DNA of 64,000 bases. Origin: an uncultured Chitinophaga sp. GTDB lineage: Bacteria > Planctomycetota > Planctomycetia > Planctomycetales > Planctomycetaceae. The DNA is taken from positions 21,788 through 85,787 of the forward strand of contig CAZIGZ010000008.1 of the NCBI GenBank assembly GCA_964538835.1. The letters run 5' to 3'. Shown here one piece after another: positions 1-64,000 of the stretch (position 1 is its first letter; the number at the start of each line of letters is the position of its first letter). A model generated the notes under the pieces. The model was given only the letters and a program-made list of their open reading frames with translations, was not told the DNA's origin and did not search any database. Made by a program: the position numbers and the translations under genes.

Positions 1-440
1 ATCAGCAGGCCAGGAAACCAGGCCGTCGCAATAAACGTAAATGCAACTGCGTGCATGGTGTGACCGGATGGGAAGCTATATTCATCAAGAGCGGCCGTCG
101 CCTGCCAGATCGCCTCATGCACAGCACCCGGTCTCGGACGCTGAGCAGCTCCTTTGACAAATCGATATGTGGAAAGTACCGCGAGTGCGGTTAGCCCCAT
201 ATGAAGTGACGCACGGATTCCATAGAGCCCGTGAACACACGGTAGAATCAGCATCAGGGAATACCAGAACCGACCGTTTCCCAGTTTGCTGATCATCGTG
301 AAAAACGTGCGGATCACTCGCCAGTTGAGACTGCGATTCAGTAACACCGTCACTGCACGGTCCCAGGCGAGAAGTCGATCCGTCGCGGTCTGCCGCAATC
401 TCTGCTTCACTTTCCCTTCCCCTTCAACATCGTACATCAT
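1..440 (-). CDS. PAP2-superfamily phosphatase (3' end lies beyond window start)
   Basis: Not in the ORF track because there is no stop in the window. My translation of the reverse complement from ATG 440-438 reads MMYDVEGEGKVKQRLRQ...YRFVKGAAQRPRPG...EYSFPSGHTMHAVAF. KxxxxxxRP and PSGH match PAP2 motifs C1 and C2. Confidence 0.7.
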   Translation of the reverse strand, partial: MMYDVEGEGKVKQRLRQTATDRLLAWDRAVTVLLNRSLNWRVIRTFFTMISKLGNGRFWYSLMLILPCVHGLYGIRASLHMGLTALAVLSTYRFVKGAAQRPRPGAVHEAIWQATAALDEYSFPSGHTMHAVAFTFIATAWFPGLL

Positions 441-572
441 TCCCTGAAGTACTGCGGGACAGCCAGACAACATCAACCATGGCTTTCAATCCACTGAAGA
501 GTGTCGTCCGACAGCATGAAGTTTTTGCGTCGATCTGAATGCGTTTCCTGTGAAAACTCCGTTGAAAATTCT

Positions 573-1871
573 TCATGTACCTGGCATTTGAACCAACTCA
601 CCGGCAGAGGCAGACACGGCAGGCATCTGCTTCTTTTGTGCCCTCAGGCGATTTCGTCTGAACCTTGATGCGATTGCAAATGCCTGAACAAGAACCTTCG
701 TGCAGGCGGATGCCGGAAAGGCAACAATGTGATTTCGGGGCACTTCGGACTGTTTCCGGATAGTCTGCTCGTAGTAATGACGAACAACTGATGCAGCATC
801 ACTCCATGTCTGCCTGCCGGCCTCTTCGAGAGAATTCTTCGCGAGACACTCCCGCAGATCGGCCTGTTCGACAAGCTGACGAACATAAGCGGCACCATCC
901 TTTGCACTGCCCGGCGGAAAAAGAAACCCGGTTCTTCCTGGACTGACCAGACTGCGAACACCGCCGGCCGCTGCAGCAACAACGGGCAATCCGGAAGCCA
1001 TGGCTTCCAGAATAACGTTGCCCATCGTCTCCGTCTCTGAGGCATACAGGAAGACGTCTGAAGACGCATAGGCGGACGCCAGCTCTGAACCACTCAAATA
1101 ACCTGGAAATGTGACTGACAGTCGCGAAAACTGGCGCTCAAGCTTCTCCCGATCGGGGCCGTCGCCGACGATTGCCAGCCGTGCGTTAGGAACTTGGTCC
1201 ATAATGTCCGCGAGCAGACCGACATTCTTTTCCGGTGCAAGCCGTGAGACGCTCAGGATGAGAGGACATTCAGGATGGTTCCCCGAAAGTCGACAGCGCA
1301 TTTCGATACTGGCTTTCGATGGCGAGAATGCCTCGGAATCAACAGCCGGGGGCCACAGAGAGACACGTTCAAATCCACGCTGCTTCAGGTCGTCAACCAT
1401 AGAGGCTGAGACGGTCAGGTTGCAGTCCGCAATATTGTGATACTGTTTCGTGAGCCACCATAAGAGTGCCGAAAGTGGACGCAGCCCGGCATATCTTCGA
1501 ACAAATTCCCCGTACAGAGTATGGAACGAAAACAGTGCCGGTAGCTGCGGCATCGCGTGGCCCAGAATATCTGCGCACTGAAAGCCAAATGCAAACGGGT
1601 TCAGATAATGAACGATGTCAGGCTGAAACTGTGCCAGCTTTGTAACCAGCGAATGATCTGCTCGCCCAATGTGATACTCGGGATAACAGGGACACGGAAA
1701 TGACTCGAACTCCACCATCGGAACTGGCGAACTTCGATCAGCAGGGACCTGCGGGCAAATCACAAGAACTTCGTCGCCGGCCCTGCGGAGTTCCTCAATC
1801 AGGTGCATTGTGCGTCGAACAACACCATCGATCTTCGGCAGGTAAACTTCGCAGACAACTGCAATCCGCAT
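573..1871 (-). CDS. GT4-family (group 1, GT-B) glycosyltransferase
   Basis: ORF 573-1886. N-terminus MRIAVVCEVYLPKIDGVVRRT is typical of GT4. C-terminal ETETMGNVILEAMASGLPVV is the E-x7-E donor motif. ATG 1871 is preferred over GTG 1886. Confidence 0.85.
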   Translation of the reverse strand: MRIAVVCEVYLPKIDGVVRRTMHLIEELRRAGDEVLVICPQVPADRSSPVPMVEFESFPCPCYPEYHIGRADHSLVTKLAQFQPDIVHYLNPFAFGFQCADILGHAMPQLPALFSFHTLYGEFVRRYAGLRPLSALLWWLTKQYHNIADCNLTVSASMVDDLKQRGFERVSLWPPAVDSEAFSPSKASIEMRCRLSGNHPECPLILSVSRLAPEKNVGLLADIMDQVPNARLAIVGDGPDREKLERQFSRLSVTFPGYLSGSELASAYASSDVFLYASETETMGNVILEAMASGLPVVAAAAGGVRSLVSPGRTGFLFPPGSAKDGAAYVRQLVEQADLRECLAKNSLEEAGRQTWSDAASVVRHYYEQTIRKQSEVPRNHIVAFPASACTKVLVQAFAIASRFRRNRLRAQKKQMPAVSASAGELVQMPGT

Positions 1872-1943
1872 GGTCCTGACCCTCACCGTTGCAGAAAAGG
1901 AAAGAAGCGATGTCTGAAAACAAGCACTCAGATCGCTTCCGAA

Positions 1944-2765
1944 TCAAGCTTCCGGCTTTCTCGCCACCGCAAGCACGATGTTGTGATGATCGACAACCGG
2001 AAAGACCAGGCGGTCCAGAACAGCCTGCTGCCATCGTCGAGCCTTGTGCAGCCCGATTTCCTCGATGAATGGTGTGAGCCAGCCTCCGAGATAGGCATAA
2101 TCCATGAATTCGGCGAAGTTCCTGAATCGCAGTTCGGGTTCATAGGTTTCGATCTGACAGATCTCAAACCCAGCGACCTTCATCGCTGCCTCCACTTCTC
2201 GCTGATCTGCCGGACAGATCATGCCCTGAAGTGCAGGACCGCGTCCGCCAAACAGCAGCCTGATCAGAGGATTTGCGGCACGCCTCTGCAATTCTCGGTA
2301 TCCGGCGCTGGTTCCGCCAACGAACGACCAGAAGCCGCCTGGGGCCAGTTTGCTGAAGATCACCGGCGCGATATGACTGATGGGGACGAATCCCGTGACG
2401 AAATGCGTTGCCGCAAGGTCGAACTGATCGCTGCCAAAGTGTCTTTCGAGGTTGGCACCATCATCGATGGCCGCAACAAGGTCAGGGAGTTTCTCCTGTG
2501 CGATCGCGGCCATCTTTTCGGAGATATCCAGTCCAAATGGCTCGATGGCACGCGACGAGATGTTTCGAAGCTTCTGCAGGAACATCCCGGTTCCCATTCC
2601 CACATCGAGTACCTTCATGGGCGGAAGCACCCCGGAGAGAATGGCTTCCTGTTCAAGATGAAGGATGGCCCGATCCAGTGATTTCCCGGTTGTAAACTGG
2701 GGATCAAGATCATACTGGCCGGAAATGACTTCGTCGTACTGACGCTGAATGACGGCTGACTCCAT
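1944..2765 (-). CDS. Class I SAM-dependent methyltransferase
   Basis: ORF 1944-2843. VLDVGMGTGMF is SAM motif I. Internal ATG 2765 (MESAVIQRQYDEV) is the more plausible start. Confidence 0.8.
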   Translation of the reverse strand: MESAVIQRQYDEVISGQYDLDPQFTTGKSLDRAILHLEQEAILSGVLPPMKVLDVGMGTGMFLQKLRNISSRAIEPFGLDISEKMAAIAQEKLPDLVAAIDDGANLERHFGSDQFDLAATHFVTGFVPISHIAPVIFSKLAPGGFWSFVGGTSAGYRELQRRAANPLIRLLFGGRGPALQGMICPADQREVEAAMKVAGFEICQIETYEPELRFRNFAEFMDYAYLGGWLTPFIEEIGLHKARRWQQAVLDRLVFPVVDHHNIVLAVARKPEA

Positions 2766-3074
2766 TGACCGCGATCTCTCCCTGAGTGGCATTCGTTGAT
2801 GAGCTGAATGTCTGTGACGTCGGATTCGCAACGAGCAGATCATTCTTTCTCAATACAATAAGATCTGAGCAGGCTCATGAACTTTGCAAGGCCTGCATTA
2901 AGAACCCGCTTAGACCTCGTTCAATTCCTGTGAAGTCGGGAATTTCAGCATTTATCAACGTTAAGTTCACGAATGCTTAAGGATGGCTTAACTCATCCTT
3001 CGCAGAGATCGTCGATGTTTCGGTGTGCGGAAACCATTCCCGCAGTAGTGCCGATCGGACATCGAGGATGAACT

Positions 3075-4586
3075 GTGGCCGTCCTGACCGAGTATGACTG
3101 TGACATTGCTGTCATCGGAAGCGGTGCAGGCGGCGGGACACTTGCCGCCTGCTGTGCCGCAATGGGAAAAACGGTCCTGCTGCTCGAACGCGGCGGCGTT
3201 CTGTCTGAATTGCTCACCCCCGATGGTCGGCAGGATGAGTATCGTACCGTGATTGCGAAACAGCCATATGATGATCGGCCGTTTCGAGTCGGAGATCATT
3301 TGACGCGGTTGTATACGGGCGGAGTTGCAGGTGGAGGCACAGCCGTCTTTGGCGGTGCTATGGTGCGGCCGGAGCCGGGCGACTTTATCCCCGGTCGATA
3401 TTACGGCGATCGATTGCCCGTGGCTGTTCATGAGTGGCCAGTTTCGTGGGAGTCTTTTCATCCATGGCTTGAGCGGGCCGAACGTCTGTATCGCGTCGCC
3501 GATTCACCCGCAGAAGCGGAATCCGCGGAGTCATCTGCGGGCAGCAGCCCCGGTCTTCCTCTTGCCGAAGTCAATCAGCGCCTCTGGAAAGCAGCGTGGC
3601 AGTGCGGCATGAACCCCAGGAGACTTCCCCTGGCCATCGATTCCTCCCGCTGCCTTCGCTGTGATCAGTGCGCGGGCTTCCTTTGCCCAACCGGGGCTCG
3701 ACGAACGTCTTTTCAGCTGGTGCAGGAAGCTATCGCAGCTGGTGCACAGATTCAGGTCCGAACAAACTGCGAAGTGCAGAGAATCGAACGGTCGGTGGCC
3801 GGCCGGGTTGGTGGACTGTGGATCGCGGACCGCCTGAGTGAACAGCGATCATTTGTTCGAGCCAGACGTTATGTGCTGGCTGCCGGAGCGATCGCGTCTT
3901 CAGCTCTGCTGCTGAAGTCCGGCTTCGAGCATCCGATGATTGGACGCAATCTCATGATGCACTACTCACCGATCGCGACGGGCCTGTTTCCTTTTCGAAC
4001 GAATGCCGACCGTACGTTTATCAAGCAGCTGATGTTTTCGGACTGTTACTACGGGACCAGTGACCTGCCTGAGAAGATGGGCATCATTCAGTCATTACCC
4101 GCTCCTGGCCCAAAGCTCCTGGCAAAAAACGGCTTTGCGTGGATGCCTGAAGTCGTTCGCAAGGCGCTCAGGGCACGCATGCTTCCACTGGTTGGCATTA
4201 TCGAAGATCTGCCCGATCCTGCGAACCGAGTCCAGGTTGAGAACGATGGAACAATTCGAATTGAACATCAGTTCTCCTCATACGATCGCGAACGCGGAGC
4301 TGCCCTGACACGCAGAATGGTCGAACTGCTGCGAAGGGCAGGTGCGTGGTATTGCGACGCAGGACGTGTTCCCTCGGCGGAACATGTGGCCCATCAATGC
4401 GGAACGCTTCGATTCGGAAATTCTCCGCAGCACGCAGTCCTCGATCCGGAATGTCGCGTCTTTGGCTTCCCGGATCTTTCTGTGGCAGACGGAAGTTTCA
4501 TGCCGGTTTCATTGGGCGTTGGCCCTTCCTTAACAATCGCCGCCAATGCTCTCCGCATTGCAGAGCGACTTTGCGAAGAGGTCTGA
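3075..4586 (+). CDS. GMC-family FAD-dependent oxidoreductase
   Basis: N-terminal Rossmann DIAVIGSGAGGGTLAACCAAMGKTVLLLERG. C-terminal HQCGTLRFG...DGSFMP resembles the GMC C-terminal catalytic region. GTG start. Confidence 0.8.
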   Translation: MAVLTEYDCDIAVIGSGAGGGTLAACCAAMGKTVLLLERGGVLSELLTPDGRQDEYRTVIAKQPYDDRPFRVGDHLTRLYTGGVAGGGTAVFGGAMVRPEPGDFIPGRYYGDRLPVAVHEWPVSWESFHPWLERAERLYRVADSPAEAESAESSAGSSPGLPLAEVNQRLWKAAWQCGMNPRRLPLAIDSSRCLRCDQCAGFLCPTGARRTSFQLVQEAIAAGAQIQVRTNCEVQRIERSVAGRVGGLWIADRLSEQRSFVRARRYVLAAGAIASSALLLKSGFEHPMIGRNLMMHYSPIATGLFPFRTNADRTFIKQLMFSDCYYGTSDLPEKMGIIQSLPAPGPKLLAKNGFAWMPEVVRKALRARMLPLVGIIEDLPDPANRVQVENDGTIRIEHQFSSYDRERGAALTRRMVELLRRAGAWYCDAGRVPSAEHVAHQCGTLRFGNSPQHAVLDPECRVFGFPDLSVADGSFMPVSLGVGPSLTIAANALRIAERLCEEV

Positions 4587-4590
4587 GTTC

Positions 4591-5523
4591 ATGGCAGAAC
4601 AGAAATTCGAACAGCCGGCGCGACTGGGCGCCTGGCAGATCTGGCTCGAACAGATTCGACAGGCCAGAAAAATCCATGGCGGGTTCATTGGGCTATTTGC
4701 TGCGTCACTGGCAGTCTGGCTTTCACGTGTTCCTGTTCCCACAGCGATGCTTCGACGAAAGGTGTTCTCAATGCTCTACGGAACCAAGTATCCGGCTCTG
4801 GATGAATCAGAACTGGAGAAGCCGCTGGAAGAATTTCGATCCGTAAACGAGCTGTTTGCTCGTGGAGTCCGCGCGGAATGTCGTCCGATCTCTGCGGATC
4901 CGGACGTGCTGGTTTCGCCGGTCGATGGAACCGTCCAGGATCAGGGGACTCTTCGGAACGATACAGTCCTGACCATCAAGGGACTTCGATATACGCTGGA
5001 CTCACTTTGCCCGCAAATCGAAACGCAGCCGTTTCGCGACGGACGATTCGCAATCATCTTTCTGTCTCCGCGCGACTGCCATCGAGTCTTTTCACCGGCA
5101 GAGGGTGTGCTTGAACGACTCGTGCACGTTCCGGGCCATCGGCTGCTGGTCCATCCGACTCACCAGGTGCCGGAGTTTCCGGTCTTTGCGCTGAATGAAC
5201 GGCTCGTGATGCAGATGGCGACTCCCTTCGGAAAATGTCTCGTCATCATGGTGGCGGGCTGGGGCGTTGGTCACATCACACATCCGTTTCGTATCTCTCG
5301 CCGCTTCAGTGCTCGCAACGTTTCTGTAACGGAACTGGATCCTCCGCGAGGCTTTGATCGAGGAGAGTGGATGGCCACGTTTGAGCTCGGCTCCACGGTC
5401 ATCCTGATTACTGAAAAAGACCGGATAACCACAAGCTTCATCAATGCAGACGACCCTCTGCGATTCGGTCAGCCACTGTTTGGGCGGATTCCGGACGGCC
5501 CGCAGCCAGGAATTATGGAATAG
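4591..5523 (+). CDS. psd: Phosphatidylserine decarboxylase proenzyme
   Basis: SPVDGTV, CHRVFSP (the YHRxHxP-type block), NERLV, and FELGSTVIL containing the G-S-T self-cleavage site. ATG 4591 lies 5 nt after the GMC stop. Confidence 0.85.
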   Translation: MAEQKFEQPARLGAWQIWLEQIRQARKIHGGFIGLFAASLAVWLSRVPVPTAMLRRKVFSMLYGTKYPALDESELEKPLEEFRSVNELFARGVRAECRPISADPDVLVSPVDGTVQDQGTLRNDTVLTIKGLRYTLDSLCPQIETQPFRDGRFAIIFLSPRDCHRVFSPAEGVLERLVHVPGHRLLVHPTHQVPEFPVFALNERLVMQMATPFGKCLVIMVAGWGVGHITHPFRISRRFSARNVSVTELDPPRGFDRGEWMATFELGSTVILITEKDRITTSFINADDPLRFGQPLFGRIPDGPQPGIME

Positions 5524-5531
5524 TCACGATC

Positions 5532-7430
5532 ATGAACATTGTTCACTCACAGGCGAATGGTGCTGCCAGGCTGGCGACTGCGAGCACGCGCGTCCGCCTC
5601 GTGCTGGCAACGGATGGCTCATTCGGTTTCGGGCCACTGATTCAGCTGCTGACGGGACAGCCATCGCCAGTGAGTCAGCGGGTACTCCTGCTGCGCGAAG
5701 CACTCGGATGTCACACGACATGCCGATTCGAGATTTCCCGATCTTCGCTTGCCGAAAGTGATGAACTGGAGATCGTGGTCTTTGTGGATTCCGCGGCCAC
5801 CGTCCGCGATGTTCTGCCTCTGGTTCGGGAGATTCTCTGTTTCCATAGCCGCCGTGTGCAGTGCGTTGTGGTTGTGGAGAGCCTCGCGATTCACCAGTCG
5901 GATTCACATGCAATCGCGATGGAGAAGTTCCTGATCCAGGCGCTGAGGCCGCTGGTATCCCGGCTGTCGCTGTTGAGAACCGGTCACCTCTGCTGGAACG
6001 GCGCTGATGCATTGAGCGTGCCCGTATGGCTTCGCAAGCTTCTGCCAGAACACCTGACATCGACATTCGTCGAGTTGAGTCACCTTCAGACAGCGATCGA
6101 TGATTTGCTCAGACCGGAGGAACCCCCGAACGGCGCGGGAATGCTGTTTCGTGTCCCGTGCCTCCGGATCTCCATTCCTGGTCGCAGAATTCCGTTATGC
6201 GAATCACCGGCAACACTGAAGCCGGGCAATCTCTCCCGCAATTCTGACGAGGCCGCGATTCCCGATCGGTTGCCGTCTGCAAGAAAGCCGTCGCTCACCA
6301 GCCTGGCGTTGCGCAGACTCACCGGGATTTCAGCCTGGCTATTGAAGGCTGTTTCCCCGTTTCTTCAGCAGCTGACACCATGTGAACTGAGACCTCGTAC
6401 AGTGCAGGAACTGCTAAGCCTTTGCCATCGGTACAGTCAGGCGGATATCCAGATCGCGGGCTACAACAACGGTGTTCATCATTTCGGCTGGGAATTCCCC
6501 GGGAAAACTGTTGTCTCGACAACCCGCATCGAAGGTCGTATTCGCGTTTCTCGCGATCGAATAACGGCGGATGCAGGAAAGACTTTGTTCGACTGCATAC
6601 AGGCCCTGAAGTCGACGGATCGCGAATTCTGCGTTGTTCCAAACTACTCGTTCATTGCCATGGGGACACTTTTCTTTGTTCCCATTCATGGTTCCGGAAG
6701 CCGCGTTTCCACGATGGGCGAAACGATCGAGAATGTTCTTCTCTATCACCGTGAAACAGGCGAATTCGTTTCGGCCCGCCGTGGAAGCAGTGTCTTTCAG
6801 GAGGCGATGTATCATCGAAGTTCCCCATGGATCGTACTCCGACTCACGCTGAGAACTCAGGCAAGACAGAATCTGAAAGTCGAAACGAAGATCCTTGAAG
6901 ATCCATCATCGGCGGAACTCTGTGACCAGCTTCGGAATCCAGAGGCTTCGCATGTGGAGATTCGCAAGACACGAGCTGCTGACTCGAAGGTCACGGTTCG
7001 CGCCTATTACTCTGGAGAACAGGCCGATTCGGGTTCCGCACAACGAACGACGACAGATCTTCCGCGTGATCAGATTGGGCGACTCTGGGATCGAATTGAA
7101 CAAACGCCTGTCCTTTCGACTTTGTTTCACTGGTACGTCCGGACATGCGCCTTCCACACAGAACTGCTTCTGACAGCGCAGGAATTCGAAGTGTTCTGGG
7201 TACATCATCGATCATTGCCGGTTTCCAAGATTCAGATTCGACAGATGAACCAGGATGGAATGCTGCACTCTCCCTGCCGAAGCGAAAACCTTGTTTCGGT
7301 AGACCTTTTCATGTCCAGGAGGAATCACGATGTCTTCTGCAGGTTTATCTCGGACTATCTCCCGAACGCCCGACACAATCCGGGCAAGCAAAGTCCAGGA
7401 ACTCGCGGGATCGGGACGGCGAATACATGA
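5532..7430 (+). CDS. Hypothetical protein with a C-terminal FAD-binding (PCMH / GULO-like) oxidoreductase-type region
   Basis: 632-aa ORF. IQIAGYNNGVHHFG and FIAMGTLFFVPIHGSGS resemble the GGGHS and GG..TG.HGSG blocks of FAD_binding_4 oxidases. The N-terminal half is unassigned. Confidence 0.5.
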   Translation: MNIVHSQANGAARLATASTRVRLVLATDGSFGFGPLIQLLTGQPSPVSQRVLLLREALGCHTTCRFEISRSSLAESDELEIVVFVDSAATVRDVLPLVREILCFHSRRVQCVVVVESLAIHQSDSHAIAMEKFLIQALRPLVSRLSLLRTGHLCWNGADALSVPVWLRKLLPEHLTSTFVELSHLQTAIDDLLRPEEPPNGAGMLFRVPCLRISIPGRRIPLCESPATLKPGNLSRNSDEAAIPDRLPSARKPSLTSLALRRLTGISAWLLKAVSPFLQQLTPCELRPRTVQELLSLCHRYSQADIQIAGYNNGVHHFGWEFPGKTVVSTTRIEGRIRVSRDRITADAGKTLFDCIQALKSTDREFCVVPNYSFIAMGTLFFVPIHGSGSRVSTMGETIENVLLYHRETGEFVSARRGSSVFQEAMYHRSSPWIVLRLTLRTQARQNLKVETKILEDPSSAELCDQLRNPEASHVEIRKTRAADSKVTVRAYYSGEQADSGSAQRTTTDLPRDQIGRLWDRIEQTPVLSTLFHWYVRTCAFHTELLLTAQEFEVFWVHHRSLPVSKIQIRQMNQDGMLHSPCRSENLVSVDLFMSRRNHDVFCRFISDYLPNARHNPGKQSPGTRGIGTANT

Positions 7431-9519
7431 TCCGGAAGCACTCCTCGAAACTGCCGAACAGTTGATTCGGCTGAGGATCCCGAATTTCCTTCGACTCTAT
7501 CTGAATCCGTGGGTCGGCCGGACATGTGTTGTCCTGAGCGAACTCGTGCGTCAGCTCTTTCCATCTGCCAGCAGAGCCCCGAGGTATCCGACGTTTCTTG
7601 CCAACTCCGGTGAAGAAGCTCTGAGCGGAGCAGTCAAGCTGACAAGATTCAGTCATTATCTGAAGGGGCAAACTGCCCCCTGCTCAGTTGCACTCCTTGG
7701 TGATCTCTGGCCTGTCGGTTTTGCAGAACTGTCTCTCCGCACGGACTTCGATTCCAGCGACTCAGCTGTTGCACGACTGGAACTGCTTCCGGCAGTGCAT
7801 ACGCTGTCTCTTCAGCAGCTGGATCATTTGCCTGATTATCACACTGTCGCTGTTCGACGACATGACGCCGTCGAAAACTCTGCTGACCTGAAGGAGGCAC
7901 TTCAGGCGTTTCGCAGTCTGCCCGGCCGACAGCTGATTGTTGTCACCGAATCAGCGGATCTTCAGTCTGCCACTTCTGCATCGTTGTGCGACTTGAGTCC
8001 GGACATTGTTGTCTTCGATGAATCCTGGACTCAGCATCAGGTTCCATTCGGCGCATTCAGTGCACGACCAGATCTCTATGCGGCATGGATGAAGCGGGGA
8101 ATGTCAACGTTTCATTCCACAACGTTTCAGCCAAACACGATTTCAACTGCCCACTTCCTGAAATGCATGGAGATATTTGCTCCTCAGCTGATGCAGAATC
8201 TTCACGAAGAACTGGAGACGCTGCTGCTGGATCATCGCCAGCTCCGGCGCACCTATCGTGAACTCTTCAATCCGTCACTGGAACGCATGATCAAGGCAAC
8301 CGGGTTTGACGAGGAGGAAGTCACGGCCACCGGTCACTATGTTCGTGTTGGCTCGCGGAGGCTGTTTGACGGCATCGGCGGGGTCGCATGCAGCCTCCGC
8401 GGCCATAATCCCGAGAACTGGCATACTGAGATTCGTGAAACTGCATCGACGAGTGCCCGTGATGCGGTTCAGGCTTTCCTCAATGAACGCACTGGACTGC
8501 GGCATCATGTCCCTGCAGTAAGCGGTGCCTCTGCAGCAGAAAATGCCCTTCGTATGTCACTGGCAGCACTGTGGCCCCGAAAGCACGTCGTTGTTCTTCG
8601 AGGTGGCTTTGGCGGAAAGACACTGCTGGCCCTGACCGGTACCGAAAAGCGGCGGTATCGGATCGGGTTGGATCCGCTTTATCCACATGTCAACTACCTG
8701 AACCCGTTTGCCGCCGACGCAGTCGATCAACTGATCAGCATCTGTGACAAAAAGGATGTTGCTGTTATTCAGCTTGAACTCATTCAGGGTGTCGGTGGTG
8801 TTCGCGAGATTCCTGGAGCTTTGCTGGAGGCAATCAGCGAACTTCGTCGCCACCAGGGATTCTCGGTTTTCATCGACGAGATTCAAACGGGCATGTTTCG
8901 AACCGGGCCGTTCCTGCGATCAATGGTCAAGCCTCTGTCACCGGATTTCGTCACCATCGGCAAAGGCGTAAGTGACATGATGTTTCCCTTTGCCCTGACT
9001 CTGTATTCAGATCGAATGCAGTACCTGATGCACACTCGATGTCCGGATTTGCCGCAGGAACTTTCTCAGGCATCTGCCTTTGAGACAGGTTACCGATGCC
9101 TGCTGAACGCCCTTTCGCTGGAACAACTTCAAAACCTCGATCAACATGTGTACGAGTCTGGTGCCATGTTCAGAGTGATGCTGCGTGAACACATCGGCAG
9201 GGCCCCGTTGGTTCGTGATATTCGTGTCTTCGGACTGCTGATCGGAATCGAACTGAACGTTTCATCTTCGTTCCCCGGTCGATGCGGGCTCAATGTCCCG
9301 CAGTTGATTATGCTGCAGATGATGAATGACCCGGTCTTCCCGTTGCTTATGGGATTTTGTCAGTACGAACCAAACGTGCTGAAATTCACACCGCCGCTTT
9401 CTATCCGACCGGAAGAAATCGAAATGTGCTGTCGGACAATCGCTGCGGCCGTGAAAACTTCGCCGCTGAAGCTGATAACGACGGCACTAAAGGCTGGTGT
9501 TCGCCTGTTGCGGCGGTGA
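7330..9519 (+). CDS. Class-III (omega) aminotransferase with an extra degenerate N-terminal aminotransferase-like half
   Basis: C-terminal half has GHNPENW, VSGASAAENALRM, IDEIQTGMFRTGPF and TIGKGVS (PLP-lysine block). N-terminal half has NSGEEALSGAVKLTR. AGGAGG sits 7 nt upstream of ATG 7330. Confidence 0.8.
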   Translation: MSSAGLSRTISRTPDTIRASKVQELAGSGRRIHDPEALLETAEQLIRLRIPNFLRLYLNPWVGRTCVVLSELVRQLFPSASRAPRYPTFLANSGEEALSGAVKLTRFSHYLKGQTAPCSVALLGDLWPVGFAELSLRTDFDSSDSAVARLELLPAVHTLSLQQLDHLPDYHTVAVRRHDAVENSADLKEALQAFRSLPGRQLIVVTESADLQSATSASLCDLSPDIVVFDESWTQHQVPFGAFSARPDLYAAWMKRGMSTFHSTTFQPNTISTAHFLKCMEIFAPQLMQNLHEELETLLLDHRQLRRTYRELFNPSLERMIKATGFDEEEVTATGHYVRVGSRRLFDGIGGVACSLRGHNPENWHTEIRETASTSARDAVQAFLNERTGLRHHVPAVSGASAAENALRMSLAALWPRKHVVVLRGGFGGKTLLALTGTEKRRYRIGLDPLYPHVNYLNPFAADAVDQLISICDKKDVAVIQLELIQGVGGVREIPGALLEAISELRRHQGFSVFIDEIQTGMFRTGPFLRSMVKPLSPDFVTIGKGVSDMMFPFALTLYSDRMQYLMHTRCPDLPQELSQASAFETGYRCLLNALSLEQLQNLDQHVYESGAMFRVMLREHIGRAPLVRDIRVFGLLIGIELNVSSSFPGRCGLNVPQLIMLQMMNDPVFPLLMGFCQYEPNVLKFTPPLSIRPEEIEMCCRTIAAAVKTSPLKLITTALKAGVRLLRR

Positions 9520-9569
9520 GCCAGTTGCAAACAATTTTCCGTGGAAGTTTCTTCGAGGATTCCTGATCC

Positions 9570-10148
9570 ATGAAGCCTGAATGTTCCGGTCCGCGAACAA
9601 GCCTATGGTCGGCCAACTTCGCAGAACTGTTTTCTCGTCACTTGTGCCGCCACGGCGAATTCGGCATCAATGTCCTGCATCTGATTGCCGTCTATGGAAT
9701 CTACCTGTCGGTTTATGCCCTGGTTTCCACCGTTTTCTCGATACTGGGTCCGGAATTGAACTGGCTGATTCGTTCCGCCATTCTGTTTGCAGCCTCCGTG
9801 CCCTACCTGATTCTGATGTTCCGAAATCTCTCTGGAATGGTGCTTCTACTGGTTGTTGTGTCCATCCTGTCCCTCTGTGTTTTCGGTGCTCTGCTTTTGG
9901 TCGTGCCCTGGTGGCTGCATCTCCTGCTCATCCCGGTATGGCATCGTGTTCAATTGTGGAGTCACCGTATCTACTGCCGGGAAAAGGACATGACTCATTT
10001 TGCCGAGAAGTATCCGAAAGGGATGAAGTTGTTCGTGCTTCTGTCAGTCTACGAACTTCCGATTCTGCTGAACTTCTTTTTAAAGGGTGAGAGCGAATCG
10101 CAGTCCACTAGCAATCCTTCGAATTCAGTGTCAACTTTGACGGTCTGA
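9570..10148 (+). CDS. Small multi-pass membrane protein (function unknown, possibly DUF962/Mpo1-like)
   Basis: 192 aa with 4 hydrophobic segments and an operon position between the aminotransferase and the HD protein. Family assignment is uncertain. Confidence 0.5.
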   Translation: MKPECSGPRTSLWSANFAELFSRHLCRHGEFGINVLHLIAVYGIYLSVYALVSTVFSILGPELNWLIRSAILFAASVPYLILMFRNLSGMVLLLVVVSILSLCVFGALLLVVPWWLHLLLIPVWHRVQLWSHRIYCREKDMTHFAEKYPKGMKLFVLLSVYELPILLNFFLKGESESQSTSNPSNSVSTLTV

Positions 10149-10192
10149 GGTTGAGATACGCCTCGTAGAAGTGAGGTTTTCGGGAGATCTTA

Positions 10193-10750
10193 ATGGCAAG
10201 CCGATGCAAGATTACTGTTGACGACATCTTTGACGTTTTCCACGAACGCGGAAATCGCCATTACGGCGAGAACGTCAGCGAACTAGAACACGCTTTGCAA
10301 ACAGCGGAGTTTGCTCGTCAGTATGGCGAAACAGATGCTATGATTGTCGCCTGTCTGCTTCACGATTATGGCCACATGCTGCATGATCTCGGCGAAGACA
10401 TTGCCCGTAAAGGCGTTGACGCCCGTCATGAAGAACTTGGTGCCGTGCTGCTGGCTGACACGTTTCCCGAAGAGATACTCGAACCCATCCGCCAGCACGT
10501 TGCATCAAAACGATATCTGTGCTGGAAGGAAGCTCATTACCTGACTGGCCTGACCGAGTCGTCGCGACGAAGCCTGGAACTTCAGGGCGGCCCGATGTCG
10601 GATCAGGAAGCACACGATTTTGAAAGTCTGCCGCACTTTGAATCCTGTGTGCGACTGCGCCGATACGACGATATGGGCAAAGTCCCGGGCATGCTCACAG
10701 CGACACTTGAGAGTTATCGTTCACTCATCCAGAAGTTTCTGAACGAGTAA
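10193..10750 (+). CDS. phnZ: HD-domain protein of the phosphonate-degradation-associated (PhnZ-like) type
   Basis: 185 aa. HYGENVSELEHALQTAEFARQYGE...ACLLHDYGHML matches my recollection of the PhnZ / TIGR03276 HD pattern and size. Confidence 0.65.
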   Translation: MASRCKITVDDIFDVFHERGNRHYGENVSELEHALQTAEFARQYGETDAMIVACLLHDYGHMLHDLGEDIARKGVDARHEELGAVLLADTFPEEILEPIRQHVASKRYLCWKEAHYLTGLTESSRRSLELQGGPMSDQEAHDFESLPHFESCVRLRRYDDMGKVPGMLTATLESYRSLIQKFLNE

Positions 10751-10818
10751 TGCTGTCGTTCTTGAGCAGCCTTTCGATTTCCGGTAAACACATTCTTCCA
10801 TATCAAGAGGTCTTTTCC

Positions 10819-12393
10819 ATGACTCGTATTGATCAGCGACTCCGCAGGTTTCAGCAGTCTCGCCGCCAGATGATTCTGGCTGGTGCTTCGATGGCCGCAC
10901 TTTCAATGCTGGGGCGAGAAGTGCAAGGATTGCCTTTGCGTCGTCTGTCGTTTGTGAACAATCCGTTTTCTCTGGGAGTTGCATCAGGAGATCCGGACAG
11001 CAACAGTGTTGTGCTCTGGACGCGTCTGGCGCCATCTCCCATGGATGGTGGCGGGATGACTCCGGAAACAGTGGAGGTACAGTGGGAGATCGCAGCAGAT
11101 GAAGGCTTCCGGACAATCCTGCAGAGTGGCAAGGCTCTGGCGACTCCTCAGCTGGGCCATTCTGTTCATGTCGAGGTGAACGGACTGAACCCGGAGACAT
11201 GGTACTGGTACCGATTCCATTGCGGTGATGCGACAAGCCGCACCGGCCGAACCCGCACGATGCCGATCAGCACAGCATTGCCTTCTCAGCTGCGTTTTGC
11301 CTTCGCCTCATGTCAGCACTACGAGACGGGTCTGTACACGGCCTATGAACACATGGCGAAGGAGCCACTCGATCTGGTACTGCACCTTGGCGATTATATC
11401 TACGAATACGCCGGCATCGATGAACGCGTTCGAAAGCATGCCGGCAAAGAGATCGTGGCGCTCGATGACTACCGGACCCGCTATGCTCAGTATCGCCTTG
11501 ATACACACCTTCAAACCATGCATTCGTTGTGTCCCTGGGCCGTTGTGTGGGACGACCATGAATTCGACAACAATTGTGCCGGCGATATTTCCGAAGAAGC
11601 GAATGTCTCTCGGGATGATTATCTGCTGCGGCGAGCCAACGCATATCAGGCCTACTATGAGAGCATGCCGCTTCGCCGGTCAGCGCTTCCCACAGGGCCG
11701 GACATGATCCTCTATCGAACCATCGACTTCGGCCGGCTGGCACGATTGGAAATGCTGGACACCCGACAGTATCGCACCGATCAGCCCAACGGAGATGGTC
11801 TGAAGCCGCTGGAAGGAGACGTGCTGAATCCAAATGCGACGCTGCTGGGACAGCAACAGGAACGCTGGCTCATGGCCGAACTTCTGCGATCACGGGCATC
11901 ATGGAACGTGCTGGCTCAGCAGATCATGATGGCACGAGTCGATCGCGATCCTGCACAGGAAGCCAGATTCAGCATGGACCAGTGGGCCGGCTACGACGTC
12001 GCGCGCAAGCGTCTGCTCAGTTTCCTGGAGACTCGCAGAGTCCCCAACCCGGTTGTTCTGACCGGCGACATTCATTCCAACTGGGCGAACGATCTCAATG
12101 TGGACTTCGACAGCGAACAGTCGCCTGTCGTCGCTGCAGAGTTTGTTGGGACGTCAATTTCATCGGGCGGCAACGGGACTCAGGCCCCGAAAGGCCAGGC
12201 CGAAATGCTGGCTCAGAATCCCTTCGTGAAGTTCCAGAACGCGGAACGCGGATACGTCAGCTGCACGGTCACTCCGAAAGAATGGAAGAGCGACTACCAG
12301 GTCGTCGAGTACGTCGACAAGCCCGGCGCCCCACTCATCACCCGCGCGTCCTTCGTCGTCGAAGCCGGCCAGCGAGGCCTCCGAAGAGCATAG
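10819..12393 (+). CDS. phoD: Alkaline phosphatase D (PhoD family), Tat-exported
   Basis: Twin-arginine leader RLRRFQQSRRQMILAGASMAAL. PhoD signature NPFSLGVASGDPDSNSVVLWTRL, plus HLGDYIYEY and WDDHEFDNN metallophosphatase blocks. ATG 10819 is preceded by a GAGG-like site. Confidence 0.9.
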   Translation: MTRIDQRLRRFQQSRRQMILAGASMAALSMLGREVQGLPLRRLSFVNNPFSLGVASGDPDSNSVVLWTRLAPSPMDGGGMTPETVEVQWEIAADEGFRTILQSGKALATPQLGHSVHVEVNGLNPETWYWYRFHCGDATSRTGRTRTMPISTALPSQLRFAFASCQHYETGLYTAYEHMAKEPLDLVLHLGDYIYEYAGIDERVRKHAGKEIVALDDYRTRYAQYRLDTHLQTMHSLCPWAVVWDDHEFDNNCAGDISEEANVSRDDYLLRRANAYQAYYESMPLRRSALPTGPDMILYRTIDFGRLARLEMLDTRQYRTDQPNGDGLKPLEGDVLNPNATLLGQQQERWLMAELLRSRASWNVLAQQIMMARVDRDPAQEARFSMDQWAGYDVARKRLLSFLETRRVPNPVVLTGDIHSNWANDLNVDFDSEQSPVVAAEFVGTSISSGGNGTQAPKGQAEMLAQNPFVKFQNAERGYVSCTVTPKEWKSDYQVVEYVDKPGAPLITRASFVVEAGQRGLRRA

Positions 12394-12479
12394 CCACTCG
12401 CGCGCAACAAGGATAAATCCACAAGTAAAAACACTATGTTTTTGGGTCAAGGTGCCTGGCACCTGAACTCAAGGATCAA

Positions 12480-13562
12480 CTACTGATCAGTTCGGACACC
12501 AATACGAATGTTCACCGGGCTCTGGGCGTCCTTTACGGCCTCGTGGACCTGATGTAAGGGGTACCAGCGGGTGACCATGTCTCGAAACGGGAAGGTCTCG
12601 GCGCTGTGCAGGAATTGGATGGCTGCGGAAAGATGGGTTGGGCCGTAGTTGTGGATGCCTCGAATGGTCAGGTTCCGTCGGACGATCTGTTCGAGGGCAA
12701 GGGGAACCGGGTCAGACGGAAAGACGGCACCGACAAGGACCATCGTGGCCCCCAACCGCAGCTGGGGCCAGAGCGACCGGAAGGCATCCGGTGCTCCGGA
12801 GACCTCCAGTGCCAGGTCGACTCCATGTCCATGTGTCGTTTCACGGACCACTGAGGGAAGATCGTCGGGGGCAACCGCGTGCGTCGCGCCAAAGGAAGAG
12901 GCTTGATGCCGACGGAACTCTGATGGATCCACAACAATGACACCTTCAGCATTACGGGATCGCGCGATTGCGGCGGCGGTCAGGCCGAGCAACCCCGCTC
13001 CGGTGATGCAGACCACTTGATGACGCAAAGTCTCGAACGACTCCATGGCGGCCACGATCGTTGCAGTAGCGCAGCTGGCGGGACAAACGGTTTCGACATC
13101 CAGTGCATCCGGAACGCGAAGGATGGCCGTTCCTTCGGCCAGGAGACAATGTTCCGCAAGCCCTCCCAGAAGTTCATAGCCAGGCCGAAACGCCTCATGG
13201 CCGTACTTCACAGACCTTAGACACTTCTGAGGAAGCTGACGCTGGCAGTAGAAACACTTTCCGCAGGACGCCACGATACTCCAGACGACACGACATCCCT
13301 CTGTGAGCACCTCGCCATTGACATCCGCGCGAAGTGCACCGGGACCAAAGGCCTCGATGCGCCCAACGATCTCGTGTCCGAGGACAGTCGGCACAGGGAC
13401 TCTTCGCCGGCCTTCGATACTGTGAAGATCACTGCCGCACAGAGTACACGCTTCAACTCGAACGAGGACTTCTTTTCCCTGAGGGCTGGGCGTGGGAATT
13501 TCCTTCAGCACAAGCTGCCCGGGAACGCCCTCAAACACGGCGGCTTTCGATTTTCTAAGCAT
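12480..13562 (-). CDS. Zinc-dependent alcohol dehydrogenase (MDR), phosphonate-catabolism-associated type
   Basis: ACTLCGSDLHS, GHEIVG, the structural Zn cluster CGKCFYCQ, and NAD motif ITGAGLLGL. Context next to phnX genes recalls TIGR03366. Confidence 0.8.
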   Translation of the reverse strand: MLRKSKAAVFEGVPGQLVLKEIPTPSPQGKEVLVRVEACTLCGSDLHSIEGRRRVPVPTVLGHEIVGRIEAFGPGALRADVNGEVLTEGCRVVWSIVASCGKCFYCQRQLPQKCLRSVKYGHEAFRPGYELLGGLAEHCLLAEGTAILRVPDALDVETVCPASCATATIVAAMESFETLRHQVVCITGAGLLGLTAAAIARSRNAEGVIVVDPSEFRRHQASSFGATHAVAPDDLPSVVRETTHGHGVDLALEVSGAPDAFRSLWPQLRLGATMVLVGAVFPSDPVPLALEQIVRRNLTIRGIHNYGPTHLSAAIQFLHSAETFPFRDMVTRWYPLHQVHEAVKDAQSPVNIRIGVRTDQ

Positions 13563-14874
13563 TCTTGTTCTGATCCTCGATCGCCTGACGAACCTGGTTC
13601 GTCACTGCCAGAATCCTGGCGGAGCCAAAGTACCAAAGACTGAAGATTGTCAGGATGATGGAGCATCCGGCAGTGATCCAGCAGGCGGCCACAAAGAACG
13701 GAAGGAAGTTTCCATCCTGATGAAACAGGTTCTTGTAGAACATGCAGCCAACGTATCCAAGGTACCCTGTCGAATCCGCGAGATACATCAGAAAGCCCAC
13801 GTTGCCTCGGCTGCGAGTCATCGCGATCAGTCTTTCGAACACCGTTGCATGGACGGCGACATACGGAAGATAAAGACCAAGTCCGATCAGCACCATAAAG
13901 GAAAAGGCGGCGATTCCGGACGAGCGGAGGCTCAGTGCGGCGACGATCATCACGAACCCCGCGAGGCATGTCAGCAGCGAAATTCTGAATGCCATACGAT
14001 TGTTGTGAACCAGCACCAGGCAACCATTGACAATCAGCACACCCAGTGCGACCAGGATCTCGGACGTGGTGAAGGTCGATGGTGCGGCTGGTTCACCAAG
14101 CCCCTTCCAGATTTCCGTTGCGAAGTCCGCTCGAAGGCTCCGAAGAATCGTCACCAGAAGGTACATCAGCACAATCGCCGCCAGACCGGTCCCAAACTGT
14201 CGCATCATGAGCCAGCGGTCGTCTCGACCCATCTGGACTCGTTCTGCTCGTTCGGTGATATCCTGCTCAGATGGAGGTGGCGTTTTCACAAGAACCGAAA
14301 CGGCCAGCAGCAAAGGCACGACAAAAAGTGCACCGGCGGCCGCGGGCATCCAGTCCTCGGCGATTCCGGCATTCAGCAGCCACGCCCCAACGGACTTTGT
14401 CGCACCGTCCGCGAGAATAAAGCTGGCACACAGTCCGGCGGACAGTGCTTCTGACACACGGCGACCTTCAAGGAACCCCATAACGAGGCCAAACACCATC
14501 CCAAGCGGCACGCCGTTGAGAAACATAAAGACGGCGTTCCAGGGTCGTGGTGTCAGACCGAACAGGATCAGGGCCACTTCGCTGATTCCGATCAGCATCA
14601 GCAGGACGCGAGCCCTTGCGGTGGCTCGCATCTCCGAGATCACCTTGATTCCCATAAACTTGGAGAGCGCGTATCCAAGGACCTGAGACGTCACCAGCAA
14701 GGACTTAAAGCTCAGGCCGAACGTCGTTGTTCCGGAAAACTCCGCGGCAGTAAACGGCTTTCGAAACGCATACATGCAGAAGTAAGTGCTGAACGCCGCG
14801 ACAACCGCGGAAACAGCCCACCATGACTGACGGAGATGCTGCTGATGGTTTAAAGGAGGACGATCATCAGCCAT
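13555..14874 (-). CDS. 12-TM-type membrane transporter (MFS-like / DUF5690-like)
   Basis: 439 aa, hydrophobic throughout. It overlaps the ADH start by 8 nt. The N-terminal FCMYAFRKPFTAAEF block recalls DUF5690 proteins found near AEP genes (from memory). Confidence 0.6.
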   Translation of the reverse strand: MADDRPPLNHQQHLRQSWWAVSAVVAAFSTYFCMYAFRKPFTAAEFSGTTTFGLSFKSLLVTSQVLGYALSKFMGIKVISEMRATARARVLLMLIGISEVALILFGLTPRPWNAVFMFLNGVPLGMVFGLVMGFLEGRRVSEALSAGLCASFILADGATKSVGAWLLNAGIAEDWMPAAAGALFVVPLLLAVSVLVKTPPPSEQDITERAERVQMGRDDRWLMMRQFGTGLAAIVLMYLLVTILRSLRADFATEIWKGLGEPAAPSTFTTSEILVALGVLIVNGCLVLVHNNRMAFRISLLTCLAGFVMIVAALSLRSSGIAAFSFMVLIGLGLYLPYVAVHATVFERLIAMTRSRGNVGFLMYLADSTGYLGYVGCMFYKNLFHQDGNFLPFFVAACWITAGCSIILTIFSLWYFGSARILAVTNQVRQAIEDQNKNA

Positions 14875-15109
14875 GGGCAGGGTCTGAAAGTGGTGCGAAT
14901 CGTGTCACATGACGCCTGGGCGGGTACTCTGAATCTGATGAAATCCGTACGGCATCTGAGAACACAGACTCAGCCAACTTCAGATCCACCAGAACAGGTC
15001 ACACGAGTTTCGGCTGTTTTGTTAAGAACGCGTGTAGACCATGGCGACAGGACTGAACTCCTGATCCCGCCTGCCGATAGACTCCGGAAAAGAACGTCAT
15101 CCCTTCGGG

Positions 15110-16312
15110 ATGAACCGAATACATGCGACCGGAAAAAGAACCGTGAAACCCAGGAAAGTAGCCATCATCGGCGCTGGCATCGTCGGGCTTGCTCACGCAT
15201 GGTCTGCGGCTGATCGAGGCTGTGAAGTCACCGTCTTTGAGCGTCACGCGAAAGCCAGCAGCGCGTCCATCAGAAACTTCGGCATGGTCTGGCCGATCGG
15301 ACAGCCACCCGGAAAACTCTACGATGCCGCGTTGGTCAGTCGAAAGCGATGGCTTGCTTTGGCCGATGACTCACCCATGTGGGTCAATCCGTGTGGCTCC
15401 ATCCATCTGGCTCACCGAGAAGACGAATGGACGGTGCTGCAGGAATTTGCGGAACGTTCCTCTTCACTGGGAATCTCATGCGAATTGATGACGGCGGAAC
15501 AGGTCAGTGCCAGGACCCCGGCCGCCAATACTATCGGGCTTCTTGGAGGTCTTTTTAGCCCACACGAACTGTGCGTCAATCCGCGTGAAGCGATTCGATT
15601 CCTTCCAGTCTGGCTGACTCAGCGCCGTAAAGTTCGCTTTGAGTTCAACACGACGATTGTCGACGTGGACGCGGTCGAGTCCGGGCCGGGCGTGTCGATT
15701 CGAAGTTCCGCCGGGGATCGTTATGACTTCGACATGGTCATCGTGTGCGGTGGTGCTGATCTGCAGACACTGTTTCCGGAAGTCCTTTCAGCCTCGGGAC
15801 TGAAGCTCTGCAAGCTGCAGATGATGAGTATTCGCGATTACGAAACCGGCTGGCGTATCGGTCCTCATCTTGCCAGCGGACTGACGCTGCGGCACTATCG
15901 CAACTTCGAAATCTGTCCGAGTCTGGATGCTTTGAAGAAGCGAATCGCTGAAGAGACTCCGGAACTGGATCACTTCGGAATCCATGTGATGGCATCCCAG
16001 AACAATTACGGCGAGATCATTCTTGGTGACTCGCATGAGTACGGCAACGCGATTGAGCCCTTTGACAAAACACTGATCAATCGGCTGATCCTGCGAGAAC
16101 TGCAGAAGATCCTGAATCTGCCGGACTGGACGATCGCGGAGACATGGCACGGAATCTACGCAAAGCATCCATCTCTGCCTGCTTTTGAAGCCAGCCCGCT
16201 GCCAGGAGTTCGAATATTCACGGGCACTGGAGGCGCTGGGATGACAATGTCCTTTGGCCTGGCGGAACGATGCTGGGATCGATGGCTCTCTGATGAGGAA
16301 CAGTCTGTATGA
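15110..16312 (+). CDS. FAD-dependent oxidoreductase (DAO fold; phosphonate-associated TIGR03364-like)
   Basis: KVAIIGAGIVGLAHAWSAADRGCEVTVFER dinucleotide fold. ATGA overlap with phnX at 16309-16312. Confidence 0.8.
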   Translation: MNRIHATGKRTVKPRKVAIIGAGIVGLAHAWSAADRGCEVTVFERHAKASSASIRNFGMVWPIGQPPGKLYDAALVSRKRWLALADDSPMWVNPCGSIHLAHREDEWTVLQEFAERSSSLGISCELMTAEQVSARTPAANTIGLLGGLFSPHELCVNPREAIRFLPVWLTQRRKVRFEFNTTIVDVDAVESGPGVSIRSSAGDRYDFDMVIVCGGADLQTLFPEVLSASGLKLCKLQMMSIRDYETGWRIGPHLASGLTLRHYRNFEICPSLDALKKRIAEETPELDHFGIHVMASQNNYGEIILGDSHEYGNAIEPFDKTLINRLILRELQKILNLPDWTIAETWHGIYAKHPSLPAFEASPLPGVRIFTGTGGAGMTMSFGLAERCWDRWLSDEEQSV

Positions 16313-17091
16313 AACCGTGGCAGGGCGTAAAGGCCGTACTCTTTGACTGGGCCGGCACAACGGTCGATTACGGAAGCCGGAGTCCGACGCAGGTGTTTGT
16401 GGAGATCTTTCGACGTCGTGGTGTCGAGATCACAGTCGAAGAAGCGCGTGGGCCGATGGGGCGCGCCAAACATGAACACATCGCGATGGTTGCGTCGCTG
16501 CCCCGAATCTCTGCCATGTGGCGGGGTGTTCATGGTCGAGATGTGAACGAAGATGACATTCAGGCGATGTATCACGACTTTCTGCCGCTGCAGAAGGAGA
16601 TTCTTCGCAAAGGAAGCGACGTGATTCCCGGGGTTGCGGAAACAGTCAGCATCCTTCGCAGAAACGGCATTCTGATCGGTTCAACAACGGGCTACACTCG
16701 AGAACTGATGGAGGTCGTTGTTCCCATCGCCGCAGAGCAGGGCTATGCGCCGGATGTTGTCATCTGTTCTGATGATGTGCCCGCAGGACGCCCTGCACCG
16801 TGGATGAATCTGCTTGCGGCTCAACGCCTGGGAGTCTATCCGATCAGCAGCATTGTCGCCGTGGATGACACGCCCGTTGGGATTGAAGCGGGCCGCAACG
16901 CCGGTATGAGAACCATTGGTGTGACTCTCACAGGCAATCTGACCGGCCTTTCAGAATCCGAAGTGCAGGGGCTGACAGAAGTCGAACGAGACCGCATTAT
17001 GGCGACGGCCGGTGATGCGTTCACTCAGGCCGGCGCCGATCTTGTGCTGCCATCCGTTACCCGGCTGCCAGGGGTTCTGGGGATTCACTGA
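16309..17091 (+). CDS. phnX: Phosphonoacetaldehyde hydrolase (phosphonatase)
   Basis: HAD motif I in the PhnX form VLFDWAGTTVDYGS, followed by ARGPMGRAKHEHI (catalytic Lys region) and AVDDTPVGIEAGRNAG. Confidence 0.9.
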   Translation: MKPWQGVKAVLFDWAGTTVDYGSRSPTQVFVEIFRRRGVEITVEEARGPMGRAKHEHIAMVASLPRISAMWRGVHGRDVNEDDIQAMYHDFLPLQKEILRKGSDVIPGVAETVSILRRNGILIGSTTGYTRELMEVVVPIAAEQGYAPDVVICSDDVPAGRPAPWMNLLAAQRLGVYPISSIVAVDDTPVGIEAGRNAGMRTIGVTLTGNLTGLSESEVQGLTEVERDRIMATAGDAFTQAGADLVLPSVTRLPGVLGIH

Positions 17092-17137
17092 GTCTTCAGC
17101 GAGACTTCCGATGCGAGCAGATCCAGCACCGCGTCGA

Positions 17138-20100
17138 TCATTCACTGGCTGGTTCGTTAACACTCGCTGGTGCGTCAACCCTGACAGGCTCGTCAACCCT
17201 GACAGGCTCGTCAGCGATGACGCTCACAGACTTCGATTCGGCAGCAGGCTGATTCTGCTTCTTTGCTTTGGAATCGCGATCGTCCTTTTGCTGGCCTTTG
17301 GGCTCTTTTGCTTCCGGCTTCGAAGACTCCTTTTTGACTTCTGCAAAGAAGCCATCCATCCGCCAGCTCTTCAGCCGGTTGTCTTCTCCGGATGACAGCA
17401 GATACTTGCCGTTACCAGAGAAGGACATGCCAGAAACCGGTCCCGTGTGGGCGGGAAACTGCCGCGGTTTTCGAACAGGAACCCGCAGATCCATGGCCCA
17501 GATAACGCCTTCTGCGTCACCAGCGAGAGCCCAGTTGCCGTCCGGAGAAAATTCGACAACGGGTCGATGTCCCTGAAAATCCGGAATAGCCTGCGAAAAC
17601 TCCACAGTTCCCTTCTTGAGATTCACAATCAGAATACCGGTCTTTGTCAGAAGTGCGATTCTGTTGTCCTGGCCACTCACAAAGATGAACGGGCGACTGG
17701 TAATTTCAAAATCCAGGGCCGCATCGCTCGCGGAAATTACGATGGCCTGATCGAGTGGCCACTTGTCTTTGATCTTCTTCAGAATCCGAAGTTGCTTTGT
17801 ACCACCGTAATTGCCATACACAGCCATCAAATTACCTGATGGAGAAAACTGCATGACGGTCGCGCCGGGAATCTGATCTGTTGTATTTCGCTGAGCTTCA
17901 TCCAGCTTTCCGGCAACGGACTCTTTCAGAAGTTCAGACTTCAGCTGAAACGTCACCGGATCCAGTTCCAGCAGACGCACAAGATCACGCTCACGCACGC
18001 TCACGTAAAGGGACTTGCCATCCGTTGAATACGTCATCGCCGTCACAGCGGCTTCGAAAAGCTCCAGGCCGGCGGAAATGTCGCCTGTGGTTGGATCCAG
18101 CTTCTTCAAGGTCTTACCCAGTTGTCCCGGCAGGCCGAATTCTCCAAAAACGATTGAGCGACCGTCCGGGACTACAGCGAAAGAAGTATGCCTGCTCTGT
18201 GGCTCCGATGCGAATCGACCAGTCATCAGACTCAACTGAGCATCCCCGGTTGAGGAATAGACTGCGGCGCGGTCAAAATAAACGCCAAGCTGTCGAAACT
18301 GTCCCGGCTGTGTCCAGCGTCGAAGCACGGTTCCCGTTGGCAGGTCCCATGCTGTAATCGCTTCAGCCCGATCGAGCGGAGGTGCCGGCAGATCGCCCTG
18401 GCGATGGAGGGCAATGGCCGTCATTCCATCATCCGACAGGTGCAGCAATACCCGCTGCCACGGTGAAATCGAGTAGTTAAACTCTGTAGGAATTTCATAC
18501 TGCTTCTGAACGATTCCGGACTCAGCATCCGGCTCCGGCTGAGAAAGCTGCTGTGCTCGTGTCCCGTTACCCACGTGCTTCAATAGTTCGATTCGGACCG
18601 GCATTGACCGGTCTGACTTGACCGTTCGAAGCTGATGTTCCCTGAGAGCCAGAACGGGATCAGATGGTCGAAGGTTGATCAGGCTTTGGTCGGGAACGAC
18701 CGCCACGGGCGTTACCTTTCGCACCGGTCGAGTCGACTTGCCGGCCTGCGGTGTTGTTTGGGCTGGATCTTCCGCAACTTCGGCAATCGATTCATCAATC
18801 GGAAGCTGATATGTTCGCTCGTAACCTTCTCCCGTCCTTCCGGCAGCGTAAGGCATATCAAACAGCAACACTTTTCGATCCATTCCAAACGAGACAACGC
18901 CCGCTTTCGACAAAAGAATCTCGTAGACAGGCCCCTGGTGTCGCTGCGACGAAACCTCGATTTTCTTCTCCTGAGTATTAATGCGACCGATGAAGCCTTC
19001 CAGACTGCCCGCGTACAGAACCGTCGAACCCGGGAAGTGTTTCAGGCAGGTAATAGCACCACGAGTGTCTTCGACTTCTGGCACGAACACGGTGTCATAG
19101 TCAACCGGATTCCCCTGATCGTCGGCACCCTTGACAGACTCCGCTCCTTCGCCAAAAGAGCGACGGATAATTCTCCCGTCGGCAAGACCAGCAAAGATCT
19201 CCGGGCGACCTTCGTAGAATTCAATACATACAGGCTGAGTATTCGCGAACTGCTCGGCCTTCAGAGTCGCCACAACAGCTCCGGTTTCGGTATTCAGAAT
19301 GACAACTTCTTCCGCCGACGTTACGACGGCCGCCAGTTGCCGCTCTGATGAATATGAGATACTCAGAATTCGAAAGCCTGCCAGCTGGACTGTGGTTTGT
19401 GCTACAGGCTTGAAAGATTCACCTTCTGCAGACTTTGCCTTTTCAGGAGTGACAGCCTGTATGTCCTCCGGCTCTCGAACAATGTCAGCAAAATTCCAGA
19501 GTGCACACAGGCTATTCCCATCAACCGTCAACACCTTTCCATTGGGAAAACAGCGAATAGCGACGATGGCCTCGTCGGACAATCTTGCGACGGCTCGCCG
19601 CTCTTCCTGAAACAGAAAGAAGTCCCTGGCATAAAGGTCCAATTCAGCCATACCGGCCGTACTTCGAACCAGCAATCGTCCGTCCGTTGTGCCAAAGAGA
19701 GCCTTTGTCCCGTCCGACGAAAGTTCAACCGCGTTGATCAACCCCGGCAGGCTCTCAATCGACTGCATTACGGGTTCAGGCGGTGTGACCAGAATGACCT
19801 CATCTGGTCGAACAGGAAGATAGTCAATCTGTGTTGTCAAAACTCCTGCACTTCGTTCCCCGGAAGACCCAATCAGACGGGTTGCACCCGGAGTGGATGA
19901 CGCGAAAAACTTTCGAGTCAGTTTGCTGACCAGCTGTAACCACTGCGGCGCTGAGATGGCCGTTCTGCCGAACCGAGTCAAAGCTGCTGGCGCCTCAGGA
20001 TTCGCAGCTGCTGTGTCGGGTGTCGATCCCTTGAGCGCCGCAAGTAGTCCTCCCGCATTGCCCATCACACCCTGTTCACTGTTCTCTTCCTTCTTCTTCT

Positions 20101-20668
20101 CAATCTCCTCTGCAGACTTGCCACTGGCGGTCTCAGTGCTGGTTTCACCGCCCGGCTCCTGTGAAGGCGTCGGTGCGGAGTCTCCAGACGCTGCAGGAGG
20201 TGCTGGCGATGTCACCGGGGCCACTGGCATTTCAGGCTTCGCCGTATCAGGGCTTGCAGACTCCTGGGTACCGTCCTGTTTTGGCATGGAATCCGTTGAA
20301 GGGGCCGGCGAAGTTGTATCCTCGGGTTTGGAATCTCCTTCTGGCACCGGTTTCCCTTCCGGCTCGGGCGAACCAGGTGCGTCGGTCGTCGACGCGCTGG
20401 CTTCTGCCGCCGGAGGTGTGGCTTGCGCGTCCGGAGCTTCACCCGTTGGGGCAGCTGCCTGTCCTTCGGCTGTCTCCGTTTTGGTTTCCGCAGGTGATTC
20501 CGGAGTGGCAGCCGGATCGGCCGCACTGGCTTTTGCATCAGCCAGTCGCTTCTGAATATCTGAAGGCGGAGCAGAGAAATCTTCACCACCGCAGCCAATG
20601 CAGGCCACGATGATCAGCGGCGTGATGAGCCAGGAACTGCGTGGAATCATTTTCACTGAGATTAACAT
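17138..20668 (-). CDS. Large secreted lipoprotein with WD40 / beta-propeller repeats
   Basis: Signal peptide plus lipobox (MIPRSSWLITPLIIVACIGCGG; alternative ATG at 20650). About 185 aa of P/A/T/S/E-rich linker. WD-like repeats, e.g. GPVSGMSFSGNGKYLLSSGEDNRLKSW. Confidence 0.7.
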   Translation of the reverse strand: MLISVKMIPRSSWLITPLIIVACIGCGGEDFSAPPSDIQKRLADAKASAADPAATPESPAETKTETAEGQAAAPTGEAPDAQATPPAAEASASTTDAPGSPEPEGKPVPEGDSKPEDTTSPAPSTDSMPKQDGTQESASPDTAKPEMPVAPVTSPAPPAASGDSAPTPSQEPGGETSTETASGKSAEEIEKKKEENSEQGVMGNAGGLLAALKGSTPDTAAANPEAPAALTRFGRTAISAPQWLQLVSKLTRKFFASSTPGATRLIGSSGERSAGVLTTQIDYLPVRPDEVILVTPPEPVMQSIESLPGLINAVELSSDGTKALFGTTDGRLLVRSTAGMAELDLYARDFFLFQEERRAVARLSDEAIVAIRCFPNGKVLTVDGNSLCALWNFADIVREPEDIQAVTPEKAKSAEGESFKPVAQTTVQLAGFRILSISYSSERQLAAVVTSAEEVVILNTETGAVVATLKAEQFANTQPVCIEFYEGRPEIFAGLADGRIIRRSFGEGAESVKGADDQGNPVDYDTVFVPEVEDTRGAITCLKHFPGSTVLYAGSLEGFIGRINTQEKKIEVSSQRHQGPVYEILLSKAGVVSFGMDRKVLLFDMPYAAGRTGEGYERTYQLPIDESIAEVAEDPAQTTPQAGKSTRPVRKVTPVAVVPDQSLINLRPSDPVLALREHQLRTVKSDRSMPVRIELLKHVGNGTRAQQLSQPEPDAESGIVQKQYEIPTEFNYSISPWQRVLLHLSDDGMTAIALHRQGDLPAPPLDRAEAITAWDLPTGTVLRRWTQPGQFRQLGVYFDRAAVYSSTGDAQLSLMTGRFASEPQSRHTSFAVVPDGRSIVFGEFGLPGQLGKTLKKLDPTTGDISAGLELFEAAVTAMTYSTDGKSLYVSVRERDLVRLLELDPVTFQLKSELLKESVAGKLDEAQRNTTDQIPGATVMQFSPSGNLMAVYGNYGGTKQLRILKKIKDKWPLDQAIVISASDAALDFEITSRPFIFVSGQDNRIALLTKTGILIVNLKKGTVEFSQAIPDFQGHRPVVEFSPDGNWALAGDAEGVIWAMDLRVPVRKPRQFPAHTGPVSGMSFSGNGKYLLSSGEDNRLKSWRMDGFFAEVKKESSKPEAKEPKGQQKDDRDSKAKKQNQPAAESKSVSVIADEPVRVDEPVRVDAPASVNEPASE
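17174..17213. repeat. Perfect 18-bp tandem repeat (2.2 copies) inside the 3' end of the lipoprotein gene
   Basis: gtcaaccctgacaggctc occurs at 17174-17191 and 17192-17209, then gtca. It encodes the DEPVRV DEPVRV hexapeptides. Confidence 0.9.
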
Positions 20669-20704
20669 TCTATTTTCCTGCCGAACATCTGACCTGAGAC
20701 TGGC

Positions 20705-22195
20705 TCATTCTCGTTCTCGATCACCAACCTCATCGATTTTCTTCTTCATTTCATCAGGCTTGTTAACGAAACTCCATACGGCAAGCGAGGATACAACCAC
20801 GACTACCAAGAGCCCGATTCCCAGCCAAAGGATCTGTCGCCGAGAAAACCTCACACCAAAAACCTCTTCACCCAAAACCAGGTCATCCGACGCACTGGAA
20901 CTGGACGAACCGGAAGCACTGGAATCCGGCAGCTGAAAGAGTGACTTAAGATCCTGAGAAATCTGCAGACGAATTCCACACTGGATACATCGCCCCCGAC
21001 GCCCCCGATGTTCAGACCGAAGTCGAAGCTCCTTCCGGCACGAAGGGCAGTGGGCAACGTGAAAATCGCCAGAGGTTGACGCTGACTTTGGTCGCTGAGT
21101 GTTCTGAGCACCAGCTTCTCTTGAGCGGACTCGAGGAGGCAGGGGGCGAGAAACTTCGTCTTCTCCATACTCGGAGTACGAATCCGTGTATGCGGCCTCT
21201 CCAGTGTCGTCCGACAAAGCATTGATCGTCGAATTCGCGTTTCCCCGAGAGGGCGGCTTGGGGGCAGGTTGACGAGTGAGCCCGTCCACCACTGCTTCCG
21301 CAAACTCCAGACATGTTGCAAATCTCTGACCGGGGTTCTTTGAGACGGCTCTGGCGACCGCCAGTGCCATCGCTTCCGGAACCGTCTTTCGAACCTGATT
21401 GAGAAGCGGTAGTTCTCGGCGAGTCTGATTGACCATGGTGGCTGACGGGGACTTCCCCTGCATTGGCGGAACACCAATCAACGCGTGGTACAGAGTCAGC
21501 GCCAGCGAATACTGATCGGCTCGACCGTCGTACGAATGCCCCAGCACAATCTCCGGGGCCACATAATTCGGGGTTCCCACGACCATCCCAGCCGCCGTCG
21601 CATGAGCATCATCCGCATCCGGATCCGCATGCATAATGCGAGTCAGGCCGAAGTCACTCAGAAATGCATGACCATGATCGTCAAAGAGAATATTCGCAGG
21701 CTTGACATCACGGTGAATGACCTGCCTTGAGTGAGCAAAATCCAGAGCTTTCGCAACCTCCGGTAACCAGCCGCGGACTGACACAATTGGCATAGCCGCC
21801 TGCTGTGGCGTCGCTCCCTGCATCTTGTCGGAAAGACATCCTCCAGAGAGGTACTGCATCACAATATACGGCACATTCTGATGCAGACCAATATCCAGAA
21901 TCCGAACAATATGTGGATGTTGAAGCTGCACCAGCAGCCGGCTCTCACGGTGAAACCGCTCTCTCAGCCCCGGATCTGCCAGCTTGGCCTTCTTTGGAAC
22001 CTTGACGACAACTTCCGTTTCCAGGCTATGATCAAACGCCCGGTAGACGATAGCCATACTGCCTGCACCAATCCTGGCCACGACCTTGAACCGATCTGCG
22101 GACAGAGATGCTCCCACTAAAAATTCGGGATCGATCACCCCCGCAGACATTGGCTGGAACCTCCTCTTGACTGACATCGCAAAATCGCGAGCCAT
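20705..22195 (-). CDS. Hanks-type Ser/Thr protein kinase with C-terminal zinc ribbon and TM anchor
   Basis: GAGSMAIVYRA, HRDVKPANILF, DFGLT and GTPNYVAPE. Then HCPSCRKEL...CIQCG, and the C-terminal TM ILWLGIGLLVVVVVSSLAVW. Confidence 0.9.
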   Translation of the reverse strand: MARDFAMSVKRRFQPMSAGVIDPEFLVGASLSADRFKVVARIGAGSMAIVYRAFDHSLETEVVVKVPKKAKLADPGLRERFHRESRLLVQLQHPHIVRILDIGLHQNVPYIVMQYLSGGCLSDKMQGATPQQAAMPIVSVRGWLPEVAKALDFAHSRQVIHRDVKPANILFDDHGHAFLSDFGLTRIMHADPDADDAHATAAGMVVGTPNYVAPEIVLGHSYDGRADQYSLALTLYHALIGVPPMQGKSPSATMVNQTRRELPLLNQVRKTVPEAMALAVARAVSKNPGQRFATCLEFAEAVVDGLTRQPAPKPPSRGNANSTINALSDDTGEAAYTDSYSEYGEDEVSRPLPPRVRSREAGAQNTQRPKSASTSGDFHVAHCPSCRKELRLRSEHRGRRGRCIQCGIRLQISQDLKSLFQLPDSSASGSSSSSASDDLVLGEEVFGVRFSRRQILWLGIGLLVVVVVSSLAVWSFVNKPDEMKKKIDEVGDRERE

Positions 22196-22756
22196 CGGAT
22201 CTGTGAAACAATTGAAACAACGGATTCGAAAGATCCAAAATTCGAATGATACCCTGCTTCCATGAGGAGAGCGTGAAGCGTTACTGCGAATATTCTGTTA
22301 AGCTCGCCAGCTGAAAATTCACACTTTCTTCTTTTCTCATTCGCAATCGCCTCACGTCCGCCTGATACCATCATAAATGGAAAGCTGGCGAATGCGTCTC
22401 AAACGACTGCGCCGGTGAGGGGTCATTTTCGAGAATCACGGCAGGTTCTATCCCTAACTGACGTATCGGGTTATGACAACTCCCTGCTTCAACGAACTGC
22501 CAAAGCAAAAAAGTATTACAAGCACCGGTTCAGCCCACTTCCCGCTGAGATTCGCGAATCTTCCAGGAGTGGATCATCAGCCGCAGGATGCTGATGCACA
22601 CGTTTCGCAGGATGCTCAAAGCAATCGGTCAGAATCGCGATTCACCCTTGAGCTACCGGGCTATCATGGGCGAATTGCAGACGCCGAATTCTCTGCTTTT
22701 TGGCTGATGATGCTGAACCGGTGGAGGTCTTGCGAATTTGTCGAAATGGTGGTTTC

Positions 22757-24223
22757 ATGACCTTCGAGTTTTTACCGGGGCATGATCTGATCAAGACTGT
22801 TGTTTTGGTGGATCATCCCGCCATCACAAAGCCAGTCGGAGACTTCCTGCGATCATTGGGCTACACCGTCCATGAGGCGTCGAACGGGGGGCAGGCACGC
22901 GGATTTGTCAGTCGACACAAACCGGAATTCATCATTACGGAATTACTGCTGCCGCTGGAATCGGGATTCGAACTCTGCGCTTTCTTCAAAAAGAGCGAGT
23001 GCCATATTCCCGTGATGATCCTGACCGAGGTTCGGCTGGAAGAAGCTCGCAATGTCGCCATGTGGTCGGGCGCGGATGCATTCCTCACAAAGCCCACCGA
23101 CCCTGATCGGCTGTATCGCCAGATGATCGCTGCGGCACAGACAGTCAGTTACCGAGTCCGAGCTGCACAAAACGGTCTCGCAGGATCGATCTCGTTCCGT
23201 TGCAAATGCGGCAGGGCGATCAAGGTCGGTGCGAAGAATGCCGGAAAGGCGATCATCTGCCCCGGGTGCCGACATCTTGCCAAGTGTCCCGAGTCCATGC
23301 TGGATTCCGGAACGCTCTTCAAGTCGCTGATGGAGGAACGAAGAGGGCTGCAGTCCACTCATGCCGGCATCGTCTGTCCCCATTGCCGGAAGGTCGTTGA
23401 CCCGTCGCTTTGCCGTGTTCGGGACCACTACGAGTGCACGCATTGCAGTCGACAGATTCGGATTTCGGCCGACTTTGTGGAGCAGTGGCAATTGTTCTTC
23501 GGCGACCAGCAGACCGCTCCACCGGTCATGGAGTTTGATCCGCTGCGAAATGTCTACGTGCAGTGCGAGTCCTGCAAGACGCTGCACAAGTACTTCCGGG
23601 ACCAGGACCATCCGCAGGCCTGTCCGTCCTGCAAGCATCAGCAGTCTTTGTCATCGATCCGAGGACTTCCGGTTTCCCGTGCCGCCCTCAACAGCACGGC
23701 ACGGCTGTTTGAATTCCGTCTGCCGGACGGTCGCACGAAACTGTTTTTGCTTCCGTCACGAGGGAAGTGGTTGATCGGCAGCGCTCCGGATCTGCCGCTG
23801 GCACTTCAAAACATGCCAATACTCCCAAAACACTGCTTCCTCAGAAACAAAGCCTCCGGTCCTGTGATTCACCCGATGTCGAGTGAGGCAGTCATTACGG
23901 TCAACACAGTGCGCATCACCGAGGAAACAACACTTCAGCCGGGCGACCATATTCAGCTTGGTTCATCCGTACAGTTGATCCTGCACGGAACACCCCCCAA
24001 ACAGCTAAAGCGGAACCTTTCAAGCGTGCTGACAGATATTTCCGATCGCCAGCAGGCCACGGGTGAGCTCCAGTTCGCAGAATCCGGTGCCAAGATCCTG
24101 CAGTATCACTGGGAACTCGAACGCCTTCGCTGGATCGAACACCTCAAACAACAACGCGAATCCGCCGCCAGCGAATCCAGCCTTATTCACCACATATTGC
24201 CCGAAGATCTGCATGCCACGTGA
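22757..24223 (+). CDS. Degenerate receiver domain + three zinc ribbons + FHA domain protein
   Basis: CheY-like fold (VVLVDHP...FIITELLLP...VMILTE...FLTKP). Three CxxC...CxxC ribbons. The C-terminal FHA-like region is WLIGSAPDLPLALQN...LRNKASGPVIHP...VNTVRI...LQPGDHIQLGS. ATG 22757 is preferred over 22700. Confidence 0.75.
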   Translation: MTFEFLPGHDLIKTVVLVDHPAITKPVGDFLRSLGYTVHEASNGGQARGFVSRHKPEFIITELLLPLESGFELCAFFKKSECHIPVMILTEVRLEEARNVAMWSGADAFLTKPTDPDRLYRQMIAAAQTVSYRVRAAQNGLAGSISFRCKCGRAIKVGAKNAGKAIICPGCRHLAKCPESMLDSGTLFKSLMEERRGLQSTHAGIVCPHCRKVVDPSLCRVRDHYECTHCSRQIRISADFVEQWQLFFGDQQTAPPVMEFDPLRNVYVQCESCKTLHKYFRDQDHPQACPSCKHQQSLSSIRGLPVSRAALNSTARLFEFRLPDGRTKLFLLPSRGKWLIGSAPDLPLALQNMPILPKHCFLRNKASGPVIHPMSSEAVITVNTVRITEETTLQPGDHIQLGSSVQLILHGTPPKQLKRNLSSVLTDISDRQQATGELQFAESGAKILQYHWELERLRWIEHLKQQRESAASESSLIHHILPEDLHAT

Positions 24224-24228
24224 TGGCC

Positions 24229-24711
24229 TTACCAGAGCTTCGTTCGCAGAACTTTCAACACGATGCTTTTATTGTTGAAGTCGAGGAATGTTGGGATTTC
24301 CGCCGGAACCGCGGATCCGCCCATTCGGCGGGCTGTCTTCAATAGATCGGCAATACGTGAGACCGGATACATTAGAGAAATCTCACTCAGTGGTATCGCT
24401 GTCAGCGGAATTGTCCCCTCCTCATGATCTTCCGCTGCTTCGTCTTCACCATTGACATGGCGCATCACCACATCCTGAAGAAAGTCATTGAAGTCAGCAA
24501 TCTTTGTCCGACGCGAGTGAATCTCATCCATCCTCAAATCCGCAAGTCGCATGTTCAGCAGCACCATTGACGACTGCAGTGTTTCATTGATCGCGAGATT
24601 GAAGTATCCAAGACACGCATACCCACTCTTCAGCAGGCATGCGACGGGAAGATACTCATGCTGTGTTGACTCACTGCCTACCAAAAGCTTTAGCACATCT
24701 TCACGTTCCAT
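24229..24711 (-). CDS. Hypothetical protein
   Basis: 160-aa ORF, last gene of the minus-strand array. No recognisable motif. Confidence 0.45.
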   Translation of the reverse strand: MEREDVLKLLVGSESTQHEYLPVACLLKSGYACLGYFNLAINETLQSSMVLLNMRLADLRMDEIHSRRTKIADFNDFLQDVVMRHVNGEDEAAEDHEEGTIPLTAIPLSEISLMYPVSRIADLLKTARRMGGSAVPAEIPTFLDFNNKSIVLKVLRTKLW

Positions 24712-24954
24712 CTCAATCCCCCCATCTTCTCAGAAATGCCCCGCGTTCCCCGGATCATCGTACTGCACATCACTGTACAGCCTCAATATGAAGGACTCGT
24801 GAACTGAACTGTTGAGTGGAGCGGATTTCAGACCCGCAAATACGTCTGCATCGAAGAAATAAGGCCAAGGCCCGAACAACAGAAACCCAGCGATTAGAGG
24901 CAAGATTTCGCGGTGTCTGGAATGCCAGAACACTAAAGTCGATCTGTCCCAACA

Positions 24955-25731
24955 CTATCTCGCGGGGCTCCTCTCCCGAAAGATCTTCGATCGATAAATT
25001 CGAAGCCGACTCAGCCAGAACTGCATCATGACCCACAGAGTCAGCAGACCATACCTCACACTGCGCCGAAAGTTGATACTGGACGCTTCGTCAAAGTAGC
25101 GAACGGGGACAGGAATGTCTCCCAGGCGAAATCCAAAGTGCACAGCCTGGGCTAGGAACTGGGTGTCGAACACAAAATCGTCCGAATTGCGTTCCCAGGG
25201 GATCTTTTCAAGTACCTCGCGACGGTAGGCTCGAAAACCACTGTGGAAATCGCCCAGATTCTGTCCCAGGACAATATTTTCAAAGATCGTCAAACACCGG
25301 TTGGCAAGATACTTCCAGCCTGGCATTCCCCCTTCGAGGGCCTCGCGGCGGGTCCGAATTCGCGAACCCAGAATCACGTCACAGTTTCCCAGTCGAATCA
25401 ACTCTGCTGCCAGAGGAATGACGCGGCTGTCGTATTGATAGTCCGGATGAATCATCACGACGATGTCCGCACCACGATCCAGAGCTGTCCGGTAGCAGGT
25501 TTTCTGGTTCCCACCATACCCCGTGTTCTTCTCGTGCTGAATAACAGTCAGCCCCAGGGACCGTGCAACCTCCACCGTTCGATCCCGACTGCAGTCGTCG
25601 ACAAGAATGATCTCCTCGACACTTCCTGGAGGAATATCCGCAAGTGTACGTGCGAGCGTCGCCTCAGCGTTATAGGCGGGCATGACAGCAATGGCTGACC
25701 CCGTTGGCCGTCGTGTTACGTCTCTCAGCAT
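24955..25731 (-). CDS. GT2 glycosyltransferase, Dpm1/GtrB-like (polyprenyl-phosphate sugar synthase type)
   Basis: [15 protein letters not shown]...[14 protein letters not shown]...[10 protein letters not shown]...MIHPDYQYD. Short soluble GT-A. Overlaps the upstream methyltransferase by 7 nt. Confidence 0.8.
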
Positions 25732-26927
25732 TCGAGGCGATCTTCAGGCGACAAGGCACTGTGTTTGTCAACACGTGCAATGAACGAGATCGTTCCGCCC
25801 TGTCGAAAAACTGCCTCAAGGACAGCCATGAGCAGAGCGACTGGACTCCCTGCAAAGTAGGCAAGCCATGACAGCACATTGCCCAGGCTGTTGCATTTCT
25901 CTCTGCTTTTTGTCCCGGCACGCTTCAGTTGAGAATAAAGCGCGTTACGCGGAAGGACGCCGAGCATATTCAGGCAACTCTGGAGCCAGCCAAAAGGATT
26001 CTGCCGTAAGGAAAAGTGGCATTCACGTTCCGGCTGAAATCCACCTCGAGTCAACAATCGTCGCAAGCCAAACCTTGAGAAATGATGAAGGTGGCGCGGT
26101 GGGTCAAGATGAAACCAAAACCGGCCTGTAACTCGAGCCTGCCAACTGGAAAAATTCGGAACTGCAACAACCAGCAATCCTCCAGGTTTCAATATCCTCC
26201 TGATTTCTTCGAGAGTTCGATCAGGGTCAGGTAAATGCTCCAGTACGTGCCACAAAACTACCATGTCGAAAGAGTCATTAGAATACCCGGCATCTTCAAG
26301 AGTTGCTCCAATCGAAAGGCGTACTTCGGAGTGCAGTCCGCTGGCGGCCTGTTGTGACAACTCAAATCCATCACACGTGAAGCCACGTGCAAGGAGCGAT
26401 CGAAGCAATACTCCGCGCCCGCAACCAATATCAAGAACTCTCCCTCTGGCCGGAACCAGGCTGGCGAGAAATCGAGCTTGCCTTGCACCAACCAAACGAA
26501 CAGCCCACTCAGTTATGCCTTTGAATTTTCTGCCGGAATCACCGTAATACGAGTCAGGATAATAGGACTTAATCGTGTCCGGGGTCGGCATTGGCACAAG
26601 CCGGCCCGACTGGCAGGCAATGCAGACGAAAATCGATACCTCTGCCTGAGGAATTCCATACGCACGCTTCGCCAAAGTTCCGCCACAGCAAGGACACGAA
26701 CTGCTCCTGGGACTCAGCTCGCCATCGGCAATCGTGACATCCAGTTCAAATTCACCTGCCAAGTCAGGCTGACTCTTTACGGTCTCACACTTCTGGGTGG
26801 AGTCCAAAGCCTCGGCCTTGGATGAAACAAGAGCCTTGCTGGAAGTAAAACGGTCGACAACCGCCACATCCTCGCCAATACCAGTTTTCTTGATGCCCGT
26901 TGTCATGTCCCACCGGATAAATCGCAT
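25725..26927 (-). CDS. SAM-dependent methyltransferase with N-terminal zinc ribbon
   Basis: CPCCGG...CIACQSG ribbon, then [12 protein letters not shown] and [12 protein letters not shown] (Methyltransf_11/23-like). ATG 26927 is preferred over TTG 26933. Confidence 0.8.
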
Positions 26928-27025
26928 CTTCAACGATGCACAAACTGAAAGACCAAACCGTGACTCTTGAAATTATTGACGCGATTTGAAGAAATGAAGA
27001 AGGAGCCTCAAAATTCTGCCTCGAT

Positions 27026-28762
27026 CTAAGGCTGCTTCAGATGAGCATCGTGGAACAATTTTCGATTCTTCAGAAGCTGGTCATTCTCAGGCTCCCGTAA
27101 GAGGGCTTGATCCAGAATGTCGACAGCACGACCAAAATTGCCCAGTTGTGCTTCACAATTGGCGAGATTCCCAAGGGCTTCCACATTCGATGGATCGATC
27201 GTCAGCGCCTGCTCAAAGAGTCGTCTGGCTTCCGTCAGATCTCGATTGCGCATACAAAATCCCAGGTTGATAAGAGCACGATAATCCTCCGGCGTCTTCT
27301 CGACAGCCTGCCGAAGATACTCGACAGCTTCGTCTTCCCGGCCCTGATACAGAATGGCACTCCCAAGGGTTGTAAAGACCCTTCCTCTGGTCTGATTTTC
27401 CGGAAACGTCAGCGCCTTTCTGGCAACACGCTCGGCCTCAATCACGCGGTCTTCTACAAGCAGAGCTATTGCCAGCTGCTCATAGGCAAGGAAATTCTCG
27501 GGATCGACACGGATGCACTCCGTCCACAGGGAGATGCTGTTATTCCAGGCGGCAGCATATTGATATGCCAGAAAACCAAAGCTAGTGGCACCAAATAGAA
27601 AGAGAACAGTACACTCTTTCGTGCGAATCCAGGATTTGCTTTCAACAATTCTGCTGACTGCCAGAAACAATCCAATATGCGGAAAGTACATATATCGATC
27701 CGCTCGGGCCGCAGCTCCAAGTTGGATCAGACCGAGCACCGGAACAAGTGTACCCAGAAACCACAGCAGCCCAACGACAACACCGGGCACACGTCGGTAG
27801 CGGTAGCCAAGAATGATTACCACAATGACGACGGCACCGCACAAGGCCGTCTCTCCAGCAGAAACACCGTAGTAAGGATACCGGTAAAACGGGGAGAGCC
27901 GTATCGGCACTAACGACTGCAAAAGGTAGTAGCCCAGGCTCTGAACAGCATTCGCCAGACGCGTTGTCAGGGCAAGCTCAGAAAGTGATGAAACAGAACC
28001 TCCTGACAGTTGTGCCGAAAACGCCATGGCCAGGGCAGCAAATGAGATCAGAAAATAGAGAATGTGTGCGAAAAGGGATCGCACAGTTCTCCGCAGACTG
28101 AATCCGGATTCTCCGTCTCGCAGCGGAACGCAATCAAGCAGTACAAACAGAAAAGGCAGTGTCACAAGGAGTTGTTTGGAAAGCAGGCTGAGAGCGAAGA
28201 AAGAAAGGGAGAGTACCTTGCATATCATTCCTCCTCCCTGCCTCGCTTTCTCCCAGCTCAGGATTGAGGCCAGTCCGAAGAAGACCGCAAGAAGTCCTTT
28301 GCGCTCCGAGACCCAGCATACGGTTTCAACGTGCTGAGGGTGAATCCCGAACAGCAAACTGACCGCCACACAAAGGCTGATACTCTTCGTCCACTGGCCA
28401 ATTATCAGGCCAACGAGAATTGTGCTTGCCGTATGCAGGCAGAGGTTTGTGAAGTGCATGACAGAAGAATTGAGACCGAAGAAGTGGCTCTCCAGCATGT
28501 AGCTCAGCCAGGTCAGCGGCATCCAGTTGCTCACAGCGACTTCAGTAAATGCCCAGTGAAGCTTCTGGAATGAAATCCCTTGATTCACCTCCGGCCTGTG
28601 GGTAACGCAGTGCACATCATCCCAGTTCAGGAAGCTGGCCCACAGGTTTTGGATGTAGGGTATGGTCGTCACCACACTTACAATGAGCAAAGGCCAGATC
28701 AACGATACCGGCGCCAAATGCCTCGGGGCACTCGGCGTCGGTGCAGAGACTTGTCCGCTCAT
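27026..28762 (-). CDS. TMTC/DUF1736-like GT-C membrane glycosyltransferase fused to C-terminal TPR repeats (paralog 1)
   Basis: Multi-pass N-terminal domain with loop-1 FLNWDDV and HPQHVETVCWVSERKGLL. The C-terminal roughly 170 aa are TPR repeats. Start shares 1 nt with the upstream stop (TAATG). Confidence 0.75.
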   Translation of the reverse strand: MSGQVSAPTPSAPRHLAPVSLIWPLLIVSVVTTIPYIQNLWASFLNWDDVHCVTHRPEVNQGISFQKLHWAFTEVAVSNWMPLTWLSYMLESHFFGLNSSVMHFTNLCLHTASTILVGLIIGQWTKSISLCVAVSLLFGIHPQHVETVCWVSERKGLLAVFFGLASILSWEKARQGGGMICKVLSLSFFALSLLSKQLLVTLPFLFVLLDCVPLRDGESGFSLRRTVRSLFAHILYFLISFAALAMAFSAQLSGGSVSSLSELALTTRLANAVQSLGYYLLQSLVPIRLSPFYRYPYYGVSAGETALCGAVVIVVIILGYRYRRVPGVVVGLLWFLGTLVPVLGLIQLGAAARADRYMYFPHIGLFLAVSRIVESKSWIRTKECTVLFLFGATSFGFLAYQYAAAWNNSISLWTECIRVDPENFLAYEQLAIALLVEDRVIEAERVARKALTFPENQTRGRVFTTLGSAILYQGREDEAVEYLRQAVEKTPEDYRALINLGFCMRNRDLTEARRLFEQALTIDPSNVEALGNLANCEAQLGNFGRAVDILDQALLREPENDQLLKNRKLFHDAHLKQP

Positions 28763-31700
28763 TATTCCGACACTACCCGTTTATTGGATTTGGACCCTAC
28801 ATTATAGACGCTGAAATCGTACCCCTCTGTGCTTGCGAGAGCCACATCCTTTCCGGTCTGCGAGATAGACGAAATATCGAACGGTTCGTCAAGTTCGATT
28901 CTGGAAGACGTTACCGACTCAAAATTCCGGGTGACTTCGAAAATCTCACCGGTTTCTGCAAGGGCGACGAAATCAGCCTGCTCGCCGACAGACTGCACAT
29001 TCACAAAGGACTTACCCCCTTCCGCCTGGAGCAGTTTCCTTAGCTGCAGAGACTTAATGTCCAGAAAGTAACACCCCGTGGATGAGCAAAACGCCACGGT
29101 CGTCATGTCTTTCGAGAACCCTCCCCCAAAGAGACTGCCAATCTTTGGCTGCCGCGTGATCGCACTGACGTTGGCCGTTGCCACATCGCCGGATGTCAAG
29201 TCCGCAAGGGAAAGTTGTCCCGACGGGTCCAGCATCATCGCAATTGAAAAATCCGGACTGACCATACAGAACCCGGAAAATGCCCCCTTGATCTCATAGG
29301 TCTTCGTTGTTTCCAGTGTGACGGCATCAAGAACCTTCAATTGAGTTGAGGTATTGCCCTTTTCAAAGATGCAAATGGAGTTGCTGCTTTCATGAAAGAA
29401 CGAGCTGGTCAAGCCAGCAGAAAACTCCACGCTCGACTTGAGTTCTGCGGAGTAGTCATCCAATGGCTCCACACGCGACAACCCGTCGACACCAAGCAAT
29501 AAAACTCCTCCGTCCCGATCAATGAACACTTTTCGCGAACTTTCCGGCACCGCTCTTCGCCTGATCAGGCGAGGTTCTTCAGAAATGGACCATAGATCAA
29601 GGACACCCTGCTGGCGAAGGGCCGCCGCAATTCCTTTATCGCTGTCCACATCAAGGCTCATCAGCTTATCGACGAACAGTGTGCTTCCAGTGTCCGAACC
29701 GCCCCATGGAACATAGGTGTATGCCAGGTATGCTAAGCCGATGAATGCGAAACTCAGTACAGCCACGAGGATTTTGGATCCCCCGGGAATAGCACCCGCT
29801 AGAACTCCTGGCGTAAGCTTCGCCATGAGGCCGGAGAATCTCCGCTTCATGCGCTGAGAACGGATCCTGCCGGGACTGCTCCCCAGATCAATTAGTGTCT
29901 GCTCAGCCCCACGGCGGACCATTTTGTCCCCGTCTTCCAGGAGCCGTTCCACGGCCTCTTCCGCGCCTTCCAGTTTCAGCAGGCCAATCCCACGGACGGC
30001 CTGATATCGTACTTCCGGTGAAGAATCTTTCAGGACCCCCAACAACGTTGGCCCAGCGGCCGATTGTCCCAGACGACCCAGTGCGATGACGGACTGAAGC
30101 TTGACAACAGGGTGGTCCTCAACAGCCTCTTCAAGGACGCCCAGCGATCCTTTGTCCTGAAAGTCCCCAATTGCCTTTGCGCATGCGGCACGAACCGTTT
30201 CATCGGGATCCCGCTTCAGCATCTCACGCAATCGAGGGAGTTGTTTTTCCTGTTTCAGGACAGCCAGTTGTTCGACGCTTTGCCGACGGACACTCGGATT
30301 GTTGTCATCCAGCATGCGAACAAAGAGCGGGGCACTCGACGGGATCTTCAGCTTGCGAAGTGCCTTGAGCGCCAACTCACGAAAAGCGCCAGAGTCGCCC
30401 TCAACGTATCGAATCAAGACCGCGGACGCACTTTCACCGCCGTTTCGGTTCAATGCCGCAAGAAGATGTTCGACGGTGTTCGGATCGGATTCACTCTCCA
30501 GGGCTTTCGCGACCGGTCCGCCCAGTTCCGGCTCGTCCATGCGGGAGGCTGCCTGGGCTGCGCTACGACGAACGGTCAGATCCGGGTCCGAAAACAAGTT
30601 CGAAAGCAGGCTCACACTTTTCGGACTGTGGATCGTGGCAAGCGCTAGTGCGGCCTGGCTTCTTACCCGAGCATCGGTATCCTCCAGAGCGTCATTGATG
30701 TGCCCAATAATTCGCTTTTCGCCCGTTCGCACCAGTGCTTCCACCGCGGCTGCTCGCATCACGGCAGATTCATGCGAAACAAACTTCTCGAAGAATTCCC
30801 GGTGGGCGGCTCCAGTGAATCTCGACAACAGCGACACCGCAAAAGCGACAACATCGACGTCAGAGCTGTTACAGGCACTCAGCAGGAATTGCTCCCATGA
30901 TGCCTTTTCCTCGCTTTCCAGTTCTTCCACCGCCGACGTGACCACGGTTCGCAGCGAATTGTTGACCAGGCCTGCCGCAAGAATCACTCCTCGGACAGAC
31001 GGCTGCTTAATGCTGATGAGTGAGGCAACTGCAATCTCGACGACAGTGCCAGACTTGTCGCTCAGGAATCGGAGCAGCGGTACAGCCGCTTCCGCATAAG
31101 GAATCATGCCAAGAGCCTTCGCACAGGCTGCCCGAACTTCTTTCGACGGCTTGCTGCCAAAAGAACTGATGGTCTCGATGGCCGTCGGGGATCCCGTGTC
31201 CCCCAATTCCAGCAGGCGCTTTCGCACGGCTTCGATGTCGGTGGCCGGCGTTGCAAGAAGTCCGGCAATCTTCCTGGTGAGCAACCGAGGAGGCGCCTTC
31301 GGCAATTCTTCACGAGTCTCCAGGAGCTTTCGGAAAGCTACCTCACGGGCCTCCCTCAATCGAGCCAGATTTCGCTCATTCTGTTCTCGGACTCGCTCTG
31401 CGGCTTCTGCTTCCGGATTCGAAACAGGCTCCTGCACAATCGGTGCTGGAGTGACGGCGGAATCAGAAGCCGGGATCTGTCCGTTCTTCTTCTCCGAATC
31501 CAGTCGGATGACCATCGATCCTGATGCCACCGCAACGCCGGACGCGCTCGAAAAGGCCGGGATGAGTGGGGACGACGCTGTCATGTCCATCGAGACAAAC
31601 GGCTGCGATGTCGGTGGCGTCAACGCTACCGGCGGAGTTGCCGGGCCGCCCATTGGAGCATACTGGGCAGCCGGATAGGGCGTTTGCTGGTACTGAGGAT

Positions 31701-32985
31701 ACCCAGGATACGGAGCGGGGTAGGCGGACGGACCGCCGAATGCCGGTGCCATTTGCCCGCCGGCAGGAATATAGGCATTGGGGTCAGGACGAACCGGAGA
31801 TGCAACGGGATACGTTCCGGATGCCGACGGAGATGGCCAACCGGGGCCAATGACTCGCACATCAGACACGGAAGAACCATGACTGTGTGGAAAAAGCGAA
31901 TCTGATGAATGCGATCCCGACGACTGCGAGGCAGCTGAAAACACCGGATTTGAAGCGGACGAATCCTGAAGATTCGAACTAACGGATTCAAAAAAATTAA
32001 AATCTGCTATGGAATCACTTGGAGTTCCATGACTCTTGAACAACTGCTCGATCGAATGATCGGTTGTCCCGGCAGACTTCAGCAAGTCGGCAATCGCCCG
32101 CTCCCCGGTCTGTTCCATGTCAGATTTCATCATGGCATCCATCTCCAGCGACAACTTGTTCGTCATTGCCGACTGAGAAGGATTGATCTGACTCCCGGAC
32201 GAAGAAACTCCTGAAGCGGCTGAACCAGCGACATGGACCGGCTCACCAATCATTGAACCAAGCGACAATTGTCCCGACTCATCCATGGGAGAAGCGATTG
32301 GCGCTGGTTGTTCCGGTAGCGTTTGGCAAAACGCCAGCAGGTCAGATCGCCACTGAGACAGTGCTGGATTCTGAGAGCAGTCAATCCGCTCGAATTCGGT
32401 CATCCATCCATGACGATCAGTCAACGAGAGACGTCGTAATGCCTCCGTCGCGGACACTCGAAGCTTGTTATTCTCCACCGCGGCAAGCAGGACAGCTTCC
32501 GCACAAAAAAACTGTCCGGTGCTCAGCAATGCCTGCATTGCAGCATTGCGCACTCGGGACGAGCCATCTTTCAGCATCGGCAAAAGCAGATAGGCGGACA
32601 AAGAGTGCCGCAGCCTGCCCAGAGAAACCGCCACGGCCTGACGAACCTCACGACCTCGCGAAGTGGCGACCAGCAGAAGCGTACGCAGAATGGCCGGGTC
32701 ACGTGTTTCGCCAAGAGCCTGGATGATTCCGACGCGCACAGCAATCGCATCAGGAGGAACCGCCTGCAAACTTCCCATCAGCGGAGCAACCGCCGGCGAC
32801 GACGGAGACGGAATCATCTCCCGCTTCTGCTTGATCCATGATCGCAAACGATCAATGCTCTGATCCAGCGAACTGCCCGCAATCGTTGCGGAATTTTTCT
32901 GACTCGGCAGCAATCCTTGCCCGCATTCGGAACAGAACTTAGCAGTCTCGCTATTTTCCGCACCACATGTGGGGCAGCGCTTCAT
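28762..32985 (-). CDS. 1407-aa zinc-ribbon / HEAT-repeat / single-TM / beta-propeller-like protein
   Basis: N-terminal CPTCGAENSETAKFCSECG. Many PBS-lyase-type HEAT repeats (e.g. DPDETVRAACAKAIG, SSPEVRYQAVRGIG). S/P-rich region. TM ILVAVLSFAFIGLAYLAYTYV. About 330-aa beta-rich C-terminus. Confidence 0.75.
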   Translation of the reverse strand: MKRCPTCGAENSETAKFCSECGQGLLPSQKNSATIAGSSLDQSIDRLRSWIKQKREMIPSPSSPAVAPLMGSLQAVPPDAIAVRVGIIQALGETRDPAILRTLLLVATSRGREVRQAVAVSLGRLRHSLSAYLLLPMLKDGSSRVRNAAMQALLSTGQFFCAEAVLLAAVENNKLRVSATEALRRLSLTDRHGWMTEFERIDCSQNPALSQWRSDLLAFCQTLPEQPAPIASPMDESGQLSLGSMIGEPVHVAGSAASGVSSSGSQINPSQSAMTNKLSLEMDAMMKSDMEQTGERAIADLLKSAGTTDHSIEQLFKSHGTPSDSIADFNFFESVSSNLQDSSASNPVFSAASQSSGSHSSDSLFPHSHGSSVSDVRVIGPGWPSPSASGTYPVASPVRPDPNAYIPAGGQMAPAFGGPSAYPAPYPGYPQYQQTPYPAAQYAPMGGPATPPVALTPPTSQPFVSMDMTASSPLIPAFSSASGVAVASGSMVIRLDSEKKNGQIPASDSAVTPAPIVQEPVSNPEAEAAERVREQNERNLARLREAREVAFRKLLETREELPKAPPRLLTRKIAGLLATPATDIEAVRKRLLELGDTGSPTAIETISSFGSKPSKEVRAACAKALGMIPYAEAAVPLLRFLSDKSGTVVEIAVASLISIKQPSVRGVILAAGLVNNSLRTVVTSAVEELESEEKASWEQFLLSACNSSDVDVVAFAVSLLSRFTGAAHREFFEKFVSHESAVMRAAAVEALVRTGEKRIIGHINDALEDTDARVRSQAALALATIHSPKSVSLLSNLFSDPDLTVRRSAAQAASRMDEPELGGPVAKALESESDPNTVEHLLAALNRNGGESASAVLIRYVEGDSGAFRELALKALRKLKIPSSAPLFVRMLDDNNPSVRRQSVEQLAVLKQEKQLPRLREMLKRDPDETVRAACAKAIGDFQDKGSLGVLEEAVEDHPVVKLQSVIALGRLGQSAAGPTLLGVLKDSSPEVRYQAVRGIGLLKLEGAEEAVERLLEDGDKMVRRGAEQTLIDLGSSPGRIRSQRMKRRFSGLMAKLTPGVLAGAIPGGSKILVAVLSFAFIGLAYLAYTYVPWGGSDTGSTLFVDKLMSLDVDSDKGIAAALRQQGVLDLWSISEEPRLIRRRAVPESSRKVFIDRDGGVLLLGVDGLSRVEPLDDYSAELKSSVEFSAGLTSSFFHESSNSICIFEKGNTSTQLKVLDAVTLETTKTYEIKGAFSGFCMVSPDFSIAMMLDPSGQLSLADLTSGDVATANVSAITRQPKIGSLFGGGFSKDMTTVAFCSSTGCYFLDIKSLQLRKLLQAEGGKSFVNVQSVGEQADFVALAETGEIFEVTRNFESVTSSRIELDEPFDISSISQTGKDVALASTEGYDFSVYNVGSKSNKRVVSE

Positions 32986-32994
32986 ATCAATGAG

Positions 32995-33040
32995 CCCAAA
33001 AACAAAGAAATGTCCGGCCCCAACAGAGTTGAAGCCGGAC
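32995..33040 (-). terminator. Intrinsic terminator after DUF1559 copy 1
   Basis: Minus-strand RNA GUCCGGCUUCAAC-UCU-GUUGGGGCCGGAC forms a 13-bp stem with 2 G-U pairs, followed by AUUUCUUUGUUUUU. Confidence 0.6.
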
Positions 33041-33071
33041 CTTGAATTTTGTCAAAGACTTCCCTCGAAGA

Positions 33072-34325
33072 TTACTCTTCGAATGATGCCTTGGCAAACT
33101 TGGTTGGGTCTGTCAGCCAAACGCCACAGAACACGTCGAATGAGTTGATTTCGCATGGGCCAGGAGTATAGCCGTCTGCAAGCGCGTCGAAAGAACCATC
33201 CGTCGGGATCGTAAACCCTGGGTTGAAGAAATTATCGCCGTTGGTGTCAAACAGCGTCTTAACACTGCCGTCAGCCATCAGCAGATTTGCACCACCACGG
33301 TGAATCGCATACCAGTCACGCGTATCCTGCAGAACAACACCTGGATTTGCAGCCTGCTGAATATCAGCCTCGACTGGAGTTTCACCAACCTGTGGATACT
33401 TCTTAGGAACGTAGAGGTTGACAGCAAACCCTTCAAGGATTGTCGTGTCACCACCATCAAGCAACTTAATTCGGCCGCCTGAAACACGAGACGGTCCGTC
33501 ATTAGCAACTTCTGCCAGTCGGACACCAGCCTGCAACGTGCCATTGATTGTGGTTGCCAGGATCGCTTCTTTCGTATCACCAGGAGCAGCGTCGCCCAGC
33601 AGCGGAATTGAGCTGGCTGGAACATCAGATCGGCTGATCTGAACCTGAGTCAGAGGACCGGTGCAACGAGGAGCATCGTCTGCGGTCGTAACAAGGCTCT
33701 TACAGCCGCTGCCAGCCATCAGAGCGTAAAGCGTGACGTTCGTGGCTGTTGAATTTACTGAAGAAACGAGATTCTGACCGCGAGTCATGAACCAGCTGCT
33801 TGCGTAGTTTGTGTTGTAGCCTTTTTCAATGTAGGTTGCCAGAACAGTTGCGCGATCAGCGTTGGTAGTGGCGGTCAGCAGGGCTGATGTGAGCGGACCC
33901 GTGGTTTCACGAGACTTCGGCGTTCGAGAATTGTTGCTTGAAGTATTTGACGACTTCACCATGTCGTTGAACTTTTCGTTCGACTTCAGTTCGCTGCTTG
34001 GGCACAGCATCTGCGATGGCAGCCCGCCCTTGACAGCAACCACGTTGCCAACCCAGCTAAACAGTGTCGGGTCCCCGTCGCGAATCCAGTCGAACTGACC
34101 AGAGCAGATTCGCTTTGCAGGATCGCTGTCGCTCCATGCGTACAGTGCAATACCGAACTGACGCAGGTTGTTCTTACACTGTGCACTTCGTGCTGCTTCA
34201 CGAGCAGACTGAATCGCTGGCAGAATCAGAGCCATCAGGATCGCGATAATTGCAATCACAACCAGCAGCTCGATCAGAGTGAAACCCTTACGACGGGCTT
34301 CCTGAATCAAATTACCCTTAAACAT
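33072..34325 (-). CDS. DUF1559 / H-X9-DG prepilin-like protein (copy 1)
   Basis: [56 protein letters not shown] is a prepilin-type N-terminal cleavage/methylation motif. [12 protein letters not shown] is the H-X9-DG motif. ATG 34325 is preferred over the 59-codon ORF extension. Confidence 0.85.
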
Positions 34326-34975
34326 CCGTTTCACGTTTCTGTCCTCTACACAAGAAAACTGAAAACACACACAAAAGAAACATTGACCAACCACCGCCAG
34401 AACGGGCCAAGCCCTGACGAAACCCCCGCAGTGATGTCGCGACCAACACTGCATTTTCTCCAACACGGATACGCGATGTTTCGTAACGTAAAACAAAGGC
34501 ATCCAAGATCAGAAGACTCCGCTTCTGACTGAGACCGCTCCTAACTGTCTCTCCCCGATACTTTACCGGGCTGCGTTAATCGCTGATGAAGCCTGTGTGA
34601 AAAGAAAGATTTCCCGAAAACTCTTCAATGGAAGAACCCGACACGTCGGTGAGGGATGGAAACCACCTTGATTCTCAGGGGTTGTGCCTCACTGACGCAA
34701 CAGGATGAGATGATCTCAACAGGCCGCCATGCGACGACATTTTCTTCTCGACCAGAATTCTCGACCTGCACTGTGAAGAAAAGATTAATCGCACCGGGGA
34801 AATTTTCGAAAAATCGAATTTCGAAAGCGATGCTCCGCCATGTTTCGCAAGTGCAACGCCATCAATGACTTATGTTGCCTTCAGGAAACCGGGAGAGCAT
34901 TGGCAAGGGCATGAGTGGCCGGCGAAATTGCTTGATCAGCGCCGGCAGGCCGCAACGGCAGACTCCGGCCGGAAG

Positions 34976-35119
34976 AATTGGCGGGATTGGCGGAGGATGC
35001 GGATGATGTTATCGCATCGATAACATCGCTCGACAAGGCCGTCCTGCAGCGCTCGAAATCTTAGCAGCCATGGATACTGCCCATTTGCATGCAATGAGGC
35101 AATTCTGCGTGCCTCTTTC
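34976..35119 (-). pseudogene. Relic of the 3' end of a GT2 paralog (homologous to 37113-37256)
   Basis: Hand alignment gives 144 bp with no indels and 9 mismatches. The stop TAA is changed to CAA. 4 of the 9 changes are synonymous in the GT2 frame. Confidence 0.8.
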
Positions 35120-35140
35120 CGCTTTTCTCAGAATGTTGCG

Positions 35141-35277
35141 GCGAAATCAAGCATTTCGTTAGCGGTCTCCACAGTCGAGACGGCGTACGCCATGAAGAGC
35201 ATTCGATAGAGCGGCATGAGAAACGTGGCTCTTTTTTGAGCCCGTTTCAGGGACCGACCGCCGATCGCTACAACAAT
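35141..35277 (-). pseudogene. Relic of an internal C-terminal segment of a GT2 paralog (homologous to 39944-40083)
   Basis: Hand alignment of the 35158-35277 core against 39961-40083 gives 11 mismatches and one in-frame 3-bp indel. The extra 17 bp (35141-35157 vs 39944-39960) align more weakly. It joins repeat copy 2 through CAAT microhomology. Confidence 0.75.
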
Positions 35278-35280
35278 GAG

Positions 35281-35326
35281 CCCAAAAACAAAGAAATGTC
35301 CGGCCCCAACAGAGTTGAAGCCGGAC
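35281..35326 (-). terminator. Intrinsic terminator after DUF1559 copy 2
   Basis: Same hairpin and U-tract as 32995-33040, shifted by 2286 bp. Confidence 0.6.
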
Positions 35327-35357
35327 CTTGAATTTTGTCAAAGACTTCCCTCGAAGA

Positions 35358-36611
35358 TTACTCTTCGAATGATGCCTTGGCAAACTTGGTTGGGTCTGTC
35401 AGCCAAACGCCACAGAACACGTCGAATGAGTTGATTTCGCATGGGCCAGGAGTATAGCCGTCTGCAAGCGCGTCGAAAGAACCATCCGTCGGGATCGTAA
35501 ACCCTGGGTTGAAGAAATTATCGCCGTTGGTGTCAAACAGCGTCTTAACACTGCCGTCAGCCATCAGCAGATTTGCACCACCACGGTGAATCGCATACCA
35601 GTCACGCGTATCCTGCAGAACAACACCTGGATTTGCAGCCTGCTGAATATCAGCCTCGACTGGAGTTTCACCAACCTGTGGATACTTCTTAGGAACGTAG
35701 AGGTTGACAGCAAACCCTTCAAGGATTGTCGTGTCACCACCATCAAGCAACTTAATTCGGCCGCCTGAAACACGAGACGGTCCGTCATTAGCAACTTCTG
35801 CCAGTCGGACACCAGCCTGCAACGTGCCATTGATTGTGGTTGCCAGGATCGCTTCTTTCGTATCACCAGGAGCAGCGTCGCCCAGCAGCGGAATTGAGCT
35901 GGCTGGAACATCAGATCGGCTGATCTGAACCTGAGTCAGAGGACCGGTGCAACGAGGAGCATCGTCTGCGGTCGTAACAAGGCTCTTACAGCCGCTGCCA
36001 GCCATCAGAGCGTAAAGCGTGACGTTCGTGGCTGTTGAATTTACTGAAGAAACGAGATTCTGACCGCGAGTCATGAACCAGCTGCTTGCGTAGTTTGTGT
36101 TGTAGCCTTTTTCAATGTAGGTTGCCAGAACAGTTGCGCGATCAGCGTTGGTAGTGGCGGTCAGCAGGGCTGATGTGAGCGGACCCGTGGTTTCACGAGA
36201 CTTCGGCGTTCGAGAATTGTTGCTTGAAGTATTTGACGACTTCACCATGTCGTTGAACTTTTCGTTCGACTTCAGTTCGCTGCTTGGGCACAGCATCTGC
36301 GATGGCAGCCCGCCCTTGACAGCAACCACGTTGCCAACCCAGCTAAACAGTGTCGGGTCCCCGTCGCGAATCCAGTCGAACTGACCAGAGCAGATTCGCT
36401 TTGCAGGATCGCTGTCGCTCCATGCGTACAGTGCAATACCGAACTGACGCAGGTTGTTCTTACACTGTGCACTTCGTGCTGCTTCACGAGCAGACTGAAT
36501 CGCTGGCAGAATCAGAGCCATCAGGATCGCGATAATTGCAATCACAACCAGCAGCTCGATCAGAGTGAAACCCTTACGACGGGCTTCCTGAATCAAATTA
36601 CCCTTAAACAT
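35358..36611 (-). CDS. DUF1559 / H-X9-DG prepilin-like protein (copy 2, identical)
   Basis: Identical translation to 33072-34325. Confidence 0.85.
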
Positions 36612-37114
36612 CCGTTTCACGTTTCTGTCCTCTACACAAGAAAACTGAAAACACACACAAAAGAAACATTGACCAACCACCGCCAGAACGGGCCAAGCCC
36701 TGACGAAACCCCCGCAGTGATGTCGCGACCAACACTGCATTTTCTCCAACACGGATACGCGATGTTTCGTAACGTAAAACAAAGGCATCCAAGATCAGAA
36801 GACTCCGCTTCTGACTGAGACCGCTCCTAACTGTCTCTCCCCGATACTTTACCGGGCTGCGTTAATCGCTGATGAAGCCTGTGTGAAAAGAAAGATTTCC
36901 CGAAAACTCTTCAATGGAAGAACCCGACACGTCGGTGAGGGATGGAAACCACCTTGATTCTCAGGAATTGTCCCGCAATAACGCTGCCTGTTGAGATCAA
37001 GTCAACAGACCGTCGCGATCCAAGTGACCGTACGCGCCCGTGGATGTAGCGGTCACGGACTGCAACCCAAAACCGGGTGTGCTCAGGAGGCAACGGTAGG
37101 TTGTCGCGGGTAAA

Positions 37115-37951
37115 TTAGCGGGATTGGCGGAGGGAGCGGATGATGCTGTCGCATCGATAACATCGCTCGACAAGGGCGTCCTGCAGCGCTCGAAATCTCA
37201 GCAGCCACGGATACTGCCCATTTGCATGCAGTGAGGCAATTCTGCGTGCCTCTTTCAACTGTTCACGGTATCGAACCGACGATTTGCTGTGTCCGTGAAT
37301 TCGGAAGCTGGCGACCGTCGCATCCAGATACCGACCCGGGGTCGTTCGCCAGAATCTCAGCCACAGGTCGTAGTCCATGGCGAGGTGAAGGTCCAGATTC
37401 AGATCTCCGGTACGCGAAAGGAACGGCGTCCGCCAGAAGACTCCCATTTGAGAAATCCAGTTGGCCCAAAGCAGTCCTCGAAACGTCAATCGTTTCAGGT
37501 AGTAGTTCTTGACACCTGTGATCGTTCGGCGAATTTCATGGCCATCACGATCAATCATATCGACTCGACCAAAAACCCATTCCACATTCGCGTCACGAAA
37601 CTCCTCCAGTACCCTGCTGAGTGCTCGTGGCTTCAAGATATCGTCGGAGTTCAGCCATCCGGAGATTTTTCCGGTTGCCATTGCAAGCCCGCGATTAACA
37701 GCATCTGACTGCCCGCTGTCTTTACCTGAGGTCACGACAATATCAGGACCATAACTCGCCAGCAGGTCGAGCGTCTCGTCTGTCGAGCCGCCATCCATGA
37801 CGATGAGCTGCAGCGAAAGGCTGGAAGTTCTCTGTGACAAAACGGAGTCAATCGCCGTACAAAGAAACTCCGCCTGATTCAATGTGGGCATCACGATCGT
37901 AAAGTCGGGGGAGTCCTGATTCATGTGTACTTCACCCAGACAGTCCGCCAT
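37115..37951 (-). CDS. GT2 glycosyltransferase
   Basis: FTIVMPTLNQAEFLCTAIDSVLSQ...LIVMDGGSTDET...NSDD. ATG 37924 is an alternative start. Confidence 0.85.
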   Translation of the reverse strand: MADCLGEVHMNQDSPDFTIVMPTLNQAEFLCTAIDSVLSQRTSSLSLQLIVMDGGSTDETLDLLASYGPDIVVTSGKDSGQSDAVNRGLAMATGKISGWLNSDDILKPRALSRVLEEFRDANVEWVFGRVDMIDRDGHEIRRTITGVKNYYLKRLTFRGLLWANWISQMGVFWRTPFLSRTGDLNLDLHLAMDYDLWLRFWRTTPGRYLDATVASFRIHGHSKSSVRYREQLKEARRIASLHANGQYPWLLRFRALQDALVERCYRCDSIIRSLRQSR

Positions 37952-38035
37952 TGTTCACCGAGAATCCACTCCAGAGACACACCATGCGTCCTTACGCACA
38001 AATCGCTGGCCCGAAAACTGAGTTGCGGATGTGTC

Positions 38036-39883
38036 TCACTCATTCTGTATCAATGGGGTCACTGCCTGCAAATTGGCATGCGCTTCGGGAAGATCTGCCA
38101 ATTCGATCGCGACCCGATAACAATCGGCCGCTCTGCCAAACTGCCGCTGACGAGCAAATACGTTTCCCAGATTTACGTACGCCGGAGCATTGCGTGAGTC
38201 AAATCGAATCGCACTGGAAAACAACTCCGCTGCTTTGGCTGGGTCTTGTTCAAGCAGGCCGAGATTGTTGAATGCCTCCGACGAACTCGGGTTATAGGTA
38301 ATCGCCCGATGGAAGCACTGCTTCGCCTCGTTCGGATTTCTGACTGCCAGCATCGCATTCCCGAGCATGAGCCAGAGGCTGGGGTCTGTTTCGTCGGCCT
38401 CAAGCCCTGCCCTGACGAAAACGACCGCTCGAGTCGTTTCCCCGTTTCGGAGCAATTCTCTTGCGGAATTTACGATCGAATCACTACTTTCAGGGATGCA
38501 CCGCAGTGCTTCCGTGTAATGATAAACAGCCTGTTCGACCTTCTGCTCATCACAATAGAAGTCTCCAAGTGCCCGGTGCGCCAGGTAGTTGTTCTCAGGC
38601 TCGATGAGCAATGCGTGCTGGAAGAGGGTCTCGTCGCTCTTCCAGATTCCGACAACATGGTCACACTGCCACAGCAGCCCGATCGACACCATGAACGGGA
38701 CACATTTCAACGTCTGCCTGACCGCTCTTAGTGAACGCTTACCATCTAGCCTGAGGCAGACGGATTCGAAAGAATAGCAGGCAAGCACTGCGAGCCCGAT
38801 TGACGGAATATAGGCGTATCGGTCAGCCATCGACTGGAGGCCGACCTGCACGATACCGATGATTGGGATCGCGGCGATAACGAACCATAGCCAGCCGGCC
38901 AGCAGGAAAGACCAGTCTCTTCGCAGAAAAATAGCAATCGCTGAGATACTTATCAATAGCACGCCCGCAGCGCAGATCACCCATGACGGCCATCCGCCGG
39001 GAGGCATCGGATAAGATATAGAAAATTGCGACGGCCAGAAAAACGCTCCTGTATATCTCACATAAGATACAATCGCGTTGGTCAGCCGAAAAGGCAGAGG
39101 CAAGCCTGTCAGCTTCACGACGTTGTTGCTCTGAGCGAGAATTGTCAGAGCCGCGACGGCAACTGATATGAGCAGGAACGGCGTGATTCGAGGGACTGTC
39201 TTCTTCAGCCAGGCTGCATTCAGATTGAACCGGACAGACCATGCCTCCAGAATCATCAGCAGCAGTGGAACTGTGACAAGCATTCCTTTTGACATCAGAC
39301 CCGTCAAACACAACACGCAACTCAATCCGTACCAAAATCCGCGAAGCTTCGTCGAGTGAATGAAGCTCTGGTCATAGGCGCAGACTGTCAGCATCAAAAA
39401 AAACGTGCTCAGCACATCCTTTCTTTCGGAGATCCAGACGACGGATTCAACATGCTGGGGGTGTATGCCAAAAATCACTGCTGCCCAGAATGCCGGGACA
39501 ATCCGACCGGTTCGCCGGGACAACCAGAACAGCAGGAGACAGGCATTCGCTGAATGAAGCAGAATGTTGCCCGCGCGAAAGACCTCAGGACGAGCTCCGA
39601 AGAATCGCTTGTCGATCATCCACGAAACCCAGGTTACGGGATGCCAATTGTCGAAATGAAACCTGAAGAAAGCTTCTCGCAGAGATTCCGCACTGAAAGG
39701 GTCGACAAGCGGCCTGCACTGCATATACGTGGCATCGTCGAGTCTGTGAAAGCCGTAGGAAAGCGACTTCATGAACGGCATTGCAGCGACAGCTGCAACG
39801 AATAGAAAGAGAATCCATCGAAGCTGACGCATCGACAGCCACTCGGGCAGTGTCCTGGCAGGTTGAGTCTCAGGCGTTCTCAT
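38036..39883 (-). CDS. TMTC/DUF1736-like GT-C + TPR protein (paralog 2)
   Basis: Loop-1 HRLDDATY, HPQHVESVVWISERKDVL, multi-pass N-terminal domain and C-terminal TPRs. ATGA overlap with the upstream GT2. Confidence 0.75.
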   Translation of the reverse strand: MRTPETQPARTLPEWLSMRQLRWILFLFVAAVAAMPFMKSLSYGFHRLDDATYMQCRPLVDPFSAESLREAFFRFHFDNWHPVTWVSWMIDKRFFGARPEVFRAGNILLHSANACLLLFWLSRRTGRIVPAFWAAVIFGIHPQHVESVVWISERKDVLSTFFLMLTVCAYDQSFIHSTKLRGFWYGLSCVLCLTGLMSKGMLVTVPLLLMILEAWSVRFNLNAAWLKKTVPRITPFLLISVAVAALTILAQSNNVVKLTGLPLPFRLTNAIVSYVRYTGAFFWPSQFSISYPMPPGGWPSWVICAAGVLLISISAIAIFLRRDWSFLLAGWLWFVIAAIPIIGIVQVGLQSMADRYAYIPSIGLAVLACYSFESVCLRLDGKRSLRAVRQTLKCVPFMVSIGLLWQCDHVVGIWKSDETLFQHALLIEPENNYLAHRALGDFYCDEQKVEQAVYHYTEALRCIPESSDSIVNSARELLRNGETTRAVVFVRAGLEADETDPSLWLMLGNAMLAVRNPNEAKQCFHRAITYNPSSSEAFNNLGLLEQDPAKAAELFSSAIRFDSRNAPAYVNLGNVFARQRQFGRAADCYRVAIELADLPEAHANLQAVTPLIQNE

Positions 39884-40977
39884 TTGGTGCCCAACTGTGA
39901 CGTTTGGCCTCGAAGTCTGCTGACAAGCATCAGCAAGCCTTCCGCGAGATCAACCATTCTGTTAGCGGTCTCCACATTGGAGACGGCATACGGCATGAAG
40001 AGCATTCGATAGAGCGGCATAAGAAGCGTTGCTCTTTTTTGAATCGCCCGCTTCAGGGACCCACCGCCAATCGCTACAGCAATATCGATCATGCTGCCTG
40101 CCTGGCGTCGATACCCAAATGCCCCAATGTTCCATGCGGACTCTACGATGCGCCAGCTTAACGCTTCCGGCATTCCCTGAATCTCGAACATTCCGGGGTG
40201 TGACCTTAGCTGCATTTCAAGGATCTGCAGCACTTCAAGGAAACTGCGACTGCTGTTGTGTGAGAGGCAGTTTGCATGAGCACGACGAGAATAGAGTCGA
40301 TCAGACAAAAAACATCCGGTTCCGCTGCCTGCCAGTGTCAGCAGGAGCGAAAAGTCGGTTGCAACCCTAAAGCACTCCGGCAGTCCGCCTGAATCCTGCC
40401 AGGCAGACTTGCGAAAGACCATGCCCGGAAACCCAGTCGGGAACATGCTGTGCTTAACAGCCAGGAGCGTTCCCAGACTGTTTTCCATGAGAAACGCGGC
40501 GGTGCTTCTTCCTTTCGTCATTCCCCGGACCAGAGAGTCGCGTTCAAAATTGCGCTGGGCCACACTACCCCATCGATTTGGTAGTCCGAAGCGACTGGCA
40601 CCGTGCGCCACATACTGAAGCTGTGGGTACTTCAGCAGCATCTCGTGACATCGCTCCAGCTTCTTCGAGGCAAAGATGTCGTCCTGCTCAAGCACTGCAA
40701 TGAACTCTCCAGAGGCAGCGGCGATGCCAATGTTCAGGGGCTGAGCCGGCGAACCAGAATTGCGTTCTGTGGAGAAGAAACGAATGGGCAGGCTCAGCGC
40801 ATGACGAGCAGCCCAGTCTTCTGCGATCTCGACTGAGGCATCGGATGAGCAGTCATCAACAAGGATAACCTCATCCGGTAGATGCGTTTGACACTTTACG
40901 GAGTCAAGTGCCTCTGAAAGATAGCGACTTCCATTGTAAATCGGAATGACAACAGAAAGCGGACAGGCACGCTGCAT
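39880..40977 (-). CDS. GT2 glycosyltransferase
   Basis: LSVVIPIYNGSRYLSEALDSVKCQT...VILVDDCSSDAS...LEQDD. Confidence 0.85.
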   Translation of the reverse strand: MQRACPLSVVIPIYNGSRYLSEALDSVKCQTHLPDEVILVDDCSSDASVEIAEDWAARHALSLPIRFFSTERNSGSPAQPLNIGIAAASGEFIAVLEQDDIFASKKLERCHEMLLKYPQLQYVAHGASRFGLPNRWGSVAQRNFERDSLVRGMTKGRSTAAFLMENSLGTLLAVKHSMFPTGFPGMVFRKSAWQDSGGLPECFRVATDFSLLLTLAGSGTGCFLSDRLYSRRAHANCLSHNSSRSFLEVLQILEMQLRSHPGMFEIQGMPEALSWRIVESAWNIGAFGYRRQAGSMIDIAVAIGGGSLKRAIQKRATLLMPLYRMLFMPYAVSNVETANRMVDLAEGLLMLVSRLRGQTSQLGTK

Positions 40978-41041
40978 TAGAATTGGGTTATGTGAGCGAT
41001 TGAGTTCTGCGACTTGAGTCTGATGACGTCATAGTCAGGCA

Positions 41042-41827
41042 TCATTTCGCAGCAATTCTCTGCAGAAGTTTCACAACTGGCTTCAGAAGCAATCGGTAGA
41101 ATGGATAGGCCAGCAGCATCATCCCGACCATATGCGGGCTGCGATTTCCAAAAATCAGGTCGATCGCCAGTTTCTGGTAGTATGACATCGGCCGTGACGA
41201 GACACCAGTGACGTCACAGATCGCTATCGGTTTCTCAAGCTTTCTCCATCGCTGGTCGGCGATTAAATTAAAGAAAAGGTAATCGCTGATTGTCACCCCA
41301 GTCGCCACGAGGTACTCGCCAAATTGCTGATGAAGGGAACGTCGATAAATGACCGCCTGATGGTGGATCTGTCTGTCATTGAGGTTGCATATCATGCGAC
41401 GCTGCTGATCGCCTTCATCCAGCATGACATCGGAATAGATCACATCTGTGTCGTCAGTTGCCAGTGGCGTCGCGGTCGTCAGGACACCGGGATCGTTAAA
41501 GCGATCGCCCGAATTCATGAAAATAATCCACTCGCTCCTCGCGAAGCGCAGCCCCTTGTTCATAGCATCATAAATACCACGGTCGGGTTCAGAAATCACT
41601 ACATTGATGTGCGCCCTCTCTGACCTGAGCACGTCAAGTGTTCTGTCAGAAGAGCCCCCGTCGACCACGATGAGTTCGTACTGTCTGGAGGTCTGTTGTC
41701 GCAAACTGGCAAGTGTTTTCTCAAGTCCTGTTGCATCGTTAAGTACGACTGTAATGATGCTGAAAATCAGGCGGCCGTCACTGTCCACTGGGTTTGATTC
41801 TGGATGTGTGTGTTTGTGAATGACCAT
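41042..41827 (-). CDS. GT2 glycosyltransferase
   Basis: FSIITVVLNDATGLEKTLASLRQQT...LIVVDGGSSDRT...MNSGD. The start overlaps the upstream gene by about 50 nt, so it is uncertain. Confidence 0.8.
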   Translation of the reverse strand: MVIHKHTHPESNPVDSDGRLIFSIITVVLNDATGLEKTLASLRQQTSRQYELIVVDGGSSDRTLDVLRSERAHINVVISEPDRGIYDAMNKGLRFARSEWIIFMNSGDRFNDPGVLTTATPLATDDTDVIYSDVMLDEGDQQRRMICNLNDRQIHHQAVIYRRSLHQQFGEYLVATGVTISDYLFFNLIADQRWRKLEKPIAICDVTGVSSRPMSYYQKLAIDLIFGNRSPHMVGMMLLAYPFYRLLLKPVVKLLQRIAAK

Positions 41828-43079
41828 AGAATATGTTGATTGCGTCAGAGTAGGCCTGCTGCACGTCCTTCACCATGACATCGGGAGAGCAATGCTGCCG
41901 GACCCAGGCGAGTCCGGACGTCCCTAGGCTGTCTCGCAGACGAGAGTCAGTGAGAACCCGGCGAACGCATTCAGCAAGTTGCCCTTCGTCAAAGCATGGG
42001 GCAAGGAGACCGTTTCTCTCCAGATCTGCAATCTCCTTTGGGCCACCTTCGGAAAATGCTACAAACGGTGTACCACACGCCAGTGATTCGATAGCCACGT
42101 AAGGAAAGTTATCTGCGAGGGAAGGAATTAACGTGACGTCTGCCGCCCGGTAATACAGAGCTAACTCACCGGGAGTCATCGCCTCGTGGGTTGTACACCT
42201 GATGCCGTCAGTCGCCGAGGCAATTGCTGCATTGGCTCGACCGAGAAGGATAGTCTGGAGCCGAGAATGATCGGAAGCCAGTCGCCGAACGACGCTCAGG
42301 CCATGACTGAGCCCCTTGTGGATGTCGCCAAGATTCACAGACACCATCAGCACTAATTCTGCATCCAGTGGTATTGCGAGGCGTCTTCTTGCTTCTTGGC
42401 GCTCGATTCGCGTTTCCGGACTGTCAAGGAGACTTGTTGCGTTGCGAATGACTCGAACAGTGGCATTTCGATGGCGCGGATGTGCGAGAAGCTTGCTGCG
42501 CAGATGCTCAGAAGGAGAAATATGAAGATCGACGCGCGGGCAATAACGGTCAAGGAGGCGACCGACACTTCGACTCTTGAACGAAGAATGGTAGGGGGAC
42601 AGACGCAAAATTCGGTGACCAGCCGATGCGTGACGGAGTACTGCCGATCGCGTGACTTTTCCTTCAAGCAGGCAGGAAATTCCTTCTGTCGCTGCCCATT
42701 CATCGTGGTGCGTCCAGACTGTCGGAAACCTGCGTGTCAGGCCTTGCACGGCACACATCGACAACCAGGCTCCGGAGATTTGATTCAGGTGAACCACATC
42801 GAAGGCACTCTCAGGAATTGCGGCAAGCTCACGACGGCTGGCAAAATGCCGAAAATCCGTGTATTCCGCTATCAGTTCAAGCGGAAAAAGCATCCGCTCA
42901 CGAAGTGAACGACGAAGCTGTTGGTGATGCGAATCGATTAACGCCTTGTTGGCCAACACTGTCGCCTGATGACCGCCGGCATTCAGAGCGGCGGTAAGCT
43001 CACGAACATATCGAGCTGCTCCTCCAGACACAGACGACTCAGTAATCAACAGCACTCGCAGTTGCCGAATAGAGGTCAT
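41778..43079 (-). CDS. GT4 glycosyltransferase
   Basis: VLLITESSVSGGAARYVREL...PSLADNFPYVAIESLACGTPFVAF. ATG 43079 forms an ATGA overlap with the upstream stop, so it is preferred over 43223. Confidence 0.8.
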   Translation of the reverse strand: MTSIRQLRVLLITESSVSGGAARYVRELTAALNAGGHQATVLANKALIDSHHQQLRRSLRERMLFPLELIAEYTDFRHFASRRELAAIPESAFDVVHLNQISGAWLSMCAVQGLTRRFPTVWTHHDEWAATEGISCLLEGKVTRSAVLRHASAGHRILRLSPYHSSFKSRSVGRLLDRYCPRVDLHISPSEHLRSKLLAHPRHRNATVRVIRNATSLLDSPETRIERQEARRRLAIPLDAELVLMVSVNLGDIHKGLSHGLSVVRRLASDHSRLQTILLGRANAAIASATDGIRCTTHEAMTPGELALYYRAADVTLIPSLADNFPYVAIESLACGTPFVAFSEGGPKEIADLERNGLLAPCFDEGQLAECVRRVLTDSRLRDSLGTSGLAWVRQHCSPDVMVKDVQQAYSDAINIFYGHSQTHTSRIKPSGQ

Positions 43080-44173
43080 GCTCCGCCCGCAATACCAATA
43101 GCCTCCAACAGCCGAATGGGAAATCGGACTATGAGAGACGGTTGCCAATAAATTGCCTGAACTGCATGCTTTCCGGCGACGATCGTGTTTCCGTGTCTCA
43201 TTGCATCCAATGCAAGCTGCCAATCAAGCCTGGGCTTGAACAACCGGACCCATTTCGGGTGATCCGCGGTAGCCCGGATTAAATCAGCGTATTGAAGAGC
43301 CTGAGAGCGCTGATAGACCGACAAATGAGTCGCCACCCGGTCTTCAAAAGCTGCCGCCAGAGCGCGTGTCGCATTGTTCCCGAGCCCAAACTGCCTGATG
43401 ATCGAATCGTCGATCTTGCTGACCGCTTCCAGCGGATCAGCCAGTCCCTCCCGCCGACGAAAGGCAGAGTACTGGGCCGCCAGCGTTCCCCATACCTGCT
43501 GTTGTAATTTGCGCACCGTTGCCTGTTCGCTGTGGATGCGATAATAGATTAGTGGTTCGGCAATATTCGCAATTAGGCCGTGCTCGATCATTCGGAGCCA
43601 AAGATCGTAGTCCTGTGCAGCAGCAAAACACTCTCTATATCCGCCTGCTGCAATAAAGGTCGCCTTTCGCATCATGACCGTTGGGTGAATCAGACAATTT
43701 CCACGGAGAAGAAGACGGCGTACCGCAGCATGATCAGTGGGTACCGCCTTCAAGGTGTTCGTCTTACCTTTATCCGCGAGGTAAAGAGCTGTACTGCCGA
43801 CCAGAGCATACTCTGGATGATCATTCATCCATGAAACCTGAGTTGCAACGCGATGCGGCATCGGCACATCATCCGCATCCAGTCGGGCTATGTAATCCCC
43901 GACTGCTTCTGCAATGCCTGCATTCAGTGACGCTGCCAGTCCACGATTATGGTGCCGAATCACCCTTATGCGACTGTCCGTGGACGCATAGCGAGAAAGA
44001 ATTTCACCGGTGTCATCAACAGAACCATCGTCAACGGCGATAAGTTCCCATGAACTGAATGTCTGGGATAGAACACCCTCCATTGTCTCTCCCAGATGCT
44101 TGCCGGCATTGTGGGCCGCCATCACAATGCTTACGACAGGGTTCGAAGGCACGCTGACCGCCGTTCGAGCCAT
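43076..44173 (-). CDS. GT2 glycosyltransferase
   Basis: VVSIVMAAHNAGKHLGETMEGVLSQT...LIAVDDGSVDDT...LDADD. ATG 44173 is preferred over 44323, which would overlap asnB by 193 nt. Confidence 0.8.
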   Translation of the reverse strand: MARTAVSVPSNPVVSIVMAAHNAGKHLGETMEGVLSQTFSSWELIAVDDGSVDDTGEILSRYASTDSRIRVIRHHNRGLAASLNAGIAEAVGDYIARLDADDVPMPHRVATQVSWMNDHPEYALVGSTALYLADKGKTNTLKAVPTDHAAVRRLLLRGNCLIHPTVMMRKATFIAAGGYRECFAAAQDYDLWLRMIEHGLIANIAEPLIYYRIHSEQATVRKLQQQVWGTLAAQYSAFRRREGLADPLEAVSKIDDSIIRQFGLGNNATRALAAAFEDRVATHLSVYQRSQALQYADLIRATADHPKWVRLFKPRLDWQLALDAMRHGNTIVAGKHAVQAIYWQPSLIVRFPIRLLEAIGIAGGA

Positions 44174-46008
44174 AGACCCAGTTGCAGGAGAGCCCACCGC
44201 TGCTGCGCACCGAGGCGACAAATCGCTCTTTCCTCTCTGATTCCCGGCAGCAAGGTCGCTAATGCTGATTCGCTGGCTGTTAATCGCTCCCAAAGAGCGA
44301 CTAGTGCCGGATGTCGCATCCACTGGGCAACCGGAGCACCGAATCCCTGCTTTTTTCGGTTCCTGATTTTCTTGGGCCAGAGATCAGCACATGCTTCATA
44401 AAGCAGCGACTTAAGTCGGGCTGGAACGAATCGAATGGATTCTGGTAAAGCAAGGACGTAGTTGGTTAATTCCCGGTCGAGAAATGGCGCTCTTGACTCG
44501 AGGCCGTGCGACATAGTCGCGCGATCAACCTTCATAAGAATGTCACCGGGCAAATACGTGGAAATGTCGAACCATGTCGCCCTATCCAGCCCTGCCACAT
44601 TCGTCGGGGGCTTATATCGCGCGATTACATCACTCGTCATTACACGCAGTCTTGATGAGCCCCATAGGCTAGAGCGGTCTTCCAGCCATTTGCCTGCGAG
44701 GCAGATGTGCCGATGAAAGATGTCGTCGAACTGCCGAGAGACAAGTTTTGCTTGATGCTCCATGCCCATCCGTCCAACGGAAGCGGATGTCATCAGTTTC
44801 AGCTTCTGCAGAACCATGGCTGTCCACAGCATAACGCGGTGGGCGAGGATCTCTGCGAGCCCTGCACGGTCAGCGGTCCTGCCAATCCACGGAGCATACC
44901 ATTCATAGCCGCCAAAGATCTCATCCCCACCATCTCCAGTCAAAGCAACAGTGACATGTTGCTTTACTGTTCGAGCAAGGCAGAAAGTGGGTACACTCGA
45001 TGAATCACCGAGCGGTTCATCATAGGCACGAGAGATCTGCTCAAGCAGTTCGATCGAGGGAGCAGGAGCCTGAATCTCGCGGTGATCCGAACCGTAAGCT
45101 GTTGCGACCTGCCGAGCATGAGGCAACTCATCAATAGCGTCTCCGAAACCAAGAGAAAAAGTACGGATCGGCCGATCAGAGTGCTGTGACATCAGCGCTA
45201 CCACCGTCGCACTGTCAAGTCCGCCGCTGAGAAATGCACCAATCGGCACGTCCGAGACCATTTGTCGCCGAACCGCGGAGTCAAGAAGCAAGCGGACCGT
45301 TGATACAACCTCACGGCTGGCGACCGCGCGAGACGACGACATTTCGGGCCGCCAGTACCGTACGATCCTTAACGATCCTCCCTCAAAGATGAGCGTGTGA
45401 GCCGGAGGCAGTGTATGAATATTTTCATAGATGCAGCGATCGGGCGGCACGTAGTAAAGCCCAAGATAGGCGTCCACCGATACTAGATCCAGACGCGGCT
45501 CAATCAAGCTTGTTGCCAGGATTCCCCGGAGTTCCGAGGCAAACATCATTCCGCTGTTCCCGAGCGGCGCGTAATAAAAGGGCTTCTCTCCGAATCGGTC
45601 ACGCGCGGCGAAAAGTCGCTGTTCAACAGAATCCCAGATAGCGAACGCGAACTGCCCGTTGAGTTGCTCAACAACTTTGCTTCCGTAATGGATGTAGGCC
45701 GCCAGCAACACTTCAGTATCGGATCGCGTCCTGAAGCACCAGCCTGACTGCTCCAGTTGATTCCGCAGGTCAGACCAATTGAAGATTTCGCCGTTAAATA
45801 CAACCCAATACCGCTGGGCCGCGTCGGTCATTGGCTGACTTCCACCAACGAGATCGATCACGCTCAGGCGTGCATGGCCAAGGTGACATCCCTCAAGTCG
45901 GACGTGACCAAGCCCATCAGGCCCTCGATGCGAAATTGCATGAGTCATCGATTCAATCAATGTCGGATTCAGATTCTCTGTCGAGACGATACCAGCAATA
46001 CCACACAC
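44131..46008 (-). CDS. asnB: Asparagine synthase (glutamine-hydrolysing) family amidotransferase
   Basis: N-terminal (M)CGIAGIV nucleophile Cys (GTG start), FNGEIFN, and the SGGLDS PP-loop. Confidence 0.9.
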   Translation of the reverse strand: MCGIAGIVSTENLNPTLIESMTHAISHRGPDGLGHVRLEGCHLGHARLSVIDLVGGSQPMTDAAQRYWVVFNGEIFNWSDLRNQLEQSGWCFRTRSDTEVLLAAYIHYGSKVVEQLNGQFAFAIWDSVEQRLFAARDRFGEKPFYYAPLGNSGMMFASELRGILATSLIEPRLDLVSVDAYLGLYYVPPDRCIYENIHTLPPAHTLIFEGGSLRIVRYWRPEMSSSRAVASREVVSTVRLLLDSAVRRQMVSDVPIGAFLSGGLDSATVVALMSQHSDRPIRTFSLGFGDAIDELPHARQVATAYGSDHREIQAPAPSIELLEQISRAYDEPLGDSSSVPTFCLARTVKQHVTVALTGDGGDEIFGGYEWYAPWIGRTADRAGLAEILAHRVMLWTAMVLQKLKLMTSASVGRMGMEHQAKLVSRQFDDIFHRHICLAGKWLEDRSSLWGSSRLRVMTSDVIARYKPPTNVAGLDRATWFDISTYLPGDILMKVDRATMSHGLESRAPFLDRELTNYVLALPESIRFVPARLKSLLYEACADLWPKKIRNRKKQGFGAPVAQWMRHPALVALWERLTASESALATLLPGIREERAICRLGAQQRWALLQLGLWLERRSACLRTLS

Positions 46009-47109
46009 TCAGGAGAGCCCGATCGTTCTAAAGATCATCTCAAACCTTGCATGCCATGTGTGCTCGGCCCGCGCCCGCCGCATGCCAGCCTCGCGAATCC
46101 GCTCGCGGGCCGAGGAATTTGCAAGATAAAACTTAGCCTTGTCAATAAGGTCGGCACGATCATGGAAAAATACGATTTCCCTGTCCGGCTCAAAAAAGTC
46201 TGCCAGTTCCTCGAAGTATTCCACGAGATAAAACGCCCCGCTCATGGTGGCTTCGAAGTCACGAAGTCTCACCTGCCTGATCGCACTCCGATCTGCAACC
46301 TGTGTAAATCCAAGACTGACACGACTGCGACTATACATCGCGATTAATTCGTCGTCGGACAGGGGAGGTCCACAACGATCAACCGGGAACGTTGTCTGTT
46401 CTATGTCGTTATCTGCTTTACGACGCAGATTCCGCAGTCGACGATAACAATGGGCAAGCCACGACCCCGAGCCCCGTTCCTGCCAGTGCGGCCCCCACGC
46501 CCTTACGTCAATACCGCTGTCCAGCAATCCACGGAGCAGATACGGGCGTGTTCCGTATCGTTGCCCGACAAACGTCACGTCGAATTCCAATGGTACCTGA
46601 TGCGGCATGTAGATATTGGGATTGGCAGCCTCCTGGCAGTAAATCGGCGTGGCTCCAGCCTGTCGGTAGTCATCCAGTCGAAATTTCTCCGGCACAAGGC
46701 AATAGTTGTAGGCTGGTGCGAGTTCCTTGATCAGGTGAAACTGATAGGAAGCGTTACAATACCAGTTGACCGTCACAATCCCCATACTTCCAATCTCCCG
46801 AATGATATCGGGGTGTACGTACGAGGAATAGAAGTAGCTGAAGAACAGGTCAACGGGCGCTTTCGCGTGCGCGGCCCGCAGCTGCTGAAGCAATGCTTCG
46901 CCGAATCGCGGCCTGTGTAGAGCGATGAACGCTCTGTTAAGCAGAGCGCCAGGATCGAGATGCTCATTTGCACCAGTGTAGTCGTAGTCGAAGACAACGA
47001 CGTCGTGGCCAAGATCTCGCAGCGGCAGTAACAGGTTGTTGTACCAGACTCGGGATTCCGGCAACCGCGTTTGGTGGGCGGTACCTGGTGTGGCGTAAAA
47101 GATCCTCAC
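46009..47109 (-). CDS. CgeB-family / DUF3880 glycosyltransferase-like protein
   Basis: C-terminal RLRDFEATMSGAFYLVEY...FFHDRADLIDKAKFYLAN...RARAEHTWHARF is typical of Glyco_trans_1_2 / CgeB. GTGA overlap with the upstream stop. Confidence 0.7.
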   Translation of the reverse strand: MRIFYATPGTAHQTRLPESRVWYNNLLLPLRDLGHDVVVFDYDYTGANEHLDPGALLNRAFIALHRPRFGEALLQQLRAAHAKAPVDLFFSYFYSSYVHPDIIREIGSMGIVTVNWYCNASYQFHLIKELAPAYNYCLVPEKFRLDDYRQAGATPIYCQEAANPNIYMPHQVPLEFDVTFVGQRYGTRPYLLRGLLDSGIDVRAWGPHWQERGSGSWLAHCYRRLRNLRRKADNDIEQTTFPVDRCGPPLSDDELIAMYSRSRVSLGFTQVADRSAIRQVRLRDFEATMSGAFYLVEYFEELADFFEPDREIVFFHDRADLIDKAKFYLANSSARERIREAGMRRARAEHTWHARFEMIFRTIGLS

Positions 47110-48338
47110 CGGTTGTTCTGCTCCGATCCACGGTTCGTCCCTTGCAATCCTTGTTCGTTCCGTTCAAGCCGAAGACAGAGGGCCAGCTTTGTTGCATAGG
47201 AATTGATATCAAAGCACGATGCAAAACGCTCCCGGCCGGCACGTTGCAGTCTCTGGCAAGCTGAATCATCATCCGCAAGAGAACGAATCGCTGCCGCCAG
47301 GGCCGCTGGATCTCCTTCCGGGCAGATGATCCCGGCGTTTCCCACAACTTGGGGGATAGCACCGCTGTCAGACGCCACTATCGGCAGGCCAGCGGACATC
47401 GCGTCAGCAAGAACTCCGCCAAATTGTTCCTTCCACAGTGGCTTCGTCAGTGATGGCAATACAAGGCAATGTGAAGCTGCGTATAGCCGCCACAGTTCTT
47501 CCTTGGGCAAGAGGCCAGCTAAATAGACTCTGCCCCTGAGCGTAGGTTCCGCGGCGGCTTGCTCAACTTCAGGCAGGAGCGGGCCGTCTCCCGCGATGAC
47601 GAGGCAAAAGTGCCTCGGCAGCGAACGCATCGTGTCCAGCAGGGTCCAAATACCCTTTTCTTCGCATACTCTTCCTGCGAAGCAGACGACGAAAATCCCG
47701 CTATGCTGTTCGAATGGCAGTACCAGAGGCAGTCGATCTTCTGGTGGTCCGAAGTTTCCAGCGACCAGTGTCGCAGTCTCCACGGCGCGGGGGAACCCTG
47801 CCGCATAGAGCCCATCGATCGAAGCGTCGGCGACGGCAGCCACGGCGTCGACCCTCCGCCACAGCCAGCGGCGGAGCCAATCGACAGCAATACTCCATCG
47901 AGGAAAAATGTTCTCGCAAGCAGCCACGACAATTCTCGGCCGCCTCGACCAGCGAAAGGCAAGGAGCACTACCAGAGTAAGCCACGAACTCGGCTCCTCC
48001 TGCACCCACACGACGTCTGCATCGAGGCGTCCCAGCTCTTGCCACACCCGCCATGCCTGTCGCAACGTGCTGGCGTCGTCGACCGTGATTAGGCATAGAC
48101 CGGGAATTTCGGCCTGAACTTGTTCCTGGGTGATCGAACCGAGCGAACCGTGTACTGAGGGCAGTGCAGGAGGCAGCGGCATAATGATCACAGGCTTTGC
48201 TACGCTCCATTGGCGGCAAAGAAAAGAGAAGGCCGCCCAATGTTGCGGATAGAGCGCTAAGCGGCTGACAAGGGCGACTCGTGTGGCGTGCGTGGCTGAA
48301 GGGAGAAATCCAAGATTTGAATCATTCGACCGTGCCAT
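47106..48338 (-). CDS. GT4 glycosyltransferase
   Basis: FAGRVCEEKGIWTLL...LPSLTKPLWKEQFGGVLADAMSAGLPIV (E-x7-E). ATG 48338 avoids a 263-nt overlap with the upstream gene. Confidence 0.8.
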   Translation of the reverse strand: MARSNDSNLGFLPSATHATRVALVSRLALYPQHWAAFSFLCRQWSVAKPVIIMPLPPALPSVHGSLGSITQEQVQAEIPGLCLITVDDASTLRQAWRVWQELGRLDADVVWVQEEPSSWLTLVVLLAFRWSRRPRIVVAACENIFPRWSIAVDWLRRWLWRRVDAVAAVADASIDGLYAAGFPRAVETATLVAGNFGPPEDRLPLVLPFEQHSGIFVVCFAGRVCEEKGIWTLLDTMRSLPRHFCLVIAGDGPLLPEVEQAAAEPTLRGRVYLAGLLPKEELWRLYAASHCLVLPSLTKPLWKEQFGGVLADAMSAGLPIVASDSGAIPQVVGNAGIICPEGDPAALAAAIRSLADDDSACQRLQRAGRERFASCFDINSYATKLALCLRLERNEQGLQGTNRGSEQNNR

Positions 48339-48342
48339 TGAC

Positions 48343-49356
48343 TTAATCGACTCCGGCCGAAACGGGGGTGCTTCCGGCAATGCCTCTCCACGAGGTGGCA
48401 CACCAGGGGGTTTGCGCGACGTCGGACAGCCCAGCATTTTGCATCCATTCGGCGACTTCTTCGGCTGCGTGCGTAGATGCGTGCTCCGGTGTGATGGCGT
48501 CGAAGAGGTCGAGCACACGCCAGCGGCGATCTGGAATCGCGAGGACGGGGAGCCATTTCTGCATGACCCAATCTCCAAGCGGGCGGCAGATCTTGCGGAT
48601 CGCAAGCATGGGCTCAGTGAGCGCGTAAGCAGCTGTCATGCTATACGCGAGCGGCAGGCCATAGCCAAGATAGGGGCGAAGGATTCGGGTGATGCTCCGC
48701 CACCTTCTGACTGAAGCATAGTCGTAAAACTCATCTTTAGGGTACACGCAGCAGGCGGCCCATGCTCCGGTCCTGAGTAATCGGGTGAGATTTCGCAAGC
48801 CATCCTCGGGATTGGGCGTGTGGTGCAGGACGCCGATCGTGTATCCGCCGTCAAAGCTCTGGTCCGCGAACGGTGGATTAAGGATATCACCCTGCACGAC
48901 GAGCACGTCGGGATCGTCTCTAAAATTCCGCCGCGCCGCCTCCACTGCCAGACTGAGGTCGACGCCGACAGCCTTGCCACCCTTCCGGCGGACGACGTCC
49001 AGGAACCTGCCGGGACCACAGCCGAATTCGACGATGGTCTTGCCACGCACGTCGCCATCGGACGCCCACGTTATTGCCTCCCACATCCGCGTGGTATGGC
49101 CCGCCATCGGCCGCCCGACGTTTTGGTCCTCGAACTGCAGCCTTGGCCAACGATTCCACTCTACGCCGAAACTGTGAGAGTAGTGTTCGGCTTCTACAAA
49201 CCGTGGAATACCCCGAACGATCGAGTATCGCGTGCCGTCGGTCGACTCGAGCACACCCTCGATCACCATGCCGCGCCCGTCAGCCTGCCCCTTGACGAGC
49301 GTGAGCGTCGACTGAGTCTTTGGACAGCGGAGGATATCAATAAAATCGATGTGCAT
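48343..49356 (-). CDS. SAM-dependent methyltransferase with N-terminal Trm112-like domain
   Basis: MHIDFIDILRCPKTQSTLTL (Trm112/DUF343-like), then IVEFGCGPGRFLD. Confidence 0.8.
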   Translation of the reverse strand: MHIDFIDILRCPKTQSTLTLVKGQADGRGMVIEGVLESTDGTRYSIVRGIPRFVEAEHYSHSFGVEWNRWPRLQFEDQNVGRPMAGHTTRMWEAITWASDGDVRGKTIVEFGCGPGRFLDVVRRKGGKAVGVDLSLAVEAARRNFRDDPDVLVVQGDILNPPFADQSFDGGYTIGVLHHTPNPEDGLRNLTRLLRTGAWAACCVYPKDEFYDYASVRRWRSITRILRPYLGYGLPLAYSMTAAYALTEPMLAIRKICRPLGDWVMQKWLPVLAIPDRRWRVLDLFDAITPEHASTHAAEEVAEWMQNAGLSDVAQTPWCATSWRGIAGSTPVSAGVD

Positions 49357-49510
49357 GCGATCACTTCAACTGGAAGCCAGCACCGGAGTCACTTGAGCTG
49401 CTATGCGAACAAATCTGAGGAACGGATTATGGACGCATGATGTGGGGCACCGCGACGAGGAGTCGTTGCGGTTCTTTTCTGTACATTCGCTTTCGGCTTC
49501 GTGAGAGCGT

Positions 49511-50239
49511 TTACGATACAGGTGGCCTGATATACGGTGGAAAGAAGTTCTTCTCGCGAAACAGCATGCTTAGCGGAGTCCGACCGTACAACTCGTATCC
49601 TTGCTCGACAAGAAACCGATACACAGGGTGCTCGAGGCAACGGACAAGATCGATACCCATGACTTCGGCACAAACAACTCGCGGTCGATATCGCTGCCAA
49701 TCGTTTCCTCGCAATACTGCGATTTCCAATCCTTCGACATCAACCGAAAGAAAGTCTATTTCCACACCTGGGGGAAGATGCTGATCCAGCAACGATTGCA
49801 AAGTTGTAACGCGCACCGGCACAACTTTACGGTCCGCTCCAACAGAGTTATCCTGCGACAGCGTATTGAGCGCTCGTTCTTCAAATTCCATCAGATTTAA
49901 CACCCCTTCGTGATCAGCCACCCCGACATTGACGTTTATGTCACGGCGACGACGACGGTCAAACAACCGCTTTGCGTCAGGTGTGACATCGACATTGATG
50001 CCCCGCCAACCACGTTCGTAGAAGATGCACGTGTTACTGAATCGAGTAGGGTGATAGCAGCCAACGTCCACGTAAAACCCGGTCGATACATGCTGAAACA
50101 TGGATGCGATGAGAACGTCCTCGCCGTCCTGTGAGTAAATAACGCGCCGGCCATCGAAAAGCGGCCAAACATCGAGCAGGGGACAAAAGAGTCGACGAAG
50201 GATACCGCGGAGCATTTGCAACATCTCGCAGAAGGGCAT
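49511..50239 (-). CDS. FkbM-family methyltransferase
   Basis: YSQDGEDV, FYVDVGCYHP and FLSVDVEGLEIAVLRG. Confidence 0.8.
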   Translation of the reverse strand: MPFCEMLQMLRGILRRLFCPLLDVWPLFDGRRVIYSQDGEDVLIASMFQHVSTGFYVDVGCYHPTRFSNTCIFYERGWRGINVDVTPDAKRLFDRRRRRDINVNVGVADHEGVLNLMEFEERALNTLSQDNSVGADRKVVPVRVTTLQSLLDQHLPPGVEIDFLSVDVEGLEIAVLRGNDWQRYRPRVVCAEVMGIDLVRCLEHPVYRFLVEQGYELYGRTPLSMLFREKNFFPPYIRPPVS

Positions 50240-50397
50240 GCTTTTGCCGGGCTGAAACCATTTGGAGCCAGGAACTTACCAAGGCGTTCCGTAACACGTT
50301 TCGACCGCTTTCGGCAGACTTTTGCAGAGGCGGCCTTAGTTTGATGCGAGTCAGATTATGCACGCGTGCCGATTCGCTCATGTCGACGAACGACGGC

Positions 50398-50510
50398 CGC
50401 CTCGAACATACCCTCCATCACTATCCCACGCCCAAAGTCTGCCCCTCAACGAGCGCGAACGTCGACTGCGTCTTTGAACAGCGAAGGATGTCAATGAAAT
50501 CGATGTGCAT
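50398..50510 (-). pseudogene. Relic of the 5' end of a Trm112-methyltransferase paralog
   Basis: ATG 50510. It reads MHIDFIDILRCSKTQSTFALVEGQTLGVG-stop. About 80% nt identity to 49244-49356 with a 1-bp deletion. Confidence 0.7.
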
Positions 50511-50542
50511 GCGATCACTTTCAGCCGAAGCCAACAGTGGAG

Positions 50543-51229
50543 TCACTTGAGCCGCCAGTTCTCCCACACGAACGGATACTCGTAAGTCAACTGGTGCGTG
50601 GCTTGCAGTTTCTCTTTGATCGCTGCCATGCGCCGCTGCGCATCCGGCACAAAGTCATGAAATTGTACCTGCACTTCGCGGATGTTCGTGATCCAGTCGC
50701 TGGCAATCAGATGATCAAGCAGGTCGTACTCACCACCTTCGATATTGATCTTCATCAAGTCGACGTGATCAATGCCGAGCCCTGTCAAATACGTTGCTGC
50801 CTCACGCAACTCAATCGTCACTGTCTCCGCACTGGCGCGACGGAAGATGGATGTGCCGTCCGCACCCATGAACATCGTCGCCTTTTCGTCTTTGCTCGCC
50901 AGACCGCATTCGTGTACGGTAACCAGCGGATTGTGCCTGAACCGCCACCGCAGTTTCTCCGCGAACCGATGCACCGGCTCGAACACATGCATCCGACAAC
51001 GGAATCGCGAGAAGATGTCACTCGTCCAACGGCCTTCGTAGCCGCCCAAGTCCACAACGACGGACGTGTTTTCAAGCTTGTAATCCAGTCTCAACCGATC
51101 CTCGGCCTCATCGGCATACCACTTTGCGACGCGTATTTCCGCATCCGTGAGATGAAACTTGCGCCCAAGCCAAAAGCACGCATGTCCAGTAAAGTCGAGC
51201 AGTCGTCGCAGAGTGTGCAGCAGGTTCAT
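50543..51229 (-). CDS. FkbM-family methyltransferase
   Basis: VVDLGGYEGRWTSD and LMKINIEGGEYDLL. Confidence 0.8.
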   Translation of the reverse strand: MNLLHTLRRLLDFTGHACFWLGRKFHLTDAEIRVAKWYADEAEDRLRLDYKLENTSVVVDLGGYEGRWTSDIFSRFRCRMHVFEPVHRFAEKLRWRFRHNPLVTVHECGLASKDEKATMFMGADGTSIFRRASAETVTIELREAATYLTGLGIDHVDLMKINIEGGEYDLLDHLIASDWITNIREVQVQFHDFVPDAQRRMAAIKEKLQATHQLTYEYPFVWENWRLK

Positions 51230-51235
51230 CGTGGG

Positions 51236-51928
51236 TTAATGTCCTTCCTTGCGGCGATCCCAAACTGACTTTTCAACGAAGATGGTGTTGATGAATGTGT
51301 CGCCATACACGACATAACCGACTTCACTCATTCGCTCAAAAATACCCTCGATCTTCTCCTCACTCACATGCGTCACAGACTCGATGCAGAACACCGGTGG
51401 CCGATACCGTTCGAAATTGAAACCTCGCAAGATGTCCAGATCGAGTCCTTCCACATCAATGGACACAAACTCGGGGCAGCGATCAAAATGCTCCCCGATG
51501 ATGTCGTGCAGGGGAATCAGCGGAATTCGCACTGTGCGATTCAGTTTGTATGCCGGGTTCGTCAGCGCCTCATCCACGAACTCGCGAGAAAATGTGCTGA
51601 GAGTGGCTGGTTCCATGACAAAAAAGTCTGCCTCGGACCGGCGGTCGATCCCCACACCAACATTCAGGCATTTGTCGCGCGGCCTTGCTCGCTGGATACG
51701 ACTGCACAACACGGGGTTCGGCTCGACGCACACCCCCGACAGCCCCATTCGGTAGAAAAAGTAGGTATTGCTCAGAAGCTTCGCGTCATGGGCGCCAACA
51801 TCAAGATAGGTTGGGCGATCGATGCGCAGAACACCTCTTAGCAGATAATCGACAATAATGTCCTCGCCGGACTGTGCGTAGGACTTGCGATAATGCCGAC
51901 GAAATCGGCTGAGAAACCCTAGCACCAC
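51236..51928 (-). CDS. FkbM-family methyltransferase
   Basis: YAQSGEDI, YLDVGAHDAK and FVSIDVEGLDLDILRG. GTG start. Confidence 0.8.
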   Translation of the reverse strand: MVLGFLSRFRRHYRKSYAQSGEDIIVDYLLRGVLRIDRPTYLDVGAHDAKLLSNTYFFYRMGLSGVCVEPNPVLCSRIQRARPRDKCLNVGVGIDRRSEADFFVMEPATLSTFSREFVDEALTNPAYKLNRTVRIPLIPLHDIIGEHFDRCPEFVSIDVEGLDLDILRGFNFERYRPPVFCIESVTHVSEEKIEGIFERMSEVGYVVYGDTFINTIFVEKSVWDRRKEGH

Positions 51929-52211
51929 GTTGTCACTTCTCCCATGGCCCAGCGGCGCATTCGAGCGGCAGCTTCGACGGATGACCGCCCTGCGAAAATC
52001 TCCAGCATCGACTGTGCCAAGCGTCCGTCAGAATATCAAGCACCTATTGGCGCGTATCGGCGCCGCCTTCGCAAACAATGACTCAACGATCCCGTTTCAG
52101 ATTGTTCGATCATACGATCCCGTTGCTTCGGCGACGGCGGCAATATCCCCACGTCTCGGCGAAACGGCTTCCGCTGCAGCCCATCCTCGTCGACCGCGTT
52201 CATCAGGATTC

Positions 52212-53999
52212 TCAGCGAGCGCCATCGCCCAGAATCCCGGAATGATCAAGCTCAACCGCCGCGGCATTGAAAATTCTGACAACACGATCACAGTATTCAA
52301 CGGTCGAGAGGCGGTGTGCGATCATGATTATGGTTAAGTCGCGAGAGAGACGTTCCATGGTCATCATGATCGCTCGCTCAGTCTCGTCATCCAGCGAACT
52401 AGTAGCTTCGTCCAGGACCAGAACCGGAGCCTGCTTGTACAGCGCTCGTGCAATTCCAATTCGTTGCCGCTGCCCACCCGAAAGTCGAATTCCGCGTTCT
52501 CCTACCGTTGTATCATACCCGCTGGGAAGTGACTGGATGAAATCGCCAAGTTGGGCAGCTTCAGCGGCCGATTTGACTCTGTCCCGGTCAACGTCCTCGG
52601 AGCAAGTTCCGAAAGCGATGTTCTCTGCAATGGTTGCATCGACCAGAAATATGCTTTGCGGAACATGCGCGATATTCGCCTGCCAGCTCATCGTGTCAAC
52701 CGTCTCTCCGTCAACAAGCAGGTGCCCGGAGGTTGGCTCAAGCAGCCCCATCAGCAGATCGGCAACCGTGCTCTTTCCGCTGCCCGAAAGACCAACAATC
52801 GCGACGCGACTGCCCTTCGTAACTGTAAGGGAGATCTCACGAAGCACATCGACACCGTCGTGTGAATAGCGAAACGTGACTTTGTCGAGTGCAATCGACT
52901 GCCGAAATGGGACCGGGGCATGCTTCCGCATCAGCGATTCATCGACCGGGGATTCGAGCATTGCCAACACTTCGTCCATTTCAGCTGCACTGCCCCGAAT
53001 ATGGCCAAGAGAAACGTAAATCAGATGCACAGCGGGGAGCATCCGCTGACTCCCCATTGCCAGTAGTCCAAGGGTCGGCAAAGCGGCAGTCAGTCCTCCG
53101 GATGAACTTGCCAGCAAAAGAGCCAATCCTGCCATGGCCACCAGCGCTCCCGCCATTACCGCGTGCGCCGGAAACTCATTCAGCAGGTTTTCCCGAACGG
53201 TGAGTTGCCTGAGTGGCCAGTCATGCTGGCGATAATGTCGCAGGATTGCTCCGTACGACTGGCTCAGGATGACGTCACGAATGCCACCGAGTCCCTCCTG
53301 AATGTTTTTCACAACCTCACGTCCACATTCAGCACGACGATGACTCATTTGAACCAGCTGCTTTCGGGTCATCTGGGCAATCCCAATATAGATGACGGCA
53401 AGAAAACCCACGGTCACCAGAGCAGTCCACGTACTGAGTGTTAAGAGTGTGGCAACCACACAGAACAATACCAGCGTGGAGACGACAAGCTGGAGCACAA
53501 AGAAAAGCACAACGTCTACCAACCGCGACACTTTTGAGATCACGGTGTGAATGACACTGCTAGAATTACGATTCACGTGGACCGAAAACGGCTGAAGCAG
53601 TGCGCGGCGATACGCTTCACAGGAAAGGTCGCTGCCGATGCCCGCAAGAACTCGGCCAGTAAGCCAGAGGTTTCCGATTCTGACCGCTCCGGCCAGCACC
53701 GCGAGACACGCGAATCCAACAGCGACTGGAACAACCGCATCAGCAGGCTTCGCAATTCTCGTGGCATCAAACGCAATCCGAAGCAGGGGATTCTGCCAGA
53801 GCTTTTCCGGTGCAGTTAATGCGGTGACAAACGGGACCATGGCCGCTACGCTCACGGCTTCCGCCAGGCCACTCGACAGCATGCTAAAAAGCAGCATAAC
53901 GAGCTGTACCTTGCGGTTGACGATCAGGCTTTGGTTTGCAGGGAGTTGTACCCAGAGGCGGTACAGGTTGTGACGAAAACTTCCGCTTCTCTGATTCAT
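52212..53999 (-). CDS. Fused TMD-NBD ABC exporter (MsbA/PglK-like half transporter)
   Basis: Six hydrophobic segments, Walker A GLSGSGKST, signature LSGGQRQRIGIARAL, and Walker B VLVLDEATS. ATG 53999 (MNQRSGSF) is preferred over 54128. Confidence 0.85.
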   Translation of the reverse strand: MNQRSGSFRHNLYRLWVQLPANQSLIVNRKVQLVMLLFSMLSSGLAEAVSVAAMVPFVTALTAPEKLWQNPLLRIAFDATRIAKPADAVVPVAVGFACLAVLAGAVRIGNLWLTGRVLAGIGSDLSCEAYRRALLQPFSVHVNRNSSSVIHTVISKVSRLVDVVLFFVLQLVVSTLVLFCVVATLLTLSTWTALVTVGFLAVIYIGIAQMTRKQLVQMSHRRAECGREVVKNIQEGLGGIRDVILSQSYGAILRHYRQHDWPLRQLTVRENLLNEFPAHAVMAGALVAMAGLALLLASSSGGLTAALPTLGLLAMGSQRMLPAVHLIYVSLGHIRGSAAEMDEVLAMLESPVDESLMRKHAPVPFRQSIALDKVTFRYSHDGVDVLREISLTVTKGSRVAIVGLSGSGKSTVADLLMGLLEPTSGHLLVDGETVDTMSWQANIAHVPQSIFLVDATIAENIAFGTCSEDVDRDRVKSAAEAAQLGDFIQSLPSGYDTTVGERGIRLSGGQRQRIGIARALYKQAPVLVLDEATSSLDDETERAIMMTMERLSRDLTIIMIAHRLSTVEYCDRVVRIFNAAAVELDHSGILGDGAR

Positions 54000-54327
54000 C
54001 GCGACTTCAGCAGGTCTTCGAAAGCAACTGTCTTTGGCGAGAGTTTCCGTGCCGAACCCCAGAGTCGATTTGAAGCGCACACTCCGTTCCTCTCGGTGAC
54101 ACGCGCGCATCACGATTTGAGGAATCAATGGTGCTGATCGCGGCGACCGCGACCATCAGGCATTTCTCCAGGCCATCCATGAAAGACATATTCGGCGGGT
54201 TCCGTTTGGTTGACACTGCGATCATATCGGCCAACCGGCGTCCGTACGACGGACCGGTTCCCTGCCGCTGGCTGATTAACGATTACTTAACAATGTTCCC
54301 GGGTTGGGTTCGCACCCTTGCGGGGTT

Positions 54328-54354
54328 CTGGGTTCCCGCCTTCGCGGGAATGAC
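54328..54354. repeat. REP-like palindromic element
   Basis: ctgggttcccgccttcgcgggaatgac, with hairpin cccgc-cttc-gcggg at 54335-54348. It translates as PAFAGMT or VIPAKAGTQ, which are frequent artefact peptides in bacterial annotations. Confidence 0.5.
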
Positions 54355-54467
54355 AAATCCCTGTTTTTGGGACTGAAAGCACACTACTGTGGTTGTGAAC
54401 ATTGATCCCTCGCTGACGCAGCGGGTTGGGATGAATTGAGGATGCTGCCATGGATGTTCACCCACTT

Positions 54468-56261
54468 CTATGGCGTGACTCCTTTTTCAATCGCCTGCAG
54501 GTCTCTCTGCACATCAGGCCACCCAGGTCTTAGCTCCAGGGCACGCCGAAAATGGAGAATGGCCGATGTCAAGTCACCACGATCTCGCGCCAGCGAACCA
54601 GCCAGGGCGCGAGCTTCAGCGGAACTGTCCTGAGTGTGAAATGCGAGTTCGAGGTACTGGGTTGCGGTGACCAGCTCATTTCGTGACAGATCACTTAATG
54701 CCAGACACACATACAATGCGGCGAGATTCTTGGCACGTCGTAGATCGCGGTGAACCGGCAACTGGCGTTTCTGCAACTGAAAAGCACGCATGAGAGTCGT
54801 TCTTGCTGTGGCTGCCTCGCCATGATAAATCTCCTGTTCCCCGAGGCGAACAAGCAGGATCCACGATTCCTGACGCCGTTCCCTAAGCTCTCTGTCAAGC
54901 TGACGGAGAAATGGCAGAACCTCCGATTCTCGATTCTCGATGCTTGATGCATGAATCAGATTCTGAATGGCTCGATCATTGTCAGGATTCTCAACGACGG
55001 CCGCCGCCCAGAGTTTCATTCCGGTGGAGTAGTCCGTTGCTCTCAGATAGCAACAACTGGCAAGAAGAAGTCCAGCAATGCCTGCAACCAGCCACGACCT
55101 CGCTGCTTCCACTGTTGTGGAACAGCGAAGAAAGAGAATCGAAGCAAAGCCGAACGTCAGGAATGCCAGTGGAAGGTACATCCGATGGTCGACCCACAGA
55201 TCCGCGGTGGGAATGAAAGACGATGTCGGAGACAAAATGATGAGCGGCGAAAGGACCAGAAAAAGAATGGCCCACTTGCGCCCCCACAAGATCCACAGAA
55301 CACCTGCCAGCAGTGCACTCGTCAGGCCAATCCAGAATCCGTTCTGCCAGACTGTTGCCGGGACCTGCAGCCCGTGATCAATACTGAGCCACTGAGGCCA
55401 GCACGCGGAGAAAATGTAAAGCCATATCACCTGACATTGTGCGGCAAGGTACAAAGGGACCGGTGGTGCATCACCTCCAAATCCCACATTGCCGGCTCCC
55501 GTCATCAGACCGGGAAGGAGTGTCCAGACGGCAGGAATCGTCAGCAAAACCCCTGCAGCAGCCAGCTTCCATTGAGCTCTGACGACTGCTCGCCATGAAT
55601 CTGCAAGGAAGGCCCGATCCATCAGGAGCATCACCGCCGGAGCTGTAATGATGATGGTCTTTGAATAAATCCCGGCCGCCATTGACAGTCCCGCAAGACC
55701 AAGCCACGCGACGCTTCCTGAAATCCTCCATCGCGCAGAGCAATAAAGAAACAGAACAAAGAACAATCCCATCAGAGACTCACATCTTTGTGCCACGTAA
55801 GCAATTGCAGCGGAGTTCAGCGGATGGAAGAGCCACAACAGCATCCCAACGATCGCCACGCTCCAGCATTTTGTTACCGAGGTACTGCTCTGCGGGAGCT
55901 GACTCATCAACAGCATCGCCAGAAAATAGAGCGACAACCCTGTCAGGAAATGAATGAGAACATTGCCGACTCGGTGAACAAATTGAGATTCTCCGAAGAG
56001 ACGTGATTCCAGCTGAAACGTCAACCTGACAAGGGGACGGGCTGCCGGGTTCATCCAGGGCTGGTCAATCAGTATGTCAATGATCCCGTGTGTGTCCGGA
56101 ACAACGGTCACAACGACTTCATCGTCAAACATCCGCGGACCGGAAAAGGACGGAAAGTAACAGATGAAAAGGACGATCAGGCCCAGCAGCATGATCGGGG
56201 TGGTATAGCGTCGCAATGACTCTGCCGACTCTTCATTCCGCATTTCTTCGCGTTTCGCCAT
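54468..56261 (-). CDS. TMTC/DUF1736-like GT-C + TPR protein (paralog 3)
   Basis: Loop-1 RMFDDEVV, HPLNSAAIAYVAQRCESL, multi-pass N-terminal domain and C-terminal TPRs. The start is uncertain (56261, 56243 or 56192). Confidence 0.7.
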   Translation of the reverse strand: MAKREEMRNEESAESLRRYTTPIMLLGLIVLFICYFPSFSGPRMFDDEVVVTVVPDTHGIIDILIDQPWMNPAARPLVRLTFQLESRLFGESQFVHRVGNVLIHFLTGLSLYFLAMLLMSQLPQSSTSVTKCWSVAIVGMLLWLFHPLNSAAIAYVAQRCESLMGLFFVLFLYCSARWRISGSVAWLGLAGLSMAAGIYSKTIIITAPAVMLLMDRAFLADSWRAVVRAQWKLAAAGVLLTIPAVWTLLPGLMTGAGNVGFGGDAPPVPLYLAAQCQVIWLYIFSACWPQWLSIDHGLQVPATVWQNGFWIGLTSALLAGVLWILWGRKWAILFLVLSPLIILSPTSSFIPTADLWVDHRMYLPLAFLTFGFASILFLRCSTTVEAARSWLVAGIAGLLLASCCYLRATDYSTGMKLWAAAVVENPDNDRAIQNLIHASSIENRESEVLPFLRQLDRELRERRQESWILLVRLGEQEIYHGEAATARTTLMRAFQLQKRQLPVHRDLRRAKNLAALYVCLALSDLSRNELVTATQYLELAFHTQDSSAEARALAGSLARDRGDLTSAILHFRRALELRPGWPDVQRDLQAIEKGVTP

Positions 56262-56658
56262 TTTCTGACTCAGGATTGAGTTGACTGCAATTCTCAATTT
56301 GTTCTGCGGAACGATCTGTTGGCATGGGTTGATGAAATGGCCGCTCAGTCGCCAGTCGTCGGACAAGTCTTGTGATCTGCTCCCGCTGCTGCTCAACCGC
56401 GTGCAGGAGATAGAAGAATGCGAGCAGGAAACAGATGGCTGTGCCGTAAAGCAGGACATCAGCACCCCGCCCGATACTCAGGAGGCTCGCAATCCGGTTG
56501 GTAATTGACGGGACCAGTATCGCGATCAGTGCCAGGAACCAAACAAGCCCACGGAGTGAACTGATACTCCGTCGAGTGCGTCCCAATATCTGCAGGATCA
56601 ATTCCAGCAGCAACAGCACCGACATTAAGGTGCCCGCGAGCCATTGAAAGAGTGTCAT
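56233..56658 (-). CDS. DUF2304-like small membrane protein
   Basis: 141 aa with 3-4 TM segments, then an EQQREQITRLVRRLA amphipathic tail. ATGA overlap with the upstream GT2. Family recalled as a frequent GT2 partner. Confidence 0.6.
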   Translation of the reverse strand: MTLFQWLAGTLMSVLLLLELILQILGRTRRSISSLRGLVWFLALIAILVPSITNRIASLLSIGRGADVLLYGTAICFLLAFFYLLHAVEQQREQITRLVRRLATERPFHQPMPTDRSAEQIENCSQLNPESENGETRRNAE

Positions 56659-57326
56659 TTCAAAAGCCTCGCGATCGCCAGACGTCCCAGAACCTTGAAT
56701 GCGGCACTGCTCTTCTGTCCTTTTTCAAGACTCTCTGTTGTGTATCGAATTTGGCAGGGTACCTCCACCACACGAAGCCGCGAGCGAGCTGCGAGAGACA
56801 GGATTTGTGAAGCATGAGCCATTCCATCCTCCGAAAATCGGAGCGTTCTTGCGGCGTCTGCTGTCATGGCTCTGAGCCCATTGTGCGCATCCGTCAGTCG
56901 CATGCCCGTTGTTAGTCGAGTAAACAGAACCGCGAGCTTCAATAGCACCCGGCGGTGGAGCGGAATCCCGGGAGCACTCCCAAGGAATCTTGAACCAAGC
57001 ACGAGGTCCGCTTCTGACCGCTTCAGGATCTCAATCATCTGAGGAACGTCGGCGGCTCGATGCTGTCCATCAGAGTCAAACGTCACCAGGAACGTTGCAC
57101 CTCTGCTGAGCGCAAAATCAATCCCTGTCAGAAGTGCAGCACCCTGACCACGGTTAACCATATGTCGCAATACGTGCACGTTTCGGGAAGCCGCCAGTTC
57201 CGCAGTCTGGTCATAGGATCCATCATCAACCACAACAACGCTGGCAGACAGCGCCGACAGGTCATCGAGCACTCCGACGACTCGGTGCATTTCGTTGAAT
57301 GCCGGCACAATGACCCAGATGCTCAT
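56655..57326 (-). CDS. GT2 glycosyltransferase, Dpm1/GtrB-like
   Basis: MSIWVIVPAFNEMHRV...VVVVDDGSYDQT...NRGQGAAL...TFDSDGQH. 223 aa with no TM segment. Confidence 0.8.
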   Translation of the reverse strand: MSIWVIVPAFNEMHRVVGVLDDLSALSASVVVVDDGSYDQTAELAASRNVHVLRHMVNRGQGAALLTGIDFALSRGATFLVTFDSDGQHRAADVPQMIEILKRSEADLVLGSRFLGSAPGIPLHRRVLLKLAVLFTRLTTGMRLTDAHNGLRAMTADAARTLRFSEDGMAHASQILSLAARSRLRVVEVPCQIRYTTESLEKGQKSSAAFKVLGRLAIARLLK

Positions 57327-57405
57327 GCCAAAAACTCGTTGGGTTGCGGGACCTCGCGGTAACTCACACTGATCGTCCCACAGATTGTTTGCTTATCGTG
57401 AATAT

Positions 57406-58689
57406 TCAGTTAACTTTCATAGCCTGTTGATGATCCGATGCCGTGCTAACCTGAGAATTGTCCTTCCAGCGGATGTCATGAATCAGCCGGCTGTATTCCG
57501 AGACAGTCGTCTTCTGGGCGAGAACCAAATTTCGCGCGGACTCCTGTAAGGACTGCATTCCTGATCGCTCCGCAGTTTCCCGAATCTCGAACGCCGGTTT
57601 GTGCTCGCTGATGGCATTCCGAAGCTCTGCCGTCACCTCCATCGTCTCGAATACGGCTGTTCTTCCAAAATACCCCGTGTTCAGATTCTTCTCATTCGCG
57701 ACTCCTCGAGCTACCTGCGGCGGCTCAGAAGCCAGGCAATTCAGGAGTCGGCATTCATCTTCCGTGGCCGAGTAAACTTCTTTCGAGTCTTCGGAGATCA
57801 ACCGGATCAGTCGCTGGGCAATCACCCCTCGAAGACAGTCTGCGATCGTCATGGCTGAAATGCCAAAGTTGCGAAGTACGTCGATGGCCGATGCGGTATT
57901 GTTCGCATGCAGGGTTGAGATCACAAGAACACCAGTTGTGGCGGCTCGACAGGCAATCTGGGCCGTTTCAGCATCTCGGATCTCACCAATCGAGATGATG
58001 TTCGGGTCCTGCCGAAGAACTCCTCGCAGAGCTGTCGCAAAATGGAGTCCGGTCTTAGCGTCGACCTGAATCTGATTGGCCCCGGAAATACGGCGTTCAA
58101 CGGGATCTTCGATCGTTACGAGACTTCTGTTGGGCTGGTTCAGTTGTGACAGCATGCTGTAGACGGTCGTCGTCTTTCCAGCACCGACGGGCCCCACTAC
58201 CAGCAGCAGCCCATACGGAGCCGACAGGAAACGCTTGACGCTTCGAAGCTGCTCGGGAGCGAAGCCAAGCGTGTCCGGCGTCACGAACTGATCCGACGGA
58301 GGCATGAGCCTCATAACAACTCTCTCACCAAGAATCGTCGGAATCGAACTGACACGAACATCGCGTGGAATCCCCGTGATCTGCGAGGCGACGATCTGGC
58401 CATCCTGCGGCAGGCGTTTGTCGGTAATGTCCATCCCACACAGCACTTTGATTCGACTGTTCACCTGAGCTCCATAAGCTCCAGGAACTCGTGCAATATC
58501 CTGAAGTGCACCGTCAACCCGAAACCGTACTCGAAGTCCGCCAGCGGCAGGATCCAGGTGAATATCGGTCGCCCGATGCGAGAATCCTCGCTGCAGGAGC
58601 ACATTCACAAAAGATGCGGGCTCAACAACACTGATCAGTTCGGTCAGCTCTGCAGCAAGCGCAGATGACGGAAAAGCACCGGGGTCCAT
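57406..58689 (-). CDS. GspE/PilB-family secretion ATPase, short form
   Basis: Walker A GPVGAGKTTT, Asp box TIEDPVE, Walker B IISIGEIRD and His box VISTLHANN. No N1 domain, and the tetracysteine motif is absent. Confidence 0.85.
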   Translation of the reverse strand: MDPGAFPSSALAAELTELISVVEPASFVNVLLQRGFSHRATDIHLDPAAGGLRVRFRVDGALQDIARVPGAYGAQVNSRIKVLCGMDITDKRLPQDGQIVASQITGIPRDVRVSSIPTILGERVVMRLMPPSDQFVTPDTLGFAPEQLRSVKRFLSAPYGLLLVVGPVGAGKTTTVYSMLSQLNQPNRSLVTIEDPVERRISGANQIQVDAKTGLHFATALRGVLRQDPNIISIGEIRDAETAQIACRAATTGVLVISTLHANNTASAIDVLRNFGISAMTIADCLRGVIAQRLIRLISEDSKEVYSATEDECRLLNCLASEPPQVARGVANEKNLNTGYFGRTAVFETMEVTAELRNAISEHKPAFEIRETAERSGMQSLQESARNLVLAQKTTVSEYSRLIHDIRWKDNSQVSTASDHQQAMKVN

Positions 58690-58823
58690 TAGAACGTTCC
58701 TGTTTGTGTCAGATGTCTTCGGCGCTGGGTCAAGTAACGCCCTTCGCCTGACAGATACTTCATTTCACACAGCCACTGTGCACGACCTAAGTAATGATCA
58801 CGATGCGATCAGATTCCAAATCT

Positions 58824-59960
58824 TCAATCTGATTCACGAAAATTGTAATCCGGCAGTTTCTTTCGGAAACTGATTGGATTCTCCTTGAACCAGACGGTTG
58901 ATAGAACCAGCAGCGAAATGACCGTTGCGAAGATGGAGAGTTTCCTCCGAAAGCCCTCCTCCTTCAGAATCCCGAGGCTTCCAGTCGACGCAGCTGCGGC
59001 ACTCAGGAGCAGGGCAGCCAGTTGCGAGTTGACTCCAAGGACGGATTCCCGCTTGAACAGCATCGGAAGCAGCGCGGCAGCCCCCAATAGGCAACATGGC
59101 AGGGCAACAGCGACCAGCAGTGTCTTTTCCCGCTGTTCCGCCCGTGCCGATTGTGAAACACCAAGGTCGTATGCCGACTCTTCCCGGTCATCTGTGATGG
59201 ACCAGACCTTCGTCAAACCCGATGCCTTCAAAACCGAGAGCACATCTTCAGACGGGCATACGACAGAAAAATGACCATTGCGCTTTTGAGCGGCTTTCCA
59301 CAAACGGATAAGTCCAGCAACCGCACCGCTGTTGATATACTGGATTCTGGAAAGATCGATCATCAGGTTGGCGGGAGCTGCAAGTTCGTACTGTGTAATG
59401 GCTGCTGTCGTGATGGCTTCCTGATCGCTCCAGCTGAGTTTTTCTGCGAGTGTAAAGAAACGAACCAGACAATAGCCCCGATGAGTCTCCAGCGTGAATG
59501 GATCTTTGGGTTCTTCCTGATCAGCATTATCCGTTACCTGCTGCGGGGCTCCCGAGACTTTCGCAATTTGATTTCGTATGACTCCGACATCAAACTCACG
59601 AGTATCATCGAGGTGCAGGAAGGCAAGCGCCGACTCTCGGCTCTTCAGCACCTTCCATTGCTGAAGAAGTCCTGAACCTTCAAGTTCTGCAATGATCGTC
59701 GGTGACTCGGTCACAACAATCAGTTTTCGAGTACGAGGGTCCAGCTGCTTCCAGACCTTCAAAAGCACAGCAAGTACACCGTCCGGAAGACTATCAAGGC
59801 CTGGCACGGTGACGATCACGTTGTGTACATGAGATTCCGCGATCATGGTGAGAATCTTGCGGGTCGCCGCTTCGGTCTGTTCCCAGGTCATGGTCCGGAG
59901 ATCAGGAGTGAACTCGATCCCGCAATACCGCTCATGGCGATCAAACGCAATTCCACTCAT
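58824..59960 (-). CDS. Membrane protein with two tandem STAS-like domains
   Basis: The second domain, MIDLSRIQYINSGAVAGLIRLWKAAQKRNGHFSVVCPSEDVLSVLKASGL, is SpoIIAA/STAS-like. The first domain is weaker. Three C-terminal hydrophobic helices. Confidence 0.6.
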   Translation of the reverse strand: MSGIAFDRHERYCGIEFTPDLRTMTWEQTEAATRKILTMIAESHVHNVIVTVPGLDSLPDGVLAVLLKVWKQLDPRTRKLIVVTESPTIIAELEGSGLLQQWKVLKSRESALAFLHLDDTREFDVGVIRNQIAKVSGAPQQVTDNADQEEPKDPFTLETHRGYCLVRFFTLAEKLSWSDQEAITTAAITQYELAAPANLMIDLSRIQYINSGAVAGLIRLWKAAQKRNGHFSVVCPSEDVLSVLKASGLTKVWSITDDREESAYDLGVSQSARAEQREKTLLVAVALPCCLLGAAALLPMLFKRESVLGVNSQLAALLLSAAAASTGSLGILKEEGFRRKLSIFATVISLLVLSTVWFKENPISFRKKLPDYNFRESD

Positions 59961-60275
59961 CCGCCCGGCCCGTCTTTTCGAAGCTTCTCATGATCGTCAA
60001 GGCGCTCAACCACAGCCCGGACGTACATCGGCCATCAGGCGAAACGAAATTTCAGCCCCCCGGCCCGACCTCTCGATCGGAAGGACGGTAGCCCGAGGAT
60101 GTGAAATTTCTGTGAACAGCTGAGTCAGGACCAGAATTGCAAACGAGGATTCTCGTTGATTTATGAATTCTGTTCAAAAACGAGGGCCACTCCCGGATTT
60201 TTGCATATTCTACGACGACGAGCAGATCATTGCCTGCAGAGACGTGAATGAAACGTATTCCACTGGCAGCAGCCT

Positions 60276-61292
60276 ATGAGTTTACCCTTTGCAAACAGAA
60301 GTCCTTCGGTCCAATGGGAACCTTTGTGGATGCCTCAGGTTCCGCAGATTCCGCTTTGGATTTGGTTTCGGCCAGCGGCGCTGCCGTCGGGACTCCATGT
60401 GACCTTGCCTCCTCCGCTGGTCGCGGCGTTCCCAATGTTCATGCCGTTTTCCCTCGCGGAACTGCTCGCCCACGTCCAGTTGACACCACCAGTTGCTCAG
60501 GCGGTGTCAATCTACGGAAGTCCGTGGCACCCGCTCGGAATTCATGATCCTGGGCTTTTCAGCGCCCTTGCTTCTCCTGCACCGGGGTTTCGACCGGACC
60601 TGTTTGTTTTGGTTGCAGAATCTGCGGTTGTTTCTGCCCCCTCGCCTCAGTTGCCTTTCTTTGGAAGCCCGGGAGTGGAGGCCTTGGAATTCGTCGACGA
60701 GAACGATGTCTTGTTTGACGAAAACAGCCCAGATGACCTTTCTGACGGCCTTATGGTCCAGCGAATCGAGGCAGCCTGGAAATCCGCGATCCAGATTGAG
60801 CGGCAGCTAACCGGACTTCGCCAGAAACTCAGCTCGATTCAAGCCAGTCTTGGCAAGATGGATCGAGATCTGTCGTCCGACGAGAGAACAGCTTCGGACC
60901 GCGAAGATCGCGATGAATGGAATGATGTGCGTCGCTGGCTCCGAGATCTTCAGGGGAAGTGCCATCGAGAAATCAAGGCCTTCGACATCGGAATGACCAG
61001 CGGTGCTGGCATCAGGAATTCACTTGAACAGCGATTCTCGGAGGCAATGGACGGGCAAGTTGCCCAAAGTGATCTCCCAGTCCTTCGACGTGAATTTGAG
61101 AAGTATCGCAAGGACATGGTCACTCTGCAGCGGGCGATGACTGCAACGCTTCAGTCGGCCTCACAGAACGGAACACAGCGTGCCCAAAGAGTCCTTGGCA
61201 AGATTGCCGGCAAGATTCGAGAAATGCGTGCAAAGAACCGAGAACCCATCGGTGGTGCCAACATGGACAAAACCTGTCGGCGAAAGAGGTAG
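60276..61292 (+). CDS. Hypothetical protein with a coiled-coil C-terminal half
   Basis: 338-aa ORF. The P-rich N-terminal 150 aa look poorly protein-like, so the true start may be internal (e.g. MVQRIEAAWK). Confidence 0.4.
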   Translation: MSLPFANRSPSVQWEPLWMPQVPQIPLWIWFRPAALPSGLHVTLPPPLVAAFPMFMPFSLAELLAHVQLTPPVAQAVSIYGSPWHPLGIHDPGLFSALASPAPGFRPDLFVLVAESAVVSAPSPQLPFFGSPGVEALEFVDENDVLFDENSPDDLSDGLMVQRIEAAWKSAIQIERQLTGLRQKLSSIQASLGKMDRDLSSDERTASDREDRDEWNDVRRWLRDLQGKCHREIKAFDIGMTSGAGIRNSLEQRFSEAMDGQVAQSDLPVLRREFEKYRKDMVTLQRAMTATLQSASQNGTQRAQRVLGKIAGKIREMRAKNREPIGGANMDKTCRRKR

Positions 61293-61374
61293 TTCTTCAT
61301 CACAACTTCACTGACTCAGGTTCAAATTGGACAAGATAGGGCTACTGTTGTCTGCTTGAGTTTGAGGTTTTTCC

Positions 61375-61611
61375 ATGTCAAATCACTCCGGTGATTCCGG
61401 CTTTCAGCGTCGTGTGCATTCGGGGCACCTGGGCAACTTTCTGAGGAAACTTCAAGCCGCGGAAACTCCTGAGGATCTGGACAAGATTCTCGCAACTGCA
61501 AAGTTGGCCTTTGAGCGAAAGATGATTGAATCTTCGCAGTATCGGCTGGTCGTCGCAGAGTATCAGCAGCAGAAGACAATTCCCCGCGTGAACCGTAAGC
61601 CTCAGGAGTAG
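61375..61611 (+). CDS. Small hypothetical protein
   Basis: 78-aa ORF in an otherwise empty interval. No motif. Confidence 0.3.
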   Translation: MSNHSGDSGFQRRVHSGHLGNFLRKLQAAETPEDLDKILATAKLAFERKMIESSQYRLVVAEYQQQKTIPRVNRKPQE

Positions 61612-61720
61612 GCATAAATGAAGATTCGGTCTTACCTGACCGGCCCCGCCTTTGTGCGTAACCTGTCAGGAAGCCATCTGATTCGTGAACGAACAAAGGC
61701 CGACAGGGTTCTGTTGGTCG

Positions 61721-64000
61721 CTAGAAATTGGCCTGATCCATCGACATCGCAAACAGCATCTCTCGGGCAATCTGACGACAGCGTTCGTCGTATGTTGCTG
61801 CTTCCTGTGGCGTATCATCGGATACCTTCGGGTCTTCGTAGCGAATCGCCAGACGCAGATCACAGCCGATCGCCACAGGACAGTGTTGATCGGCATGAGA
61901 ACATGTCATGATCGCACAGTAGTCACTCACAGGATTTGGAGACTGATTGAAAACCTTGGAAAAACATACCAGCGGCGCACTGTTGCTGGACCACGAGACG
62001 GAATGCTGCGGATTCGAAACAGACGCATCGGGCGTTGTAATCACAAGGCCTGCCCGCTGCAGTGCTGCCACCGTGCGAGGGTTGCAGGCCGTGACTTCCG
62101 TGCCGCCGGAGAATGTCTGAACATGGTCCAGACCAAACACTGACGCGCCGACCTGAGCCCAGATCTGAGTCAGATGGCTGCGGCGGGAATTGTGAGTACA
62201 CACAAATGTCAGCCGTGCGGGACGGTTTTGCTGTCGGCACTGCTTCACGTAGTCGGACAGCTGATGCAGCTCCGCTTTGCGTTCTTCGGAGATCAGGCTG
62301 GCTTCTTTCAGCCTACTGGTCACATAGGACTGAAGCTCTGGATAGAGCGCATTCATGATCATGGTTTGCTCCTGAGTGTGTGTTCCAAACGTCATCGCCT
62401 GCCGTAAGGCAAAGGGGCCAACAGGGGCAGAGATCTGCCAGGCAATCATCGCGGTTCGCTTCGAGTATTCTCGGACAACTTCTCCGATGTACTTTGCTTC
62501 CTGCAGTCGACGCTGAACAAGCAGCGGATCTGAGACCTGCAAGGGAGTGAAACACTGATTGATGACCCATGCGAATGGTTCAATTCCGGCCCGTCGAAGA
62601 TCCCGCTGAAGCTGCGCTGCTTCGTGAACCGGCGTTGCTTCCGGAAGCGCCACGATCAGGACACGAGTCAGTTCGGGATCTCTCAGCCGTGGCAGAAGCT
62701 TCTCGACATATTCCGGCATGCCGCTTGCCTGACGAGTCACCTCGCGGTGGTAGGCCAGTGCTGAATCCAGAAGCAAAACTGTATGACCTGTGGGAGCGGT
62801 GTCGAGCACCACGAAACGTCGCGTTCCCTGGGCCACCGCTTCCGCAAACGCGCGAAAGACGGCGATCTCTTCTGTACACGGCGACCGCAGATCTTCTTCC
62901 AGCAGTGCGAGGCCTGCGGCATCGAGTCCGGCACCGGCTGTTCGAAGAACCTCCTGTGAGTATTTTGCGGTCTCAGCAGCCGGATCGATGCGACTGACCG
63001 TCAGGTTCGCTCGATTTTCGCCGGCCACGGCTGCCGCGATGTGGGCCGCCGGATCCGTCGTTGAAAGAAGAACATCGTAGCCACGATCAGCCAGTGCCAC
63101 CGCGACAGCGGCCGCGACCGTCGTCTTCCCAACACCTCCTTTGCCCATCGCCAGAATCACACCATGCCCCGGCGCGGCAAGGTCGTCCATGATCGATGAC
63201 AGCGGTGGCAGTGAGATCGGCTCTGCGGTACCTTCGCCGGACAGAGGCGGAACAGCTGGCTCGCTGGCCATTGGGATCTTTTCACCCGGCCTGCGAGGAA
63301 CCAGCTGGCGAAGCGATGCCGCTCCCAGCAGGCCGCCCACAGTCATCGGCAGGACTGTCCTCGGAAGATGCTGAAGGGCCGGAGGCATCTCCGAAATTGC
63401 CGCATCACATCGACTCTGCAGCGCAGTTGCATACGGGTCCGAGGCATCTGTCGCTCGAAAGACCGCATTGATCACAAGGTGCTGATTGCTGACGCCCAGA
63501 GACTGCAGCTCGTGACTGGTTCGTGCTGCTTCACGAAACGCCGCATGTTCGGCACGTGTCACAAGGACCAGGGTTGTCTGAGCCGCATCGCTCAGTGCTT
63601 TGACTGTCTGCTGGTACAGAGCCTGTTGTGCCTGCAGACCGGCAAGAGGCCCCAGGCATGATGTTCCTGTCGAGTTCTTTTCCATGAACCCGGTCCAGGC
63701 CGAGGGTAGCGTCAGGAGTCGCAGCGTGTGGCCGGTTGGCGCTGTATCGAAGAGGACATGATCGAACGGGGCCGTCGCCGAAGCGTCACCAAGGAGACGA
63801 GAAAACTCATCGAACGCAGCAATCTCGAGAGTGCATGATCCGGACAGCTGCTCTTCCATGCTCGTAATCGCAGCCGCTGGCAGCAGTGAGCGATAGGGAC
63901 CGATCATTTTTTCGCGATAGTCAGCAGCAGCCTGCTCTGGATCCAGGTTCATCGCAAACAAGTGCGGAATCGAGAGAATCGGAGTCGGTTGCCGCTGGAG
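61721..64000 (-). CDS. arsA: ArsA-type (ArsA/GET3) ATPase fused to a C-terminal LMW-PTP-type arsenate reductase domain; 5' end beyond window
   Basis: Both DTAPTGHT signatures (DTAPTGHTLRLL, DTAPTGHTVLLL). A2 P-loop GKGGVGKTTVAAAVAVAL. LSGSCTLEIAAFDEF (compare E. coli LSGACTTEIAAFDEF). The C-terminal 150 aa carry CTHNSRRS (CX5R) and CSHADQHC. The frame stays open upstream of M 63961 to the window edge. Confidence 0.8.
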   Translation of the reverse strand, partial: LQRQPTPILSIPHLFAMNLDPEQAAADYREKMIGPYRSLLPAAAITSMEEQLSGSCTLEIAAFDEFSRLLGDASATAPFDHVLFDTAPTGHTLRLLTLPSAWTGFMEKNSTGTSCLGPLAGLQAQQALYQQTVKALSDAAQTTLVLVTRAEHAAFREAARTSHELQSLGVSNQHLVINAVFRATDASDPYATALQSRCDAAISEMPPALQHLPRTVLPMTVGGLLGAASLRQLVPRRPGEKIPMASEPAVPPLSGEGTAEPISLPPLSSIMDDLAAPGHGVILAMGKGGVGKTTVAAAVAVALADRGYDVLLSTTDPAAHIAAAVAGENRANLTVSRIDPAAETAKYSQEVLRTAGAGLDAAGLALLEEDLRSPCTEEIAVFRAFAEAVAQGTRRFVVLDTAPTGHTVLLLDSALAYHREVTRQASGMPEYVEKLLPRLRDPELTRVLIVALPEATPVHEAAQLQRDLRRAGIEPFAWVINQCFTPLQVSDPLLVQRRLQEAKYIGEVVREYSKRTAMIAWQISAPVGPFALRQAMTFGTHTQEQTMIMNALYPELQSYVTSRLKEASLISEERKAELHQLSDYVKQCRQQNRPARLTFVCTHNSRRSHLTQIWAQVGASVFGLDHVQTFSGGTEVTACNPRTVAALQRAGLVITTPDASVSNPQHSVSWSSNSAPLVCFSKVFNQSPNPVSDYCAIMTCSHADQHCPVAIGCDLRLAIRYEDPKVSDDTPQEAATYDERCRQIAREMLFAMSMDQANF

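Follow-up and report, generated by a model that had tools for sequence, protein, structure and literature searches.

Three genes, each joining a multi-pass membrane domain to C-terminal TPR repeats, lie within 36 kb of the stretch of DNA analysed here (64,000 nucleotides, hereafter the window), and they raise the question of what this locus may glycosylate. A preliminary description had proposed a bacterial protein O-glycosylation system, encoded by 26 consecutive minus-strand genes running from 59960 to 24229. The ORF list and Pfam scans bear out this run, and all the start/stop overlaps quoted for it were found on the minus strand (TAATG at 28760-28764; ATGA at 39880-39883, 43076-43079 and 56655-56658; GTGA at 47106-47109; ATGCTGA at 25725-25731). 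All genes of the array discussed below are on this strand. The array is planctomycete-like.

An exact 1692-bp duplication (32988-34679 = 35274-36965) includes a DUF1559 gene; both copies of the gene have a strong terminator-like hairpin behind them, one at 33012-33040 (minus strand) with a 13-bp stem and an identical one at 35298-35326. The array is therefore to be seen as several transcription units rather than as one operon. Synteny divides it into two modules, around the GT-C paralogs here called A and C, which we would place at 24229-36788 (module 1) and 37115-57326 (module 2). A T2SSE/PilB-type secretion or pilus ATPase (57406-58689; T2SSE 336 bits) and a STAS-domain protein with predicted C-terminal TM segments (58824-59960) stand at the head of the array, and their membership is uncertain.

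The three paralogs and the TMTC enzymes

Paralog A (27026-28762) consists of a TMTC-like GT-C membrane domain (residues 1-405) and C-terminal TPR repeats (about 409-576), with TPR matches in Pfam and an AlphaFold pLDDT of 92.4. Paralog B (38036-39883), also with TPR matches in Pfam, lies among cytoplasmic GT2 and GT4 genes, while paralog C (54468-56261) is a divergent TMTC-like GT-C with degenerate TPR repeats. The common layout first described for the three is thus confirmed. Identity between A and B is 29% along the whole protein (E 4e-61), whereas C is only 20-23% identical to A and B (E 2e-7 and 7e-9) and belongs to its own subfamily; the A-family and C-family profiles nevertheless align at 99.9% in hhalign (E 1.5e-33, 375 columns). 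In 52-sequence alignments, the acidic pair reported in loop 1 (D48-D49 in A, D49-D50 in B, D46-D47 in C) is invariant in both subfamilies, and the reported block HPxH(V)E...ER(K)D is invariant or almost so. The same is true, in the family alignments, of the motifs DD, HPxHxE..R.D, SK...VT and DRYxY. The invariant residues of A are D48, D49, H141, P142, E146, K196, T201, R268, D355 and Y359, and the motifs of B read DD (49-50), HPQHVESV..SERKD, SKGMLVT and ADRYAYIP. It should be noted that the family is an extremely widespread one, with about 57,000 cluster representatives. Other genomes often carry 2-6 paralogs in tandem, and three in 36 kb are not unusual for the family.

Compared with the published alignment of animal TMTC1-4, the A/B family profile gave 99.8% in hhalign (E 1.3e-27, 375 columns) and the C family profile 99.9% (E 6.8e-31, 367 columns). 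Even taken singly, human TMTC sequences gave 98-99%, while single ArnT and Pmt1 sequences gave 1% or less. On this profile evidence, the animal TMTC O-mannosyltransferases have true bacterial relatives in the three membrane enzymes, as the preliminary description had suggested. The DUF1736 match which it expected was not found in A, B or C at any threshold of the Pfam scan, and the PMT_2 match of C (25.8 bits) falls under the cut-off of 26.1. In the TMTC motif scheme (PMC7801869 Table 4), the family motifs align with M1, M3, M7 and, for K and T only, M4. However, the M4 glutamate and the DW of the DUF1736 loop (M5), proposed to bind metal in TMTCs, are not conserved in the family, so that the catalytic details may differ. 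The AlphaFold model of the N-domain of C (pLDDT 90.5) matched only GT-C enzymes at a Foldseek probability >0.9 (STT3, EmbB, Pmt4, PglB, ArnT, AftB), and no Wzy or WaaL was seen among the matches. Placement with Wzy/ligase or ArnT proteins and loss of the loop-1 site, which had been named as evidence against the original proposal, were not observed, the DD pair being invariant.

A, B and C would each be an 11-helix GT-C with the invariant DD in its first outward loop and a periplasmic C-terminal TPR domain; by analogy with all characterised relatives, each would transfer one sugar from a polyprenyl-monophosphate-sugar to an extracytoplasmic acceptor. Periplasmic glycosylation dependent on a polyprenyl-phosphate-sugar is well supported, with the identity of the donor and the periplasmic topology as predictions. 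We found no tested bacterial member of the family. The earlier statement that bacterial homologues lack a defined acceptor overlooks, however, TfpW of P. aeruginosa, which combines 11 TM helices and a DDx motif in loop 1 with a TPR domain in the periplasm, and which glycosylates type IV pilin (bioRxiv 10.1101/2020.04.19.049825). TfpW is a close precedent in its architecture.

Candidate donor synthases and the surroundings of C and B

The sugar donors would come from dedicated GT2s of the Dpm1 type acting at the cytoplasmic face. The one that may supply A (24955-25731; PF00535) is a Dpm1-like candidate polyprenyl-phosphate-sugar synthase, with weak NCBIfam matches to Dol-P-hexose transferase, PpgS and AglJ, and a PDB match to 5mlz (E 2.8e-8). 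Its orthologues, 83-86% identical, directly follow the A-type GT-C in three other lineages (L002, L084, L089), and homologues 45-65% identical lie within about 5 kb of a family GT-C in some 8 of 80 loci from other phyla; a Dpm1-like GT2 is close by in only about 10% of family loci. The GT2 near C (56655-57326) is a PpgS/GacI-like candidate polyprenyl-phosphate-HexNAc synthase whose PDB matches are headed by 5mlz, the Dol-P-Man synthase of Pyrococcus (E 6.9e-14), with ArnC next. Its score of 197 bits for NCBIfam PpgS (NF058614) is far under the equivalog cut-off of 370, and its sugar is therefore a candidate only; the likely product would be polyprenyl-P-GlcNAc or polyprenyl-P-GalNAc. Both enzymes are thus of the Dpm1/PpgS/ArnC type, as proposed. 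The claim that every paralog has such a neighbour stands for A and C, which appear to have their own lipid-sugar donor synthase alongside, but not for B. The GT2s flanking B (39880-40977, whose stop overlaps the start of B, and 37115-37951, TuaG/WcaE-like and downstream of B) are of the ordinary cytoplasmic type by Pfam and NCBIfam, and a comparison of 83 loci showed no second case of this adjacency.

The gene beginning at the ATGA overlap at 56655-56658, left undescribed previously, encodes a DUF2304 protein of 141 residues with three hydrophobic segments (56233-56658; PF10066 51.1 bits, cut-off 25.5). It overlaps the GT2 stop through this ATGA and the start of C by 29 nt, making the locus of C, third gene of the set, a GT2-DUF2304-GT-C triad of the GacIJL or PpgS-Rv3632-Rv3779 type. 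GacJ and Rv3632 stimulate their partner GT2s (bioRxiv 10.1101/180810, PMC9671496), and the GacJ/Rv3632-like protein may similarly join the GT2 in supplying C. L001, L090 and the P0123 contig share this conserved triad, with GT2 orthologues 64% identical in L001 and L090. In three of the four lineages (L001, the P0123 contig and the window) an ABC transporter and methyltransferases follow; in L001 and the P0123 contig, the genes after C include Wzt-type ABC ATPases with Wzt_C, and CMP-sugar and Kdo-type genes.

In the window, C is followed by a fused TMD-NBD ABC exporter (52212-54128; ABC_tran, ABC_membrane), a candidate lipid-linked glycan exporter or flippase on the basis of its MsbA (289 bits), HepA (271) and PglK (244) matches, all under the equivalog cut-offs. 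Then come three FkbM-type methyltransferases (51236-51928, 50543-51229 and 49511-50239; Methyltransf_21), a class I SAM methyltransferase (48343-49356; Methyltransf_11), a GT4 with probable start at 48338 (47106-48338; Glycos_transf_1, Glyco_trans_1_4), a Glyco_trans_1_2-type glycosyltransferase-like protein (46009-47109; PF13524 90.9 bits), and an AsnB-like glutamine amidotransferase (44131-46008; Asn_synthase 285 bits, GATase_7), a candidate for sugar or uronate amidation. An EpsE/TuaG-like GT2 of cytoplasmic type and uncertain start (43076-44323; PF00535 118 bits; NCBIfam), a GT4 starting at the ATGA overlap at 43079 (41778-43079) and a WcaE-like GT2 (41042-41827; Pfam, NCBIfam) complete the genes towards B. 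No GtrA, Wzx or MATE flippase, no initiating phosphoglycosyltransferase, and no polysaccharide export (OPX/PCP), ligase or polymerase gene was found within the window.

The conserved neighbours of A

Module 1 would comprise, in order, the DUF1559 gene in two copies, a HEAT-repeat membrane protein, A, a class I SAM methyltransferase (25725-26933; Methyltransf_23 107 bits), the GT2 and a 160-aa protein. The DUF1559/H-X9-DG prepilin-like protein (33072-34325; N_methyl and SBP_bac_10; probable start MFKGNL at 34325) carries the prepilin motif GFTLIELL and a stretch rich in Ser and Thr (40% S/T); the second copy (35358-36611), within the repeat, has an identical translation. From Pfam, TM prediction and alignment with orthologues, the 1407-aa HEAT protein (28762-32985; HEAT_2 228 bits, Zn_Ribbon) is made up of an N-terminal zinc ribbon, an unconserved S/P-rich linker, HEAT repeats, one TM segment (about 1061-1079) and a conserved C-terminal domain of some 320 residues, which is probably periplasmic. 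No Pfam domain was found in the 160-aa protein (24229-24711), whose orthologues, 54-61% identical, occupy the same position in L002, L084, L087, L088 and L089.

The core formed by the DUF1559 protein, the HEAT protein (1400 aa), the GT-C/TPR enzyme and the 160-aa protein is present in full in five lineages (among them L002, L087, L088 and L089, whose contig begins at the HEAT gene), and in part in three more (L004, L086 and L001 have partial cores). In seven other lineages an orthologue of A comes directly after the HEAT gene, and in six the HEAT gene adjoins a DUF1559 gene; the DUF1559 orthologues, 54-64% identical, are upstream of HEAT in L002, L086, L087 and L088 and adjoin it in L001. The sugar genes beside the core vary, with aminotransferases in one lineage and a split transketolase, an epimerase-GT2 fusion and YfhO in others. 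Since the core is constant while these genes change, we infer that A would O-glycosylate a constant neighbour, which may be the pilin-like protein or else the HEAT protein, on its periplasmic C-terminal domain; this would match what is known of TfpW and its pilin in P. aeruginosa. Planctomycetes have DUF1559 genes in great number, so that plain adjacency weighs less there than in other phyla. Prepilin-like genes adjoin family GT-Cs in Proteobacteria, Desulfobacterales, Hydrogenedentota, Verrucomicrobia and Acidobacteria. The co-conservation of the DUF1559 and HEAT proteins with A fits the two acceptors named in the preliminary description, although it does not show them to be such. The third, at 17138-20668, is a WD40 protein with nothing connecting it to the system.

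Protein or polysaccharide

Protein is a candidate acceptor only; the conserved context of C (ABC transporter, methyltransferases, GacI-GacJ-GacL-like triad) fits the modification of a polysaccharide at least equally. It is possible, though we think it doubtful, that A, B and C all add periplasmic side-chain sugars to an ABC-exported, lipid-linked polysaccharide or glycolipid, on the model of GtrABV, GacIJL, ArnC/ArnT and PpgS/Rv3779, with the TPR domain docking the enzyme to export or assembly machinery. Both characterised DUF2304 triads modify polysaccharides, not proteins (bioRxiv 10.1101/180810; PMC9671496), three-component systems are widespread (PMC11127046), B is located among cytoplasmic GTs, and TPRs also occur in the export proteins BcsC and PgaA (weak NCBIfam matches); the exporter, methyltransferase and GT2/GT4 genes after C, and the Wzt-type and Kdo-type genes of the other two lineages, point the same way. 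Against this, the closest profile relatives are the protein-specific TMTCs, family members adjoin pilin genes in several phyla, export, ligase and polymerase genes are missing from the window, and around A it is the pilin-like, HEAT and 160-aa proteins that are kept while the glycan genes change, the reverse of what would be expected if the product of those glycan genes were the acceptor.

An O-oligosaccharyltransferase or polymerase, B especially, moving a methylated oligosaccharide en bloc from polyprenyl-diphosphate to proteins after flipping by the PglK/MsbA-like exporter, seems improbable to us. The top Foldseek matches are indeed STT3 and PglB, the catalytic subunits of OSTs, B lacks a Dpm1-like GT2 partner and lies among GTs that could build an oligosaccharide, and TfpW was itself proposed to be both glycosyltransferase and oligosaccharyltransferase (bioRxiv 10.1101/2020.04.19.049825). 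However, STT3, ArnT, PMT and Emb all score alike (TM 0.4-0.5), so that no GT-C subfamily is favoured; the profile homology is to TMTCs, which use a monosaccharide from a monophosphate donor; Pfam detected no WWD-type or PglL/Wzy_C features; and the window has no initiating phosphoglycosyltransferase. Still more remote is the idea that the paralogs are pseudo-enzymes, membrane scaffolds or chaperones whose TPRs organise pilus-like or secretion assemblies beside unrelated GT2 genes. The missing metal-binding residues, the PilW/PilF-like NCBIfam matches of TPR proteins, often assembly factors, and the nearby T2SSE ATPase and pilin-like genes would suit it; but neither DD nor the Lys that binds phosphate (SK..VT) nor the Arg (DRYxY) varies across 50-sequence alignments and across a family of about 57,000 relatives, and the dedicated donor synthases, besides their translational coupling, show co-conservation at 64-86% identity.

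On balance, we lean towards two neighbouring envelope-glycosylation modules built on TMTC-branch GT-Cs. Module 2 (the GT2, DUF2304, C, the ABC exporter, five methyltransferases, GT4/GT2s, the AsnB-like amidotransferase and B) would make an ABC-exported, methylated glycan that receives periplasmic HexNAc from C, much as in GacI-GacJ-GacL, and that may be destined for a protein or may remain a polysaccharide or glycolipid. In planctomycetes a single glycoprotein has been characterised, and its O-glycan, rich in GalNAc and heavily methylated, is made by unknown enzymes (PMC5088730). In module 1, the pilin-like protein and the giant HEAT protein may be the targets of A.

The gene array and its three GT-C/TPR paralogs

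The ORF list, the translations and the Pfam scans showed that 26 minus-strand genes follow one another in unbroken succession from 59960 to 24229, and confirmed the array and the three paralogs within it that had been noticed in a preliminary description of this DNA. The paralogs, all encoded on the minus strand, are A (27026-28762, 578 aa), B (38036-39883, 615 aa) and C (54468-56261, 597 aa), and according to Pfam they have in common a polytopic N-terminal domain followed by C-terminal TPR repeats. All the start/stop overlaps described earlier are present in the sequence; one gene, encoding a 141-aa protein (56233-56658) and beginning at the overlap ATGA 56655-56658, had been left undescribed.

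Transcription of the 36-kb array as one operon was rejected on account of the strong terminator-like hairpin that follows each copy of the DUF1559 gene; another such hairpin is found 3' of the last gene, and with all of them the array is to be regarded as several transcription units. The DUF1559 gene is present twice in the window, within an exact direct duplication of 1692 bp (32988-34679 and 35274-36965, offset 2286 bp), each copy of which comprises the complete prepilin-like gene and its terminator-like hairpin with a 13-bp stem. The duplication either arose very recently, in a gene that is probably highly expressed, or is an artefact of the assembly. Matches to sigma-70-type promoters between 24000 and 60400 were fewer than in shuffled sequence (2 vs 10.5 ± 3.4 and 2 vs 8.2 ± 3.1), a shortfall consistent with non-canonical promoters in this organism or with very dense coding.

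At the head of the array (57406-59960), immediately upstream of the GT2-DUF2304-GT-C triad that ends with C, are encoded a STAS-domain protein with three C-terminal TM segments and a 427-aa T2SSE/PilB-type ATPase. In L090, one of the related loci from other genomes used for synteny, a PilM-like/zinc-ribbon protein occupies a comparable position, and together these genes hint that a machine for secretion or a pilus-like structure may be involved. The array is followed closely downstream by the genes for a Ser/Thr protein kinase and a response-regulator/FHA protein (20705-22195 and 22700-24223), and in L090 the C-type GT-C has directly behind it a pair of Ser/Thr kinases (9852-12544), of which one has an FHA domain; the kinase/FHA genes beside GT-C loci may represent a recurrent regulatory association. 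The WD40 protein at 17138-20668, earlier put forward as a candidate acceptor, was rejected as a component of the system, as it has no synteny support in any related locus. Further along, a DUF5690 membrane protein (13555-14874, 460 bits) and a PhoD-like phosphatase (10750-12393) are encoded amid oxidoreductase and aminotransferase genes and are, as far as can be told, unrelated to the glycosylation array.

Over their entire length, A and B share 29% identity (E 4e-61), while the BLAST similarity of C to them is weak (E 2e-7 and 7e-9). Each paralog retrieved many homologues, and the profiles A1 and A2 built from them (52 sequences each) aligned over 375 columns with 99.9% probability (E 1.5e-33). 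On these grounds A, B and C are true paralogs, with C in a subfamily of its own.

The preliminary description had assigned the three membrane domains to TMTC/DUF1736-like GT-C enzymes, an assignment that was upheld by profile and fold as to the TMTC family, but not as to DUF1736. No DUF1736 (PF08409) match was found at E ≤ 10 on the three N-domains, nor in the precomputed Pfam lists of 240 homologues. The N-domains of A and B matched no Pfam family even at E ≤ 10; that of C came close to PMT_2 (PF13231, 25.1-25.8 bits against a cut-off of 26.1), a family absent from A and B and carried by about 13% of the listed homologues. Neither Pfam nor NCBIfam matched the membrane domains to the DUF2723/TMEM260-like or ArnT families. 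Searches against PDB sequences, by phmmer with the N-domains and by hmmsearch with a 22-sequence profile, gave no matches, so that at this level there would be no detectable relative with a solved structure.

The AlphaFold models were of high confidence (pLDDT 92.4 for full-length A, with visible helical repeats, and 90.5 for the N-domain of C). TPR proteins dominated the Foldseek matches to the full-length model of A, which therefore said nothing about the membrane domain, and for this reason C was modelled as the N-domain only. With that domain, all matches of probability above 0.9 were GT-C enzymes (STT3, EmbB, Pmt4, PglB, ArnT, AftB and Pmt1/2, query TM 0.4-0.5), the remaining listed matches having a probability of 0.35 or less. 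Within this fold, of the GT-C_A class, the profile comparison was more discriminating. The reference was an alignment of 12 animal TMTC1-4 N-domains, with ArnT and Pmt1 rows, retyped from Additional file 1 of PMC7801869. By hhalign, the A/B family matched the TMTC alignment with 99.8% probability (E 1.3e-27, 375 columns) and the C family with 99.9% (E 6.8e-31, 367 columns); either family matched single human TMTC1-4 sequences with 98-99% probability (E 1.5e-13 to 9.6e-20, 172-372 columns), but single ArnT or Pmt1 sequences with 1% or less, which is not significant. Membership in the Wzy/WaaL/O-antigen ligase or ArnT families, the alternative raised earlier, was rejected by Foldseek and hhalign; a Wzy_C or O-antigen ligase domain was found neither by Pfam at E ≤ 10 nor among the listed Foldseek matches.

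Of the seven motifs that PMC7801869 (Table 4) lists for TMTCs, some are kept here and others altered. The acidic pair M1 of the first luminal/periplasmic loop is kept as D48-D49 in A, D49-D50 in B and D46-D47 in C, aligns with the TMTC DD and is invariant in the alignments A1, A2 and A3. The block HPxHTEAV..GRAD, which includes the RxD of M3, is kept as HPxHVESV..ERKD, and in M4, KE(T/Q)xxT, the Lys and Thr are kept and the Glu is lost (SKQLLVT in A, SKGMLVT in B, SKTIIIT in C). M7, (E/D)RxxY, with the phosphate-binding Arg before TM10, is kept as DRYxY (ADRYMYFP in A, ADRYAYIP in B), C having the shifted variant VDHRMYLP. Three further elements share the invariance of the acidic pair in the family: HP.H.E...R, Lys-x4-Thr and D-R-Y-x-Y. 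In contrast, M2, SHKSYRP, is reduced to NWxP(L/V), e.g. NWHPL, in A and B and to RPL in C; the DW of M5, in the DUF1736 loop, is replaced by (F)YPHP; and of the PxxP of M6 one proline is aligned (P341). Both residues proposed as metal-binding in TMTCs, the Glu of M4 and the DW of M5, thus differ here. After the last TM helix, several TPR Pfam families were found at about aa 410-600 of A and B, and weakly on C; the odd number of TM helices suggests that this TPR domain is periplasmic. From the profile comparison and the motifs, A, B and C are bacterial, DUF1736-negative members of the TMTC branch of GT-C enzymes.

Membership in this GT-C/TPR family is ordinary, because of its size, its breadth and the labels it already bears. 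A HMMER scan of 1.84 billion cluster representatives (50% identity) with the N-domain of A found 56,971 proteins at E ≤ 1e-3, of which 31,533 remain at E ≤ 1e-10 and 11,391 at E ≤ 1e-30. Species genomes of GTDB gave at least 600 matches, whose best 80 loci belong to Planctomycetota, Verrucomicrobiota, Acidobacteriota, Desulfobacterota, Gemmatimonadota, Hydrogenedentota, Chlorobi and Nitrospirota, and many family members are labelled 'protein O-mannosyl-transferase' by JGI. Among the loci compared, tandem paralogs, two to six side by side, are frequent. In many genomes of Verrucomicrobiota, Planctomycetota and Sedimentisphaerales, as at L005, L039, L059, L082 and other loci, three to six GT-C/TPR paralogs are lined up head to tail and lack a neighbouring GT2; in such arrays one donor may serve many acceptor-specific enzymes.

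Candidate donor synthases and the surroundings of C

Each paralog had been described as flanked by a GT2, with Dpm1/GtrB-like enzymes among them. The pairing with Dpm1-type enzymes holds for A and C, and does not for B, whose flanking GT2s (37115-37951 and 39880-40977) are ordinary cytoplasmic types (TuaG/WcaA/EpsE-like); the GT2 adjacency seen at B was not repeated among the 83 loci compared.

The GT2 before C (56655-57326) is closest to PpgS, scoring 197 bits and therefore below the equivalog cut-off of 370, and it matched the Pyrococcus Dol-P-Man synthase 5mlz (E 6.9e-14) and ArnC. Between it and C is the gene at 56233-56658, found in the C module only, whose start overlaps the stop of the GT2 gene and whose end overlaps the start of C. 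Its product is a three-helix DUF2304 protein (PF10066, 51.1 bits against a cut-off of 25.5). DUF2304 is the family of GacJ, which binds and stimulates the GlcNAc-P-undecaprenol synthase GacI; the GT-C GacL then adds GlcNAc to an ABC-exported rhamnan (bioRxiv 10.1101/180810; PMC9671496). In mycobacteria, Rv3632 does the same for the polyprenyl-P-GalNAc synthase PpgS, upstream of the GT-C Rv3779 (bioRxiv 10.1101/180810; PMC9671496). With a PpgS-like GT2, a protein of the GacJ family and C, the genes 56655-56233-54468 are therefore a textbook three-component module in which the third part is a TMTC-like GT-C, and because of the DUF2304 gene the pairing of C with its Dpm1-type GT2 is stronger than had been realised. 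The triad is conserved in L001 (GT2 64%, DUF2304 55% and GT-C 45% identical), and is also present in L090 and on the P0123 contig.

The GT2 of A (24955-25731) is Dpm1-like (Dol-P-hexose transferase 70 bits, 5mlz E 2.8e-8), again below the equivalog cut-offs. Orthologues 83-86% identical to it come after the A-type GT-C in L002, L084 and L089, and homologues 45-65% identical lie within about 5 kb of a family GT-C in about 8 of 80 loci belonging to other phyla. Judging from these relationships, the partner synthases would couple HexNAc, or some other sugar, to a bacterial polyprenol instead of making Dol-P-Man. Pfam revealed no flippase (GtrA/SMR, Wzx or MATE) among the window ORFs of at least 140-150 aa and four short ORFs, and the only candidate flippase in the window is the ABC exporter at 52212-54128.

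This MsbA/HepA/PglK-like exporter follows C and is in turn followed by methyltransferases (three FkbM and one class I), GT4/GT2 enzymes, an AsnB-like amidotransferase and B. Behind the C orthologue of L001 and that of the P0123 contig come CMP-sugar/Kdo-type genes, a Wzt-type ABC ATPase with Wzt_C and several methyltransferases, together the signature of an ABC-transporter-dependent, methyl-capped glycan; there, the triad with its ABC genes parallels GacIJL with GacDE. In L090, on the other hand, the triad lies between the PilM-like protein and the Ser/Thr kinases. Given these two contexts, C may act either on a lipid-linked glycan once this has been exported or on a protein. Pfam scans across the window found no initiating phosphoglycosyltransferase, Wzx/Wzy, ligase or PglL-type enzyme.

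Conserved neighbours of A

Synteny separates the array into two modules, one around A and the other comprising C, the exporter and the genes behind it up to B. In the first, orthologues of A (44-49% identical) always come right after the gene for an orthologue of the HEAT protein, which has 1407 aa in the window (28762-32985). A is moreover linked to the DUF1559 gene, with the HEAT gene in between, in the window, where the DUF1559 gene is doubled, in L002 (as in L003, L084 and L085, of the same lineage), in L087 and in L088. All these loci also have p160, a 160-aa soluble protein without a Pfam family. The other loci show parts of the same set: L089, whose contig starts at the HEAT gene, has the HEAT, A-type GT-C and p160 genes, with DUF1559 not seen; the short contig L004 has HEAT and the A-type GT-C, with DUF1559 and p160 not seen; L086, whose contig ends in the HEAT gene, has DUF1559 and HEAT, with GT-C and p160 not seen; and L001, in divergent orientation, has DUF1559 and HEAT together with a B-like GT-C and the C triad, p160 not being seen. 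The DUF1559 orthologues are 54-64% identical and those of p160 54-61%. In five lineages the p160 gene occupies the same place, behind the A-type GT-C or behind the GT2 that accompanies it (window 24229-24711; L002 13011-13529; L087 10999-11580; L088 10808-11452; L089 8236-8751), and p160 is an uncharacterised core component of the module.

The sugar genes that follow this core vary. In the window they are a methyltransferase and the Dpm1-like GT2; in L002, aminotransferases, a dehydratase and an acetyltransferase; in L087, L088 and L089 (11580-18898, 11578-19260 and 8808-15782, respectively), a split transketolase, a 670-aa epimerase/dehydratase-GT2 fusion, methyltransferases and a YfhO-family GT-C, a set suggesting that the lipid-linked donor sugar is of an unusual kind, perhaps branched-chain or modified, and that a further GT-C acts in the periplasm. 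Constant protein neighbours combined with variable sugar genes are what would be expected if the acceptor were among the constant proteins.

Two of these can be described further. The DUF1559 protein begins like a classical prepilin (GFTLIELL); it also contains an H-X9-DG motif and a stretch of 40% Ser/Thr. The HEAT protein consists of a zinc ribbon, a HEAT array, one TM segment and a conserved C-terminal domain of about 320 aa; from this topology, the zinc ribbon and the HEAT array would be cytoplasmic, and the C-terminal domain would face the periplasm. A homologue search with the latter returned one trivial match, and a metagenome scan with the HEAT alignment found three loci only, two of them of the L002 lineage. 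In other phyla, family GT-C genes are found beside prepilin-like genes in L014, L017, L057 and L083, and the proteobacterial locus L020 has the compact order pilin, GT-C/TPR, Dpm1-like GT2. Adjacency to a DUF1559 gene is in itself weak evidence, because these genes are very numerous in planctomycetes; the argument for the acceptor of A rests on the ordered conservation of several genes. On this basis, protein O-glycosylation by A is plausible; for C and B it is one possibility. We found no earlier description of a set of pilin-like, HEAT and p160 proteins tied to a TMTC-type GT-C.

Known systems and the nature of the acceptor

By sequence, the closest known enzymes are animal TMTC1-4 (CAZy GT105), homologous over the whole 11-TM domain (about 370 columns) and likewise provided with a C-terminal TPR domain. 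Animal TMTCs use Dol-P-Man on cadherins and protocadherins, whereas the partner synthases here suggest another sugar, and we know of no cadherin-type substrates in bacteria. To our knowledge, TMTC enzymes are known only from eukaryotes; the family described here is far larger in bacteria. Homologues 'even among prokaryotes' have been mentioned (PMC7801869). Apart perhaps from TfpW, literature searches retrieved no bacterial family member whose function has been studied, nor any other characterised bacterial GT-C enzyme bearing TPRs.

TfpW, a GT-C arabinosyltransferase acting on the group IV type IV pilins of Pseudomonas aeruginosa, is a protein of about 646 aa that has its N-terminus in the cytoplasm and 11 TM helices, depends on a DDx in periplasmic loop 1 and exposes a large TPR domain to the periplasm; the tfpW gene directly follows pilA, and the pilin is glycosylated on Ser/Thr from a polyprenyl-P-Araf donor (bioRxiv 10.1101/2020.04.19.049825). 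Compared by its published description and not by sequence, TfpW is the closest bacterial precedent in architecture and context: the 11 TM helices, the loop-1 DD and the predicted periplasmic TPR domain recur here, and A is linked to a prepilin-like gene. The differences are that the partner is a 400-aa DUF1559/H-X9-DG protein, that the HEAT gene intervenes before A, and that no D-Araf pathway (DprE1/E2-like) genes were seen in the window by Pfam scans. The TfpW motif Yx6PFx7P is absent as such from the family; Yx6Px7P, one residue of spacing off, is present in 100 of 119 family ORFs.

In pathway logic, the three-component systems come closest. In GacI-GacJ-GacL of the streptococcal group A carbohydrate and in PpgS-Rv3632-Rv3779, responsible for the GalN of mycobacterial arabinogalactan, a Dpm1-type GT2 making polyprenyl-P-HexNAc, a 3-TM DUF2304 activator and an external GT-C are combined as at 56655-56233-54468, and GacIJL also acts together with an ABC-exported glycan. 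The acceptors of both systems are polysaccharides, and the window lacks an equivalent of the Wzx-like GacK. Neither GacL nor Rv3779 is known to be TMTC-like or to bear a TPR domain. More broadly, a lipid-sugar synthase (GT2 or PRPP-dependent) and a periplasmic GT-C are likewise combined in the ArnC/ArnT, GtrA-GtrB-Gtr(type) and GT136 systems (PMC11127046). ArnT and ArnC are among the structural and sequence matches, yet there is no significant profile similarity to ArnT, and no GtrA, SMR or MATE flippase gene was found in the scanned window ORFs. We know of no TPR domain in the GT-C enzymes of these three systems. The present system is a variant of the known three-component periplasmic glycosylation, using a TPR-bearing GT-C of the TMTC type; nothing in its mechanism is unexpected, and the family is very common.

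A more specific reading would make the TMTC-like GT-C/TPR enzymes the missing protein O-glycosyltransferases of Planctomycetota and related phyla, with A, together with the HEAT protein and p160, specifically O-glycosylating DUF1559/H-X9-DG prepilin-like proteins with lineage-variable sugars; in this complete form we consider it unlikely. The one planctomycete glycoprotein characterised so far bears an O-glycan that is rich in GalNAc and heavily methylated, and the enzymes behind it are not known (PMC5088730). In the window, the candidate donor synthase of HexNAc type adjoins the TMTC-like transferase and five methyltransferases, a combination that is circumstantial evidence, at least compatible with that glycan (PMC5088730).

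The bacterial relatives of TMTCs are among the largest unstudied glycosyltransferase families of environmental bacteria, with about 57,000 cluster representatives and up to six paralogs side by side. The window is unusually informative in that two paralogs have their own candidate donor synthases and that, in one module, constant protein neighbours and variable sugar genes provide concrete candidate acceptors. A polysaccharide acceptor, if true, would add a TPR-bearing class of GT-C to the three-component glycan-modification systems. A protein acceptor, if true, would reveal the enzymology behind planctomycete surface glycoproteins (PMC5088730) and would bear on the evolutionary origin of the TMTC pathway. 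Should prepilin O-glycosylation hold true, a function would be gained both for an enzyme family of about 57,000 clusters and for the massively expanded DUF1559 family, and the bacterial ancestor of cadherin O-mannosylation by animal TMTCs would be a pilin-glycosylation system. In eukaryotes, TMTCs attach O-mannose to cadherins, and brain malformation and hearing loss have been linked to these enzymes. What makes the finding valuable is that it offers concrete candidate acceptors, open to testing, for an uncharacterised and very large family of enzymes with a relationship to this human disease-linked pathway.

Follow-up and report, generated by a model that had tools for sequence, protein, structure and literature searches.

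A tandem pair of DUF1559 pilin-like genes probably kept identical by recombination between its copies

The locus described here, from an uncultured freshwater planctomycete, carries two copies of a pilin-like gene in exact repeat, separated by a spacer that holds the decayed remains of neighbouring genes. This raises the questions of whether both copies are real, how the pair arose, and what has kept the copies alike. They were addressed within the window (the whole 64,000-nucleotide stretch of DNA that was analysed) and in public metagenomes and metatranscriptomes.

The repeat and its two copies in natural samples

Direct base comparison of 32988-34679 with 35274-36965 (offset 2286) gave 1692 matches in 1692 positions and 0 mismatches, although, if the source contig is a short-read one, the assembler could mask a few real differences between the copies, which public reads bound at about 2. 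The perfect 1692-bp direct duplication claimed in an earlier note on this DNA was thereby confirmed, no mismatches being scattered across the 1692 nt. At this offset the exact run cannot be extended further, since the flanking bases differ on either side; identity is 100% within the unit and reaches background (~25%) a few dozen bases beyond. Each unit contains the coding sequence (CDS), a 345-nt leader, 84 nt past the stop codon and a terminator-like hairpin, all identical between copies (Table 1). The same main open reading frame is present in both on the minus strand, at 33072..34502 and 35358..36788.

Table 1. Features of the locus, with positions counted in the window (IG-1 and IG-2, intergenic regions upstream of copies 1 and 2; GT2, glycosyltransferase)
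Feature	Position	Strand	Remarks
HEAT-repeat partner gene (g1407)	28762..32985	-	1407 aa, zinc ribbon and HEAT repeats (Pfam); pairing with the pilin-like gene conserved
Unit copy 1	32988..34679	-	Equals 35274-36965; ancestral position, directly upstream of the HEAT-repeat gene
Hairpin, intrinsic-terminator-like, copy 1	33012..33040	-	Between CDS and HEAT-repeat ATG; 13-bp stem, 8 GC pairs, ATTTCTTTGT tail
CDS copy 1	33072..34334	-	420-aa prepilin-leader / DUF1559 / H-X9-DG protein; P0001 100% identical
5' UTR copy 1	34335..34658	-	~325 nt; twin 36621-36944; high-depth RNA contig reaches 34658/36944
25-nt motif CATCCCTCACCGACGTGTCGGGTTC	34634..34658	-	RNA contig 5' end; twin 36920-36944
Promoter-proximal block, copy 1	34680..34727	-	67% like 36966-37013; just upstream of mRNA 5' end
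Non-aligning part of IG-1	34728..34945		218 nt vs 71 nt in IG-2; global alignment
Relic of GT2 gene 3' end	34946..35134	-	Source 37084-37271; includes ~30 nt downstream of the stop codon
Relic of second GT2 gene, internal 3' part	35141..35273	-	Source 39944-40079
Novel tandem-duplication joint	35270..35279		4-bp CAAT at 35274-35277 common to donor end 40080-40083 and unit start 32988-32991
Unit copy 2	35274..36965	-	Equals 32988-34679
Hairpin, terminator-like, copy 2	35298..35326	-	Identical hairpin after copy 2 CDS
CDS copy 2	35358..36620	-	Product identical to copy 1
Promoter-proximal block, copy 2	36966..37013	-	Counterpart of 34680-34727
Intact relic-source genes	37115..40977	-	GT2 37115-37951, TPR membrane protein 38036-39883, GT2 39880-40977; ORFs and Pfam

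In independent river and lake metagenomes, the four edges of the units were recovered as separate contigs at 1x and the interior as one unbranched contig at about 2x. Interior depth was 10.4 against 4.5-6.6 in run X1, 16.5 against 6.3-9.8 in X4, 90.7 against 44.3/46.3 in X10/X11 (edge contigs 32.7-54.6) and 36.7 against 17.1/15.5 in X20. Contigs joining g1407 to the unit, that is, the edge of copy 1, were present in runs X1, X2, X4, X10 and X20, and the edges of copy 2 (spacer to unit and unit to IG-2) were found in several runs and also in L161, L165, L167 and L175. As both copies are never covered by one read or contig, the tandem order is deduced from the junctions and the depth. In a low-depth sample (X19, ~4x) the unit was at 2x except for its left 540 nt, which were at 1x; this could be noise or a strain with incomplete identity.

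Origin of the duplication

About 38 related loci carry the pilin-like gene as a single copy beside a giant HEAT-repeat gene, the closest with 72-78% amino acid identity, and the tandem pair is specific to the lineage studied here. GTDB representative genomes and JGI metagenomes contained no close strain, their best pilin matches having 65% and 71% amino acid identity. The location inside a glycosylation array, proposed earlier, is true of this lineage but does not extend to its relatives, which are without glycosyltransferases upstream.

The 594-bp spacer holds glycosyltransferase relics of 159 nt and ~135 nt. The first (34976-35134 versus 37113-37271) is 91% identical to its source without gaps over 159 nt, or 86-87% with gaps over 182-189 nt; the second (35141-35277 versus 39944-40083) is 87-89% identical. 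The relics described in the earlier note thus exist, with an identity of 86-91% to their sources. The two relics are collinear, and an internal deletion of 2.7 kb follows from this. Position 40083 is joined to 32988 at 35273/35274, the tetranucleotide CAAT is common to both ends and the relics lie in direct order and orientation, the pattern of a microhomology-mediated tandem duplication. The intact source genes encode two glycosyltransferases and a TPR protein; nothing was found by Pfam in the N-terminal membrane halves of the two TPR proteins.

From this arrangement, the ancestral order would have been GT2, TPR protein, GT2, pilin-like gene and HEAT-repeat gene, all on the minus strand. A 4.8-kb segment (now 35274-40083) may have been duplicated in tandem by an illegitimate join at the 4-bp CAAT, after which 2.7 kb would have been lost from the copy beside the HEAT-repeat gene, leaving the pilin unit, its upstream intergenic region and two glycosyltransferase fragments. 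The fragments would then have decayed to their present identity and the intergenic regions been remodelled, while exchange between the units went on; this order of events is the probable one. The intergenic regions are 67% identical over 48 nt and then unalignable, compared with 86-91% for the relics that lie beyond them. Such an excess of intergenic decay is not predicted by one duplication followed by uniform decay, so that an extra replacement event must be assumed. A search of the window and of the fetched loci gave no second match to the unalignable part of IG-1, which also lacks a convincing open reading frame, and the upstream regions of the closest relatives showed no usable similarity by which to polarise IG-1 against IG-2.

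The two copies within and between lineages

Three natural lineages, A (the window genome), B and C, were distinguished, with close-strain synteny taken from Logan and JGI short contigs. Their units differ by 26-40 substitutions, and the variants of each lineage are present in both copies. Lineage B has ~35 fixed differences from the window, the same whichever flank is attached, in contigs on g1407 (L164, L166, L169 and L177) as in those on the spacer or IG-2 (L165, L167, L168 and L175). Lineage C (X4) carries a third haplotype with 26 differences, partly distinct from those of B, and here too the unit assembled into one 2x contig. In three samples the unit was recovered as a collapsed contig spanning exactly 32990-34672. 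Paralogs within a genome are therefore closer than orthologs between lineages: 0 differences in A and a single 2x contig in B and C (where ~2 differences between copies could stay hidden, Logan contigs having small bubbles popped), against 26-40 between lineages. The probability of 0 differences in 1692 nt is 4e-8 at even 1% divergence, and ~36 would be expected had the copies drifted since the A/B split.

The duplication predates that split. Spacer, relics and joints are common to A, B and C (L161, L165, L175; X4 and X10 contigs), and relic divergence is 9-14% compared with 2-5% between lineages, which upholds the view, already taken in the earlier note, that the duplication is old and its copies have since been homogenised. 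Presence of lineage-specific variants in both copies indicates that recombination, either gene conversion or unequal crossing-over, homogenises them. The locus is thus best read, with a probability of about 0.8, as a real, lineage-specific tandem duplicate kept identical by homologous recombination between its copies, that is, by concerted evolution. The 1.7-kb units would keep exchanging by RecA-type gene conversion or by cycles of unequal crossing-over, so that new variants in one copy would be either erased or copied to the other. Exchange would stop at the left joint, where homology ends, and at the right edge, where similarity is 67%.

The edges fit this picture better than that of the earlier note, in which the right boundary was a gene-conversion tract end. 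Its observation that the right flanks remain alignable was borne out: 34680-34727 and 36966-37013 match at 32 of 48 positions (67%) without gaps, a value reached by 0 of 200,000 shuffles. However, from lineage to lineage the right end of the identical tract shifts by no more than 9 nt, and it lies ~20 nt upstream of the mRNA 5' end. Such constancy looks like a fixed limit of usable homology and not a random tract end. Nor is the left boundary a tract end, being simply the original duplication joint with its CAAT microhomology. IG-2 (36966-37112) is 100% identical between lineages A and B.

Within this reading, homogenisation might have proceeded mainly by unequal crossing-over between sister chromosomes, through cycles of one, two and three copies, and not by non-reciprocal conversion. 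Direct repeats of 1.7 kb only 0.6 kb apart are good substrates for it, and tract ends coincide with homology ends in all lineages. One contig (L164) runs from g1407 through the unit to IG-2 with the spacer absent, exactly the structure of a one-copy product; this contig could reflect either a haplotype with one copy or a shortcut taken by the assembler. Depth is nevertheless ~2.0x in all deeper samples, with no sign of a three-copy or one-copy subpopulation, and we regard a predominance of crossing-over as unlikely. Strict gene conversion and unequal crossing-over lead to the same end state; the data cannot separate the two routes.

A very recent second duplication or a one-off replacement with no ongoing exchange, the former raised as an alternative in the earlier note, is far less probable. 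The 0 differences of the window genome, taken alone, would suit a very young copy. But a single recent duplication cannot explain three lineages, 26-40 sites apart, that share the same joints and spacer and are each internally identical; after one event that preceded the split, the copies would have gone on to diverge, and independent re-duplications with identical joints are implausible.

Still less credible is an assembly artefact, with one genomic copy written twice or two strains joined. A mis-resolved graph loop would yield an exact 1.7-kb repeat, the two copies are never spanned by one read, and L164 provides a path without the spacer. Against this, the joint of spacer and unit and the edge of unit and IG-1 form contigs of their own, at flank-level depth, in at least eight independent runs from several studies, the interior lying at 2.0x and the edges at 1x. 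With the spacer joined to the unit at both ends, the structure must be a tandem pair, or else a 2.3-kb circle equally abundant in every sample.

Purifying selection on the protein alone has practically no chance of being the cause. The gene is under such selection, 22 of the 28 A/B coding differences being synonymous, but identity between copies extends to silent and non-coding positions (every synonymous site, the leader of 345 nt, and the 84 nt past the stop codon with the terminator region) that do vary between lineages (leader 2.6-4.7%, CDS 2.1-2.2%), which excludes selection acting by itself.

Transcript, product and known systems

Metatranscriptome contigs indicated a high RNA level for the pilin-like gene, with depths roughly 4-40 times those of its neighbours. 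Contig depth reached 348 in X26, nothing abundant lay past 34658/36944 in either intergenic region, and depth fell ~4- to 20-fold from the pilin gene to g1407 (X25-X27). The terminator proposed earlier is present as a sequence pattern on the minus strand, a 13-bp hairpin with a T-rich tail. The 354 nt of upstream sequence also proposed hold with the start chosen there (ATG at 34325), but ~325 of these 345-354 nt are 5' UTR on the minus strand. The 25-nt motif at the RNA 5' end has only two matches in the window against 0 expected; distant relatives (L083, L084 and L090) conserve it too, in a different intergenic region. Rfam gave no match in the unit or its flanks, the folding of the leader was not unusual (z = -1.3) and a sigma-70-type promoter scan of 32700-37300 found none. 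With the mRNA 5' end at 34658/36944, at least the -35 part of the promoter falls outside the identical unit. The repeat unit is the transcribed region and not a whole promoter-to-terminator unit; a complete transcription unit, as first described, holds for the transcribed region and terminator pattern but not for the -35 part of the promoter.

A replaceable promoter-proximal allele of 114 nt is also present in the population. Its derivation by simple inversion of 34623-34705 was rejected: the opening 30 nt of the allele are unlike the reverse complement, and what is found again the other way round is limited to a motif of about 12 nt.

Dosage selection for two copies is plausible but unproven. 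It would fit the high RNA depth and the fact that both copies have long stayed intact; yet 1.7-kb repeats can recombine without selection. Different promoters for the two copies are an equally open explanation, and any benefit of having two is one that we infer. It is doubtful that the copies represent one mRNA under two different control regions whose differences are possibly selected. If they do, the product would be held identical while the copies are regulated separately, and the 114-nt allele would add a layer of expression variation for an abundant surface-type protein.

The database gene call is a 420-aa protein with a GTG start at 34334 (P0001); exact look-ups with 418-aa and 476-aa readings gave no match, the 420-aa GTG form being the one on record. 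The pilin features claimed earlier, a prepilin leader and an H-X9-DG motif, were supported by profile matches: the N-terminal cleavage/methylation motif (G|FTLIE) by PF07963 (E=5.4e-9) and TIGR02532 (34 bits, cutoff 16.3), and H345-X9-D355G356 by TIGR04294 (25.8 bits, cutoff 19), with H345, D355 and G356 invariant across 42 homologues. The DUF1559 domain matched PF07596 (E=5e-18; 66.5 bits, cutoff 23.3). Sequence matches to pilins in the PDB were confined to residues 8-72 (best E=6e-8) and an AlphaFold2 model (pLDDT 88.6, pTM 0.85) placed an N-terminal helix at residues 20-70, together pointing to a long, pilin-homologous N-terminal alpha-1 helix. A Foldseek search of this confident model against the PDB returned no match with E below 1. 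No prepilin-type gene that could act as conversion donor was found in the window beyond the two copies. DUF1559 is the largest paralog family of Planctomycetes, with 68 members in P. limnophila and 74 in R. baltica (PMC10632474, PMC2754498), and the protein shares with them the N-terminal methylation motif, the DUF1559 domain and the H-X9-DG motif (PF07596; PMC10632474, PMC2754498). It differs in belonging to an orthologous lineage with a fixed partner, the giant zinc-ribbon/HEAT protein followed by a TPR membrane protein, and in forming an identical tandem pair, found only here.

Concerted evolution is a well-known process, met here in a new place and with no new mechanism. The locus makes a natural bacterial case readable, unusually clearly, straight from public metagenomes, with three co-existing lineages each carrying its own haplotype in both copies. 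Joint, deletion and relics still record how the duplication arose, which allows its age to be set against the recency of exchange within a single locus. With very high in situ transcription, conserved zinc-ribbon/HEAT and TPR partners and two intact copies, this DUF1559 member is a good first candidate for functional work.

In Neisseria pilE/pilS, silent partial cassettes donate variant segments and diversify one expressed gene. Both systems involve pilin-type genes and recombination between repeats, which in the present locus may likewise be non-reciprocal; here, by contrast, recombination evens out two complete copies of expressed type, and the window has no variant cassettes. Another parallel is offered by tufA/tufB of Salmonella and E. 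coli, which evolve in concert by RecA-dependent gene conversion: highly expressed duplicates are kept near-identical, in tracts bounded by homology and with unrelated or diverged flanks (PMC5485169). The tuf copies are ancient and far apart on the chromosome, whereas those described here are direct, 0.6 kb apart and confined to one species-level lineage; the units extend over the entire 5' UTR and the terminator, and unequal crossing-over may act on them as well. Long-lasting concerted evolution is likewise documented for ammonia-oxidation genes and rRNA operons of prokaryotes, in which, as here, the paralogs of one genome resemble each other more closely than orthologs from different lineages do (PMC6053082, PMC8022953). 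Those cases were found between species, over hundreds of millions of years, and concern core pathway components; the present one is seen among strains ~2-5% apart and concerns a DUF1559 pilin-like protein.

Two copies of a pilin-like transcription unit

Comparison at an offset of 2286 confirmed the perfect duplication described by the earlier note: the two copies of the unit match at 1692 of 1692 positions, and these 1692 bp are the maximal exact run, beyond which identity falls to background within a few dozen bases. Each copy encodes a pilin-like protein, and no further prepilin-type gene occurs in the window. The recorded product, P0001 (420 aa, GTG start at 34334), was found 100% identical in the protein collection. 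Features previously read from the sequence were recovered, namely the prepilin-type leader (PF07963 and TIGR02532), the DUF1559-type domain (PF07596), the H-X9-DG motif (TIGR04294) and a terminator, which in both copies takes the form of a GC-rich 13-bp hairpin past the stop codon, followed by a T-rich tail. DUF1559 is the largest paralog family of planctomycetes: P. limnophila has 68 members, of which two are essential (PMC10632474), and R. baltica has 74 (PMC2754498). Sequence matches to P0001 in the PDB covered the pilin-type N-terminal helix only. A confident AlphaFold2 model (33072-34334; pLDDT 88.6, pTM 0.85) showed a large alpha/beta domain and, over residues 20-70, a helix. A Foldseek search of the PDB with this model gave no match at E<1; the globular domain of DUF1559 is without a solved structural relative.

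Features of the duplicated region (window positions)
Feature	Copy 1 or single	Copy 2 or second	Strand	Remark
Unit	32988-34679	35274-36965	-	1692 bp
Pilin-like ORF	33072..34502	35358..36788	-	ORF calling
g1407, zinc-ribbon/HEAT-repeat gene	28762..32985		-	1407 aa
Pilin, zinc-ribbon/HEAT and TPR trio	27026-34334			
TPR proteins	27026-28762	38036-39883		paralogous, ~29% identity
GT2 3'-end relic	34946-35134			86-91% identical to the GT2 3' end (37115-37951) and ~30 nt past its stop codon
Second GT2 relic	35141-35273			87-89% copy of 39944-40079, within the next GT2 gene
25-nt motif	34634-34658	36920-36944	-	
Palindromes/repeats	34698-34727	36977-37004		directly upstream of the units
Segment swapped in 114-nt allele	34623-34705	36909-36965		83 nt; second site possible

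Independent metagenomes of rivers, lakes, groundwater and drinking water supplied Logan contigs that were mapped to the region. The four unit edges (g1407/unit, unit/IG-1, spacer/unit and unit/IG-2, IG-1 and IG-2 being the intergenic regions upstream of copies 1 and 2) were each recovered as a separate contig at flank depth, and the unit interior as a single unbranched contig at 2x flank depth. Interior and flank or edge depths were 10.4 and 4.5-6.6 in run X1, 16.5 and 6.3-9.8 in X4, and 36.7 and 17.1 and 15.5 in X20; in X10/X11 the interior stood at 90.7 and the long flank contigs at 44.3 and 46.3. Such separate edges and doubled interior in independent metagenomes rule out an assembly artefact as the source of the repeat. 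Both ends of the spacer are joined to the unit, which leaves a single simple order, g1407 - unit - spacer - unit - GT2 (glycosyltransferase genes), a tandem order deduced from junction contigs and depth, not from single molecules spanning both copies.

Gene neighbourhood and origin of the duplicate

In about 38 related Planctomycetaceae loci the pilin-like gene has one orthologue, placed immediately upstream of the g1407 (zinc-ribbon/HEAT) orthologue, often with a TPR membrane protein next, and no glycosyltransferases were found upstream in the closest relatives (72-78% aa identity). Both the duplication and the juxtaposition with glycosylation genes are therefore lineage-specific. Order and strand of the trio formed by the DUF1559 pilin-like gene, the giant zinc-ribbon/HEAT protein (1300-1480 aa) and the TPR membrane protein are conserved in these loci (including L002, L004-L007, L081-L090 and L178-L180), with pilin identity down to ~37%, which suggests that this DUF1559 subfamily works within a functional module formed by the trio. 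In the window, the two TPR proteins flank the pilin/HEAT pair among glycosyltransferases; both have a C-terminal TPR domain, and their N-terminal multi-pass membrane halves (~450 aa) matched no Pfam family. This arrangement and the S/T-rich stretch in the pilin-like protein hint at possible protein glycosylation.

The 594-bp spacer contains two GT2 relics in direct order and direct orientation, the second of which passes straight into copy 2 at CAAT, a tetranucleotide found both at 40080-40083 in the donor and at 32988-32991, where the unit begins. The simplest history would comprise two steps: a tandem duplication of the 4.8-kb segment now at 35274-40083, joined at 4 bp of microhomology, followed by a 2.7-kb deletion in the g1407-adjacent copy by which most of the duplicated GT2 - TPR - GT2 material would have been lost. 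Upstream of the units, the two regions share 67% identity over 48 nt (32/48; equalled by 0 of 200,000 shuffles); beyond these they are unalignable (218 nt versus 71 nt), and good similarity resumes only at the GT2 relic. As this pattern misfits a single duplication with uniform decay, an additional replacement or remodelling of the promoter region must be assumed.

Homogenisation of the copies within natural lineages

The cluster of P0001 includes four strain variants with 4-5 amino-acid changes; a set of 17 short contigs of Logan and JGI assemblies was obtained from the sequences encoding these variants and P0001. Lineage A, the window type, was represented by contigs L161-L163 and runs X1, X2, X3, X8 and X9. 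In lineage B, 36-40 sites of the unit depart from the window sequence, and the same ~35 fixed differences were present in contigs attached to g1407 (L164, L166, L169, L177) and in those attached to the spacer or IG-2 (L165, L167, L168, L175). Its unit was recovered in three samples as a collapsed contig of exactly 32990-34672 and, at 45x depth, as one 1683-nt contig at 2.0x. Lineage C (run X4 and metatranscriptomes) shows 26 differences, overlapping those of B only partly; the unit was again a 2x contig, and all four edges were found. Within the CDS, 22 of 28 A/B differences are synonymous, and leader divergence between lineages is 2.6-4.7%. All of these CDS and leader sites were identical between the copies of one genome; copy-to-copy differences numbered 0 in A and at most ~2 in B, small bubbles being popped in Logan contigs so that ~2 differences between copies could be hidden.

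The same spacer and joints predate the lineage split, in agreement with the old duplication proposed by the earlier note, and copies of that age are expected to differ about as much as the lineages do. Their near or complete identity implies at least one round of homogenisation by recombination in each lineage since the split. Of the proposed gene conversion, homogenisation by recombination is thus upheld by the evidence from other strains, and these data do not separate conversion from unequal crossing-over. A single recent second event, the alternative once considered, is unsupported: spacer and joints are older than the split, yet each lineage has its own matching copies.

Contigs of co-existing lineages A and B were also compared over 32400-37300. 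Divergence was 0/147 nt in IG-2, 0/84 nt in the 84 nt past the stop codon, ~2% in the spacer, ~2% in the unit CDS and, over the first 500 nt of g1407, ~5%. Such a mosaic, typical of a recombining population, indicates frequent recombination between strains.

Some contigs departed from the common arrangement. In X19, a sample of ~4x depth, the unit stood at 1x over its left 540 nt (32988-33526), which were linked to the spacer, and at 2x over 33498-34672; this could be low-depth noise or a strain with copy 1 lacking or differing in its left part, i.e. partial homogenisation. Contig L164 (JGI 3300047489) runs from the HEAT-repeat gene through one unit into IG-2 without spacer (corresponding to window 32473-32987, unit, 36966-37089); this is either a shortcut taken by the assembler through the repeat or a one-copy (pop-out) haplotype that exists in nature. 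A minor X4 contig (depth 5.6; possibly in X2 too) joins IG-1 at 34899 to 37113, and the 28 nt past the joint are closer to the intact GT2 3' end than to the relic. This contig may represent a haplotype without copy 2 or a spacer variant that has lost 76 nt. None of these, nor the 114-nt allele described below, changes the main conclusion.

Tract edges, transcript start and dosage

The left edge of the identical tract is the duplication joint, so homology stops there by construction. The right edge lies at 34679/36965 in lineage A and at 34672/36958 in B and C, at a 1-nt deletion in copy 2. Because it agrees within 9 nt across all lineages, it is not read as the chance end of one gene-conversion tract, as had been supposed. 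In metatranscriptome contigs an abundant RNA 5' end was found at 34658/36944, where the 25-nt motif CATCCCTCACCGACGTGTCGGGTTC begins, and no abundant RNA in IG-1 or IG-2. The identical tract hence corresponds approximately to the transcribed region plus ~20 nt, which puts the promoter, or at least its -35 part, outside it, in the 67%-alike block.

The 25-nt motif (CATCCCTCACYGACGTKTCGGGTTC), located exactly at the 5' end of the pilin RNA contigs, is conserved at nucleotide level in distant relatives (L084 18909-18933, L083 12228-12252, L090 10020-10044), where it occupies a different intergenic region that precedes, by ~200 nt, a small ORF and aminotransferase cluster. The motif may thus represent an element common to these transcripts, at the transcription start or in the leader. 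A population allele, found in DNA run X5 and RNA runs X25, X27 and X28, has 83 nt swapped for 114 nt starting TTTTCAGAGGCTCCCTCACCAACACGCTGA, rejoins IG-1 at 34706 and covers the transcript start and promoter region; a simple inversion was rejected. Short palindromes and repeats, with the pattern CAACAGG...TGAGATGATCTCA...CAACAGG in IG-1 and CCTGTTGA-GATCAAG-TCAACAG in IG-2, may serve as regulator-binding sites within the promoter-proximal block.

Contig depth, a poor measure of expression in which DNA carry-over is possible, was high for the pilin-like gene and low for its neighbours consistently across four metatranscriptomes: 98-129 against 6.4 for g1407 in X25; 348-534 against 13-26 for g1407, 8.7 for the spacer and 5.5-5.8 for the TPR gene in X26; 29-36 against 3.5 for g1407 in X27; and 40-47 against ~4.6 for other neighbours in X28. 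Dosage selection on the pilin-like protein is a hypothesis that fits these RNA levels and the long retention of two intact copies. Recombination between such repeats requires no selection, and the reading that two differently regulated promoters serve one identical mRNA is equally open. The locus provides a clean natural case of bacterial concerted evolution, by a mechanism that is not new.
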